Of a DNA stretch of 64,000 bases, positions 1 to 64,000 are shown one piece after another. Source of the stretch: Adineta vaga (Eukaryota; Animalia; Rotifera). Position numbers and translations under genes: made by a program. The stretch covers positions 372,001 through 436,000 of the forward strand of contig CP075494.1 of the NCBI GenBank assembly GCA_021613535.1, in the 5' to 3' direction. The notes below the pieces were generated by a model. That model was not told the origin of the DNA. It did not search any database and was given only the letters and a program-made list of their open reading frames with translations. The stretch's first letter is position 1, and each line of letters opens with the position of its first letter.

Positions 1-269
1 TTGATCCAGATATCGGTAAAAATCTATTTGGTTCTGGGATATCGGAATTTTTTCTTATATGGTTTACCATTTGGATTACGTACGGTTTCAGAGCGAAAGG
101 CATCACAGACAAAATTACCGAAACAGAAACCACAACAATTGATACAGTAACAGGTCGTGTTGAGACAAAATTTAAAAGGAGATCCTTAAGAAACACGCTT
201 ATCGGTATGTCAGATGATGATTCTTCTGAATGCTATAATATCCTTGTTGTTATGAACACGCGCTTCTGA
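1..269 (+). CDS. 3' end of a membrane-protein gene running in from the left edge
   Basis: Open frame from nt 3 (DPDIGKNLFGSGISEFFLIWFTIWITYGFRAK...VVMNTRF*) to TGA 267-269, with a hydrophobic stretch; family not recognised. Confidence 0.45.
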   Translation, partial: DPDIGKNLFGSGISEFFLIWFTIWITYGFRAKGITDKITETETTTIDTVTGRVETKFKRRSLRNTLIGMSDDDSSECYNILVVMNTRF

Positions 270-373
270 TGTGTAAGTTTTAAGGTGAAGTTTTCTGGCT
301 CCCCTCTCGTCGCAGTTCCCTCCATTATAGGCCCCTTTCGCCCTCCCCATTGCATACAACTGTACAATACAGG

Positions 374-423
374 TAGGGTGGGTGTGGGTGTTTCTTCTTC
401 CTTCACCGTCACCCACCCACAAG
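374..423. repeat. Head-to-head telomere-repeat element (HTE)
   Basis: tagggtgggtgtgggtg-tttcttcttcctt-caccgtcacccacccacaag. Confidence 0.8.
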
Positions 424-789
424 AAAAAACGAAAACATCGAGAAGTGCGCCGATGAGATAATGACAAGCTCTTTTAAAGTTTTTAAAAAATGCAAAGGAC
501 AGTCGAGCAGAATGAACTCTCCGCAAAAAAGAAATTTCATAAAATTTTATTGACTTAAAAATATTGTAAATAAATTATTTGTTTTCAGTTGAAAATTCGG
601 CAAAATCAGTGGTCTTCGTCTTCCATATTTAGACAAGATCTAGGTTGTTATTTTTTCTCTGTTTCAGCGTCTTAAAAAAAACTATACGTTGTTTTCTTAT
701 TTATTAAAAACTTTAGAAAAGACGCAAAAACGGATCTGTCTCAGTAAGAAGCACATGTCTTCGCGTATTATCAGTCACAATTTTTTTTC

Positions 790-1041
790 TTGCAGAAAAA
801 TACAAGTACGTCTTTTATTTTTTTAGTCTCGATTGTAGTCGCGCTCGTTGCTGCAAGTTATTTCTTTATTATCATCCATGAGATATTTATTATCTACAAA
901 AGAGTACAACATCGTAATGGAAATGAACCAAACTATTGTGACCGTCTTCTCTACAACAGTGCATTTGCCTTACTAATTCTTTCATATATAATGATTATAG
1001 TTGTACCTATTTGGGCCTATTTGATAGAGAAAACACGTTGA
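790..1041 (+). pseudogene. Two-TM membrane protein exon or fragment
   Basis: 83-aa ORF with two hydrophobic helices, preceded by an acceptor-like ttcttgcag; no clear start. Confidence 0.3.
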
Positions 1042-1447
1042 AAGCAAAGTGAATCGGCTTAGTCAAGCAATGATCAGAAATTTTAAATTATTGTTGCTGT
1101 GATAAGAAGTTTTTTTATATTGTTAACACATTCAATACGACGGATCCCACCCGTGGGACCGGCTATATTTTAGAAAGAAAATGAGTAGAAAAGCACTTTC
1201 TTTTTCTTTTTTTCTTCGGTCAGAAGATTATCTGTAGTATATCATATATTTTGTCGAGTCTTTCTTCAAACATTTATTATATAGAATGGGACTCATATCG
1301 CCATGTGTCTGAATAGTGCATCATTTAATGTGGCTACTCATTCTTTTGGTAGATGTAACCTGATGAAATTGTTAAGACCAATAAAAACTGAAGAATTCCC
1401 CACGGCTTCTTAAAATTTTAGGACGATACAATTACACGTCTATTTGT

Positions 1448-1523
1448 ATCTTGAGGATAGAGGGTGTGGGTGTCGGTGAAGAGATACTAACATCCTCACC
1501 CTCAATCCCACTCATACGCTCAA
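1448..1523. repeat. HTE with ATCTTGAG...CTCAA ends
   Basis: atcttgaggatagagggtgtgggtgtcggtg-aagagatactaa-catcctcaccctcaatcccactcatacgctcaa. Confidence 0.85.
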
Positions 1524-1674
1524 AAAAACGATAAAAAATAAGAAAACCCTTTTTTCCTAAACATAGTTGAATTCGTAATGATTAACCAAATTCGTATTCA
1601 TAATATTACTCAAGATTTGTAGATTTACTCTTAGCAATAAAACACTCTCGAATTCAGAAATTGTGGGTGGGTGG

Positions 1675-2427
1675 TAGGGATGTGCGGTGTCGAATAACGG
1701 AGCACTGACAAACACCGCCGATAAGTTCACTGTTCACTGATAGTTCACCGTCAGTATTTTACTGATCCTCGATGAACACTGACACCGATAGCACTGGAAC
1801 ACCAATGCTTTTTTTTATTACTGACCACTGATGCACTGATACTCTCGGTGCACTGATGATGTCAGCGGCGCTGATTTCACTGACACATCTATGTTAATGT
1901 TTATGTTTATTGCTTGTAGTTCCTAGGCGGACCATCATGACATCTTTAATACGAAATATCGAAATATGTTGAATAGTTTTATCGGCTGAGAGACTAGATC
2001 AGCTGGATTTTACTACTTCCTATGTCTACATTTCGTTAATTATAATCGCCGAAAGACGGGTTTCTTTTGTTTAGTTCACGACTGTCTTTATCTCCGTATA
2101 CATTAAGTTATGTTTCTTTTACCGAAGATGTAATGATTATTTTTATAAAACTCTTCAATGATATTTTTTTTCGTTGTGTCTCTAAAATAAAACGTTGATT
2201 CATCTCTTGAAAACCATATTCATCTGACCTGTGAACGTGTTCTATCGATTCTAACCACTCCTTACTATAAAATGTACAATCAAATCAATGATAAAATGTC
2301 AGCAAAATCAGTGTCCCTGGCATTGTCAGCGAAGTCACTGGCACTGGCATCGTCAGTGCACCGAGAGAGAGTATCAGTGTAACAGTTTCAGTTTCTTCAG
2401 TATTGCCACTGACGCCGCACATCTCTA
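1675..2427. mobile_element. Non-autonomous hAT-type element inserted inside an HTE
   Basis: TIRs tagggatgtgcggtgtc / gacgccgcacatctcta; perfect 8-bp TSD gtgggtgg (1667-1674, 2428-2435); many subterminal CACTGA/TCAGTG motifs. Confidence 0.85.
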
Positions 2428-3029
2428 GTGGGTGGGTGTGGATGTGAAGAAGATATATCCACACCCACCCTATCGTTTTTTAACAACGTCCATTTCTCAT
2501 GGGACAAAGTGTTCATGTGCAACATCTTCAACATGTATTGAACATGTGTATGTTAATAATACAATTGTATCACTTCTTCGATTGACTCTTTCTTGCCTTT
2601 TATAATGAAACATGTCTTCAGTTGATCAATTTTCGTAATTTATCTTCAATTGTTCCACTTGATACTTCACAACTAAGTGAATATTATCCTAATAGTACAG
2701 TAGATCCAATAGTCATAGGTGAATTCGTTGAAAAATGGATTATGAATATATCGTAATCAGATTATTTCTCAACATGTGCTCCTTGAGCATGTACTTATTC
2801 AATATCAAAACGAAAAAATGTTCTCAATGTAATTACTATTCTGTTGGCTCTTTATGGAGAATTGACATTAATTCTTCGTATAATTGTTCCTTGGATTGTG
2901 ACTTGGTCAGAGAAAATATTCGACTTTATTTGTCAACATCATAATAATCGTGTTATTCTATTTTCTTAACTCATATGTCAATTTGTTTCTCATCCTCGCA
3001 TAATTGATGTGCTCTGGAAAGAAACGAAG

Positions 3030-5500
3030 GTAATGTGTAATAAACTAGAAAAAAAAATCCCGAAAAGAAAATCTCGAAAAAAAAAGTCCGAAAAAAGAAA
3101 CCTCAAAAAAAGTAAAGATCGAAAAGCTAAAATCTCGAAAAATTTGTTTTTAGAAGAAAGAAACATCGAAAAGAGTGTATCTCGAAAAAAAATCCCGTAA
3201 TTGATAAATTTCGAAAAGAATCTTTTATTTATCGCGATATGAAATGTATTAATACAATGAGCGACAAATGTATACTTCTATTTTCAATTTCTATTTCGAA
3301 AAATCATAATAAAGAACTAATAAAATATAAAAATATAGCAACAGTTATGAAGATGAAGACTATAATCATTTGTTTGCTCCAATCATCAATGAAAGTCCTT
3401 CGATTAATTCATCGAGATTTATTTGCCCTTGATTAAATTTCACTTGAAGCGAAGAAATTCGTTCTTGTCGAAGAAGAACTTTTTGGCATCTATTCTTCTT
3501 TTGTCCTGTAATCATTTTCAGGAAAAGTTGACGTACAAGAACTTCTTCCTTCTTTAAACAGTCAAACAAATGCCATACATTTGGATTAAATTTCGATACT
3601 AATCGGTTGAATTTGTGGTTCCAGCCTATATGATACATCAAAGACAGTCAGAAAGAAAGAAAAAATGAATTACCTTCCACGAAATTATTGGTTCTCAATT
3701 CAACATCAGAAACATTCCATAACGTCCATTTTACCTTTGTCATCCAGTACCGATCAAAATAATCAATTAATGGTTTTAATGAAGATGGAGCTTCACGTAC
3801 AACTTTTTTAAAAGCAGATTCAAGATTATCAATGGGAACAAGTGCCAATGCCATCAATTTACGTACACATGATCGTACACCTTCATCAGTACGATAATCA
3901 GTAGCCAATCCAAGGTGTTGTATCTGACGATGAATTGCATTTACAAAATGGAAATTACATCCCACATGACGTGTATTTGGTAGCTAAAAATGATTATAAT
4001 TAATTCAAAAGAAAGAAAAAACGCAAGAACGTACTTGATCAGCAATTGTTTTTATAAGAGCTGATTCAAAATCAGATGTAATTTTTTTCGGACGAAAATG
4101 AAGATTAAGACGAGCAGCATGCTCGGTAAGAATCGAGAACACCTCTTTGTATGTTGCTGCAGTTCGATTACCAAGAAGAGCAGTAACACACAAAAAACCT
4201 GTGGAATTTAGTTGAAAGTAGATGGTGAAAAAGGATTATATGTATAACTTACTATGATCATTTTTTATTCCGTGTATCGTGTAAACTTGATGAAAATGAG
4301 ATGGAGACGATTGAAATGTTCCATCCATCATGATATGATCAGAAGTGAACAATGTTTTCAATTGATTATCCGTTGCAAAGATAAGGATTCGATTATAAAT
4401 TTCCCCATCACGCTTCTGGACACGATCAACCAATAAATAGCGTTTACCATCATTTGTTTTTTTATACAGTGTTGGAATATCAAAGCTGACTGAAGTTGGA
4501 AGATTTGGTGTTGTTAATCGACGAGCTTGATTAAGTCCAGAATCTGGAAGATGAGAAGTATTAGATCTATCTAAACTAAAGTTATGCTTACTAGCATCTC
4601 TCGCAGAAAGAGCCATAGCAAGAGCTGGTTTAGACAGATCTGCTTTGACGAGCTCTTCATTGTAAATTTGACCAATAGCTGTTGTCTCGGTAAGAACTCG
4701 CTTTTTTACTTTCGTCATTAACTGACGAACTTCAACTCGTTCAGGCACCGGCATGTGATTATGATCATTTTTGGTGAATTTTTTAAATACATGATTTGCA
4801 TCAAGATGAACACCTGCCCAACATAATTTTTCTTCACATATCCAATATGACACCTTTTCTGTGGTTTTGTTGTGTTCGTAAATGTAACCATCAATCGACA
4901 CCAACCGTTTTTTCTTGTTACTTACCATAAAGACGATCTCAGGTTTTACACTCGTATCGCCTTCTTCCGTATCGTCTTCTTCCATGCCGATATCTTCCAT
5001 ACCGTTTTCTTCCATGTCTATTTCATCCATTTCGATTTCTTTCATGTCGATCGTGTCTTGAAGTTCAAGTAAACCAACAAAATAAGGATGGCGATGCGTA
5101 TAGACGGCCTAAAAATGATAGAATGAAACTATTTCATGTCAGACGGACAATATATATATTAAAGAAACAAAGAAAAACATTCATACGGATAAATAGTCCA
5201 GGGAACAACTGGACGGATAAAACAATCGAAAAGTTTTGATTGGCAGCAAGATTTATAAAGATTATCTATATAGTAATATGATACGCTGACATCTTTCGGG
5301 ATTTGAACATTCGGAATTATAATTTTTCGAGATAAAAAGAATTCGAAAAATTGTTTTTTCGATACTTAAAATTTCGAGATATTTGCTTTCGAGATATTAA
5401 ATTTCGAAATTTCTTTCTTTCGAAGTTTTAGCTTTCAATATTATTTTTTTCGAGATTTTTTTTTCGAGATTTTTTTTTTTCGAGCTTATTACATCAATTC
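3030..5500 (-). mobile_element. Mutator-like (MULE) DNA transposon, apparently complete
   Basis: 9-bp TSD gaaacgaag (3021-3029, 5501-5509); about 200-bp imperfect TIRs built of TCGAAAA/TTTCGA repeats; internal transposase gene. Confidence 0.93.
3366..5045 (-). CDS. FLYWCH-MULE DDE transposase (multi-exon)
   Basis: FLYWCH-like YIYE..YWICEEKLC..HNH; catalytic motifs MDGTF, SDFE, GCNFHF and RTNNFVEGWNHKFN across ORFs 4236-5045, 4005-4193, 3648-3965 and 3366-3641, separated by short GT-AG introns. Confidence 0.92.
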
Positions 5501-5632
5501 GAAACGAAGGGCCGATATAAAAGACGGGCATACTTGTTTAAATAAACAAATTGAAACACACATACAAAGTTTGACGTTACAATATCCAGAAAGTTTCGTC
5601 TTTGAAAAATACTTCTTCTTTTGTTTGATAAT

Positions 5633-6036
5633 AATACAAGTAACGCTCGCCGTGCCGACTCACTCAACCCTCGACTGCGGAGAACAAGTATTTTTAGTTA
5701 GACCCAATAGTGAAACGAATTGATCCGCCAACTTACCATACGAGAAAACCGCTTAAATGTTACTGCTGCAATGTGTAGTAACCTTCGAAAACAAAATAAT
5801 AACTTTTTCTATAAAACGATCTCACCCAACATCCCAACCGACAGTGTCACCCAACACCCCCACCCACCCACACCCTCAACTCACTCTCACTAGACCTAGC
5901 CCCATCGTACTATCAGTTTTCAACGTTTAGGATCATTTTTTTAAAAAAAATGTTTTTTTGACCTTTGACCCTGACACAAACAGACAGACAAATTATTTTT
6001 TTTCATATGACCCTCCTTACAGTCGAGGGAACTTAA
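5633..6036 (+). mobile_element. Helentron/HINE-like non-autonomous element
   Basis: Subterminal inverted repeat ccctcgactg (about 5668) / cagtcgaggg (about 6020) and a (caga)n microsatellite. Related partial copies in reverse orientation at about 9100-9195 and 57705-57755. Contains a C-rich HTE half (5848-5890). Confidence 0.55.
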
Positions 6037-6173
6037 GTAAATTATCTTTTTATTATACTTTGATCATAATAGATTTCAGTGTCGCATATTTATTTCAATA
6101 TAAAATGGAAAAAAAGCGAGTAAATGTCTGTAACTTTTTGTTTAATTGTCTCATTATTCTAGAGAAAGAAATT

Positions 6174-6968
6174 TCAATATGTACTGAATTTATGTCCACA
6201 TCCTGAACAAAATTTTCCATTTAAATCTTGTCGTAGTTTGTTACACTGTGGACAGTATGTTGAAATTGCAATGGAATAGGACGGAGGAGCATCGTTACTC
6301 TCTTGATCATAAGAAGCTTTGTTGGAAAAATATACTGATGTATTATTTCCTTGGTGATTTGAACTACCAATTTCAATTTTCAACTAAAATAAAAACAGAA
6401 TAATATTCCATAATCTTATTTGAAAAGAAAAACAAATTTACAGTTAAAATATATCCAACTACTCCCTTTTTTGAAACATGCAGTTCCCAACTGCATGGTA
6501 TTGATCTCGATGAATATTTTGCTGATTCTTCTTCAACTGTATGACGCGTTTGTTTTACACGTTTGGTAAAAAAGTAAAAAGATGAAATAATAATAATTAA
6601 TAAGCCAATTACAAACATAAGAATAACACCGATAAGTAATGCTATTCTAGATTCTGTTTGTGTGCGTACCCAGGAAACAATAAGAACCACTATTCCAACT
6701 ATCGCAGTCGTAATGGAAATAAGCCAACACATCATAAAATATTTTTTATATAAAGAAAATGATCTATTTATATTCGCAATGGATTGTTGAAATTCATCTG
6801 GATCAATAATTCCATTTAAATCTATTGGATATGTTGAATCGAATGTACCATATAAACAGTCAGCTATAGATAAATCAATAGAAAATTAAATTCAAAGTAA
6901 GAGAAAAAAAACTTACCGGAAACCAGTGGCACATGAATAACCTTCGGACTAATTGGTATATTGATCAT
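6174..6968 (-). CDS. Small two-TM protein: ERF4/golgin-A7-like N-terminal motif, PPSY motif, C-terminal zinc ribbon
   Basis: Exons MINIPISPKVIHVPLVS / DCLYGTFDSTYPIDLNGIIDPDEFQQSIANINR..two TM.. / ..PPSY..CPQC..FCSGCG. Confidence 0.65.
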
Positions 6969-7654
6969 TTTTTTATTAGTAAAGTGAAAACAATAGGTCT
7001 GCTTTTCAATATTGTCTGTGTTAAATAGAAAGAAATCTTTGATTATCTAATGTATACACAAAAAAGATAAGAAATATTGTTTTTCTTTTTCCTTTACTTA
7101 AGACGTGAAGATCTCACATTTTCCTATTTTTTCGTAAATGTGCATCGTTTACACTGCAATATCATATTGAGTCACATTTATATTAGTAAAAATGACTAAA
7201 ATAAATAGAGTGATAACTCGATGAAATTTGGTCAAGATAAGTTAATACTATGAAAACTCAAGCATTTATTTATTTACTGCATGTGTTATTTGGTCATCCT
7301 AAATTTGATTTCTAAAGAAAAAATGAATTGAGTTTCTGAATATAAATATTTCGATTGGGCTAAATTTCTTAAAGTTATGATGAATGAATAAAGTGAGGCA
7401 TAGGATTTCATTGATTAAATCCTTTAGATTCTTTCGTTGTTGTTCATCATCAACTCTTCGAAAAACTCTGTTCTTAGCTTTTGTTCTGGCTATTTATCCG
7501 TTTCTTTCTGTAAAACAACAAGGTGATATTTGTCATTTTTATTTTTCTCCTTTAAGGCACATGTTATGTTTTGTTTGCATTGGAATGGGGATTTTGTTGG
7601 CGTTGCTCTTGATGAAAAGTCTTTCCAAAATCGTTGTGCTGCGTACTGGGAACT

Positions 7655-7711
7655 GGTGTAGGTGTGGGCGCGAAAGAAGGAGAGATACACCCACACCACA
7701 CCCACACCTAG
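7655..7711. repeat. HTE about 10 bp upstream of the F-box ATG
   Basis: ggtgtaggtgtgggcgcg-aaagaaggagagata-cacccacaccacacccacacctag. Confidence 0.85.
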
Positions 7712-7720
7712 CATACGTAG

Positions 7721-9015
7721 ATGTTGAAGTTAGAATCATTACCAAATGATATTTTACTTGAATTATTTTATTATATTGATGGTATTGAACTTATTCAAGT
7801 ATTTTCTAAATTAAATATTCGTTTTAATCAACTTCTTTTTAATTTATTTAACCAATATTCATTTAATTTGTCAAAAATATTTTGCCAAACTATTTCATCA
7901 AATCATTTCATTTCAACTTTCAAATGATGATAATACTCCATATTTAATTGAACAATTTTTTTTTCATATTCATTTCGTTTAAATTCTTTTACTCAATTAA
8001 AATCACTTTCATTTTATCATATGAATTCTAATGAAATATTTGAAAAAACTTTTAATAGATTTACCATCTCTTCAACATCTTAGTCATTTAAAATTTGTTG
8101 ATTTTGAACCTAAATACTTATGTATAAAACAATTTATTAATATTATTTGGAATTTATCCAAATTGATCTATTTATCTCTTCCTAATCATACATGATATCT
8201 TGAATCTGATTTCGAACATAAATTAACATTTCATTTATCATTGAAATACTTATATATTATGTGAAATCAATTCAATATTAAATCATTGATTCATTTATTT
8301 ATCTGTACACCATATTTAGAAAATCTTTCAATAAGTATTCGTAATTGTTATATTATAGATGATTCATTAACATATTTAATACTATCATTAAAAGTACTTA
8401 ATATTGATATTCATTGTACTATACCAGAATTAAAATATATATTGAGTAATACACCGAATTTAATTTATTTAAAAATCTCGACTGATTCATTGAATATCAT
8501 TGGATATATATGGGAAGAAATACTTTGTAATTATTTACTAAAATTAAAAATATTTCATTTAGAAATACATAATTCAATAATTGCAGATGATAATATAGAA
8601 AATATAGCTCATGAATTACTCAATACTTTTCGAACATCATTTTGGTTAGATGAACGTCAATTATATGTTCGATGCATTTGGCAACCAGAAGATAAAATGT
8701 TTCCTGGATATAGAAATATTCTACTTTATACATTACCTTATGTTTTTAATGATTTTAATCATAAATTCCACTGATAACAAAGAAGAAATATCTCATTATC
8801 GAATTTGTTTTCCTAAACTTTATGAACTAGAACTTTTCAATATACCAGAAACAATTGAAAAATTTCCTTTAACATTTGATCAATTAAATAAATTTACAGT
8901 CTGTGATATACATCCAAAACTTCGATCAAATTTACAAATATTATTAAATCGTTCAACTCGACTTCATACTATCGAATTTATGCTTATGTATAATGATTGG
9001 CCATTTTTTTTCTAA
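7721..9015 (+). pseudogene. F-box/LRR-type gene, frameshifted
   Basis: MLKLESLPNDILLELFYYIDG F-box start; LRR-like segments and FRTSFW..YTLPY motif split over ORFs 7721-7927, 8286-8774 and 8650-9015, with stops and frameshifts. Confidence 0.75.
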
Positions 9016-9284
9016 AAATTCCATCTGTTCGACGTATTTTCGTTAGAATACTTTTTTTTCTTAATTAATAAACAATTGATTCAACTGAATAATCAAATTT
9101 TGATTCCTTCGACTGAAAGAAGCGTGTATTACGAAGAAAAAGTTACGAAAAAAATGGAAAATTCGTTTGTATGTATGTCTGTCGCAGGTCAACACTTCTA
9201 TGACTTCTACTACACTATGGGAATGCTCTTGGGTCCTTATATACTATACTAGGCGGGTACCCATGGGTCCTCATGTACTGCATA

Positions 9285-9347
9285 GTGGGTGTGGGTTAAG
9301 GGCATAGTCTCATGTACACTCACGCCCACCCTTCACCTACCCCTCAA
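9285..9347. repeat. HTE
   Basis: gtgggtgtgggttaagggc...cactcacgcccacccttcacctacccctcaa. Confidence 0.75.
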
Positions 9348-10986
9348 CGGAGCTGCGCTGACAAGATTTTTAAATACTTTAATAGATACTGAACGATAGT
9401 TAGTTATTTGCAGTTCATTCTGGTTATTTTATTCTACAACTATAAAGTTCTAAGTGTATAGAAGTCATCACATCTAAATGATTATTTTGATAACGTTCAT
9501 TTGCGACTTGTACAACGGCGAAGATATACAGAGGAAAATAAAAGAACCGACAATTAAATCAATATTTTGTGGTCAAATTATGAAAATATTGATGTACTGG
9601 ATCGATTGTGTAATTCTCTCATCGCTATTTATATTCCTTGTTTCTTTTTTGTATCATGAGATTTGTCCATATCCTGCTTTATTGTAGAAATGAACATTCA
9701 AAAGACAAATAAAAACATATAAAGCATCGAAGAAGAGGTAGGTATATTGGTTCTTGAATCTTACTCATATGGAGAAGCAATTGATATTCGGTGAAGATAT
9801 AATTTCTCACATTGACGTTTTTCTTGTTTGTTTCTGTAGTTTAAATTTCGTTGACGACGAATTTCTTCACGTTCTCTACGAGTAATATCAATACCAAACA
9901 AATATTTCAACACATCAAGAATTACAATAAAACCAATTGCTATTACTATTGCAAGAATAGCAATAAAAGCAAAAGTTTTTACAATATATTGACGAATGAT
10001 AATACTAGTTGCAATATATTCACAATGATTACCCGATGTTCCATATAAACATTCACATTTGTAATTCAAAAGTAATGGACGACAAACTCCTTTATTGAAA
10101 CATGTAATATTATCACAATAATTAATCATATGTTCACAATGAATGCCTGTACGTCCTTGTGTACAATTACAGATAAAATCAGTTTCATTTACTTCCGTAC
10201 AAATACCTAAAATATGCAAATGAATATTTTCTGACAAAATGACAATACTGATTAAACGTTGATTTAGACATGTGTTAGATTTACATGATCCAATCTTATG
10301 TTCACAATGGGTACCATTAAAACCTGGCATACATATACATCTGTAGCCAGAGAGAACATTAAGATCATCTATACAATTACCCATATTATAACACGGTTTA
10401 GTATCACATAGCTTCATTGAAATGTTACATGAGTTTCCAATGTATTTCGTATCATTACATTTTTTGATAAAAAAATAAGACGATAATGATTGTTGATCTA
10501 TCAAGAAGTCAGATAACGTAATTCTCAATCAGTTAGAATTATGATAATAATACATACTATTTAATATATTTTCTCTTTCGACAGTTGTTCTTCCAATTGG
10601 AGTAGCTTCTAAAATATATATTTGAGTTTATAATATGCTGTACAACAAAAAATACCATTTTCTTGTGTAGATAACGATATTATTTCTGTCGATCTTTTAT
10701 CTGAAACAATCAATGAATTAGTTACGATTTTCATGAAGACTAAAGAATAGTATTAGCTACCTATAGATGGATTTGGTTCGAATGTTGTCATCGTTCGAAT
10801 TGTTGCAGTAATTTTCTTTGTTGTTACTGATTGAGAGAATTTAGAAGTGTCAGATGTTGGTAAATTTTCACTTTTTGTTGTAGTTGGACTTTGTATTGCT
10901 TGTTGTTTCGTGGTAGTTTCAGTTCTTTCCGTTCTACTTGTTGGTATGGTACCTTTTGTTGACTGACTGGTGAAATCTATATCAAA

Positions 10987-11048
10987 TTGAAGATGAGTGT
11001 AGATAAAGATATGATCGATTGAGTTCACTCTGTACCCACATACTCAAG
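10987..11048. repeat. Degenerate HTE, about 10 bp from a splice acceptor
   Basis: ttgaagatgagtgtagat...cactctgtacccacatactcaag. Confidence 0.55.
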
Positions 11049-12133
11049 TGATCAAAATCTATTGGAAATTTTGAAAAATCAAGTTTTGATTTCTAACCAA
11101 AGTATCAGTAATTTTATCATGATTTTGAATGCTTTGTACTGATTTCTATCAATTTCTAATCGTCTTTAGTCGTTTTTATATCACTTTCAATTCTCTCAAT
11201 CTTTTTTCGGTCATTTCTCGTGTCTTTTATGTCAAATAATAATTTCTGATGATTTTAGGCGAAGAAATCAACCTGTTTTCCCTCTTTTTATGTGTTAATT
11301 TCAGATGACAGTCATTATTTCAAACTCATTATCGACTTTAGTATATTTTATTACATGAGTTGACTTTTTTGAAAACGTCATTTTTATCTGTAGTGCTCTA
11401 ATTTGATGATGCCGCATGATTTAATAAGATTACCTTGTCGAGGAATCGAAGTACATTCCGGTGGATATATTAAACTGGCAAAAAAATTACGATCTAATTT
11501 GAATAAATTTACATGCTCCCACGAATTATCAACCCATTTGTGCCATACCGGAAATAACAAAAACCCTGAAATGATTTTAAAATGTCTGAGTTTTGCGTTT
11601 ATTGAAAGAAAAGCTACCGGAAACTTCCACAGATTACTAAACACAAACAGCACTACGAAAAATTTACTAGAAGCTAAATTTGTAGTAAAAATAGTGAAAA
11701 GTTGCCGTTTATAGAGTATTTTAGTAACATATGGCATGTAAGAGAAGAATACATCCTATTTCGTAGTGTTGAACATTTTGTAGTCGATTCTGTATAGTAA
11801 TTCCTGTTCGGATCGATGCCTACATTTTGCAACATAGTAAAATAGGATGCATTCTTAATAAATGCAAAAGTGACAAGCTTTGAAAACTGTTTCAGAATTT
11901 TAAGCACACCTATTAATAACACATATGTTTTGCGATAGACAGTTGACTTCCAATATACTAGGAGCTCTACATCTTTATCCTCATTTTTCTCGTCGTTCAT
12001 ATAAACATTATTGTTCGTGTCAATTTTCCATCGGTTTTTCTGTGCATCAACAATTGTTCCACTATCTTTGCAGATTGCCGTACCATGCTTTGACTCATTT
12101 TCCACTAAAAATATATAATTAACATAGCATTTC

Positions 12134-12203
12134 ATCTTGAGGATGGGTGTGAGCATCGGTGAGGGTCTCTTCTACATTACCATACACGCCCACACCCACC
12201 CTT
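12134..12203. repeat. HTE inside phase-1 intron 12105-12343
   Basis: atcttgaggatgggtgtgagcatcggtgaggg...catacacgcccacacccaccctt. Confidence 0.8.
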
Positions 12204-14155
12204 CCATTGACAGAAATGGTTCTTTCGAACAAATTTTGATGTTAAAATACTAATATTGTTTCTAACTGCTAAATGTTTATTCAGAACAAAAGATTAGTAT
12301 AAAACGAAAACTTAAATCGTATAAGTGAATTAATGATATCTACCTAAGGATGAAACGGTTGTAGTACTTGATGTTATAATTGAACATGATGTAAGTCTAG
12401 GATCACTTGATATTATCCATTCGGCACCATTCCATTGATGCCACTAATGGATATCTTTTTGCCGATAAACAATTTTATTCCAATATAACAACATTTCATA
12501 TTTATCGTTGTCATCGCGGTTACCATTACGATACACATGACCACTCTGCCAGATCGTCCAATTGTTGCCTTGGGTATCATAAATACTGTGATACTCATTG
12601 TTAGGTTTAACAGTTTCATTATGACGTGATTCTATATTTCATAAACTTACAATATATGTGAAAAAAAACTAACGTTAAAAATGATTTTTACATATTTTCC
12701 CTGTCTATGTGACATTATTATAATAATACCGATTTATAGTTACTCTGATTTTGTAAAAGTTCTTTATTGTTACAACTCGAAATAGTTTGAATATAATATT
12801 TATATAACTAACTCGTTCTATCTACAAAACTAAGTAATAACATAACATAAATTCATTTTATTATTATGACATATTTGAATGAAATAATCAAAAGTTTATT
12901 TCAAATAATGTTTCCCAATATTCTTCTTTTCTTATTTTAAGAAAAACAAAATCTTACCTGAAACAATTACAGAAATACATATACATAATATAATCGATAT
13001 GATTATATTTTTCTCGAACATTTTATACTAAAATTCAAGAATTGAATTCATAGAAGAAAATAATAAAATATATTTCATACCATATTCTAACAATGTTATT
13101 AAAGAAAATCTCCAACTGTTTCTAATTGAAATATTATTATTATATAGTCACTATTACAGCTTTTTTATTTCTTTGCTGACATAAAAAAAGTAATGTGAGA
13201 CTGTCAATAACTTCTCATATTTTTCTATTTAACGATAGTTGTTATAACACAAAATTGATATGGTAGTTAATACAAAATCAAAAAAGACTTGATTTTGTTT
13301 TGTTCGCTCACATTATTTACAAGTAAAACAAAAATATAATTATTTTTCTTTTTTGTCTAGAAAATATTATATTAAATCAAGTTAAAATCAATCATATTCA
13401 TCTACTCTGAAGATCAATTCTTTCTCGTAATTGATATTTTTCTTTCATATATTCTCTTCCAACCATGTTAGTAATATCACCCTTGATAATAAATACAAAG
13501 TACTTCAATTTTTAATAGCTTATTTTAAAGATTCATTCATTGTACAAATATGTTGTATTTTTTCGATATTTGTTTACGTAAAGATTTATAATGAATTAAA
13601 TCTTGATAAAATATAATTATTAAAGGAAGTGATTTTAATATTTTTCAAGGATTTTATCGACAAATTTCATACTTTTAGTTACAAATTTTACATTATCATA
13701 TAATGTATTTTTATAGATTTTATTGAGAAAATTGAAGAGATTTTGTTCACTAATTTAAAGTTTATAATATTTTTATCAGTTAGAATCATTATTGATGTGT
13801 AACATTTTCGATAAGAAAATAAATATTATTTATACATTATAATACGTCATTTTACGTTTAATGCACTTTAATATCTCTCTGTACTTTATGATTTATTTTT
13901 CTATAATAATTGATGTTTGTATACACGCAATTATATCATATAGACAATAGAAATAATAAAAAAGAAACGTTCTTTCAGTGTATCATTGTATAATCAACAT
14001 ATAAATAGAAAGTGGGTGTATCATCATGCGTAAGTTATGACGTATTTATTCATGAGTGTATATAATAACAATTATTCATACGATTTGATCACAAATATCT
14101 TAAACATTGTTACCTACTAGAGTATTATTCAAATTAATATTCTAAAATTTATCTA

Positions 14156-14539
14156 ATGATGATGTCTTATACAATTAATCTTATGATATTATTATTTATG
14201 GTGTTTATGAGTGTTGTTTTATCAAATCCTATTACTAATTATACTCAAAGTAATAGAGGATGTGGACCTTTAGGAATAAATATCGATCCAATTCTTCAAA
14301 AAGAAGGTGTAGGAGGACTGACTCCTTGTTGTGTTCAACATGATGCATGTTATTCAACTTGTGGTACAACTCGAACTATGTGTAATGATGATTTTCGTAA
14401 TTGTACAACAAGTTTTTGTGCAACTCAACAGTCCTCATCATCATCTAAATGTCTTAAATATGCATCTGCTTTATACACTATCACATCAGTTCTGGGTATA
14501 CCATCATTCGAAATTAGTCAAGCAGTGGCATGTAATTAA
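14156..14539 (+). CDS. Secreted phospholipase A2 (group XII-like), intronless
   Basis: Signal peptide; GCG..LTPCCVQHDACYSTCG..CNDDFRNC with the CCxxHDxCY catalytic motif. Confidence 0.88.
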   Translation: MMMSYTINLMILLFMVFMSVVLSNPITNYTQSNRGCGPLGINIDPILQKEGVGGLTPCCVQHDACYSTCGTTRTMCNDDFRNCTTSFCATQQSSSSSKCLKYASALYTITSVLGIPSFEISQAVACN

Positions 14540-14687
14540 ACTTCTATAATAAATTAAATAGTATATTTTACTGTTTTAACTTGTCATTTCTAAATAAATG
14601 GGCTTTACATTCTAGAAAATATCGTTTTGACAATGAATATACGATTAAATGAATAATAAAAATAAGAAGTGTGGCAGTAATTAGTGA

Positions 14688-14748
14688 TGTGGGTGGGTGT
14701 GGGTGTGAATTCACACGAGGAAGATGCACACCCACACACACCCAAGAT
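14688..14748. repeat. HTE
   Basis: tgtgggtgggtgtgggtgtg-aattcacacgaggaagatg-cacacccacacacacccaagat. Confidence 0.85.
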
Positions 14749-14858
14749 GTTATAACAACTTGAAAAATGCTTTTTCGTTCATATAGGAACTTAAAAGCAA
14801 AAATCAACCAGAACAAACTCCAAAACGTTCAAAAAAAGCCCTTTACACAAATTATACT

Positions 14859-15350
14859 TTGTCTATGACGGTTGCTACTGTGACATGTGTATTAGAAGTA
14901 TTCTCAAGCATTACAGACTATCTGAGTTGGTTCGATCAAAACAAAAATAAATGTATCTTTATCATCACATCGAACACCATGGCAAGATTAGCTGTACCAT
15001 TGATTCTCGATAACTTTCGAGAAATATTCACTGATTTATTGACATATGGATTTCATTTGTCAATTTGTGTGTTTCGTGAAAATGATGGAGAGCAACTAGA
15101 TTGGGCATTTGATTATAGAAATAATATTCAAGTATTTGATTTTGATGAAGATCTGTTCGTTCGTTTGATACGTGATATTGCTGATTATCATGTTGCTGTT
15201 GGTAAACATATCCTGAAAGTTCTCTGTCACATATTGCAGCTGTTCATCGTCGATTTTCTTGGGCAGAAAAACTATATGGTCGGTATTGCGACATAGAAGG
15301 TGTCTTTTTGAAGGAAAAATTCGATGAAATCAATGTACTTCTTGGAAAAT
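14859..15350 (+). pseudogene. Fragment resembling the N-terminal domain of bdelloid ART/TPR-type proteins
   Basis: DYLSW..KCIFIITSNTMARLAVPLI..ICVF..WAFDY..IQVFD pattern; frameshifted end; lies between two HTEs. Confidence 0.4.
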
Positions 15351-15662
15351 GAAACATAAGTAATGCAGCTAAACACTAACTCTGCCAAAAGCAAAATGTG
15401 AAACGCAAAATAGTAAATGTGCAATAAGTTAAGGGTAATTGAAGACTATGCCTTTGAGACACTATTAACATTTAACATATTATTGTATTATTGTAATATT
15501 TTCTCTTCTCATCTGATTGACAACGATTTGCGTTCACATCAGATCCTGTGCTTTCGTTTCATTTTTCAACAGTTATGAGATTGTCTATCTCTTCAATGTA
15601 GTCCTGATTGATTTGAATATTGAATTTTAAGATATTCTTCACTTTTTCGAAATAATCTGTTG

Positions 15663-15723
15663 CTTGAGGGTAGGTGTGAGTGTCGCTGAGAATGAGGATA
15701 TGAAGTTATGGCGCACATCCACT
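15663..15723. repeat. HTE (C arm eroded)
   Basis: cttgagggtaggtgtgagtgtcgctgag...cacatccact. Confidence 0.6.
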
Positions 15724-16491
15724 ATGATTTTCAATAAAGAGAAAATTCCCAACACCTGTCATTCCCGGACTGATGCACGAAATCGACAAAAAATAATTTT
15801 CATTTCGAACATCCGGACACGTTACTATAGGTATTCGGAATGGGTGGTACGAAACGTAGTTAACCCGAATTTGGCGCTTGACTTTGAGTACTTTGTGTTT
15901 TCAAATTATTGTCGATAGGTCTTGAATAGTATTCGTAAATCTTCTAAATGATAATATCGTCTAATAAAATATATAGTTCAAATTGATAATGGAATAGAAG
16001 TGTAGATAAGAGAATTTATCGAAATATTAAATACGGTTTTATACGAATTTGATATCATCTATTGCTAAAAGTTATAGTTCTTTTTCTCTTCCTTATTGCT
16101 CAGATAGGCCCTGTTTGTATATGCTTCCTTGACCTGTTCTTTTGCTCTTATATAAACTGTTAACAAATATGAAAACTCTGGTATTTTTCTTTCCATTTTT
16201 TTTTCTTCTCTTGATGAAAAAAATGACTTTGAGAATTGTTACGCATCGTCATAGTAGACGTTTCTCTTTTTCTCGTCAGTGAAGATATATAAATGATGGA
16301 ATATGAAAATGAGAATTTTCTCCATTCTTTTCTTTGTTCAACTTGACGATAACGATGGTAACAGAAGAAAAAGAAAATATATTTATCTGTAGTATTTTTT
16401 CCTCCTCATTCTTAGTCGAGAAACCAGTAAATTTAGTCGACATTTATTTCTTTTTTTGATTTTTACGTTTAAAAGAAATACTGGTTTTGTA

Positions 16492-16967
16492 ATGAGCCAT
16501 CCACACGGTACATTAGAAGTTACTATTGTCGAAGGTCGTCATCTCAAAGATGAAGATGTTGTGGGTAAAAATGATGCTTATGTTGAAGTTTATGTAGACA
16601 AAGATTATAAACAACGAACAACTACTGTTCACAATTCGAATAATCCAACATGGAATGAAAAATTTATCTTGTAAGTTTAGCTTTTTATTAGATTTTATTT
16701 AATATTTTCATTTAAGTAATTTACGAAAACATGACGATGATTTACATTTACATGTATATGATGATGATGTAGTTGGTCGAGATTCTGTTGGTTCAGCAAA
16801 GATTGATTTAAAAAAACATGTCTTTAGTAAAGGACGTTATGATCAATGGGTTAAACTACCAGCTATGTTAGGTCTTCGTTCTAAAGGTGAAATTCATATT
16901 ATTATTGAACATCATGTAAGAAACCTTGTTTTTTTCTCAAATATTGATATTTATATTTTAGCCATGA
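16492..16967 (+). CDS. Single C2-domain protein (3 exons: 16492-16670, 16717-16915, 16962-16967)
   Basis: GTLEVTIVEGRHLKDEDVVGKNDAYVEV..NPTWNEKF..HVYDDDVVGRDSVGSA; Ca-binding Asp positions present; GT-AG introns keep frame. Confidence 0.9.
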
Positions 16968-17106
16968 TACAAATTTATACTTCGAACTTTATTTATCCAT
17001 TATTAGTTTTCAAGTAGTACACAACTAGTATTTCTAAATTCAATTTCACAATAAAAATCATGCTTTTTGTAATTTATTTCAAACCTAATTGTTATACTTC
17101 ATAAAT

Positions 17107-17216
17107 GAGTGGTGTCACATATTCCGCAGATCGGGGACGCACCCTCATCTCTCTCACGAGACGAGCTGATCTCCGATGAGAGATGCAGCATTTTGTGCGG
17201 GATATATGTCATTGCT
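17107..17216. mobile_element. Short MITE family with TIR gagtgatgtcacatatcccg; other copies at 35058-35145, 42711-42833 and a half copy at 60844-60862
   Basis: Shared inverted ends gtcacatat / atatgtgacatcactc in three full copies; GAG..CTC ends resemble Sola-type elements. Confidence 0.65.
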
Positions 17217-17367
17217 GAAAAAAAATGTAAGAGGTAATTAATCATTTAGAGATAATACGAAGTTTTATTTTAGCAATACAAACATTAAATTCCATCATCT
17301 ACAAACATAAAGCAAAAAGCCTCTTTCAAAACATTGATTTGTTAATTATACGAAATAGATGTTCAAA

Positions 17368-20060
17368 TTAACTACGTGAGAAAAATGCACGACATTTTTT
17401 GTTGATTTCTTGTACTGCTGCATGAAATTCTCCACTATAATTTTTTGATGGTAATATAAAAACAATGAATGTTAACATTGACGGAATAAATGAAAGAAAA
17501 TAACCAATAAGTTGTAACCATGGTTGACGTGCTGATCTCATACATCCACTGATGAATGAAATAATTAATCGTGGTAAATTTAATAAAATTAATAAACAAG
17601 GTGAGATTAATAAATGTCGATGTTGATCAAGTTGATGTCTAAGATGTTGTTTATATGGTTGATCACGTTGAACACCTGCTCGACTTCGTGCTAAAGACAA
17701 GATTAACCAAATTGCTGAAAAAACATTAATTATAAAAGGAATTAAAAAATGAAACAATGTTATAAATGAATTATAAATGTTCATTGAAGGTAAATATTGA
17801 ACTAAACACCAAATTCTTGGTTGATCTATATCGATATCATCAACTAATTCACGATGAAGAGGATCATGAATATATGTTAAGATAATCAATATAATAACAC
17901 ATATTATTATCCATTTTGATAATTCTTTACTTTTCTTTTTATCAAAACTAGTATTTTGTTTCACACTAATTGCTCTTTCAATTTGCAACACATCCATTTA
18001 ACCATTCACGTGTTACTAAAAGAACTTTGAGTATAAAATCTAAGATAATACAATGAATTTGAAGAATAATTCGATTATTTATTGTTGATATTTGAGAAAG
18101 AACAAAAAACCAAAATTTATATGTAAAAATAATTATCATCAATATTGAACTAATCGATGAGATCAATAGATAATTTTTAGTTCCAACTTGTCTTGGATTA
18201 TTTCTTCCAAATGTAATAATTGATAAAGATCCATTAATTAATCGTATAATAAATATAATTGTATTTATAATTATACTTATTTGAATAATTAATGGTTGTC
18301 GAATAATTGAAACGTTTAGTTGAATATGATATCCAAGAATTGGATCAAGTGAAAACATATAACTTGAAGTTGAATATTGACATCGTTCACCATAATAACA
18401 ATCTTGACATATACAAGACAACTTTGATGGACATAACTTTCGATTTTGAAAACATTGACCATCATTTTTACAAAAATGATTACCTTGACAATCATTTTTT
18501 TCTGTATAATTAAAAGCAAAACAATTAGAAAAACGATTAACATCACAAATACACATTAAATCATTATCATCACAAAAGCATTTCAATTGAGAATATTGTT
18601 GACATAAAAGTGGATAAGATTTTATTTGTCGAAGAGGTTCATATTGTAAAAATATACTATTAAAAAGTTCTTTAATATGAAAATAACGATCTTTGAGTTG
18701 AACTTCTGTTGAAATATTTTCAGAAGGTAAATAAGTTTCACGAAGAACAACTAAATAATGTTCATGATTGGGAATTTGAACAGAAAGAATATTAAATGGT
18801 ACTGGTGCATAAACTATGATATTTGTTTGATCAAATGGAATCTTTTTTAATAAGATTGTTCGTTCATGTGGAATCGTTTCAAATGCTGTAATGAAATTTA
18901 CAAATATAAATGAAGTTTCAAATAATAATTCGAGTATTTCTATTTTCACATCGTTCACCTGAATATTCTTGTGGACATAAACAAGTAAATGTTGTTAAAC
19001 TAATACGATCATCTTGTGGAATACATATACCATTATGTTGACATCGATTGTTTAATGAATGACATATTGGATGTTTAATATAACAATATGAACCAAATTT
19101 ATATAAAGGACAAATACATATTGATGAACTAAGACAAATCGAATCTTTTGAACAATTACATTTATAAGTTGTATTACAATAAGTACCAGAATATCCTTGA
19201 TTACATTTACAAAAAGATGAAGAATTTTTATTTATATAACGCATACATTTGCCATGTTGTCCACATGAAAGAATACATGGTTGATTGTCTGATACTTCTG
19301 AAATTTGTAATTGAGTAGCAATTCGATTAACTGGTAGAAATAGAAATGGTATCGATAAATGCCAACTACCCCAATAATCTAATGTTTTCTTTTCATACAA
19401 ATCAATTCGAATTGAATAATTATTTGATAATAATTTTGGTTGTTCTGGATAAAGTAAATAAAGATTATATTTTGAATTACAATCACGAGTAGGTACATAA
19501 AGAATTTGTTCATAATATGGTGCAATGTATCCATTTTTATCAATGAGTATAATTATAATTTGAAATATAACAGAAGAAGATATAGCATTTATGCCATAGA
19601 AATTGAACAGTTAAACTAATACGTTGATTTTGCCATTGACATCGTGAACCAAAATAATTTGGAGGACACAAACATTGTTTTGTTTTATTTGAACCATATA
19701 GTACAAGAATACCACGAAAACAATACAATTCAAATTCACGATCACAATCTACTTGTAGCTTTTCATCTATTAGAGAAGTAATCTGTGTACTTTGATTTAG
19801 TTTAATGATCGATTGCATGGATATATTCAATGATAATGCCGGATAATAACCAAATTCTTTAGATAATAAAAAGTTAAAGGACATTGTAGGCTTATATCCT
19901 CCTAAACGGCAAAGATGCTCATTAGTTTGAAGGTTTTTAACAAATCTTCGATAGTTAACATGAGTTACTCGATGTCTAATAGAGCAAATATTCTCTTGAT
20001 CTGATGGTATTGGAAAATCATGATCCATATGACAAAGTCTATTATAAGTGAGACATTTAA
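17368..20060 (-). pseudogene. 5'-truncated, frameshifted EGF + 7TM receptor (paralog of 37096-42389)
   Basis: ORFs 19540-20028, 18918-19400, 17978-18958 and 17368-17997 carry CLCPPNYFGSRC, EGF repeats, RQVGTKNYLL and FIVFILPS motifs matching the intact paralog; frames overlap, so frameshifts. Confidence 0.85.
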
Positions 20061-20094
20061 CATTTTGCCAAGATAAATATTGGTCACTATAATA

Positions 20095-20780
20095 TTCGAT
20101 GTTCCATTGTAGAAATATATATCACGAAATACAGCGTGAAAAACACTACATTCTTCAAATAACAGCTAGTTTTGTAGTTGTACTTTTTATTTTCAAAATT
20201 AACAAAATTCAGAAGCAACTATTTGCTGAGCCAGAAAAAATGGGCCTCTCAATATTTGGAAGATTTCTACTTCATGATCGCTATGATTAAAGACCTTTTT
20301 ATTATGAAAAGATAGTGCTTAGAATTCTCTACAAAACTATATATGGCTAGGCCTAAAAACTGTTTTAGGTTTATCTGTAAAAAGAATGGAATATAAAAAT
20401 GTAAAAAAATCTCTCCTTCGACCAAAACAAATTTAAGTGTTGTATTTCATTTTTACAGCACCTGTTACCCTGTATTGAGCAATACAATATATCACAAGGT
20501 GCAGCATGAAAAGCTCTACAATGTATATAATACTGCTTATTTTATAATTGCACTTTTTGTTTTCAAAATGAACAAATTTTTGGGTGATCGAATTTCGACA
20601 ACACGAGGTGGCAGATCTTTTTGGTCCAAGAGGAATTTGTTTTTTTCCGATTTCATCTTTTTATAAGTGATCATTGTAAATTGGAGAACTTTTCACGCTG
20701 CATCTTGTGATATATTTTATTTTTTCGAAATAGTGTAATAGATGGTGTAAAAGTTAAATGCAGTATTTAACTTTATTTCG
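20095..20780. mobile_element. Degenerate repeat or DNA-transposon relic where the receptor gene breaks off
   Basis: Direct repeats atatatcacRARRTRCAGCRTGAAAA at about 20117 and 20487, with an inverted copy at about 20685-20716. Confidence 0.45.
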
Positions 20781-21747
20781 GCGCTGGGAGAATTATACAA
20801 TTTACTGATCAAATAACAAAAAAAATGAACCCAAATGCCGGTTGTATTATTATAACTACATTTTAAACATTTATAATTGATAATTTAATAGTCGACAGAA
20901 TTTTATTTAATAAAAACCGTGATAAATTTCACGTGTTCTATGAGATGTAATAATATTTAATGTACATTACTTTTTTCTCTTCTCTCAAATCAAAGAATGA
21001 AGAAGTAAATAACAACTAAAAGTCCTTCAAACCATTTTAGAAAGAAAAATATAATAAATTATCTTTAGTCAAAATTAAGTTGAATCTACTTTTGAACAGA
21101 GAAGATGTTTAATTCCATATGTATCGTTGATATTATTTATAGATTTCAGTTGTACAGATTTTTTCTAACTTTCCATTGACAAACAAGAATATGATTTAAA
21201 ACAAAAACATTATTTTTTATCGTCTATTCCTATGACCGTCAACTGTAAGATAGAGTCGACGAAGAAAAAAAATAATAAGTAATTGATTCCTTAATATACT
21301 TTTTAATATGTAGAAATTTATACAATCTGATGATTCATCATTTAACAGTGATGGAAACCGATTTGTGATACTTTTAGTTTTAAACTCACTCCTCACACCC
21401 TATCGCAGTTTGCCATCTAACCATCCGATATGACTAATAAGTGCTACTATAATTTGATCTTGTAATTTTTCGTAAATCATTGAGAATTTATGAATCCATT
21501 TGATGAGAAATTTAGCGAGTTCGAAACGCGTCATAATAGCTAGACTCACCCTCACCCTATAACAATGTAAATCATCTCAACTTGCTTTTTTAAAATCGAA
21601 TTAGAGATTAAGCCAAGTGACGAGGATCTTGGTCGAGTAGAAACACGCCTCTTGGTAGCTGTTCAGCGCTGCCCTCATTCTCATCCTGCCATCTAATAAG
21701 ACTTTAAAATAAATCGAAATCGATCATGACATTCTTTCTTCAAAAGT

Positions 21748-21788
21748 CACCTACACCCACATTCAGACACCCTCACCCTCACCCTCTC
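21748..21788. repeat. C-rich HTE half (smaller halves at 21385-21400 and 21545-21557)
   Basis: cacctacacccacattcagacaccctcaccctcaccctctc. Confidence 0.6.
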
Positions 21789-21891
21789 TTTATGAATACA
21801 GGCGGAATTTGATATAAAAGACTTAATAAGATGAACAATTTCATTATTTGTTTTGGTATTGCCAGCACAATCATAAAATTACATGGGAAAG

Positions 21892-22931
21892 CTACTCAGG
21901 TGACGAGAGAGCAGCAATTAAGTTCATTTCAAATTGTCCCATAAGTTGACACACATTGTCAGGAACTTTAGATTTCCTCCACACCATACCACATAGTATA
22001 TGTTGATCCACGTCCCACTGAAGTTGAATAATTTGTAAATGATCCTAATTGAATGATATAATCTATTTAAAAAAGACCAAATTCGATTTTCCGACTCGCT
22101 TACTTTGTAAGACCAATCCATTTCGATTAACAACGGTGTTTGATGAAACAGACCATCTATACTATAATGGCCAAAATTGTCTTTGCCAGAGCCTTTAATT
22201 TTCTTTGTATCCGCTTGAACGATGAGTTCACAATTAAAAGTACCTTGCCGTATTTTATTGATGCAACGGTTATAAGTCCAGATACCTGAATTGAAATCAT
22301 TGCTTTCTGACTGTTGCTGAGTATTCTAGAAAAACATGAAGATTTTAGAAAAATGATATCCTCCATTAAATTACGGTCAGGTGACCAGAAAAATTAGAAC
22401 ATTCATGATATGAGTAAGGGCAGCGGATTAATGAGCGAGCGTGTTAAAATCAATCGATTATTATCATAGACAGCTCAAGCGACATTTACAACAAACCTGT
22501 TCAATACTATCTCTTGAGCTTTCAATCACAGATAGCCTGGCGAATTCCATGCCAAGTTTCAAGTCACTCGTGAAACGTGATAATTTCTCATTCATTCTGG
22601 AAAACTGACGGCAATATTTTTCGTTATTCCAAATACGTTTTAAACCACTAGTATTTGCAAATTTCTCAATGAGTGCTTCACACTCTCTGAGAAACTCTGC
22701 GAAGGATCTTAACGTTCTTTCCATATGTTCACTCAGTATAACCTCTGGTAATGGCATTCTTAAGAACTCGACGATCATATCGACTCTTCCACTCAATTCA
22801 CGGCACTCTGTTTCATTGGCGTCCATTCTTTCGACTGTCTTTCGAATGGTCCCTGCTATCGTGAAAATATTTGATAACATAAAGCCAATAGGTTTCAAAA
22901 CATCACCTAATGCAGAATCTGTAGAGGCCAT
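21892..22931 (-). CDS. MLKL N-terminal four-helix-bundle-like domain fused to a beta-rich domain (exons 22931-22497, 22325-22104, 22044-21892; 269 aa)
   Basis: IRKTVERMDANETECRELSGRVDMI..LRSFAEFLRECEALIEKF..LKRIW..FSRMNEKL pattern; phase-0 GT-AG introns; exon 2 FNSGIW..KGSGKDNFGHYSIDG; open to TAG. Confidence 0.7.
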
Positions 22932-23271
22932 ATATTAAAGTTGGATGCAATAAGACAGGTGAATCACTGAATACTTACATTGTTCTTATATAGACAACAA
23001 CAATAGAATTCGTCATTGTTATTTATTCCCAATTCACTTTTTCTCTTTGTTTACTTTTCATGATAAAGCGAAAGCAACGCACTGCCGCCGGCTGAATGCT
23101 TTTATCGACTTACTCGTTTGATTGAAACCAAGGTGGGACAATAAATTTTCATTTTCTTGTGATTGATAGAATGAGCAACAGGCATCATTCAGAGTCTCTC
23201 CGCATTCTAAGCAAGTTCTCGTTTTAGAGTCCTGTGCTCATCGTGAGTCAAGGAGAATATTTTGCGCTACG

Positions 23272-26172
23272 ATGGGGATAAAAGAAAGTGATCATTTTCT
23301 AACAAGTGAGATCTATAACCATCCAACTCCTCACCCCCCTCCACCAGTAAGTTAATGTATAAGTTTCACAACCGCACAACCAGAGAGGGTGTTTTGATTT
23401 AGATCCCCAACTGCTGTCTACAAAATCGGTAAGTGCTACACAAAAAATTACATGAACAATTCATTTACTTGGGCACATTATTATTAGTGGAAACTCAACA
23501 CGAACTACCATTAAAGTGGCTATAATTGCTATTATTGCAGTACTAATATTAGCTGTTACAATTACTGTTGGTTATCTGATAATGAGGGTTAAAATAAGCC
23601 AAAGAAAGTCCGGTAAGAATCATTTCCTGACTAAGATTAGTCTTCTGAGTAGAGAGATGTCCCGCTTAGAATAAGCAGAAGTTTTGTCGGTGTGCGGAAG
23701 ACACCTCAAGGGTATATACATATCACAATATTTGTCGGATTGAAGGAGATTCTATTGTATTTATGAATTTTGCAAAAAGTCAAAGTCTGCATATTTAAGT
23801 AAACTCGAGAAAAGTAACTCCTGAACAGTCTCTTGTTTTGCTTAACATTTTCGAAAAAATCATGTTCATGAAAAGTTGTTCATTAGATTCGTCTCCTCGA
23901 GATGAAATATTTTGTGAAACACGATCTGAAAGAGAGTGTTGAACTGTTAACTCTTTCGGGACCGGCGACGCTTTAAAGCGTCATTGAAATTGTATATGAT
24001 CTGGCGCAAGTGAATTCGAATTTTTCCCGAATCTTTTCGAAGTAGGTGAGATAAAGATGCGGATCATAACACAAACATGTAAAATAAAGCAACCGTAACA
24101 TTTCCTTCGAAGATACCCACGACAGATTCGAATTCACTTGCGCCAGATCATACAAAATTTTAATGACGCTTTAAAGCGTCACCGGTCCCGAAAGGGTTAA
24201 AGGGCAGAAATTTAGGCTTACCCCCTCCCACGGACTGTGACAGAAATAGAATAAAAAAAGGCATAACAAACCGTCACAGACGCTAAAAAATATCATCACA
24301 GACCGTGACAGAGTAAAATAAAGAAAACATCACGGACTGTGACAGAGCCATCAAAATAAGGTCACAGACCGTTACAGAGTCGCAAAATCTGCATCACAGA
24401 CCGTGCCAGACAAAGATCTTTTTACTAGACACCTTCCTCCCAACCCCTCCCCCAATACTATGACTATTACCACTCACGCTTGCATTTCCCTCCTTACCCC
24501 TTTTCCTACCCATCAAGGCTCTGATAGATAAAGCTATGTCCTCTGAGACTTCCTCGCTACCAATGTGTGACCATCACAGCTCTCTACCTTAAATTTTCCA
24601 CTTCTAATACGTTTTGATCGTTAAAATTCTCAGTTCTGAGCTCTTTTGCCACAGATAATGAAAGACAAACGACTTTAAAGACAGCGAGAAAACACAATGG
24701 ACAAGAGGTAATTAGCAATTAGTAATTATAAATCTGTTTATATCGCACACACAAGTCGTTTAATAACATTGTGTTTCACATTTTTAATCTCGCTAGGGAT
24801 TACACTAAGAGCTTTTTCTTTTAGAGAAGATATTGTTTTTCCGACCTCGACAAACGAAAACTGCTATTTTGATCGCCAATCTAGGATTTTAGTGAAGACG
24901 TAGGCCACAAAAAAAGTCCTTGCATGGTTGATTTTCAATGGAACTTTGCCAATAGAAATAGTTATTCATTAGATATATTACTACGTATCTTGACGATGGA
25001 GATCGAAGTTCGAGTTCCGAGGCTTGGTGTGCCTGGGTGGTGTGGATGAGTGAGAGTATTAGTGGGAAAATGTAGGAATAAAATCACTAAATGTACCGCT
25101 GCAGTTGCCATCTCACCCTTACACCCTCACCCTTCTGTATGTAATTATTGCTCAACAAAAAAATAAAAAATATTGATTTGCAACGAGATTGATACTATGT
25201 TTTTTTCTATTATTATATATTTTTCACTTTCGTTCAGTACCCTTACGTGCTAGTTCAATTGACATTCATCCGAATGCGCAATGGCAACAGGTTGGTCTCA
25301 CTGTCGCTGGAGGAAATGGGCAAGGCAACGGAACCAATCAACTCTATGCGCCATCAGGTTTGTATGTCGAGGACGACCAAACTATATATGTCGCTGATAA
25401 GTGGAATCATCGTATTGTGGAATGGAAATCGGGTGCGACGAGTGGTCAAGTAGTTTCTGGTGGATATGAAAAAGGACATGAAGATCATCAGTTATATTAT
25501 CCATATGATGTGATTGTCGACAGAAAGACAGATAGTCTTATCATATGCGATTATGTGAACAGAAGAGTAGTTCGATGGCCTCGTAAAAATGCAGCAAATG
25601 GAGAAACAATCATCTCCAACCTCGATTGTCGAGGTTTGACAATGGACGAGACCGGATCTCTCTATCTCGTTGACGAAAAAAAACATGCAGTGAGACGATA
25701 TCGAAGAGGAGAATGGCAAGGTGTAATAGTTGCAGGTGGTAACGGAAATGGAAGCCGACTTGATCAACTGTCTGAGCCTACGTATATATTCGTCGATCGA
25801 GATCATTCAGTATATGTGTCTGATTCGGGAAATAGTCGTGTGATGAAATGGATGGAAGGTGCAAAAGAAGGCATTATCGTGGCTGGTGGCCAAGGAAAAG
25901 GAAAAGCTCTTACACAGTTGTCATCTCCTCAAGGGGTCGTTGTCGATAAATTGAGCACTGTTTATGTGGCTGATTCGGTGAATTCTCGAATTATGCGTTG
26001 GGTGAAAGGACGCACACAGGGTAGTGTGATTGTTTATGAAAATGGTGGAGGAGAATATTCAAACCGACTCGGTCTGCTCGGCGGTTTATCATTCGATCGG
26101 TATGGTAATCTCTATGTCGTCGATTGGTTATATGATCGAGTACAAAAATACAATATCGATTCAAATAAATAA
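23272..26172 (+). CDS. Type II membrane NHL-repeat (six-bladed beta-propeller) protein
   Basis: Short N-terminal exons and a TM exon ending at 23612, phase-1 intron 23613-25237, then an NHL exon (VAGGNG.G....QL..P repeats) to TAA 26172; start codon tentative. Confidence 0.85.
23951..24196. mobile_element. piggyBac-type MITE
   Basis: TTAA TSD on both sides (23947-23950, 24197-24200); about 70-bp near-perfect TIRs ctctttcgggaccgg.. / ..ccggtcccgaaaggg. Confidence 0.88.
24228..24412 (+). repeat. About six spaced copies of CACRGACYGTGACAGA, probably transposon subterminal repeats
   Basis: cacggactgtgacaga / cacagaccgtgacaga units about 30-35 bp apart. Confidence 0.6.
25023..25134. repeat. Degenerate HTE in the NHL intron, about 100 bp before the acceptor
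   Basis: cttggtgtgcctgggtggtgtggatgagtgag...ctcacccttacaccctcaccctt. Confidence 0.6.
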
Positions 26173-27891
26173 GGGGTTTATATCGTCTTCGAACATTTTA
26201 AATACTTATCTAATCTTGAAATCGAATGTGCTTCGTTGTAATTGTTTAAAATTCACATAAAATATCATTCAATAATTTTAGTTACACACATCCTACCTTA
26301 AGGAAACCTTACGAGTGAAAATCGAAAAATAACAAAACAGGGCATCGAGATGACTGATTTTCTGAAAAAGGAAAGCTTAGAATCATAGATGCCAGATGTG
26401 AAAGTCAAAAATCCGGAAAAATTCCGGAAAGTTCTTTGAACATTATTATAGTAATGTAAAGGTCATCTTCGTAAATTATATTATCAATATCTTCATATAT
26501 TTTCACAAAATTAAAACATTTTAATTACATAAAAGAAAGCAAATATTGAAAGATAGCTAAATTATCGAAAATAACTTAGATATTTTATAGTCCACAGTCA
26601 ATTAACACGTTGCTCTTTTGCACACTATTTTCCATTGGATTGAATAATTTTGAGCAATTCCGGTTTTGATAAAAAGGGTGTGGGTGAAAATCTGGATGAA
26701 TGTGTTTATGTTAAATGAAGACTAAATTTGATAGCTGGTGAGCGTTAGTGTGATTCTGAATGTTGCTGAAACGAAAACGTACGCTTTTCTCCACTTTGGC
26801 AGAGTAAACTGAAGCCCGTTGCACATCCACCCAAATGCTCATTCAGACCCTTACCATTCGATGGGAGCACGCCCTTTGTGCTTGGAAAAATACAGATTTT
26901 GCAATTCTGTGAGTGGTTGTAAGCACACACAACAGCGTTTGTGAAGAATGTAGGAAAGATTCTGCGTAATTGTGTTAGATGGGATCATTGTGGAATGTTT
27001 GTGAACCGTCTATTTCCGCTACGGTGCGACCAAAATAGGTGAGTGTGGATAGTTGCATAAATTACAACTACCCTCCAAAGATATCGTCCAGACTCTCAAC
27101 AACTTTTAGAAACACTCTTCCAATGAGCATGGTCTAGAACGCCTCAAAGTGTAATACGTGGATACATAGATAACACACATAGTATTTGTGCACAAATAAT
27201 AACTAATGAAGGTTAGAATAGTATGAGGCGATAGAGAATTCGATGTACATTCAGAATATATGTTTTTTTTTTGTTATAAATTGTTAATAAACTGAAATAA
27301 ATCTCAAAATACGAATGACATGTAAGTTTTTAAGGAATCTAACGATGAGGGTGTCTTCAATGCGTTTGAACTTGTCTAAAGCGGAGAAAAACAATTACAG
27401 AGGTGTTTATACAGAATTGCAGTGATCTTCATGGGCTATCCGAATCTATCATTATTTTCTTCATAATGTCAATTTATAGTGCCGTTAGATCGAAAATGTC
27501 GAGTCTAAATATTTTTTCCAGGGGGATATATGTTTTAAATAATTTTGAAAAACTAATTCCTGTACTTCTTCACTGGTCTATAATGCGAATTTTTTCGGTA
27601 ACTCAATTGAATGTAATTGTGAAGAGTTATCGAGTAAATATACTAACAGATTATAGAGTTTTAAGATAAATAATTAAATAGAAATGTTTGAAAAACTTTT
27701 TAGCATTTATAAGTTTATTATTTATTAAAGTAATTGTATCAATTGTTTAAAAATATTCTCAAAAAAAGGCAAATATGAATATTCACCATTAGCAATAATT
27801 ACAGGTCGATTAGGTTATTTTTAATAGTTTTGTGCTGTTTGCTGTATTTACACAATACATTAAAATTTTTTTATTTCAGCACAGTCAGTAG

Positions 27892-28270
27892 TGTAAAACA
27901 CGAAAGTTGAATTCAACTATTCAAATATTTCACTTCTCACACACCCTCTCCCTGCACCCTCACTTTGTCTTGCCCCCTCATCGCCTTTCACCTCAAATGA
28001 ATAGCTGAAATAGTTGAAATAGTTGAATGAATAGTTGAATATACAAATAGTTGATGAACATAGTTTTTATTACATAGTTCTTATAAAATTGAATAACCAG
28101 AGCTTTCAGCACATCAAGTGCCATCGTCAGTAGCTTGTATAGTACAACTACAGTTGAGTATCACTGAAATACACAAATAACAAATACAACACTATTTGTA
28201 TATTAATTTCATTAAGATCTATTACATTATCTTCATTATGAATAGTTGAATTCAACTTTCAGGTATTACA
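27892..28270. mobile_element. TG..CA-ended inverted-repeat element
   Basis: tgtaaaacacgaaagttgaattcaactattca / tgaatagttgaattcaactttcaggtattaca; internal aatagttga repeats and a C-rich tract. Confidence 0.6.
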
Positions 28271-28311
28271 TTTAAGGAATGATGATGATATTCTTTTTAA
28301 ATATTGTCACA

Positions 28312-29931
28312 CCGGCGAGATCCGCGGTGCATATTGCACCGCTACTTTTTGTCTTCAATGTAGGATATCGGACGTTTCAGGTGACACTGAAAAACAACCA
28401 TAGAAATATTATATATTAAGTTCGATAGTTTCACAGCCTCCCACTCCTATATCTTACATATCTTTAAAATTGAAGGACCCTGAACCTATAGCACTATACA
28501 GTTAATACTTGGTCATATGCTCAATTACTTCTTTTCAAGTCAATACATATCTTAGTATAATATCTGTTCAGGGTCTACTGACATCTCTATACAATAGTCC
28601 TTCCCGATCTTCCAGTACTCAGATATAACAGCTCTTCAGGCCTACGGATATTGTGATAGTATGTAGTGTTCAAAACCTATCATTAAGTCTATAGAGTATC
28701 TGGCGTCGAATTTTGGATACATTCATACAGCATACATTCAGGACTTATTGTCATCTCCATTATGTAATTGGCTTGGTTCCATCAATACGAATACAATACG
28801 ATCCTTGAGAACTAATGGATAGCCCATACTCCTACAGCATACTCTTGACGATCTATAACTGTTCTTACAATACAGTATTTAATGCCTATAGATACCATCC
28901 TCGGAGCAGTCTCCCTATTCCCAAAAGTACCACATTCCTCCATTTCGTGCAATTGCACATTTAGCTAGAACAGAATCAACCTAAAGATCTCTTAACTGCA
29001 TGCGGAATTCCTGCATTTCCTGCAATTGCATGTTTACATTGATTACCTTATAAATAAACCTGAAGATCTATCGAACTGCACGCGGAATTCCTGCAAATCG
29101 TGCATTTCCTGCACTTTGCAGCAACTCCTTCTTTACATTGACTCACCTAAAAATAAGCCTTGAGATACATCGAAATGCTGCAAAGTGCAGGAATTCCGTG
29201 TGCAATTCGATATATCCATAAGTCTATCTCTAACTTCTTCTGTATACGTATATGCAATTGCACGAATTCTGTGTGCAATTCGATATATCCCTAGGTTGAT
29301 TCTGTTCTAGCTAAATGTGCAAATGCACGAAATGCACGAATGTGGTACTTTTGGGAATAGGAAGCATCCTCCATCCATGGGATATCGCTGAGGACTTATA
29401 ACCATTTTCAGAACAAAGTACTTTGGACCGCATTGCCATTCATTTAAATAATACATTAGGATCTACGGCATCTCTTAATGTAGTACTCGGGGACTTATAG
29501 ATACTCACACAATGTAGCACATGGCAATCGATGATCAACTCCATACTACGCTACTTGGAGATCTACCAGTATGCCGGTTATATCGTACTTCAGATTCTGC
29601 CATGATCCTCATGATACAGAACTATGGGATATGTGTTGATCACTATTCGATAGCCTTTGACTTTCGGTAACTATCCTCATGTAAAGCACCGTGCAACACT
29701 GTTCGGATAGCTTCAAAAAACGTTTAATCTTTCCATGTGTTTCTTACAATACCTTCTAGAAAAATCCAGGCACTTCTATCGGATTCGAGAACATTCTAGA
29801 AATCCCAGTATAACATATGTAGTTCTAGGATGCTCTAGAAAATTCTAGAATCCATATTCCCTCTGACCCTTTACCTTTAATTCGGCACAGAGAAAGACAC
29901 ACACACACTGAACATTATATATAAGGAAGGA
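28312..29931 (-). mobile_element. Non-autonomous Helitron-like element
   Basis: Minus strand starts A|TCCTTCCTTATATATAATG..(GT)n and ends with hairpin gcggtgca-ata-tgcaccgc then CCGG|T (degenerate CTRR); internal degenerate tandem repeats of about 33 bp. Confidence 0.55.
28913..29362. mobile_element. MITE nested in the Helitron-like element
   Basis: TIRs cctattcccaaaagtaccacattc / gaatgtggtacttttgggaatagg; degenerate 8-bp TSD agcagtct/agcatcct. Confidence 0.75.
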
Positions 29932-30189
29932 TATTTAATTCTATCAAATGAAAAACTGATACCGCAATATTGCCATGTATGAAATCGGTTTTTCGATAAA
30001 AGAGTCGGCGAAGAAGTTATTCAGTTCGTGAATCCTAATGTAGATATAATAAATCTTATTAGGCTTAAACATATTCATTCGAATTCTCCAGTAAACATTT
30101 TGAAACATTTCTATTTATAGTTTTATTAGTAATCAATTAATCATGTGCATATATGCTCCTATTATGAGAATGTGAGTGTGAGTGAGAGC

Positions 30190-30280
30190 ATCTTGAGGGT
30201 GTGGGTGTGGGTGTGGGTGAGGGTGTAGGTGTGGGTGAAAGAAGATAGGAGTACTCAAACCCACCCCCACACCCACCCAG
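30190..30280. repeat. Best-preserved HTE
   Basis: atcttgagggtgtgggtgtgggtgtgggtgagggtgtaggtgtgggtg-aaagaagataggagta-ctcaaacccacccccacacccacccag. Confidence 0.92.
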
Positions 30281-30749
30281 CACTCAAAATAAAAAAGGTA
30301 AGGTGACCGAACCCATCAAAAGGGTTCCGTAGATTTCAAAAGCTTCAGAATGCGTTCACAAATCGAAAGAAATGGTTTTCAAGATCTACGAAACCTAAAA
30401 AGGATCTGACCGCGGGTACACGCTCCGAACTATCATCTACGAAACCTTTTTGAGTTTTGTACAGCGAAAAAAGGTTCCGTCAGAAAGTACGAAACCTCGA
30501 GGTTCAGCACTATGGTTTTATACGAAAGCATTAAGGTTTCGTGAGCAAATACGAAACCTTTTTTTGCTGTACGAAACTTAAAAAGGTTTCGTAGATGATA
30601 GTTCGGAGCGTGTACCCGCGTTCAGATCCTTTTTAGGTTTCGAAGATTTTGAGAAACATTTCTTTCGATTTGTCAACACATTCTGAAGCTTTTGACATCT
30701 ATGGAGCCTTTTCGATGGGTTTGTTAATACACCTTTTTTATTTAAAGTG
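30281..30749. mobile_element. Fold-back MITE (CAC..GTG ends) abutting the HTE C arm
   Basis: About 200-bp imperfect inverted arms (e.g. aaagcttcagaatg / cattctgaagcttt; cgcgggtacacgctccgaactatcatctacgaaacc and its reverse complement); possible relic at about 60865-61035. Confidence 0.8.
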
Positions 30750-31206
30750 TGGCTCCTTACACAGTCCGACCATTCGGGAATATAATCATCAGTAGCTAAT
30801 CTTGTTCATGGGTTAGTCTCAATTCGATACCAACGGATACGTCTTATCGAGTTCTATCTGGCACAACTTTCTTCTTCAGTTGGCACAGCAATAGAACGAA
30901 TATTTGGCGGAAATATTGTTTTTTGGGTAAAAAACAGTGTTGAAAAAGTGTTTTTTTGAGGTTTTGCTTACGACTATTTTTTTTTTGAAGGACATGGAAT
31001 CTACAATATGTTCGATGCTGTATCTGTACAAGGAATATTTTTTCTGGCACAGCTCTGTGAACGAATATTTTCCGAAAATAGTCGAATCCGCTGCTAACTT
31101 TACTTACGTCCTTGCTTGCGATCTTCTTGATGATCTCAACAGCGTGTTCCTATCGAACTTAAGCCGTCTGATGATACCCTTAAGCAAGGTCGAAGCGCGT
31201 CACAGT

Positions 31207-33206
31207 TATGGATGCGCAGTTTCAGTAAACCGTGCACTGTCAGCACCGACAGTGAGGCACTGTGACACTGACAACACTGTCGCTGGGTTCACTAGTACCG
31301 TCGGTTTTGGTGACACTGAAGCCATTCACCAGTGTTCACCGTAGCACTGATAGTCACTGACACACTGACTTTCTTAAAATATAGGCAAAATAATAGTTCT
31401 ATTCTTATTTATAAAGAAAAACTGTTGAGAGATGCGCATTCGTACTTCTATAGAATCATATCTTGTCTTTATTTACATAAAAAGATTATCCTTATTGAAA
31501 TTCTCGGTTTTTATTTATACGTTTAGTTATAGGAGATTCTAAATCAACATAGAGTTTTATGCTGTTGATTGAATATATCTTGTGAAGTTATTTAAATGTA
31601 CAGTATCACACTACTATTCTATAATTAGTTATATTCGAGTCAGAAAAAATCTCACTATAGTTGTAACAGATGAAACTTTATGATAAATAAGGTTTTTATT
31701 TTGAACAATCATGAGAGGGTAAGGGTTGCTTATAACAAGATATCAATAAGAATAGTATTTGTATGTAAATAAAGTCAGTATATCGACAAAATCGGTGTTA
31801 CGGAATTTCATTTTGTCAAATTGTAATGATCATCTCCTCGTTAATAAACATGATTATGTTAAAAATATCGCTGTACATACAGATTATTTAGATCTCATAT
31901 TGCTTTAAATTGCATTTATTCTACTTTTGATTTTAAAGACAATTCTTTCAAATAACAATCTTTCACAACGAAGGCGATGACTGGCTGTTTTTTTTATATG
32001 ATTTTATGAAAGTATGGATGTGCATCTTATTGATGTTATAGGACGTTACCTATTTCTTTCATCTTTACTCTTTCTTAATTGGCCTACTTTTTCTTCTTTT
32101 GGTTGCAGACTCCATTCTATCCGCGCGTGATTGATAGTCACGCTATTGCGTATATACATTTACTATACATATATATATGTGTCAGCGTCTATTCTCGGAT
32201 TCGCCTAGGCTATAATGTTGGATTTAAATACGTATATTTTTACTTTATGTAGAGTCATTGGTTTGTTCAGAGAACGTAGCAGATAAAAGTTGGATAGACA
32301 ATTTTTCATAAAGTTAGGTCTTTGTTTTCATTATGGTTGGTTTCGGTTAAGGAAAAGAAGTAATTACATATCGATTGCTAAATCGCTTTTTACCACAATT
32401 ATCACAATGAATGACCGTGTATTTACAAGTGGAGAAATAGATATATCTATTGACGCTCATGCGTCAACAGATGTACTTATTGATGGAGATGATGTGATCG
32501 CGAAGAATGTTGGTCAAGTAGTGGGAAGGGATTCGAATGAGTATTCTTCAAAGGAAGAAAAAAATTCTTATTCATACTTTTATGTTGCTTGTTCTCGCGA
32601 AATTTATTGAGATTTTTTTATCTTGTTCACTTATGATTGAATATTCTATTTTATTCAAAATTTAATTTCATGTATTATATTTTAATTTTGTTCTATTATA
32701 ATATGCATTTTTAAATCGAACATTAGCCTAGACGGATCTTAGATTGGCCTGATTCCGAGATTGGACCTGACATATACATACATGGAGTTTTCCCTCTCAT
32801 TCGTTGTTATTTAGTTAGCGTTTGTTTCTGTTTTCGTCTTGCCACTCTCTTGTGTTTCGTCCCAATAAAACATATTGGACTCACGCCTAGGCAATCACTA
32901 ACACATCTCTCAACAGTATTTCTTTATAAATAAGAATAGAACTATTATTTCGCCTATATTTTAAGAAAGTCATTGTGTCAGTACACCACTGAACACCGAT
33001 TTCAGTATTGTCAGCGTATACTGAGGATCTGTGCGTCAGTGACTTTCAGTGCTACGGTGAACACTGGTGCATGGCTTCAATGTCTCCAACACCGACGGTG
33101 CCAGTGAACTCACAACACCAATGAACCGAGCGACAGTGTTGTCAGTGCCACAGTGCCTCACTATCGGTGCTGACAGTGCACGGTTTACTGAAACTGCGCA
33201 TCCCTA
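31207..33206. mobile_element. 2.0-kb non-autonomous hAT-type element with long TIRs (about 230-300 bp)
   Basis: tatggatgcgcagtttcagtaaaccgtgcactgtcagcaccga.. / ..tcggtgctgacagtgcacggtttactgaaactgcgcatcccta; 8-bp TSD gtcacagt/gtcacggt; same CACTGA subterminal motif as 1675-2427. Confidence 0.85.
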
Positions 33207-33226
33207 GTCACGGTGTGCTTCTTTGA

Positions 33227-33496
33227 CCCACCCACACCCTCACCCTCGAGATTCACGATATACGTATCTGGATGTCGAGCTCAGATAGGGACGTGCTCGG
33301 CTCCTCTATATGGAGTGTACACAAAAAATCCCACTCAGATGTAAAACAAAAGTCTCTCGACGAGGGTAGGTGTGGTTGTGGGTGTGGGTGGGATAAAGAT
33401 GTGTAACTTTCACCGACATCCATACCTAAACCCACGCCAACAATCACCCATACACAGGCTCACGCCACACTCGCACCCACACCCACACCCACACCC
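33227..33496. repeat. C arm, about 110 bp insert, then a full HTE with a long C arm
   Basis: acccacccacaccctcaccctcgagat ... cgagggtaggtgtggttgtgggtgtgggtggg-ataaagatgtgtaacttt-cacc...cacccacacccacacccacaccc. Confidence 0.88.
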
Positions 33497-33687
33497 ATCT
33501 AAATGTCTTAAATATGCATCTGCTTTATACACTATCACATCAGTTCTGGGTATACCATCATTCGAAATTAGTCAAGCAGCGGCATGTAATTAAACTTTTC
33601 CAATAAATCAAATAATATAGTTTACTGTTTTAACTTGTCATTTCTAAACAAACGGGCTTTACATTCTAGAAAATATCGTTTTGACAA
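33496..33687 (+). pseudogene. Duplicated 3' end and 3' UTR of the sPLA2 gene
   Basis: 192-bp near-identical copy of 14442-14633 (SKCLKYASALYTITSVLGIPSFEISQA.ACN*), fused directly to (CCCACA)n. Confidence 0.95.
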
Positions 33688-33689
33688 GA

Positions 33690-34300
33690 AATGAGATAGC
33701 TAAATAAATAGATATAGATTTGCCATCGAACTTGAATACAAGTACAAACAAATGAAAGAATCATAAGCGAGGAGCCTTGAAGAAGACCAAAGATATATGG
33801 ACTTACAAGAAAGAAACTACAAGTTGCCATCTGCTCGTGAAATAGATTTCAAAAACTTTTATTACTTCTTCCATGAATGGAGATTAGATTGATGATAAAT
33901 GACGAGATCAAGTGGATAATGTTAACTTCTTTGTCGTATTGTTCTGTAACCCTCACCTTGATTGATTTACACGACGATCTTCGATACGATGATGACTCAA
34001 CGCTTTGGGTATTATGCTGAATAGAATAAATGTTATAACTGTAGAGGAAGAATAATACCTTGAGTAACTTTCTTGTACTGTAATTGATTGAATTGTAAAC
34101 CCTTGACAACAATAATGATTCTTTTCAACTACAATACACGCGATCAACCAGTCAAAAAGAGGAGAAAAGATAACCGAATCACTTTTTAAACAAAGTTGAC
34201 TGATGATATATATTATGAGAAGGTAGATTCTATAATAGGAATACAATAAACCCAAATTTTTGAGATTTAGTCTCTGAATTTGAATATCAGATGTCTATGG
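33690..34300 (-). pseudogene. 7TM receptor fragment, degraded
   Basis: DWLIACIVVEK (TM3-like) and HRIEDRRV motifs in broken frames, similar to the EGF-7TM family. Confidence 0.55.
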
Positions 34301-34511
34301 AATGTATATGATTTTGACACAAGATGAATCAATTTGCCTGAACTCAGATAATAGAACATATCAATATTCTAATATATATTCTGATTTTGAGGATATTTTT
34401 TTAGAGATAAAGTGCAATTCTGTTTTGCTCCTTTTCTCGTCTATGTACATAGACTGAAAACAGGATTGCCAGATCTTCAGAATTCGGAAGAAAATCTCCA
34501 ACTTTTTGACT

Positions 34512-34570
34512 CCTGAGGGTGTAGGTGTTGGAGATACTCTGTCCTTCATCCACACTCACACTCTCAAGAT
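34512..34570. repeat. HTE with CTCAAGAT end
   Basis: cctgagggtgtaggtgttggag-atactctgtcctt-catccacactcacactctcaagat. Confidence 0.88.
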
Positions 34571-35280
34571 CAATTCTTTATTTCTTTTTCAGTTTCCTTC
34601 GATCAATAGTTTGAACACTCATACTAAGTGATATGACAACATATGTATTCATTAAATGAAATATTTATCTTATTTATTTTGCTATAGAATTAATCTTTTT
34701 CTTTCCATTCATCTGCCGTGCATCAGCAACACTTGAACTTGGAAAGAATTTGAAGAAACGTCTTCGGATGGAAAATTGGCAAAATACAATTATGTCTTTA
34801 CGTTCTCATACGAAGAATGTAGGAAAGATTTAAGCAAACCAAAAGATAATTAATCGACAGTAACATTTTACTGTTTTAATATTGTTCTTAAGATGAAAAA
34901 TAAAAAGAACTTTTGCTCCGATAGTGAACGAATATGTCGTAAAAGATCTCCTTCTGAAAACAAGTCTTAAGTAGCATCAACAAAAAAGCTGACCTTAATT
35001 TTGATCATGAAATGCAAGTGTATGTAAAAGAAGAAATAAATTGTTTGATTTTTGACAACAGTGTCACATATTCAGCGTTTTGGAGACGCATCCTCATCTC
35101 TCTCAGCAGACGGGGTAGTCTCCGGCGGGATATGTGACATCACTCGTTGAATTAGTACAAAAGTTAGTTTTAGAAGGGAAAAGCATTGATTAAGCGAAGT
35201 CCTTAAATTGTTTTGCCATTGAGTTTTGATATCTAAGATACCTAGAAAGACATGTGACATCATGAGCTAATTTAAGATGA

Positions 35281-35680
35281 TTAATAATCGAAAAAACTAA
35301 CTTTAGGAAACATGATAACGTGAATTTCGCCAGCCATAGATGAACTACCACCATTGTATATTGTAACCCATTGATCGTATTTTCCATCATCGAAAACATC
35401 TTTTAATTGTACTTTACTACTGCCGATCATGTCGTGATTTTGCTGAGCTATATCGTAGACGTGGAAATATATTTCATCATCTCCTGGTTGAATAATGAAT
35501 GTAAATGATTCGTTCCACACTGGATTATTATTGTTCTCAATAGTTCTTGTACGCTGTTGTCGTCACGACTTACTCAGATAAATTTCGACAAAAGAATCAC
35601 CATCACCAAAAGGGTCCTCATCTTTCAGATTTTGCCCTTTCGCGACATTAACTGTTAGTTCGCAACACGAGTCAGTATGG
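35281..35680 (-). pseudogene. C2-domain paralog with premature stop
   Basis: ELTVNVAKGQNLKDEDPFGDGDSFVEIYLSKS*RQQRTRT..NPVWNESFTF..HVYD; lacks the intron that 16492-16967 has at this position. Confidence 0.8.
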
Positions 35681-36018
35681 TTATTGGTACAACAAGCTAA
35701 ATAATTGTATAGGTATATTCATCTCAACCGTCCTGTTGTTGAGAACGTCAAGAATTATTTATTTTGAAGACTTACTTGTTGGTTTTGACACTGTGATAGC
35801 TGTTGTCACTTGATCAGCTATAAATAATAAAAATTTATTTTTCTCTTTTCAAAAGTTCATTCAATTTTTTACAGTTCACATAATTGTATTTATTGAATCC
35901 GGTTTGCTTTGTTCTGTTGTCATGAAAAGTGGTAAAGTGGATGTTACGCTATTACTGTTTGTTCCATTTAGAAATATACAGTCGAAAAAAACGGCCTGTT
36001 GTAGTTGTTTGTCTGTTA

Positions 36019-36640
36019 TTATTGTAACTCCGTCCCATTGAAGATCGCTGTAACCAATGATGAATGTTTGAAAACAACATTATCCAAACGAGATCCATCA
36101 AATGTGGCTCCATCGAGATTTACAGAGTGAAATGAAGATTCAACAAGTGAAACTTGATCAAAATGACCACAAGTCATATTTAATGAAAGAAGTCCATTAG
36201 TTTGACTCTTCATATGAATATAATCAAAGTTCAATCCATTTAATTGTATAATATCATCAAGTTTTTGTGTGTGATTATCATTATTCCAACATTGACGACC
36301 AATTAAACCTTTTTGTTTGAGAAAATCTAAGCTTTCTACTTTCATTTCTGGATTCCATTGTCGATTTGCAGACCAATAATGCGCATTTGCAAATACCCAT
36401 GGTTTTTCTGATTTGTTCAATGGACCATCTTTATGTAATACAAATAGATATCTTGTAGAAATCGATCATAAACTCGTTGTTGACGTAATTTTTCCACTAC
36501 TTGTAAATCAAAGTGACGATTGGCTTCAGCTTCTTTTGATTTTTGTTGACTATCAACTGTTGTATACGCACAGATTGCAAGTGGTACAGCAGCAGCACAA
36601 AGAAATGAAAGTAGTTGATTGAATGTTAATATAAAATATT
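36019..36640 (-). pseudogene. TM + pentapeptide-repeat protein fragment
   Basis: ESSFHSVNLDGATFDGSRLDNVVFKHSSLVTAIFNGTELQ pentapeptide periodicity; upstream hydrophobic segment in another frame. Confidence 0.6.
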
Positions 36641-37095
36641 TTGGTTTTGATGGTGATTTAATCGTATCACTAGACTCAATCTTATTCGAGATTTATCCGT
36701 TTGATAAAATGATTCTTTAGACTACGTCTGTCTATTTAATCAATAGTTATTGACGTCAATGACTGATTTTTATATGTATCGATGAATTGACACGTTGTTC
36801 AAAATTATATAAAACTAAATGCGCTTATAAACACGTTTATTGACATTAGTGAATCAGCTAGTATTTTAAATCAATCTTGTTAGACGTGTGTCGAAGAGAT
36901 TTATTCAACATGACTTTTTCGAAAATTTGCATATCGCTGTCATCCACACTCTCATTTTGATAATTTGTGAGGTTTTTAAATACGAGAGAAGACATTCCCA
37001 TCTATACTCGCAACCACTCTCGACGTGATCATACAGTCTTTTTCAGATGAATTGTAATAATATAACTCTCATCATCACGCTATAGCAGTTTAAAA

Positions 37096-40000
37096 ATGGC
37101 AAAGTGTATCGCAGTGATTTCTCTCCTCATTCTTGCCTTCGCGAGCGCACAAATTTTGTTGTATAATACTGAAAATCAACGATTCACCGAGAAATTCGAT
37201 TGCCTTTACTATCATGACGATGATACTGGTGATATCATCGCATACTGTCAACGTCCTTACAGAAGTCAATCACTCAATCGAAATGGAACTCATTGTTACA
37301 ATGATAGCCAAAAACTATTCTTTAATAATCTCATTGATCTACAAGTTCATCCCAGTCAAGCTTTCCAATGGAGTTGGACCATCGAAATTGCTGATCTCTA
37401 TGCTCTCATCTTCTACAATCGATCACTTTTACATAAGTATCCAGATGCATTCGTATGTAACTGTACACGATCAGGAACCTTTGGCAAGTATTGTGAATAC
37501 CAACTAACACATGATCAATTAAGATTCAGTCAAGCCGTCAAGAAACAGTTCAAACAGAAGAAAGATAGTGATTCATGGAATACACAGCGATATGGAAAAA
37601 TTCTTTGTTATGAAACACTACTTTGTCCATTAAGTCCTCTGTGTCTTGATTGGCGAGAGATATGCGATGGTGTACAGAGATGTGAAAATGGTATCGATGA
37701 AGAAAATTGTGACATGCTAGAATTCAATGAATGTGAAGATGATGAATTTCGATGTGCAAATGGAATGTGCATTGCTGAAGAATTTTGGCTGGATGGTGAG
37801 TTTTTCTTGATACGAAAAATTGTGTCTCATAATTACAGCGCTCGTAGGTGATTTTGATTGTATGGATTGGAGTGATGAATATTTTGATGGCTTTGGAAAC
37901 TTATGTCCATTCGAACCAAAAGCCATGATATGTGATGAGCATTTGTGTATAATAAACAGGTATTCGTGTGGTGACGGAGAATGTGTTCATTGGCTCGCTC
38001 GAATGCCATTTCAGCGATTGACTCAACCAATGGACGATTGTTTCAACAAGCGAAATCTTAACTACATGTGTGAAACGAGTAGAAACAAAGCTTTGTGGAC
38101 ACAGGAAGATGGCCTGTGCAATCCAGATCGAGGTTTTAATGATTATCGATACCCACCATGGCACAAGGCACTCACCTTTCGAAACCTTACTGATGATGAA
38201 AAATGTGAATATCTCTTTCGATGTGGTTGGTCAAGAGGATTTGAAAGTGATTGCCCATGTGATCATCTGAATTGCTCGCACATTATGATTGATGTGTGTC
38301 CCGAATCTGACCGCCTCATTATATATCCGCCACCAAGGCTAATCAATCCAAACATCTTCATTTTCTATAACTATACTTACACGTTGGAAAATCCTTACAT
38401 GCATCTTTTCACACTTTCTGGAGCTTTTAGATGTCGGGGTTATTTATTTCAATTGAACACATACTTGCCAGTTATATTGCAGTTAGGATTGATAGCTAGC
38501 TCTCGAATCGCTCAAGTGCTCTGTGTAAAATATTTTCTGCCCGCTGGCATTCCAGATTTCTCTTCGGTTCATCAGTATGATAAGTTCTGTTGGAATGAAT
38601 CACTGACATTCAATGGGCATCCCTATGCCGTTAATCCTGATGTTTGCAAAGATGGAGCAGGCGAATGTATATCGCATTATCGAATTCGTGATGCCTATTT
38701 CAATTGCTTCTATAATCTTGACGAAAGAATAACCTCAGAAAAGACTTATTGCACAGGAAGAGTTGGGCGACAACGTTTTCAGTGCTATAGTAATGAGCGA
38801 AAATGTCTCCCAGTTTTTGCTTTGGGAACAGGGAACGTAGATTGTTCGAATGAGTACGACGAAAAATGGTTTGGAACAGGAACTTCTCTTCGACATCAAC
38901 TTCCATGTTTTCAACATCAAACTGATGGTTGTCATGATGCCAAGACATACATTCAAGATTCATCTGCATCTAACATCAATCAAACATACAATATTTCTTT
39001 GGCTACATACCAACGAGAAGATACCATAAAAATAATCTCTCATAATCGATATTGTGACACCTTCTGGGATTTACTTGGGCACGGCGATGAAGACTCTTCT
39101 GCATGTCAACAGTGGATATGTCCAAAAGATCAGTACAAATGTCAAACAGGGCAGTGTATTCCTGTAGGGTGGGTGTGTGATGGTGAATGGGACTGTTCTG
39201 ATGCATCTGATGAAGAAGCTATCGTACTCATCAAACAATGGTCGATGCATAACAGCAATCTAACAAATTTATCTGATCGTCTCGCACTATGTAAAGAACG
39301 ATATAAAAAGACGCCATTCTCAAACAAGTGTAATACTTCTTTTGAATTCGGTTGCTATCGATCTGGAGTATCGAATCCACTAGATATCGACTCAAATCAT
39401 CCTTGTATTAATCTTAGTCAGATCGGTGATGAAGTGGAAGATTGTTATAATGCTTATGATGAAAGAAACACATTCACAGCACAATCAACTGTAGGAGGAA
39501 TGTGGGGTTTTCATGCTCAATGTGACAAAATTCACCGAAGATACACTGATACCTGTATCATTAGCACGAATATTATTTGCAGCGATGTTCTGTGTTCAAT
39601 TTTTCGAGATAAAGATGGAGTATGTTCCGCAGAAAAAGATTTTTTGTGTATTAAAGATAATCAATGCAAGAAAAACAAACGATGTGATGGAAGTTTTGAT
39701 TGTGAGTATGGTGAAGATGAATATTGGTGTCCTTCGGGGTCACTTGCAAACCAGAATATGTATCGTTTTGACAAAATAGGCACTTCTAAAAAGCCCATAA
39801 CATCTAGCCTAGTCAGGTCTTATCCATTAATAGAAACGCTGCAAGATAATCAATTCGAGCAAGAAGAAAATACATCGACACTTGAACCTCAAGATAATGG
39901 ATCCTTTATAGCTCATTCGTATCAGTGTAATCGAGGAATAGCTGTTATTGAACTCAATCAAACTACATGTCTTTGTCCACCCGCTTATTTTGGTCGTTGG

Positions 40001-42389
40001 TGTGAATTCTTCACAGATCGCATTACTGTCATCGCACATCTTGATCAAACAACGTTACCCAAAATAATTGCTAATCTCACACTCAAAATCAAAACGAATT
40101 TATTCTTCAAAGATCAACTCATCGATCAACATCAGTTCATCGTCGTTCCAACTATGGAAAGAATAAAAAAGATCAAATATCGATTCTATCTGTTGTACTC
40201 ACGTTCAACTCCTATGCTCAAGCACAAACGAAATCGTTACTTTGATCGAAGTGATATTGTCAATAATCACACATATTCTATTCACTTTGATCTTTTTACT
40301 TTGGAGATAAATAAAAGTATTGAAGAAATCGGTTCCTGGTATTATCCAATTTATTTCGATTACCTACCATCACATCGTCTAGCTGTTGTCTTACGATTTC
40401 CCCAATCTTTTGCTAATCAAACATTCTCGATTTGTTCTCATTACAATTGTAACCAGAATTCTACATGTTTACCAGTTTTCAATCAAAATCATTCTTACTA
40501 TTGTTCTTGCAAACATGGATACTATGGAAAACATTGTGAGTTTTATGAGCCACGTTGTGAAGTATATTGTTCATCTAATGCACTTTGTCGACGAGATGAT
40601 CATGAACAATTGAATCAGAGTACAAATCCATATTGTATCTGTCCATTCAATCAGTTTGGCCCACGGTGTAGCTTGAAATATGATGGTTGTGACTCTGAAC
40701 CATGTTTGAATGGTGGCATTTGTCATCCCACTTATGATTTAAGCTGGAAAAAATCTTTCGTTTGTATGTGCTCGAAAGGATTCTATGGAGATCGATGTCA
40801 AAAATCACCATCATCAGTTCATATACGTTTCAATAATACAAGCATTTCTTTAGTTCGTGCAGCTGTTATTCAGCTCTACAGTATCCTAGGCTCATCTTTA
40901 GAATTCTCTATCAAACATCAACAAGTCTATCAGGATTTACCATCGATCATGACTGTCAATCATCCTGAAACAATGGCTCCTCCGATTGGCCTGCTGAAAA
41001 TCTATGATCATTTTTTAATGTCAAAATATTTCCTCCTATACAGTCTAAGACAATCATTAATCAATATTACTTCTTCACCAAGACATTGTCCATTAGCTTC
41101 ATCATATCTATCTCAAGGTATTTGCCTCAAGATTCGTTATAAACAAGTCAAGGATTTCTTTGTTTTTGTTTTTAGATATGAATCCATCAATCGCTGATGT
41201 TTTTAAATATCATCAGATCTGTCAGAACGATACGGATCGATTTTGTTTCCATGATCAGGATTATTTTTGTATATGTGAACCTGACAACTATCGTGCACAA
41301 TGCTTTCTTTTTCCATCACAAATCGATCACTGTGACAAGTGTCTGTCTACAGGCAAATGTATTCGAGGGGATCCAAAGGCTAGCGATGATTTCATGTGTC
41401 TTTGTCCATCATGTCACTACGGACATCGCTGTGAATCAAGTTTACATGCATTTGGCTTTACTTTGGATTCACTATTAATTAACAGTTTGAAACGAGTAAA
41501 GATTGCCTATCTTTCAATAGTTTTTCTACTATTTCTTATTGGTCTGTTCAATAATTTCTGTTCGTTTGTAACTTTTATGCGGCAAGTACCTCGAAAGGTT
41601 GGCACTGGAAATTATCTTCTCATCGTAACATGCTTGAACCAATTGGCTCTACTTTGTTTGCTGTTGAAATTTATTTCAATTACACTCAATACAGTAGAGT
41701 TATATTCGTGTCAAACGATTTCTTACTTATTCTCAGTATTCTCACGATCAACATATTGGCTAACTAGTTGTGTTAGTATTGATCGTCTTCTTTTACTACT
41801 CTATCCAACATCAATATCTTTAAAACGTCCTTGCCTAGCCATTGGCATCAGCATTTGCATATTTATTCTTCTACTTGGCATGCATATTCATGAAATCATT
41901 TATTATACAGTCATACAGCACCAATCGACTAATGCTTTGATGTGTGTCACAAACTTTAATACTATTCCGATCTTAACTTACAATCGTGTCTCTACAATGA
42001 TTCATTATCTTGCTCCTTTTCTCATTCAAGTCATCTCTGTAACTTCACTCATAGTCATGATTGCTCGTAGTCGAATGAAAATAGCTACAAAAAAGATGGA
42101 CTTTCTTCAAATGTTTAACAAACAGTTTCAAAATCAAAAAGAACTCTATATCACACCGACGATTATCATTCTCTCTGCTCTACCACAACTCATATTGTCA
42201 TTCAGTTTTGCCTGTAGTTCATTCAATGACTCGCAACGTCATACATTACTCATTACATATCTATTGTCGTATGTTCCACAGATTCTTGGCTTCGTACTCT
42301 TCGTTCTACCATCAAATACTTACAAGAACGAATTTTTCGAAACAGCTATGGCTAAGAACTATTTAGCATGGAGGTCGAAGAAGAAATGA
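37096..42389 (+). CDS. Large LDL-receptor class A + EGF repeat + rhodopsin-like 7TM receptor (exons 37096-37795, 37848-41117, 41176-42389; 1727 aa)
   Basis: Signal peptide; several LDLa modules (CDGEWDCSDASDE); EGF modules; 7TM with SIDR at TM3; two phase-1 GT-AG introns give a continuous 5184-nt frame. Confidence 0.92.
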
Positions 42390-42560
42390 AACAATCAAAT
42401 TTTGTTAGATAGGATGTGAATACAATAGAGTATGAATACAATGTCGAATGTTTATTTTGAAACGCGTAGCATTTGATTTAAACCGAATTAGCTGCATAGT
42501 TGATGGATTTCGATCTTTTTTATTGACGTGTATACTAAATGATGGTTATTTGATAGAGAA

Positions 42561-42597
42561 AGGGTGTGGGTGTAGCTTCAAATCGATACCTTCACCT
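42561..42597. repeat. Short HTE
   Basis: agggtgtgggtg-tagcttcaaatcga-taccttcacct. Confidence 0.6.
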
Positions 42598-43013
42598 GAA
42601 GTTCGTATTCGTAGAAGCTTTTGAGAATGTAGATATTTAATTCTCATATCTAGAAAATGACATATGTAAATAGATGTGCGCTTGCATCAATTACGGTTAA
42701 CGAAGAAAGCAGTGCCACATATCTTATAAATTGGAGATCCTGAATATGATCACAGCGATGCATATCCTAGCATCTTTTGTATGTTTAGAAGCCTTTCCAA
42801 CATCTTCGATCTCCAGAATATGTGACATCACTCAGTACTTATTTATTAGAAGAAATAATAATCGGAAGTTTATAAAATAGTGAAGTAGCTGTGAGTTTTA
42901 CTCAGGCACAGTAGTATTTAACATTTCCAGCCAGAACCGTGTGTGTTGGTTCAAATAAAGAATCGATACTCAAATCCTCAACTTCCAAATGAAATTATGT
43001 TTTCTTTTATTTT

Positions 43014-46000
43014 TTATAAATTTGTATTGTTAACAAGATTTCCTTTGTAATAATGATGTCTAAAACCAACATTTAGTTCAGTGAGCGTCTAAAGAGAGAA
43101 AGAAAAACTATTAAAATAATGAAATAAAATTGAATTACATTGTTAAATTTCAATAAGTCTCGAAGATAATTCATTCCAACATCTCCAATAGTATTACCCG
43201 AAACATCAAGTTGCTCTAGTGTCTAAAAATACATGTTCAATGATGAATCAATTCCTTGAATCACATCTTCGTTTACTTTATTTATTTTTAATGCTTGTGA
43301 AAGATATTCGATTCCTTTTTCATCAATTTGATTTCCTTGAAGATTCAATGAAATTAATGTCTAACGGAAAAAAAACGAATCAATAAGAATAGAAAAAAAT
43401 GATAAATTTTACTGTATTTGTCTCTAAAGCATCAGCAAGATATTTTATTCCACGAGAATCAATTTGATTAATACTAAGATTTAATTTTTGTAGTGTCTAT
43501 ATTTGATTGGAGAAATTAAAATAGAAAATGAATGTAAGATAAAGAATATTAACAATATTAGTTTGTAAAATATCAGCGATGATTTTCGTTTCTTCATTAT
43601 TAATTTGATTATTAGATAAATCAATTTCTTTGATTTGATTTCTTTTAAGTATATTTACAAGAGATGGAACTTCTTCGATTGCTATCCAATTATTACTTAA
43701 TCTTAATATACTCAGCGTCTATATTACAAAACGAAATTCAATAAATAGAAACGATAAATTCATTAAAATCTACTGTATTATTTTGTAAAACATCAGCGAG
43801 ACTTTCTGCACCTCTTGATTCCATATCAACACCAGAAAGCATCAATGTTTCTAATGTCTAATTATTTCTTTGGGATAAATTATCGATTTAATAAGAATAT
43901 TGAAACTCACATTCATCTTTTTTAAAACCGAAGAAAGATTTATTATCTGATCATCACCTATTCGATTCTTATGTAAACATAAAGTGGTTAATGTCTATAG
44001 AGAGAAAAAGAGAGATAAATAATCATGAAATATCAAATCTACCGTATGATTTTGAAGAAGATCAATTAAATCTTCTACTACATATGAAAATAAATTAGTA
44101 TTTATTAAATGTAATGTACGAAGTGTCTGATGAAGAAAAATAAAAGAAAGAATTTGAAAAGTAAAACTATATTTAATATTCATACATAGCTATTTAATAA
44201 TATATTACTAAGACGTTGAACTAAATTTTTCTTAAATGATCCGCCTATGATTTCTGGTGGAAGAAGTGTCTTTATGCCAAATGAAATATAGAAAAATCTT
44301 TAAAAGAAGAAGAAAAAAAAGATTTACTTGATCATTTCGTACATTGATACCTATTTGAAATAATCGTTTCTTCGAAAATATACGATTGTCCATATGCAAT
44401 ACTTCTATAGTCTATAAATAAATAATAATAATAATACAAATCGATGATTTTACTATGTACTAACCATAGTATTTTCTAATTCATTCGAACTGCTTCCATG
44501 AATTTTAATATGTAATCTTTTTAAAGACTATTTCAAAGAATGTGTTTATATGTGAAATTAAAAATAAAATACTGTATTATAACGCAAAACATCACCGATA
44601 TATTGTACACCAATAGATTGGATAGATTTCTTGTCGAAATTGACAAATGATGTCTATTTGGATAAGCAAATATTTGATAAAGTGAAAAAAAACAAATATT
44701 ACTGAGCATTTTTGTATGCATACGAATATTCTAGGAGTTTGACAATATCCGTTTACATTTGGTTCAGCATCGGATTGTGAAATTATCTGAATAGAAGAGA
44801 ATTAGGTAGAAAAAAAACCGAATTACTCGAAAAAGGTTACTGTGTTGCTGCGTAAGAAATAAATCGTAGAATATTCGGGTGGTGAATTATATCTTCTATG
44901 TTTTGTTTTGGTAATACAATTAAAATCGAATTCAATAAGTGTTGTTTGTGTCTTTAGATGAGAAAATGAAATAAAAAGATCAAGAGAAAATCATCATTTT
45001 AGATACTTGATTATTTTGTAGAGCATCAGTCAAGTAAAGTATTCCAATAATTCCAACTTCATTACCAGTAAGATTCAATTCCTCTAGTGTCTATAGGAAA
45101 ATGACTCGTAGAAAAGAAATATGACGTGAAATGTTATCACTTGATTTTCTCGCAAGGCATCAGCAAGATATTTTGCTCCTTCACCATGAATTGAATTAAA
45201 TTGTAAACTAAGTTTTTCCAGTGTCTAATCAAAAAGAGAATATATTTGAAATGATTAGAGAATATTATTTACTGTATTTTGTCGTAGAACATCAGCGAGA
45301 ATTTTAACACCTGCATCGTCAATATCAGAATGATCCAAGATGATTTGTTTTAAGTTCTAAGAATATAAAAGATATCAAATGAACTTCAAAAAATCAAAAA
45401 TTACATGATCATTTTTTATTTGAAATGATGTTCTAACAGCTTTCCAGTATCTACATTTATTGTCATGTAAGGATAATTCAATAAGAGTCTAGATATAAGA
45501 AAGAAAGGAGAAATAAAATCTTTTCAAAAGAAACCAAAAACATACTGTATTATTCTGTAATTCATTGTATAAACATTCTACTCCACGTAGATCAATTTTA
45601 TTTTTATCAAGATTGAGTATGGATATAGTCTTTATATAAAAAAAAAACATCGTGAATGTCAAATATGGTAGACAGAAATAGAGATTACTTTGTTAATTTT
45701 GAATGTGAAAGCAATATCTCTCGCACCATCATCACCAATACGGTTTCTGGAAAGACTGATCCTTTCAAGTGTCTAGATGTTGAAAAGAAATGAAATTTTC
45801 TGTTTAATAAAATACATATAGAATTACATTGTTAATTTGTAATACATCGGATAAATATTTTGCTCCATTGTCTGTAATTTTGTTTTCACGAAGATTCAAT
45901 TCTTTCAGTGTCTAAGTAAGATTCGATAAAACCAATTCAAAGAATATGAGAAGGCGTGATTATACTATATTCTTATGTAATGCTTTACAAATACAAAGCA

Positions 46001-48700
46001 TTCCTTCATCATCAATTTTATTTGATGGCATGCCGAGTGTTATCAATGTCTATATAAATAATAAAAGATAAAGAAAACAAAAGCAAACAATGATCGACAC
46101 TTTGTTAATTTTCAAAAGATCAGCCATGTGTTTAGCTCCTTCGTTTCTGATATAATTGTCATCGAGATTCAATGTAGTAAGTGTCTGTGCAAAAGATTTA
46201 TAGAACTAAAGGAAAACAACACGAAATTGAATATCGTCACCATATTCTCTCGTAAAGCGTTAGCAAGATATTTTGCTCCTTCAGCTGTAATCCCATTACG
46301 TCTTAATTCGAGGTGTTTTAGTGTCTGAATGGAAAAAAAAATGTTAAATTAAATATTGAAAACGATTAGAGAATATTAATAACTGTGTTATGTTGCAGAG
46401 CATTAGCTATAATCTTGGCTCCCGTATCGTGAAAATAAGCCGACAATGAAATTTTTGTTAGAGACTAAAAATAAAAGAGAGAAACAAATAAAAATTGATA
46501 ATCATTTAAAACCAAGACTACAGGATCATTTTTCATTTGTCTTGAAGTTTCAATAGCTTTATAATAATCTCTTCCATTCCATTCTAAAGATATTTTAACG
46601 CCAGTCTGCGTATAGAAACGAAAAGATGAATATAATTTTGTCAAAAAACGACGAAATGATATACCATATCTTGTTGTAAATCATCAAATAAATATTGTAG
46701 TTCTGGTACAGTAATTGAATTACAGTTCAGATTGACCGTCGTAACAGTCTATTTACAGATGGTAAAATAATTACCTAATACAGTAGATTATACTACAAAT
46801 TACCGGCTTATTTTTCAATGTAATGGCAAGATCTCTCGCACCATCGTTTCCGATTTTGTTATTTGAAAGATTAATTCTTTCAAGAATCTAAATATAGAAA
46901 ATCAAGTTCAATGTTACACAAAGCAAAGTCAATACAATTACATTATTATTCTGTAATGTCTCAGATAAGGATTTGACTCCATCGTTTGTAATCGAGTTTT
47001 GATGAAGATTCAATTCTTTCAATGTCTAAATAAGAATTAATAAAATTAATTCAAAGAAAACAAAATGATATGTTCAATATCTATAAACAAGAAACGATAA
47101 AGAAAAAGATGTTGAATACCTTATTTATTTTCAAAAGATGAGCTATATGTTTAGCTCCTTCATCTCCAATATCATTGTCACTAAGGTTCAATGTAGTGAG
47201 TGTCTATTTATGTCAGAAGTAGCATACATTTAAACTATCATGAATAAATGAGATTTACCGTATTATTTACTAATGCTTCAACAAGATATTGTGTACCAAG
47301 TGCTCTAATATAATTGTCGTGTAAATCCAGTTCGATGATTGTCTGTTTTTAAAAAGAATAAATATATTTTATATAGTATAAAGCAGATTAACTATATGAA
47401 GTACTTGATTATTTTGTAATGCATGAGCGAGAAATCGCATATGTGAAGCTTTTAAATGTTTTCTACTAAGATCTAGTATGGTGAGTTTCTATATAATAGA
47501 GATGAAATGATTCAGATTAGGACAAAGATATATAATACTTACAACATGTATAGTGTTAAGATTAAGTTCGTCTTTTGCCAGATCATTTATATAATAAATA
47601 TTGTCTTTTGATGAAATCCAACATCGTATGTACCGCCTACCCCAGGTGAATTGATGAATAGGTTTAATAATTGGTATTGTATAAAGTGATATTGTTTGAA
47701 ATCCAAATAAATCGAATACTTGATCACAAATAATAAACCAACGTTTTTCATTGAGCCAAAATGGATGTCGAAATGGTTCTCTTATTGTATCAGGATGAGG
47801 CATATCATTCTCGGAGAATTTACAAGAAATAAAAAATTGAAATTTCTTAAGAAAATCTAATTCATTTCGAATAAAGTTTTCCCATTCATAAATATCATTC
47901 ATAGATTTGAAAATATTATCGGAATAAACTAAGTCGAGTTCACAAAGTTTTGATGTTTTTAAAAGTAATGATCTAAGATGTTCTATTGATAGAGAACAAC
48001 ATGTAATGCTTAGATGTGTTAATTGTGAATTAAATGAGAAATTTAACCAAGGTAAATACAAAGATTTCTCGTCAATATCGATATCTACTACGTGAAATGA
48101 CTCTAAACATGATAATTGATGAAGAAGATATGAATATTCCTTGTAGAAACAACGATTTATTGATAAAAATTTTAATTTACATTGATCGGGCCACGACATT
48201 TCTTCAGCTTTATAAACTAAACTTGTCCAACACAATTTTTGAAGTTTTAATTTTTCAACACATGATAAGACAATAGTAAATGTTGTGCTCTTTATGTCAT
48301 CACTTGAATCAATTGTAAGTGAAACTAATTCAATGTTATTTAACCATATAAATACAGATTGTATACTTGTATTCTTAATATATTCAAGTGTCAAATGACG
48401 AAGTCGTTTGCATTGAAGAATATCACAAATAAGAGCAGGTTCTAAATATTCCAAAGGATTCAACCAGGAACAATTTATTGATACTACACGATCAAATAAA
48501 ACGTGCGAAGGAATGCTTCGTCCTTTTTTTTCATATTGATGAAGATTAACTTTAACTTGAAGTCGATCATAAGATTTTGCAATAGAATGAAGTCTCTTGC
48601 AAACACAAGAAATCGTACATAGAATCGTTTTAATATCACAGAAATCAAAAATACGATGAAATACTTCCACAGGAAGATTGAGTAAAAATGATTGTTCCAT
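43014..48700 (-). CDS. F-box + ribonuclease-inhibitor-like LRR protein, about 30 exons, mostly one 84-nt LRR per exon
   Basis: MEQSFLLNLPVEVFHRIFDF F-box in a 1.16-kb exon, then regular exons TLxxLxLxxNxIxxxGAxxLAxALxxNx separated by 50-95 nt introns; full frame integrity not checked. Confidence 0.85.
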
Positions 48701-49244
48701 TAAAATATATTGATCAGTAATATAATCTATGTGAATAATAAATAAAATAAAAGTCTTCTTTAGAACAACTTTACTCACCCTCTTATCGACACAGTGCGAT
48801 TTAAAAAGAAATAAAAAAGAAAGATTACTAAAAGATATGATGGAAAAAAACCAAAGAAAAAGAAAAAAAGAAGTGTAGTCGTGTTATAAATGATGACAAA
48901 GATGTAATCGTATCATAGTAATTGATTATAAAAAAAAAACATTGTTACTACTGCATAAATGGGTTATAAATAATATTCATTGGAGTAAAGCGAGACACTT
49001 GTATCTCAATCAGATGTTTTAAAAAAATGTCAAGACATTGTTTTTTGTGCTCTTCTCATCGTGACACGACAAAAGCAATTTCGTTTCAACATCTTCGACG
49101 CTGAAGAAAAAGCTTTTAAGATAACTGAGGAAAATAGTCAAGAACATTTATTTGTGTTGTTGCAAAGTTTGAAATGTAATAAATTCTAAGTAAGAAGAGA
49201 TAATAATTAACAATTTATAGATTTTAATTTGATTATTCATCGGA

Positions 49245-49286
49245 TTGATGTTGGTGTCGGTGTCAGTGTAAAGCCACACCCTCAAG
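49245..49286. repeat. HTE directly fused to an FG-GAP fragment
   Basis: ttgatgttggtgtcggtgtcagtgtaaagccacaccctcaag. Confidence 0.7.
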
Positions 49287-49504
49287 TTATATGCGATTTA
49301 AATGGTGATAATTATTTCGATATTATTATTGGAACACCTTCATCAGGTACGATCTATAATCTTTTAGGAAATGGACATGAAACTTTTCAAACACAAACAA
49401 TTTATACGAATCATACAAATGTTTTCATTAATGATACTTGTTATGATATAATTAGTATGAATTTTGTGTCTAATTATATTTATATTCTTTTCAATTCATG
49501 TTAA
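49287..49504 (+). pseudogene. C-terminal FG-GAP/VCBS repeat fragment
   Basis: ICDLNGDNYFDIIIG..LLGNGHETFQTQ..YDII..IYILFNSC*; no N-terminus, begins at the repeat. Confidence 0.7.
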
Positions 49505-49752
49505 TCTTCGACAAATTAAACTAGCATAAACATTTCATCAATATAATTTTCTTTTTACATTCAATCAAAAAAGTGATAGTTATTGTAATTAAAACATTTC
49601 TTTTCATCAAAAGATATTGCTTGAAATTCTCTACAAAGTCATTCAAATTGACTCTGATAAAGATGTTTGTTGTTATTTAACTTTCTAATTTTTTTCATCT
49701 AACAGTCGTTCTACTGGGAAATAGATTTACATTCACGTATATTATATTTATT

Positions 49753-49790
49753 TTGAGGGTGTGGGTGAAGATGTTCATTCCATTACCATA
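49753..49790. repeat. HTE G arm
   Basis: ttgagggtgtgggtgaagatgttcattcc. Confidence 0.7.
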
Positions 49791-50001
49791 TTTATCGAAT
49801 CCATAATTCATATGAATAACATCGAGAGAATGCTTTATATATGTAATTAGAAAGATCATATCAAGTGCTATTAATTTTTTTGAAAATCTGATATGAATCG
49901 TTTTCTTTTCCTATTTCACGAATATTATTTGAAGATTAAGAAATGTAAAATAACCTGTGTTTCTTTTCAGTTTCTTTTTCTTGATGATATTCAAATCAAG
50001 A

Positions 50002-50090
50002 TTCTTGAGGGTGTGCGTATGGGTAAGGATTTACGTTTAATCCAAACTCCCTCAGCCACAGCCACACCCACCCACACCCACACCCTCAGA
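50002..50090. repeat. HTE at the NHL gene 3' end
   Basis: ttcttgagggtgtgcgtatgggta-aggatttacgttta-atcc...cacacccacccacacccacaccctcaga. Confidence 0.9.
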
Positions 50091-52572
50091 CAAGAGTGGA
50101 GAGAGTTCTGTTTTTGTTCATAGTTAGTTTGTTGACCGGACAGGATGTTCTGTCTAGTAAAAATTTTTGTACTCGATGTGTCAAAGATTCTACCACGTAC
50201 AAATTCCAGTTTTGATCGAAAGCCATGTCTTCCGGACGCTGCAATTTGTTCGTTTGACCGTCTAAGATGACTTGCTTTCCGAGCGCATTGGGTAACCATC
50301 TTGTAACTCGAAGCTCATAAGGTTCTACCACATAGACAACCTTCGTATATGTCTCGACGAAAATTGACTGCGGATTTAATAGTTGGTGTATACCACTGCC
50401 TGATTTATCACTTCCTGCAACTGTAATTAACTGTTGAGTGTCTGGCATCCATTTAACAACTTTGCTATGATGGGTACATACATAAACAGCACCTAATTCA
50501 TTGACATCGTCTACAAAGAGACCCACAGGATTTTTCAGTACGCCTATCCCACCAAATAATATTATTCCCGTAGTGGATTTCTTTAACGATTTGACTATTC
50601 TTTGATTACCCATGTCTACCACATAAACTGATTCCTCTCGATCGACATAAACATCTTTTGGAGAATTTAACTGGTTCAAAGCAGCACCGTATCGACCGTT
50701 ACCAGCTACCACTTCGACTGAACCTCCTACTGCGCTTCTTTTCTGAACTATATGACTGCTCGATACAGTAAAATATAAATTATCGTATCTATCAATAAAT
50801 AATTGTCCAGCTTTCACTGATTTGACCAAAGTGACAATTTCTTGACTATTTCTTGAATACTTTTGTATACGACTATAAGAAGGATCCGAGACGTACAGAT
50901 TTTGTTGACTATCAAAAGCTATTGATACTGGTTTATAAAGCTGATTCATTGCGCCACCACCGCCATTACCACCGGCTACAACAATTCCATTTGGAAACCA
51001 TCGAGCAGTCTCACATAGAACTATCGCTGATTAAAAGAAACATGTACGTAGAAGACGCATCTTACAATGGAAGGTTGCGAACTGTTGAGCAATAAGCTTG
51101 ATTTTCTTCAGGTGAAATAATCTTTCTCATCGAGAAACTAATACACTCACATTATGAGTTACTGATGGGGGACCGTAACAGAGATATTCCAATTTAAGAC
51201 ATTTTCTGCACATGTATTGTGCTGGTCATTCAGCACTTTAACAGAACTTAAGTGTCTGTTTTCGTCATGGCTGAATAGAGCTCATCGAGTTACATAGGAA
51301 AAAAGTGTATTCCGAAAGTTTATAAGCCATTTCACGTAAAATTTCAAGATATCTTTGTTTTCCAATATAAGGTGAGATAGACCCAAAATTTTAATTTTTC
51401 ACAAAGTTGTTTTTAAACTTTTGATACACACTTTTTCTTATGTAACTCGATGAGCTCTATTCAGCCATGACGAAAACAGACACTTAAGTTCTGTTAAAGT
51501 GCTGAATGATCAGCACAATACATGTGCAGAAAATGTCTTAAATTGGAATATCTCTGTTACGGTCCCCCATCAGTAACTCATAATGTGAGTGTATTAGTTT
51601 CTCGACGAGAGAGATTGTTTCACCTGAACAAGGTCAAACTTATTGCTCAACAGTTCGCGACCTTCCATTGTTAGTGACAAAGAATACTTTTTAGAAATCG
51701 TTAAGGGTGACTGTGAGTGTGGGTCTGTATGTATTGTTAATTCATATTCACGCCCATTCTCGTCTTTACTCTTCCTTTTAGGAATGCAACAAGTCCAAAG
51801 CCTTGGACCTGGCATGTAAGATGTGATACTCATACGATTTCGATTCGGCTAGCTTTGGTATGTAAGGTTTGAATTTGATTTGGATTTGTTTTAAGACAGA
51901 AATAATATAAATAGTTTGCGATTCGACAGTTGCAACCGAAACTGGAACTTGTTTATGTGGGTTTGGTTTAGAGAACACATCCAAAACCCAAATCAAAACC
52001 AGTATCCAAATCCTAAAGCTATTTGTCAGAAAGCTGACGGACATTCTAGGCCAAAGAGGAGAGCGAAAGAAAGTTTCTACTTGAAACTTGACTTACACTC
52101 TTCTGTCGTGGTCGTCGTCGTTGTGCCGCTTGGTATTGATGGAGACGTTGTCGTTAAAATCGGAACAGATATGGTTGAACCTACAGGCAAACCTGTAGTT
52201 CCCTCAGCTGATATAGTTGTTGAAACTATAACCATTGTAGTGGTAGTTAACGAGATTATGCACTCACCTGTGGGTTTCGTAAAAGTATAGATTTCTTTAC
52301 CTTTTTTCACATAGATAACCACAGCTACGACAATACAAATAACTACAATTATGCATAAAACCAATAGCAACCATCGAATTCGACGGCACTGTACTGAACA
52401 AGTGCAATGCCAAAATGAACAACATGTACAACCATGGCACAGACTCAATCCTTCATTATTATTGATGGTAGATTTTGTAGAGTGTTGACTGCCTCGTTTA
52501 AAATTGGTATTTGTTTTAACCTCAGCTAGCTCGAATTGCTGAATGTTTTCAGGATTGACTGAGCATCGTAAC
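50086..52572 (-). CDS. Type II membrane NHL-repeat protein with Thr-rich stalk (5' exons uncertain)
   Basis: Cys-rich/TM/Thr exon ending at 52097; phase-1 intron 52096-51027; NHL exon SIVLCETARWFPNGIVVAGGNG.. in frame with ORF 50086-50949. Confidence 0.82.
51065..51670. mobile_element. Fold-back MITE with about 245-bp TIRs, in the NHL intron
   Basis: caatggaaggttgcgaactgttgagcaataag.. / ..cttattgctcaacagttcgcgaccttccattg; TTA on both flanks (PIF/Harbinger-like TSD; Tc1-like TA not excluded). Confidence 0.88.
51705..52014. repeat. Two degenerate HTEs (51705-51761, 51956-52014) in the NHL intron
   Basis: gggtgactgtgagtgtggg..cacgcccattctc; tgtgggtttggtttag..catccaaaacccaaatc. Confidence 0.55.
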
Positions 52573-55249
52573 TGTAGAAAAAGAGATCAATAAGAGTGTC
52601 CAGCGCAATTGAATAAATCTAATAACTAATCCGACCATCCGATAGGAATCCGGATGATGCAACTACTTATGGATCTTGAGAATCGAGTTTTTGTTGGATC
52701 TGGCTAGATTCGGTGTCAAAGTCAACGACCTGAGAGGTTAAACGGGTCTTCGAATGTGTCTCATAGCTAGGTATGTGACGAATCGAACAAATAGGCGTGC
52801 TCGGTACGAACAAAATCGTGAGGATGATCATTCGTTCCAAACATACACACGCTAGGACCAAAGCTGGGCAAAATACTTAAAATACTTGCACTCAAGCATC
52901 AGGCACTCTACAGTATGGAGTCAGGACAAAGGTGCCGATATTCCTTTTTTTAAACCCTTGGGCACGCATAATCCAGAAAACATCTATGTGAATAACTTTC
53001 GATTGGATTCAATATTCTTTTTCCATCCATTGGTCACAGGATTGGGTTGAAAAGCTCGAATCTTATCCATCGAGCAGGCCCATAGGTTAATCCTGCCTAT
53101 GGGGTTACTTTGAATTCTCTGTTGTATGCTGATACAAGTAAAAGTATACGCACGACTGTGCAAGAATTCACGATAATGTATTAGATTGCTCTATAGGGTT
53201 GAAAATAAGAAATATATATTTTTATGTAAATTAAAAGAAAACATTCATAGTTTATAGGTGTCACACAAAACACAATACAATATAAATGTAGGCGACAGTA
53301 TAAAGGAATATATACAACATTAGTTACGCTACTATTCATCTTGATGCCATTAACTCAAGGCAGTGCGAAGAAGTCAGAGCAGGAGAAGGGACATTTGCAA
53401 AAAGGAAAACATGTGAAAACGTCTTTTTAACTACACAGGATTTCTCATAAATAAGAAAAAGGTGCCCCTAATTTTTCAAAAACTCGAGATCCGCACCCGC
53501 GTCGCTACTCTGGTGGGGAAAACTCATCAATAATTGTTTCCAAGTTCTTAGAACGCTTGTGGAAGTTTCCTAGACAACTGGAGCAAAACTTTCAAAAGTA
53601 GAAGAGATATCCTCCCTCAATCCCTCTCGCTCGCGCCGCCATTGCAGAGAAAACAAATTGGCCCGCATCACTAACCTGTTTTAGCTCTTTTAAAAAGAGA
53701 AAAATGTGTTTGTAAATATATGATTCTAACAAAGCCGCAGTAGTATATATTATATAGATATATCACAAGCAAAAGAAATGAAAGAATTTAAGGTTCGACA
53801 ACAAAAGACGCTATAAGTGAAATTATAAAACCAACTTAAACATTGGACTAAAAAGAAATGAAATTAGCTTTGTATGTATCACGATAAAGTATTCGACCAA
53901 GCATAATAAATACGGAAGCACTGACAAATCGTATATAGCATAGTGTAATGACACATCTATTGAACGAACTTGTCTCTAATTATTTTCTTAAATATATAAT
54001 TAATTTAATGGGTTCATCATAGGCTCACTCATGGATTATCCAGTCGAACTTCTCTCCAGACATGGGTGAGTGGATCCGGGTTGACCCCCGACCGATTGAA
54101 TCGAAGAGGTGCCCACACCAACCCAACCTGTCTGACACCTCTGAATCAGATATCTCCAACAGACACAGACTTGTGTTATCGCGTAACAACTCGACAAAGT
54201 GTGCACTTTTAACACGTAAAAGAGGATTTTATTTTGAAAAAGCAAGCTTACAGGTATCATTATGTTCAAACTCACTTTCACGAAAAAGAACCTTTTCGAA
54301 CCTATAAATGGTGTATATTATAACATATAAAAACACGTTTTTTTTTATCAATTCCTTCGCCCTAGGCATTTTGTTGTTCTTCGACTCCCGAAATATTTTA
54401 GTTTCTGTGTCGCAACTAATTTAATGGCGCATCTCAGAGATACTGCGTTGAGGTTTACTCCGCAACATCTCTCGGTCAAAATTTTCAAATCACATCGGCA
54501 TCCTTCTACACAGATTACTGAGATTCTGTTTACCTTGTAGAGAAGCATAGATTTGACTCGAGAAATTGATCGATAAACCATATTCGTTCTCGCTCTTTTA
54601 AAGAAAAGATGTTGTATTAAGACAGAGTCAGATGCGTATATGTAATTTTCATTGTACTCGTACTCATATTCGAGAAATTCTGTACTTGCCCATATCTAGC
54701 TAAGATCTGCTATGATCAGCTAGAACGTTGTTCGATTCGCCACATACTTAATCATGATCAACAATAGAAATCATGGACTGTTCTCAGTCACACTACTAAT
54801 GTTATCGAACTAACCTGATGGTTTCTGATTGAGTTCGATTTCTGCAAGTTGCCACAATAAACACATTCAACACGTGCACCAGCAGATCGCGGTCGTGGCA
54901 CAGCTAGAACAAAAACCATGTGAATCATATTTTGATGCTTTTACCCACAAATACAATAAACTTACTATTTCTAATAGATTCTCGAGGAGCACTTGGCCGT
55001 ATACTCGCGCTCATTTCACATTCTATTTCGCTTTTTTATCATATTTATGTGCATGAAATTTGTCGAAAGTTTCTTATTTACCTTGGAAAAAATATTCTTC
55101 TTTATTTCTTTAGTCATTATTTTGTTATTCGCGATGATATTGCTGACTTTAAAAAAAGTGAGAAGATAACTTAGGTGTTGTGAAACATTGATGAGTAATG
55201 AGAAAACTATTGGATTAAAAACACAAAAGAACGTAACAAATACTCGGAC

Positions 55250-55307
55250 AGGGGTGGGTGTGGATGGGTTGAGAGTATAGCATGACCCACACCCACACCT
55301 TCAAGAT
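55250..55307. repeat. HTE
   Basis: aggggtgggtgtggatgggtt-gagagtatagcat-gacccacacccacaccttcaagat. Confidence 0.88.
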
Positions 55308-55739
55308 AATAGGTTATTAATTAGTTCAAATTAACATCAGATTCAAATCTTTCAACTTCAACAACTCTTCATTTAAGAAAAGTGAATAAAATCCTGTAGA
55401 TTTCTGATAAATGATTGAATTATTGTGTATTCTATTTCATTAACTATTTCCTATTTTAATTTTCTATTTATATCTATTCATTAAAATTTCAATGACAGTT
55501 GTTTGAGTACGACATTGACGTCAGAGAAAGACAAGTAATTATCTCCAGTTGTTATAAATAAAACGCCACATATTCTGTAAAACATGACTGCTGTCAAAGT
55601 AATGTTTTATCAAAGATACCGATGATTATAGTATAATTAAAAAGAATGAAAAACAAATCTTCTCTTTCTTTTTCTCTATTTCATTATCAAAAGAAAACTT
55701 GAAAAAATTGTATTATTATCTAAATTCTTCAGAAATAAA

Positions 55740-56765
55740 ATGACAAATACAAGCAATTTAAATGATACGAATACATATTCAAATGGAAATCAATTAACAT
55801 TTATGGGTTATTATTGTTTATTAATGGTTATCATTGGTACAATATTTAATATCTTAACATTCTTTATTTTATGTCAAACAAAATTTCGAAATACACAAAT
55901 TCGTCCAATGATTCATTATATGCGTGCAATAGCAATAATTGATTTTCTTGGATTATATGGATGGACTTTAGATACTTATTTTGAAACAATTTATGGATTT
56001 ACATTAGGTTATTCATATACAATTGTATCATGTAAATTTTCTTTATTTTTCAATTATGTTACACTTCAAATATCTTCATGGTTACATGTTTTTGTTTCTT
56101 TTGATCGATATTTATTTATGAGTCGAATTCAACCAAATACTTGGTTTAATCGATCAAAAAATGTTTTAATTATTATTATTTCTATCATAATAATCTTTTT
56201 TCTTTTCAATTTTCATTTTTTATTATTTGTTTGTTATGAAGATATTAATGAATATATTATCGTCAATTCGAAATTATATACTGTATTTCCTTTATTTGAA
56301 AATATACATTTATGTATTTATAATCTTATTCCATCATCATTAATATTATCATTTAATTTTATATCGATTTATTATCTTCATAAAATACAACGTACAACAA
56401 CGATAACAAATTCAAAAATTCGTCATCGACCTATAACAATAACATTGATTATTACAAGTTTTTTATTTGTAATAACACGAACACCATCTTCGATAACTTA
56501 TTCTTTCTTCTATGATACTCTAACTGCAACTGAATGGGGTAATCATTTAATGATTATATTTAATTTATTACTTTACACATTTCCTGTCTTAAATTTTCCA
56601 ATTTATCTTCTTACATTTACTGAATTTCGTCATGAATTAATTGATTTTGTATTAAGAAGAAGAAGAAGAAGAATGGTTGGAACAGTCAGTGTTGGACATA
56701 CACTTCCTCAGCATGTTGTACAAATCAAATTACGAAATATTTCGAATACACATCATTTACGATGA
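55740..56765 (+). CDS. Class A (rhodopsin-like) peptide-receptor-type GPCR, intronless
   Basis: Seven hydrophobic helices, N-glycosylated N-terminus, CK in TM3, SFDRY, NFPIYLL..FR. Confidence 0.9.
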   Translation: MTNTSNLNDTNTYSNGNQLTFMGYYCLLMVIIGTIFNILTFFILCQTKFRNTQIRPMIHYMRAIAIIDFLGLYGWTLDTYFETIYGFTLGYSYTIVSCKFSLFFNYVTLQISSWLHVFVSFDRYLFMSRIQPNTWFNRSKNVLIIIISIIIIFFLFNFHFLLFVCYEDINEYIIVNSKLYTVFPLFENIHLCIYNLIPSSLILSFNFISIYYLHKIQRTTTITNSKIRHRPITITLIITSFLFVITRTPSSITYSFFYDTLTATEWGNHLMIIFNLLLYTFPVLNFPIYLLTFTEFRHELIDFVLRRRRRRMVGTVSVGHTLPQHVVQIKLRNISNTHHLR

Positions 56766-57101
56766 AAAAGACAAAGATTGAGAAACTTTTTACTTCAATT
56801 ATTCACTTGAATTTCTAAGAGGAAAAAAATATTTTCAAGATATATATATTTTATATTCTGATGAATATAGCACGTGACTTTCTTGACAGAATTCTTTTTA
56901 TATGATAAAGAAGGAAGAATAAACATTGGAAAATTTATTACGAGTATCGTGAGAGAAATAATTCAATGGTAATTTTAGAATAATCGTAAGAATTGAACTG
57001 ATAATCAAATGTTATATCATTGAAATTCTCTTTTGAGTCACTCACTCTTTTTGCTATCTGTTGTTTAGTAAATGCAAATACGATAAGCTATTTATAAGAA
57101 A

Positions 57102-57176
57102 TAGAGGTGCACCAAATCCAATTCCATTCAAATCCAAATCTAGGATTTGACTGGAATTGGATTTGGTGCACCCCTA
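57102..57176. mobile_element. 75-bp palindromic hAT-like mini element
   Basis: tagaggtgcaccaaatccaattcca / tggaattggatttggtgcaccccta; no clean TSD. Confidence 0.6.
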
Positions 57177-58294
57177 CTTATGAGACCAAATAAATCTCAT
57201 GTTGCCGAAATGGAAAGACTTGATCAACTATATACGAACACATAAGGACGTTTCTCAGAGTGGTTTCGATAAATCTCATACATAATAAGACTATTCTCAT
57301 TATTTCTGTATATTTTTACTATGAAAAATTGGCATTTCTCTCAAGTTCACTTATCTTCCATATAATCATGAAATTCTGATGCTTTAATGTTCTTTAAACT
57401 AGAATTGTTTTTTTCTTTTTTGATTGTGTTGTGCATGATTTGATAGATACATGTTTTTTAATATTCATTCTTATTTGTTTCATAATCGTGTACAAAATAA
57501 ATTTCTGTTATGAAATTGATTATGAAAGTTCTTGAATAAACATTCTCAGTTGTAGTTTAAATTCGGATATTTTGTGAATTTCGTACGAAGTGACTGAAAG
57601 GATGATCAGCTAAAGAAACAGGGTTATAACAAGTATATAATAATAAAATTCCAATTATTATCAATATGATTTCAGCAACAGAAAACATTATTCAACGCTA
57701 GTCATTCAGTCGAGGGTCAAGCGAGTCTGCCTCGACGAGCGTTATTTATAGTAATTTTAAGAAAAATAAATCTTTGTTGATCAAGGGCAACTATGTTAAT
57801 TAACTCGTTTTAGAATTCCTATCAGCAGATTCTAGTGCTGCAATATAACCGATTCGCTGGAGAAAGTTCATTGACTTTAATCTTTCTTACAAAAGCACGT
57901 CCAGACGGTAATTCTGAGGATCAATAATTTCTTGATATCCTGCACTATTTTATATGTTATGACGATAGACGAAAAATTCTAATTTTTGTAACAATACAGT
58001 TTTTCAATTACTTTCACACAAAAGAAATGAAAAGAAAACATGTTCGAGTAAATTTTTACTTTATTTATATGAATGACTCATGTCAAACAAATAGCAAATT
58101 TTATATATTTTTAAGATACACAAGAAGATTCATCATTTCTATTTTGATCAGTTGAAATAACCACAAGGAACCTTATTCACAAAAAAACAGTGTTATGCAA
58201 GAATCACTCTTTATAAATTGAAGCGATTGCAGAATAATAGCAATATTATTAAAAACGCACATTTCAGCATAGCATATGAATTGTACACAAGAAC

Positions 58295-59546
58295 ATGTCT
58301 TCATCAAACAACAAATCACAAAATATTATCGATTTGAACAAAATATTCGACACAAATGATGCTACAGAAATAAAACAAATGCAAAAAGAATTCGAATCAA
58401 ATGGATGGTGTTTCGTTCTTCTTCTGAAAGAACTTATTCCAAATCCAGATCTAATCAAGCAACTAACGCAGTTTTTTGAATCTGATAATAAAAACAGTTG
58501 GTACTCTAACGTAAGTATTCACCAATATATGTTTATTCTAAAGCTAATCACAAAGAAGGAATCAAACTATTGACTGGAAGTTATTTGCAATAGTTTGCAA
58601 ATAAATGATTGATACCAAAGACACTTATTGAACCATTAAGTTATCTTTTACAAATGTTAGATGCCGTCACAAAGCATTTAATCGAAATTTTTGATCAACA
58701 CTCAGTATTTCAACAACATCCGTCTTTATCAAATCTTATCAAACGAGCTCGTTTACCATTGAAAAATGAACATTTTGGTATGCTTGATATTGTATCTTAT
58801 TTTAATGATAAAAGTGGTTTTCAACCGCACCACAAAATGGAGAATCAACTGAAGAAGTGAATTGTGTTCCATATTATGATCCAGGATTACTTTCAATTAG
58901 TATTTTATCAACACATGAAGGTCTTCAATTGAAAAAGATGATAAATGATGAATGGATTGATGGACCATTAGAATCAAATATTGGAGTTATTTGGTTAGGA
59001 GAAAGAGCATCTCGGATAACAAAAAATCGATTGAAAGCAGGTATTCATCGAGTTATTTATCCTCAAGAATCGAAACGCCGATTGACAATATGGTATGAAA
59101 TATGTACAACTGAACAATTAAAAAATATTAGTGATAAGATGACGAATGAAATAATGGCTGGTGGAATGGTTACATTTAATAATCTTCCTGGAGCATCTCC
59201 AATACCTGTATTTCGTAATGAGAGAAGATTGGATTTTCTGAGACGAGTTGAATGGTCTCATGGATTGACAATGACTAAAGCGCCTCCACTGCAATATATT
59301 CTCCCAAAACATGATATTTCATTTCCAACAGATTATTCAAATACGAATTACAGAGGTGCAGAATCTTCCGTGAAACAGTCGCGTTTGCACCCCCGAACAA
59401 ATTTGTCCTCAAATTCTCAGTTTTTGAAAAGTAAAATCTCAAAACGTTCACGCACAAATACGCCAAAGATTTTCCCAAAAACGAAAAATTCTTCCATCAC
59501 CCGCGCGGGGGCGCACGAGGAAGATTATGTACTTCCGACGAATTAA
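58295..59546 (+). pseudogene. 2OG-Fe(II) oxygenase (isopenicillin-N-synthase-like fold), disrupted
   Basis: FESNGWCFV..; NCVPYYDPGLLSI..EGLQL..AGIHRV..RLTIWY; frameshifts between ORFs; HxD His appears as Tyr. Confidence 0.75.
59351..59537. mobile_element. 187-bp hAT-type MITE inserted at the oxygenase stop codon
   Basis: Perfect 8-bp TSD acgaatta (59343-59350, 59538-59545); imperfect TIRs cagaggtgcagaatcttcc / ggaagattatgtacttccg. Confidence 0.8.
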
Positions 59547-59718
59547 CTAAAGCACCCCTTCATGTAATAAATTCCTTCATTTATCCATAAAATTATAATT
59601 TTTAAGAATAACATTATAGAAAATCTTAGCACTATGTATGTTTCATACTATATTTAATCGTATTATCTTTTCTTATCAATAAATTTTATTTTGTCATATT
59701 TTTGTTCACGCTAATACG

Positions 59719-59820
59719 CAGGAGTGCCAAGGGGAAAAAAGCGAGACTTCATCTACTCCCAAAATTTTTGGGAGTACAGTGGGTGTACGGGAGTCTCGCT
59801 TTCCCCCCTTGTATAATTCT
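59719..59820. mobile_element. Short palindromic MITE-like element
   Basis: caaggggaaaaaagcgagact / agtctcgctttcccccttg inverted arms with inner hairpin tactcccaaaa/ttttgggagta. Confidence 0.55.
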
Positions 59821-59844
59821 CATTTTTACTTTCGTTTTTTCCAC

Positions 59845-60741
59845 AGTAAAAACAACATGTTTTGGTGATCTTCCAAATGAGATTATCTATGAAATATTTG
59901 AATATCTCGATGCTTATCATATTTATACAGCTTTCTCAATCTCAATAATCGTTTTCAACATATTCTCTTCAATTCAAATGTTCCCTTTCGAATTGAAATA
60001 TTTCTTTCATCTAGTCCATCGTTTCATCGTTATTATACACAATTTCTTCTCTCCCATTTACATCGAAGTCATTCACTTCATTTATTAAATTCTTATTCGA
60101 TGGCTCTTGTCATTTTACTATTACAAAATACTTCGAAATTTAGTCGATTACATAATCTTATTCTTGATCAAATTGATTTGGTTTATCTTGAAAATCTTCT
60201 TCTTGCATTAATTACTTCTCCATGTCTTTCTTCATTAAACATTATTTATAATGATCCTATTTCAGCTAAAACATCTATCTTGAATTTAATATTTCACTTC
60301 CCTAATTTAAAACATTGTAAAATCACATTCAAAACTGGTTTTGAAACGGATTTATCACCTGTATGTGTTAACAAATATAGTTCAATTCGATCTCTTTATT
60401 TAAAAGGAGAATGCAAACTTAAAAATCTTTTATCTATTTTATCATATACTCTTCTAGTTCGTTGTCTATCTGTCGATACTTTGAATACATATGTTCAAGA
60501 TGAAATTGAAAATGCTTCCATTATATTAAATTATTTAAAACACTGTTCAGTTCGTTTAGGCCATATTCAATCACATCAATTTATACCACTCATTACGAAA
60601 CATTTTCCAAATCTTCAAGTATTACATTTATCAATGGAAACCAGTGATTTTATCTCACATTCCACATTTACGTATTTTCATCAAACACAATTGACATATG
60701 ACTTACAATATGCTATCATAAATCTCACAGTTTTTATGTAG
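59845..60741 (+). pseudogene. F-box/LRR-type gene, frameshifted
   Basis: TCFGDLPNEIIYEIFEYLDAYHIYTAF F-box, frameshift, then LRR-like ORF 60100-60741. Confidence 0.75.
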
Positions 60742-61104
60742 ATTTTTTTCTCATATGAATAAATACTCGCATATAAACTGCGTCACGTATCTTTTAGAAT
60801 ACTCCTCTACAACCTATTTTTCTTTTCTATTGATGAATACCATTAGTGACACATATCCCGCATTACACTCTGAGAAAAATTAGTGCTCTACGAAACCTCC
60901 TAAGTTGCCCGTGGTTCTACTGAATATATTTAAAGTTCGTAAATTGTAAATAGTTCCGTAGACTTCGCACGGTTCGGTATTGATAAAGTCGTACCACAAA
61001 GAAGTTCTGTAAAGTGCTCTTGGGTTCCGTAATTCTCCTAATGATCGATCAATGATTTAGCAGACCGCAGACGGTGTGGCTTTATGGACACGAAACCATT
61101 GATA

Positions 61105-61183
61105 GTGGGTGAGTGTTGTGCAGTGTTATTTTACTCCCTTACTCTCGCCTTCACCCACACCCTCACCCACACCCACACCCTTA
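61105..61183. repeat. HTE directly fused to a gene fragment
   Basis: gtgggtgagtgttgtg...ttcacccacaccctcacccacacccacacccttaa. Confidence 0.85.
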
Positions 61184-61464
61184 ATTTCCAGACAAATACA
61201 TATATCGGTGATATTATTGATGAACTCTTTGTTGAAGAATGGAAAGTGAATATCAACTATTCAATATTCTATCAACCATGTTCTCCAACATACTGCTCAT
61301 ATATAATTAGCAAATCAAACACTTTTCTATATATTCTAACACAAATTTTAGCTTTTTATGGTGGACTTACCGTCAGTTTGCAATTCATTGTGCCATACAT
61401 AATTCAATTGGCGTTCAAAATAAAAACTTATTTTACCAGAGTTACAACTAATCCTTCTGCTTAA
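61184..61464 (+). pseudogene. C-terminal fragment of a large membrane-protein family
   Basis: IGDIIDELFVEEWKVNINYSIFYQPCSPTYCSY..YGGLTVSLQFIVP; the upstream part of the ORF is translated repeat (THTLTHTH). Confidence 0.65.
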
Positions 61465-61736
61465 TTAAATATCATTACTCTCTCTCTCTCTATTTATTCA
61501 TTAAAAGTGAATAAATCACGCAAGAAAAATAATTTGCAAGTTTTTTGTTTTCTTTACTGTGATGTGGATCATCGCTCTTCTAATTCATATATCTTAAAGA
61601 TGTGAATGTGAATGATGTGACGAGAAGACTCACAAAACTTATACTAAGAGCAAGGTTTTGGTCGGGTTGTGCACCAATTAAAATAATATTTGATCAATTC
61701 ATTCATCTACAAACTTGAACGTTGATGGTGGTTATA

Positions 61737-61850
61737 AGGATGTGGGTGAGTGAATGTTGCCTCTTAACATCATCACTCTCAACTTTGCATCCACAAGTTG
61801 ATATCTATTATTTACATTATACAACCTTTCAATGATGAAAGGGTGTGCGT
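61737..61850. repeat. Degenerate HTE plus short G arm
   Basis: aaggatgtgggtgagtg..catcactctcaactttgcatccacaag; aagggtgtgcgt. Confidence 0.55.
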
Positions 61851-61930
61851 CGATACTGAAAAATTGTCTGTTCTTAATTCTTATTTAATTCTAACATAGA
61901 AAAACAGTTTTTATTAAATAGCTATTAATA

Positions 61931-62935
61931 CTATAGTAGTGAGTATGACTGAACTTTTTCTAACTCTACTACAAAAGCGAATGATTGGGTATATGTATCG
62001 TGAGTTGGATTTAGTTCGATGTTAGTGCTTGAGCCGAGTGGTATAAGTCGCAAGTTCGAACCGGCTAAAAATTCGAATAAAGCCTTAATTTCATTTTTTT
62101 CATAACCTGGATAGTTGAACAACTCATCAAATACCAAAATTGATCCTGAAACTAAACGACTTCCAAGAAGGAATAAAACATCTCGTGCACCATCGTAAAT
62201 ATCACAATCAATGTGAACGAATGACACCGGAGTATGACATTGATATTCACGATCAATTAAACGAAGTTGAGTAGGTAATGTGTCGATAAATAAACCTTTC
62301 ACTAAAACAACATTTGATGGAACTGAAACAACGGATCCATTAGGTATACTAAACGATCCAGCGCCATAACCAGGTCTCCAGTTCGTCGGTAATCCACTAA
62401 AAGTATCAAACCCATAAACTGGCTGACTGTTATCCCCACAAAACACTCTCCTCCAATTAGCGATACTAGTTAAAGTAGCACCACGAAATACTCCAAATTC
62501 CATCCAAAGACCATTACAAGAGGGTCTCACTATATCTTTAAGTGGAGGATTGTGAAAAAGGATTTGAATAGAATGTGTCCCTGGAGTAAGTCGACGTGAC
62601 ATTAAAGCTGTACGAGTATTTGTAATAAATTCACCTAAGGTTGAGTGGTTTTGCGATATGTATATGATTCTTGAAGCATCACGTTCACTTACATATGCAC
62701 TTCTATTATTCATTGTTGATAGAATTATTTCTTTGAATTGATCACGTTTGAATGAACCACTATTAGATGGATGGCATAGAACTTCAGACGATGATATTTG
62801 AATCATAGAATAACCCATTGTTGTGTTCAGTATAGTATTGCTTTGTATACAGATACTACGCCGTATTATGAGATATATAATGATGGCGAGTAAAAAATAT
62901 AATAGAAGCTGTATGTTTCTTTTAGTTGTGATCAT
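61931..62935 (-). CDS. TylF/MycF/NovP-related class I SAM-dependent O-methyltransferase with N-terminal signal anchor, intronless
   Basis: MEFGVFRG, VYGFDTFSGLP, LVKGLFIDTLP, SFVHIDCDIYDG and GSILVFDELFNYPG..E motifs. Confidence 0.88.
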   Translation of the reverse strand: MITTKRNIQLLLYFLLAIIIYLIIRRSICIQSNTILNTTMGYSMIQISSSEVLCHPSNSGSFKRDQFKEIILSTMNNRSAYVSERDASRIIYISQNHSTLGEFITNTRTALMSRRLTPGTHSIQILFHNPPLKDIVRPSCNGLWMEFGVFRGATLTSIANWRRVFCGDNSQPVYGFDTFSGLPTNWRPGYGAGSFSIPNGSVVSVPSNVVLVKGLFIDTLPTQLRLIDREYQCHTPVSFVHIDCDIYDGARDVLFLLGSRLVSGSILVFDELFNYPGYEKNEIKALFEFLAGSNLRLIPLGSSTNIELNPTHDTYTQSFAFVVELEKVQSYSLL

Positions 62936-62964
62936 CTAAACAGTATTCTAATCGGTATTTTACA

Positions 62965-63057
62965 AGGGAGTGGGCGTGTGTGTGTGTGTGTGTGAACAAG
63001 ATTATAAGATAAGTAGACGGATAAAAGGAATATTATCACCCACTGACATCCACCGAG
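62965..63057. repeat. Degenerate HTE with (GT)n expansion
   Basis: agggagtgggcgtgtgtg...tcacccactgacatccaccgag. Confidence 0.55.
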
Positions 63058-63504
63058 GTATTATATCTGTAGATGGAATTGAAAATAGTTACTGACGTTA
63101 CTCATCTGATACGACAAAGAATAGATTGTCGTGCTTGATATACTCGCGTTATGTGCGTTTTGTTTCAGCTAACAAAGAGTAGAACTCAGATAAAATAGGA
63201 AAAGGAAAAAGATAAACTCAAGCAAGAGAGAAACAAGATACTAGACACTTTTTAACTCTAACCAGATTTCTCATGAATTTGTCGCGAATGTTGATGGAAT
63301 GAACGTTATACTCATACTCCTCAGTTGTTGACAAAGTGATAATATTCTACATCGTTCTTTTTCGTTCTGTTCTAAACAATATTTGTGATGACTCCTTCGG
63401 AATGCGTTTGTTCGTTATCCAAGATAAAACAGAAAAGAAAAACAACGTTGAATAGGTAGGCATATTTGTTTCATCTGCTGTGTTAACGAGATCTTACAGT
63501 ACTA

Positions 63505-64000
63505 TGCCAAAAAAGTGCAACGTTACAGTCGAATCGAAGCCATGCGACAAGTCTTCGTTTGCCACCTGCAATGGACGTAGACATATTACTTTTTTTATCT
63601 TCACTAAATATCATTTTTGCTTTTTGCAGGTCAGCACTCATTTTGCTTATCGCATCTTAACGTTCACCAACAACAGCTCAACACGCAAATGGAGGGAATA
63701 GTTCATATTCACGATCTGTTACTCGAAGAGCTGAATGAACATTGCAGTCCCTTGGTACATGAACTACTTACTTTTGCCCGTGAACTTAGTCTTATCGATG
63801 CATGGCAGATACGTACTTTGGCACAAGCCACAAATCAAATTACACAAGAAGCAAATCGAGCTCGAAACATCGTTCGTCAAGCTATCGAAGAGAATCAGCA
63901 CTGAGCGAACGGCAATGATGTTGCCATTTCGGAGAGTTTCATGCAGCTAAAGAAACGTCTGACGATACTTAGTGAACAGTTGCAGATAAGAATGAAGACA
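63505..64000 (+). pseudogene. B-box-like Zn finger + coiled-coil gene start, premature stop, runs off window
   Basis: MPKKC..CDK..TC / QHSFCLSHLNVHQQQL..IHDLL..IDAWQ..ANRAR; TGA at 63902-63904 followed by coding-like sequence. Confidence 0.55.

Follow-up and report, generated by a model that had tools for sequence, protein, structure and literature searches.

Telomere-repeat elements and the gene pieces between them

The window, that is the whole stretch of 64,000 nucleotides of Adineta vaga DNA that was analysed, lies subtelomerically on chromosome 5, 0.37-0.44 Mb from the chromosome end, so that the telomeric repeats it contains occupy a non-terminal site. Interspersed with its genes and gene fragments (F-box, PLA2, FG-GAP, NHL and TylF-like) are about 30 elements of one plan: a G-rich telomeric arm, a core of 10-25 nt and a C-rich arm, together 45-130 bp and without an ORF. 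The telomere-type 12-mer TGTGGGTGTGGG occurs 29 times in the window, with at most one mismatch, against 0.05 expected, ATCTTGAGGGTG occurs 8 times against 0.26 expected, and an arm caller returned 30 element clusters. The same caller found ten clean pairs in which the G arm precedes the C arm and none in the reverse order. That the G arm comes first had been claimed in the initial annotation, and the rule holds genome-wide (386 G-then-C versus 2 C-then-G); an independent stretch of 200 kb on chromosome 1 gave 34 versus 2. Subtelomeric density is one element per 2-3 kb and extrapolation from the approximately 985 full-boundary arms suggests thousands of elements per genome.

On manual reading some 22-24 of the 29 positions in the initial annotation are members; those at 10987, 51956 and 54063 are weak or decayed. 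The site at 5848 was rejected, its C-rich tract (5851-5881) being part of a MITE family of about 400 bp (~5620-6033). Positions 1663 and 2428 form a single element (1662-2470), the G arm of which (1662-1676 and 2428-2447, followed by core and C arm to 2470) is divided by a hAT-like MITE at 1677-2427 with an 8-bp target duplication, GTGGGTGG.

Hairpin elements lie at 374-421, with a reverse-oriented C-type core, at 1448-1507, with a left boundary of the ATCTTGAG type, and at 12134-12205, where this boundary type is combined with a reversed C-type core. The element at 7654-7711 has a C-type core and the F-box ORF begins 10 nt beyond it, whereas the core of the element at 9283-9345 is of the A type by eye and failed automatic family typing. 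At 14688-14748 the C arm plus AAGAT adjoins a 5'-truncated gene copy, paralogs of which extend further upstream. The piece that follows (14749-15665) lies between two elements and has paralogs at C6:931.6k (88%) and C5:369.0k (96%). It meets the element at 15663-15725, whose G arm is entered at CTT|GAGGG and whose C arm has decayed; a tandem copy at C5:369623 is shorter by 300 bp and is attached to a clean arm of greater length that lacks ATCTTGA.

Other forms are found at 21735-21793 (a half element with reversed core and C arms, without G arm), 25023-25134 (both arms, G and C, around a long spacer of ~64 nt) and 26676-26700 (a solo G arm, exactly where an 80% paralog match stops). At 30171-30287 a decayed old G arm (30171-30189) is succeeded by a fresh start, C|ATCTTGAGGG, that leads into a G arm of 47 nt, a core and a C arm. 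From 30281 onwards there is a foldback repeat that is present in multiple copies. Further on, a short G remnant with reversed core and a C arm ending in CTCGAGAT occupies 33220-33252, and the outer clean (CCCACA)4 of the hairpin element at 33361-33495 is fused straight to a duplicated PLA2 3' fragment. This fragment (33496-33687, plus strand) is a 192-bp copy (95%) of the PLA2 tail at 14442-14633, its left end cut and capped with telomeric repeats. The hairpin element at 34512-34570 has right boundary CTCAAGAT; at 42560-42600 a G arm remains with a decayed partner.

A single FG-GAP repeat fragment begins directly after the C arm of the hairpin element at 49245-49288 and is closed by the G arm (ATTTTGAGGG) at 49750-49775. 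The boundary TGA of the hairpin element at 50002-50093 is the stop codon of a minus-strand NHL ORF (50086-50949), and an RNA-like contig traverses this element unspliced. A hairpin element with an A-type core and right boundary CTTCAAGAT follows at 55250-55307, then a decayed G arm with a long C arm at 61105-61185. The TylF-like methyltransferase ORF has a weak hairpin (61735-61800) about 130 nt downstream of its stop, and a decayed G arm plus C arm (62964-63057) 30 nt upstream of its start. The idea of a single gene per interval suits this ORF, but among the intervening pieces are also truncated genes and small gene fragments, such as the one FG-GAP repeat and the 192-bp PLA2 tail, and they do not constitute an array of promoterless ORFs. 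A Pfam scan of 20 ORFs of the window identified no recombinase, integrase, transposase or RT, which agrees with the earlier remark that no recombinase gene is visible in the window; a linked recombinase or Athena-type RT gene, for which a search had been proposed, is likewise lacking among these ORFs.

Boundaries, cores and junctions

The outer boundary of the elements is fixed and species-specific, reading (C)C-ATCTTGA-GGGTGT in the A. vaga genome and ACT-ATCTTGA in wild bdelloid metagenome contigs. The sequence ATCTTGAGGGTGTGGGTG occurs 985 times, mainly close to chromosome ends, versus 0 in the reversed control. By manual count base -1 is C in 53 of 100 copies among those listed and it is T in 34 of 61 wild bdelloid contigs; this difference between lineages fits copying from each lineage's own master template. 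Upstream of the boundary there is no conservation past ~3 nt. Completeness of the boundary is graded, with the full ATCTTGA in 21 of 147 arms and at least TGA in 56 of them, and is equal between G and C arms. The recurring outer ends ATCTTGAG..CTCAAGAT initially described are real, but they are graded and part of a longer boundary. The earlier argument that a fixed outer boundary speaks against untemplated healing stands.

Cores fall into a few recurring families, most with fixed ends, and family B numbers 105 copies at no more than one mismatch, against 0 in the control. The earlier description of the spacer as non-conserved was therefore wrong. Arms of one element are no more similar to each other than to arms of other elements (P=0.80) and hence look independently made. 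Their lengths vary widely, with a weak correlation within elements (r=0.46), and neither arm length nor completeness of the boundary showed a polarity with respect to the orientation of the core. Some young copies, among them 2428-2470 and L017, form near-perfect hairpins, L017 being a complete 75-nt copy with both boundaries that folds as a 31-bp hairpin. One pair of copies with an identical unusual core lies 5.4 kb apart, with homology limited to the element.

In five paralog comparisons homology stops exactly at an arm, with non-contiguous flanks in 5/5, and homology endpoints are enriched at element edges, if modestly (8 versus 2.8 expected, P=0.013). Both observations support the proposal that the elements are joints between unrelated DNA. 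Unique DNA enters ATCTTGA-GGGTGT at differing points, with a possible overlap of 2-3 nt or none at five resolved junctions: TATAAA|ATCTTGAGGG; ..TTATAA|C-ATCTTG; ..GCTT|GAGGG, with CTT common to both sides; ..GCAG|GGTGTGGG, with an arm longer and cleaner than that of the sister copy; and the PLA2 fragment joined to clean (CCCACA)4. Tandem restarts, in which C|ATCTTGA or ACT|ATCTTGA sets in anew behind an arm, were seen twice. Inspection by eye revealed no target-site duplication in 5/5 complete copies, and flanks are neither direct nor mirrored repeats in 68/69 elements, whereas true MITEs of the same window carry clean target duplications. Judged by their sequence, simple insertion does not account for the elements. 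Contigs from two independent studies span 49249-49285, 49752-49770 and 50005-50092, hence these junctions have read support and are not assembly artefacts.

Origin of the elements

Several known systems resemble the elements in part. Short interstitial telomeric sequences and TERC-ITS (Nergadze 2007, PMC2246262; Sola 2021, PMC8537989) are repeats added by telomerase at double-strand breaks; TERC-ITS flanks are reverse-transcribed from the telomerase RNA beside the template, target duplications are absent and junctions show small deletions or microhomology. The vertebrate loci, 3 of 41 of which are head-to-head, carry TERC sequence from beside the template (PMC8537989), and the head-to-head cases are attributed to a second enzyme at work on the opposite end. 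In contrast, the rotifer elements are nearly always head-to-head, as the rule rather than the exception, have a short family-specific core and a fixed boundary of 7-10 nt, and usually join unrelated DNA instead of resealing a break. From this comparison they are probably a mass-scale relative of the vertebrate TERC-ITS loci.

PMC13564844 describes telomeric repeats and Athena fragments at deletion breakpoints of A. vaga experimental lines, and neotelomere formation as treated there (A. vaga; ciliates, nematodes, yeast) likewise places de novo telomeric repeats on non-telomeric broken ends. Neotelomeres are terminal caps, whereas the elements consist of two facing caps inside a chromosome with an apparently templated core between them, and the accessible text of PMC13564844 does not mention an ATCTTGA start. 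Athena/Terminon Penelope-like retroelements (PMC6431247, PMC8557442) occupy the same genome compartment; their RT is primed from exposed 3' ends via (ACACCC)n or (TCACCC)n RNA tails and host genes are captured between units. Terminons are RT-encoding, kilobases long, equipped with a hammerhead ribozyme and chained head-to-tail in one orientation. Membership of this group was rejected for the elements, since they measure 45-130 bp, contain no ORF and yielded no hammerhead match, no RT is among the 20 window ORFs tested, and the orientation is head-to-head. Telomere-telomere fusion produces the same G-then-C geometry of two fused ends, and interstitial telomeric tracts are sites of further breakage and rearrangement (PMC11626172), as the re-healed arms found here also suggest. 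Ordinary fusions have neither a conserved filler nor a fixed sequence between unique DNA and repeats (PMC11626172), and a plain fusion scar was rejected in view of the conserved cores and the fixed ATCTTGA boundary.

We favour, with a probability of roughly 0.55, a two-step origin, in which telomerase or an Athena-type RT heals the two ends of a break on an RNA template and the healed ends are then joined head-to-head. A telomerase-type RT, either telomerase or the related Athena enzyme, would elongate a broken 3' end along an RNA template, the putative 3' part of which reads 5'-(CCCACA)n-CCCUCAAGAUGG-3'. An end without homology would start at or near the RNA 3' end and gain (CC)ATCTTGA ahead of the GGGTGT repeats, while an end with a few matching bases would enter the template further in; repeated copying would yield arms of variable length. 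We infer a run-off in which synthesis continues 10-20 nt beyond the repeat template to a fixed stop, perhaps the RNA 5' end, producing the core, and a template jump to the G tail of the other capped end, which would yield the C arm together with the TCAAGAT boundary as mirror image. Two unrelated DNA pieces would thereby be linked via G arm, core and C arm, and recurrence in subtelomeres over time would result in a patchwork made up of genes, whole or truncated, and of fragments. Against this reading, the presence of several core families would require several template RNAs or paralogs, a mobile unit (a small retro-copied RNA or a MITE) would equally give a defined core with two fixed ends, and neither arm length nor boundary follows core orientation. 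The near-perfect folding of young copies could also mean that both arms were copied from one hairpin template.

That last possibility is the essence of a rather unlikely alternative, in which the whole hairpin is a mobile unit: a small RNA, 5'-CCAUCUUGAGGG(UGUGGG)n-core-(CCCACA)nCCCUCAAGAUGG-3', would be copied SINE-like into breaks by Athena or telomerase RT, the far end being sealed by ordinary end joining, so that one template molecule is the source of both arms and both boundaries. It is favoured by the core families, which have defined ends and ~100 near-identical copies, by the 31-bp hairpin of complete two-boundary copies, by the same-core pair that shares the element alone, and by the absence of target duplications. 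The genome moreover carries a tRNA-derived SINE with a telomere-complement tail, which shows that RT-driven copying of this kind exists. A single template accords poorly with the variable, weakly correlated arm lengths and the lack of private variants common to both arms of an element, and the 5'-truncation polarity relative to core orientation is missing. Fresh, clean repeats without ATCTTGA at C-arm-side junctions are better explained by a second end that was capped on its own. A non-autonomous DNA transposon (MITE or foldback) with telomere-like terminal inverted repeats and ends CCATCTTGAGGG is a less probable origin still. It would explain inverted-repeat ends, a conserved terminal motif with a species-specific terminal base, conserved cores and high copy number in a genome whose transposons are dominated by TIR elements (PMC8494291), and gene truncations at edges could reflect later ectopic recombination or aberrant transposition among thousands of copies. 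Target duplications, which real MITEs of the window do show, are missing from the five complete copies inspected and argue otherwise by their absence, as do the graded rather than sharp boundary, junctions sliding along the end sequence, tandem restarts, the lack of a transposase among the 20 window ORFs tested and the longer, cleaner arm of the sister copy, which deletion cannot make. The non-contiguous flanks point the same way, in a small sample of five.

Retention of the hairpins mainly for a function, whatever their origin, as 3'-end or termination signals, insulators or small-RNA sources, is very improbable. The hairpins are stable, some lie right at stop codons (50086) and one is transcribed within a 3' UTR; many elements are nevertheless decayed, others occur at ORF 5' ends (7711/7721) or beside gene fragments and transposons, and a TGAGGG-boundary stop codon is what a truncated ORF meets by chance. 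Hardly credible at all is the integron- or RSS-like reading, in which the elements are attC-like sites where site-specific recombination assembles gene cassettes. Gene-sized intervals and the compact TylF-like ORF (61931-62935), alone between the elements at 61735 and 62964, had made it attractive, but 0 of 20 window ORFs is a recombinase, truncated genes and tiny fragments also lie between elements, genes occur in both orientations and arm lengths vary. A junction point that slides along ATCTTGA-GGGTGT is expected of template-directed synthesis, not of site-specific recombination.

Significance for bdelloid genomes

Bdelloids survive genome shattering and contain the most foreign genes of any animal, concentrated in subtelomeres. 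On the reading of RNA-templated healing and joining, the elements would document such joins at the level of sequence, probably in thousands of places per genome, and would bear a readable signature of enzyme and template. Our results suggest that 'telomeric repeat density', used as a subtelomere proxy in bdelloid papers, mostly counts repair scars. They also provide a search tag for the rotifer telomerase RNA, the predicted 5'-CCCACACCCUCAAGAUGG-3' with the four short cores just upstream, and in irradiation or mutation-accumulation data breakpoint-clipped reads are predicted to begin with ATCTTGA-GGGTGT.

More tentatively, bdelloids may possess a dedicated RNA-templated end-joining pathway, in which telomerase or an Athena-type RT would add a copy of a short RNA to either end of any broken or incoming DNA fragment before the copies are joined. 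If so, the patches would be the physical means of building subtelomeric gene arrays from shattered, duplicated and foreign DNA, boundary and cores would spell out the rotifer telomerase RNA around its template, and RNA-templated break repair would be a major shaper of a genome, beyond a rare vertebrate curiosity.

Abundance and orientation of the elements

A. vaga has six chromosomes with (TGTGGG)n at each end (PMC8494291), and the assembly used here, 100.8 Mb in six contigs, carries telomeric repeats of this bdelloid type. The window lies 0.37-0.44 Mb from a chromosome end and has 32.5% G+C. Twenty of its ORFs were tested and include F-box, NHL, EGF/LDLa, GPCR-like, FLYWCH, MLKL_N, 2OG oxygenase and TylF-like methyltransferase sequences, a content typical of bdelloid subtelomeres. 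The gene with EGF and 7TM domains (adhesion-GPCR-like; 17368-20028, minus strand) has about 20 paralogs across chromosomes with 66-81% identity, and the ORF at 22464-22931 encodes an MLKL N-terminal (pore-forming executioner) domain. No reverse transcriptase, transposase or recombinase was found among the 20 ORFs, which agrees with the initial annotation as regards recombinases.

Interstitial telomeric repeats are known from bdelloid subtelomeres, where they serve as a marker (PMC7943196, PMC8494291), as are Athena/Terminon chains (PMC6431247). The window contains 29 telomere-type 12-mers where 0.05 would be expected and eight copies of the boundary 12-mer where 0.26 would be, and a simple arm caller identified 30 element clusters, so that the dispersed elements of the initial annotation are indeed present. 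Not every site initially listed stands: 1663 and 2428 belong to a single element, 5848 is a tract inside a MITE, and 10987, 51956 and 54063 are weak. The order of arms, G before C, was found as claimed. With a clean pair defined as a C arm at most 60 nt after a G arm, the window has ten such pairs and none in C-then-G order, and in a separate 200 kb of chromosome 1 the counts are 34 versus two. Genome-wide, the exact arrangement of G arm, 5-35 nt and C arm gives 386 matches per strand and the reversed arrangement two. The 18-mer ATCTTGAGGGTGTGGGTG (at most one mismatch) occurs 985 times and its reversed control never; on chromosome 1, 60 of the 67 exact matches listed lie less than 0.7 Mb from its start or less than 6 Mb from its end.

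Assembly artefact had been named as a possible cause of the junctions. Three window elements are spanned by contigs from two studies, neither of them the likely source, hence the junctions are not assembly artefacts. Read-level presence/absence polymorphism of elements was not seen within one 6-kb stretch, and an exact-protein look-up of the TylF-like ORF, meant for allelic comparison, gave no matching record. Apparent joints at 49771-50064 were rejected as deletions, being cross-matches from other element copies.

Arms, boundaries and cores

The first repeat of an arm is always the variant TGAGGG, after which TGTGGG follows. Arms measure 12 to about 80 nt and their lengths are weakly correlated within an element (r=0.46). 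Private variants common to both arms of an element were not found, similarity being 0.52 within and 0.53 between elements (P=0.80). Snap-back or palindromic copying was rejected, as arms of the same element are no more similar than arms of different elements and the flanks are not mirrored.

The recurrence of the outer ends, part of the original description, was confirmed in graded form: ATCTTGA before GGGTG is complete in 21 of 147 arms, whereas at least TTGA is retained in 43 and at least TGA in 56, with similar figures for G and C arms. Bases before ATCTTGA were tabulated from one pattern with 11 free positions. In this genome, C directly precedes ATCTTGA in 53 of the 100 listed copies and in 26 of 45 in another set, and C is also frequent one position further out. 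In rotifer-like metagenome contigs of low G+C, from moss and soil, the consensus is ACT-ATCTTGA and position -1 is T in 34 of 61. Boundary conservation thus runs slightly further outward and varies with lineage; conserved sequence still further upstream was not found, and the DNA beyond the boundary is unique in each copy.

The spacer had been regarded as non-conserved, which does not hold. Spacers fall into families, mostly with defined ends and in either orientation: A (TTAAGAGTATAGTCTG), B (TTAGATAGATGTARTAC, 105 copies with at most one mismatch against zero in the control), C (AAAGAAGAGGAGATA) and D (AAAGAGAAGA). Complete young copies form near-perfect hairpin folds (-59 kcal/mol, z = -13 for the copy at locus L017). 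A transcript contig covering 49909-51102 has a hairpin element within the NHL gene's 3' UTR. Introners, suggested by GT..AG ends in both orientations, were rejected since an RNA-like contig is unspliced through 50005-50092, though it shows real introns close by; in the region 49909-54903 the RNA-like run X7 has minus-strand GT..AG joints at 52226-52300 (75 nt) and 52572-54814 (2243 nt). Derivation of the cores from a hammerhead or Athena 3' end was likewise rejected: Rfam hammerheads were absent from the window, 150 kb of chromosome 1 and 19 metagenome loci, as well as from L021, a locus adjoining a long ATCTTGA-started array, and a gapped pattern combining the hammerhead core with core B had no match in the genome.

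Junctions and neighbouring repeats

The window was searched against its own genome and paralogs were aligned, which resolved five junctions. At 14748/14749 the element has a PLA2 gene's 3' end as its left flank, and its C arm plus AAGAT meets a gene copy whose paralogs (C5:368.9k and C6:931k) run on upstream into unrelated sequence. The piece starting at 14749 ends at 15665 as ..GCTT|GAGGGTAGG, where the C6 paralog continues otherwise and the CTT also belongs to the boundary motif. Just upstream of the window, at C5:369623, a tandem sister copy, 300 bp shorter, ends as ..GCAG|GGTGTGGGTGTGGG; its arm is longer, cleaner and without ATCTTGA, and is followed by the same downstream DNA. Because deletion cannot lengthen an arm, new repeats must have been added there. 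The sister copy belongs to a tandem segmental duplication (C5:369001-371083 versus window 14747-17104, about 17.7 kb apart, 89-96% identity), and the alignment indicates that both copies were later cut and re-capped at different points beside the same arm. The fourth junction is a 192-bp PLA2 tail at 33496-33687, duplicated from 14442-14633 (95%), whose cut end is fused to four CCCACA units, all clean, on the outer side of a C arm that is older and decayed. The fifth lies on chromosome 1, where a paralog of the window's F-box gene (47087-48216) is cut at TATAAA|ATCTTGAGGG. In addition there are two tandem restarts: after an arm, the boundary begins anew as C|ATCTTGA (window 30171-30201) or ACT|ATCTTGA (locus L065).

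Eight homology endpoints lie 15 nt or less from an element edge, with 2.8 expected (P=0.013); together with the resolved junctions, this bears out the proposal that elements are joints. Target duplications were absent from five complete copies examined by eye, and direct or inverted repeats between flanks from 68 of 69 elements. At a wild rotifer's metagenome locus (L062, minus strand, and L128) the two flanks do form an inverted repeat, ATGGTTACCAACTGA .. TCAGTTGGTTACCAT, the geometry that sister-chromatid fusion after capping would leave. Three metagenome contigs (L060, L093 and L101) run out in long G-strand arrays starting as unique DNA|ATCTTGAGGG and may be true healed chromosome ends. 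The arrays of L058 and L060 are mostly TGAGGG, hence the dominant repeat differs between wild species.

The initial annotation placed one gene or fragment in several of the intervals, which is true of some: the TylF-like ORF is a compact intact gene, the F-box gene has its ATG at 7721, 10 nt past an arm, and a single FG-GAP repeat lies at 49286-49504. Another piece is a 116-bp scrap at 33252-33363. The stop codon of the NHL ORF is the boundary TGA (50086).

Several other repeats lie nearby. A hAT-like MITE at 1677-2427 splits the element at 1663/2428, with termini TAGGGATG..CATCTCTA and an 8-bp target duplication GTGGGTGG; a second copy (C5:272.6-273.2k) has its own 8-bp duplication TGTGCGTG, and the termini across both read TAGGGATG..CATC(T/C)CTA. 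Both are inserted in telomere-like G-rich DNA, which may reflect target preference. The tract at 5848 is the internal, degenerate, C-rich telomere-like tract of a MITE of about 400 bp (5620-6033 and loci L026-L029; inverted ends CCCTCGACTGTGGAG) with at least five copies on five chromosomes. Foldback or MITE-like repeats occupy 30281-30750, 23947-24200, 51061-51674 and 28898-29371. Of these, the multi-copy foldback at 30281-30750 begins exactly at the edge of the element at 30190-30287, 28898-29371 is a 473-bp insertion within another repeat (28311-29927), and 51061-51674 holds a 243-nt inverted repeat with arms 95% complementary. On chromosome 1 (16.01-16.08 Mb) a tRNA-derived SINE of about 230 nt (L041:1558-1793, L043:6083-6295 and L047:8571-8790) has an Rfam tRNA match at its head and ends in (ACACCC)n; it resembles the non-autonomous partner of an RT that primes at telomeres.

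Origin of the elements

The junctions enter a single fixed sequence at sliding points, start by default at its far end and restart there, features that point to template-directed synthesis on broken 3' ends rather than to transposition or site-specific recombination. We give this origin, followed by head-to-head joining of two healed ends, a probability of about 0.55. Telomerase would be the natural candidate enzyme. Within its RNA, TGAGGG would be specified by the alignment part and ATCTTGA(GG) by the few bases that follow, which would explain why TGAGGG comes first and is later just an occasional variant. A candidate template RNA would have CCCACACCCTCAAGATGG outside a hairpin and the reverse complement of a core at most about 20 nt ahead. 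To account for fixed cores and independent arms, we propose that synthesis would run off the RNA 10-20 nt past the template, jump onto the opposite capped end and copy its G tail, which would produce the C arm together with the boundary in mirror image. The existence of several core families would imply several template RNAs or paralogs.

The main rival, a single hairpin-shaped RNA copied whole into breaks, would fit the perfect hairpins of young copies as well as the defined cores, and the SINE ending in (ACACCC)n implies that small RNAs are retro-copied at telomere-like ends in this genome; independent arms, fresh repeats on the C-arm side and the missing polarity, tested as expected of a 5'-truncating retro-copy, fit it less well, and we consider it unlikely. 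A DNA MITE is more doubtful still, failing on both target duplications and sliding junctions. That the elements serve primarily as a hairpin signal is very improbable, such a function being unnecessary to account for their positions. An assembly system of the integron or RSS type, as originally proposed, has scarcely any probability left with no recombinase in the 20 ORFs and no regularity of cassettes; the elements are not an integron-like system.

Template-directed healing has a precedent in vertebrates, where breaks were the insertion sites of short interstitial telomeric tracts and of TERC-ITS loci; some of these hold telomerase RNA sequence from right beside the template, and three of 41 loci are head-to-head, explained there by the action of a second enzyme at the opposite end (PMC8537989, PMC2246262). 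For experimental lines of A. vaga, telomeric repeats and Athena fragments are reported at deletion breakpoints (PMC13564844). The literature consulted, without the Terminon and 2007 Athena papers, gave no account of a family of such head-to-head elements, nor of the 190-to-1 rule for their orientation, the (CC)ATCTTGA start with its species-specific variant, the core families or the junction behaviour, and we provisionally regard the family as novel. The elements are a real, abundant and mechanistically informative feature, and on somewhat better than even odds would represent RNA-templated break repair and neotelomere scarring in a new form that acts on a mass scale.
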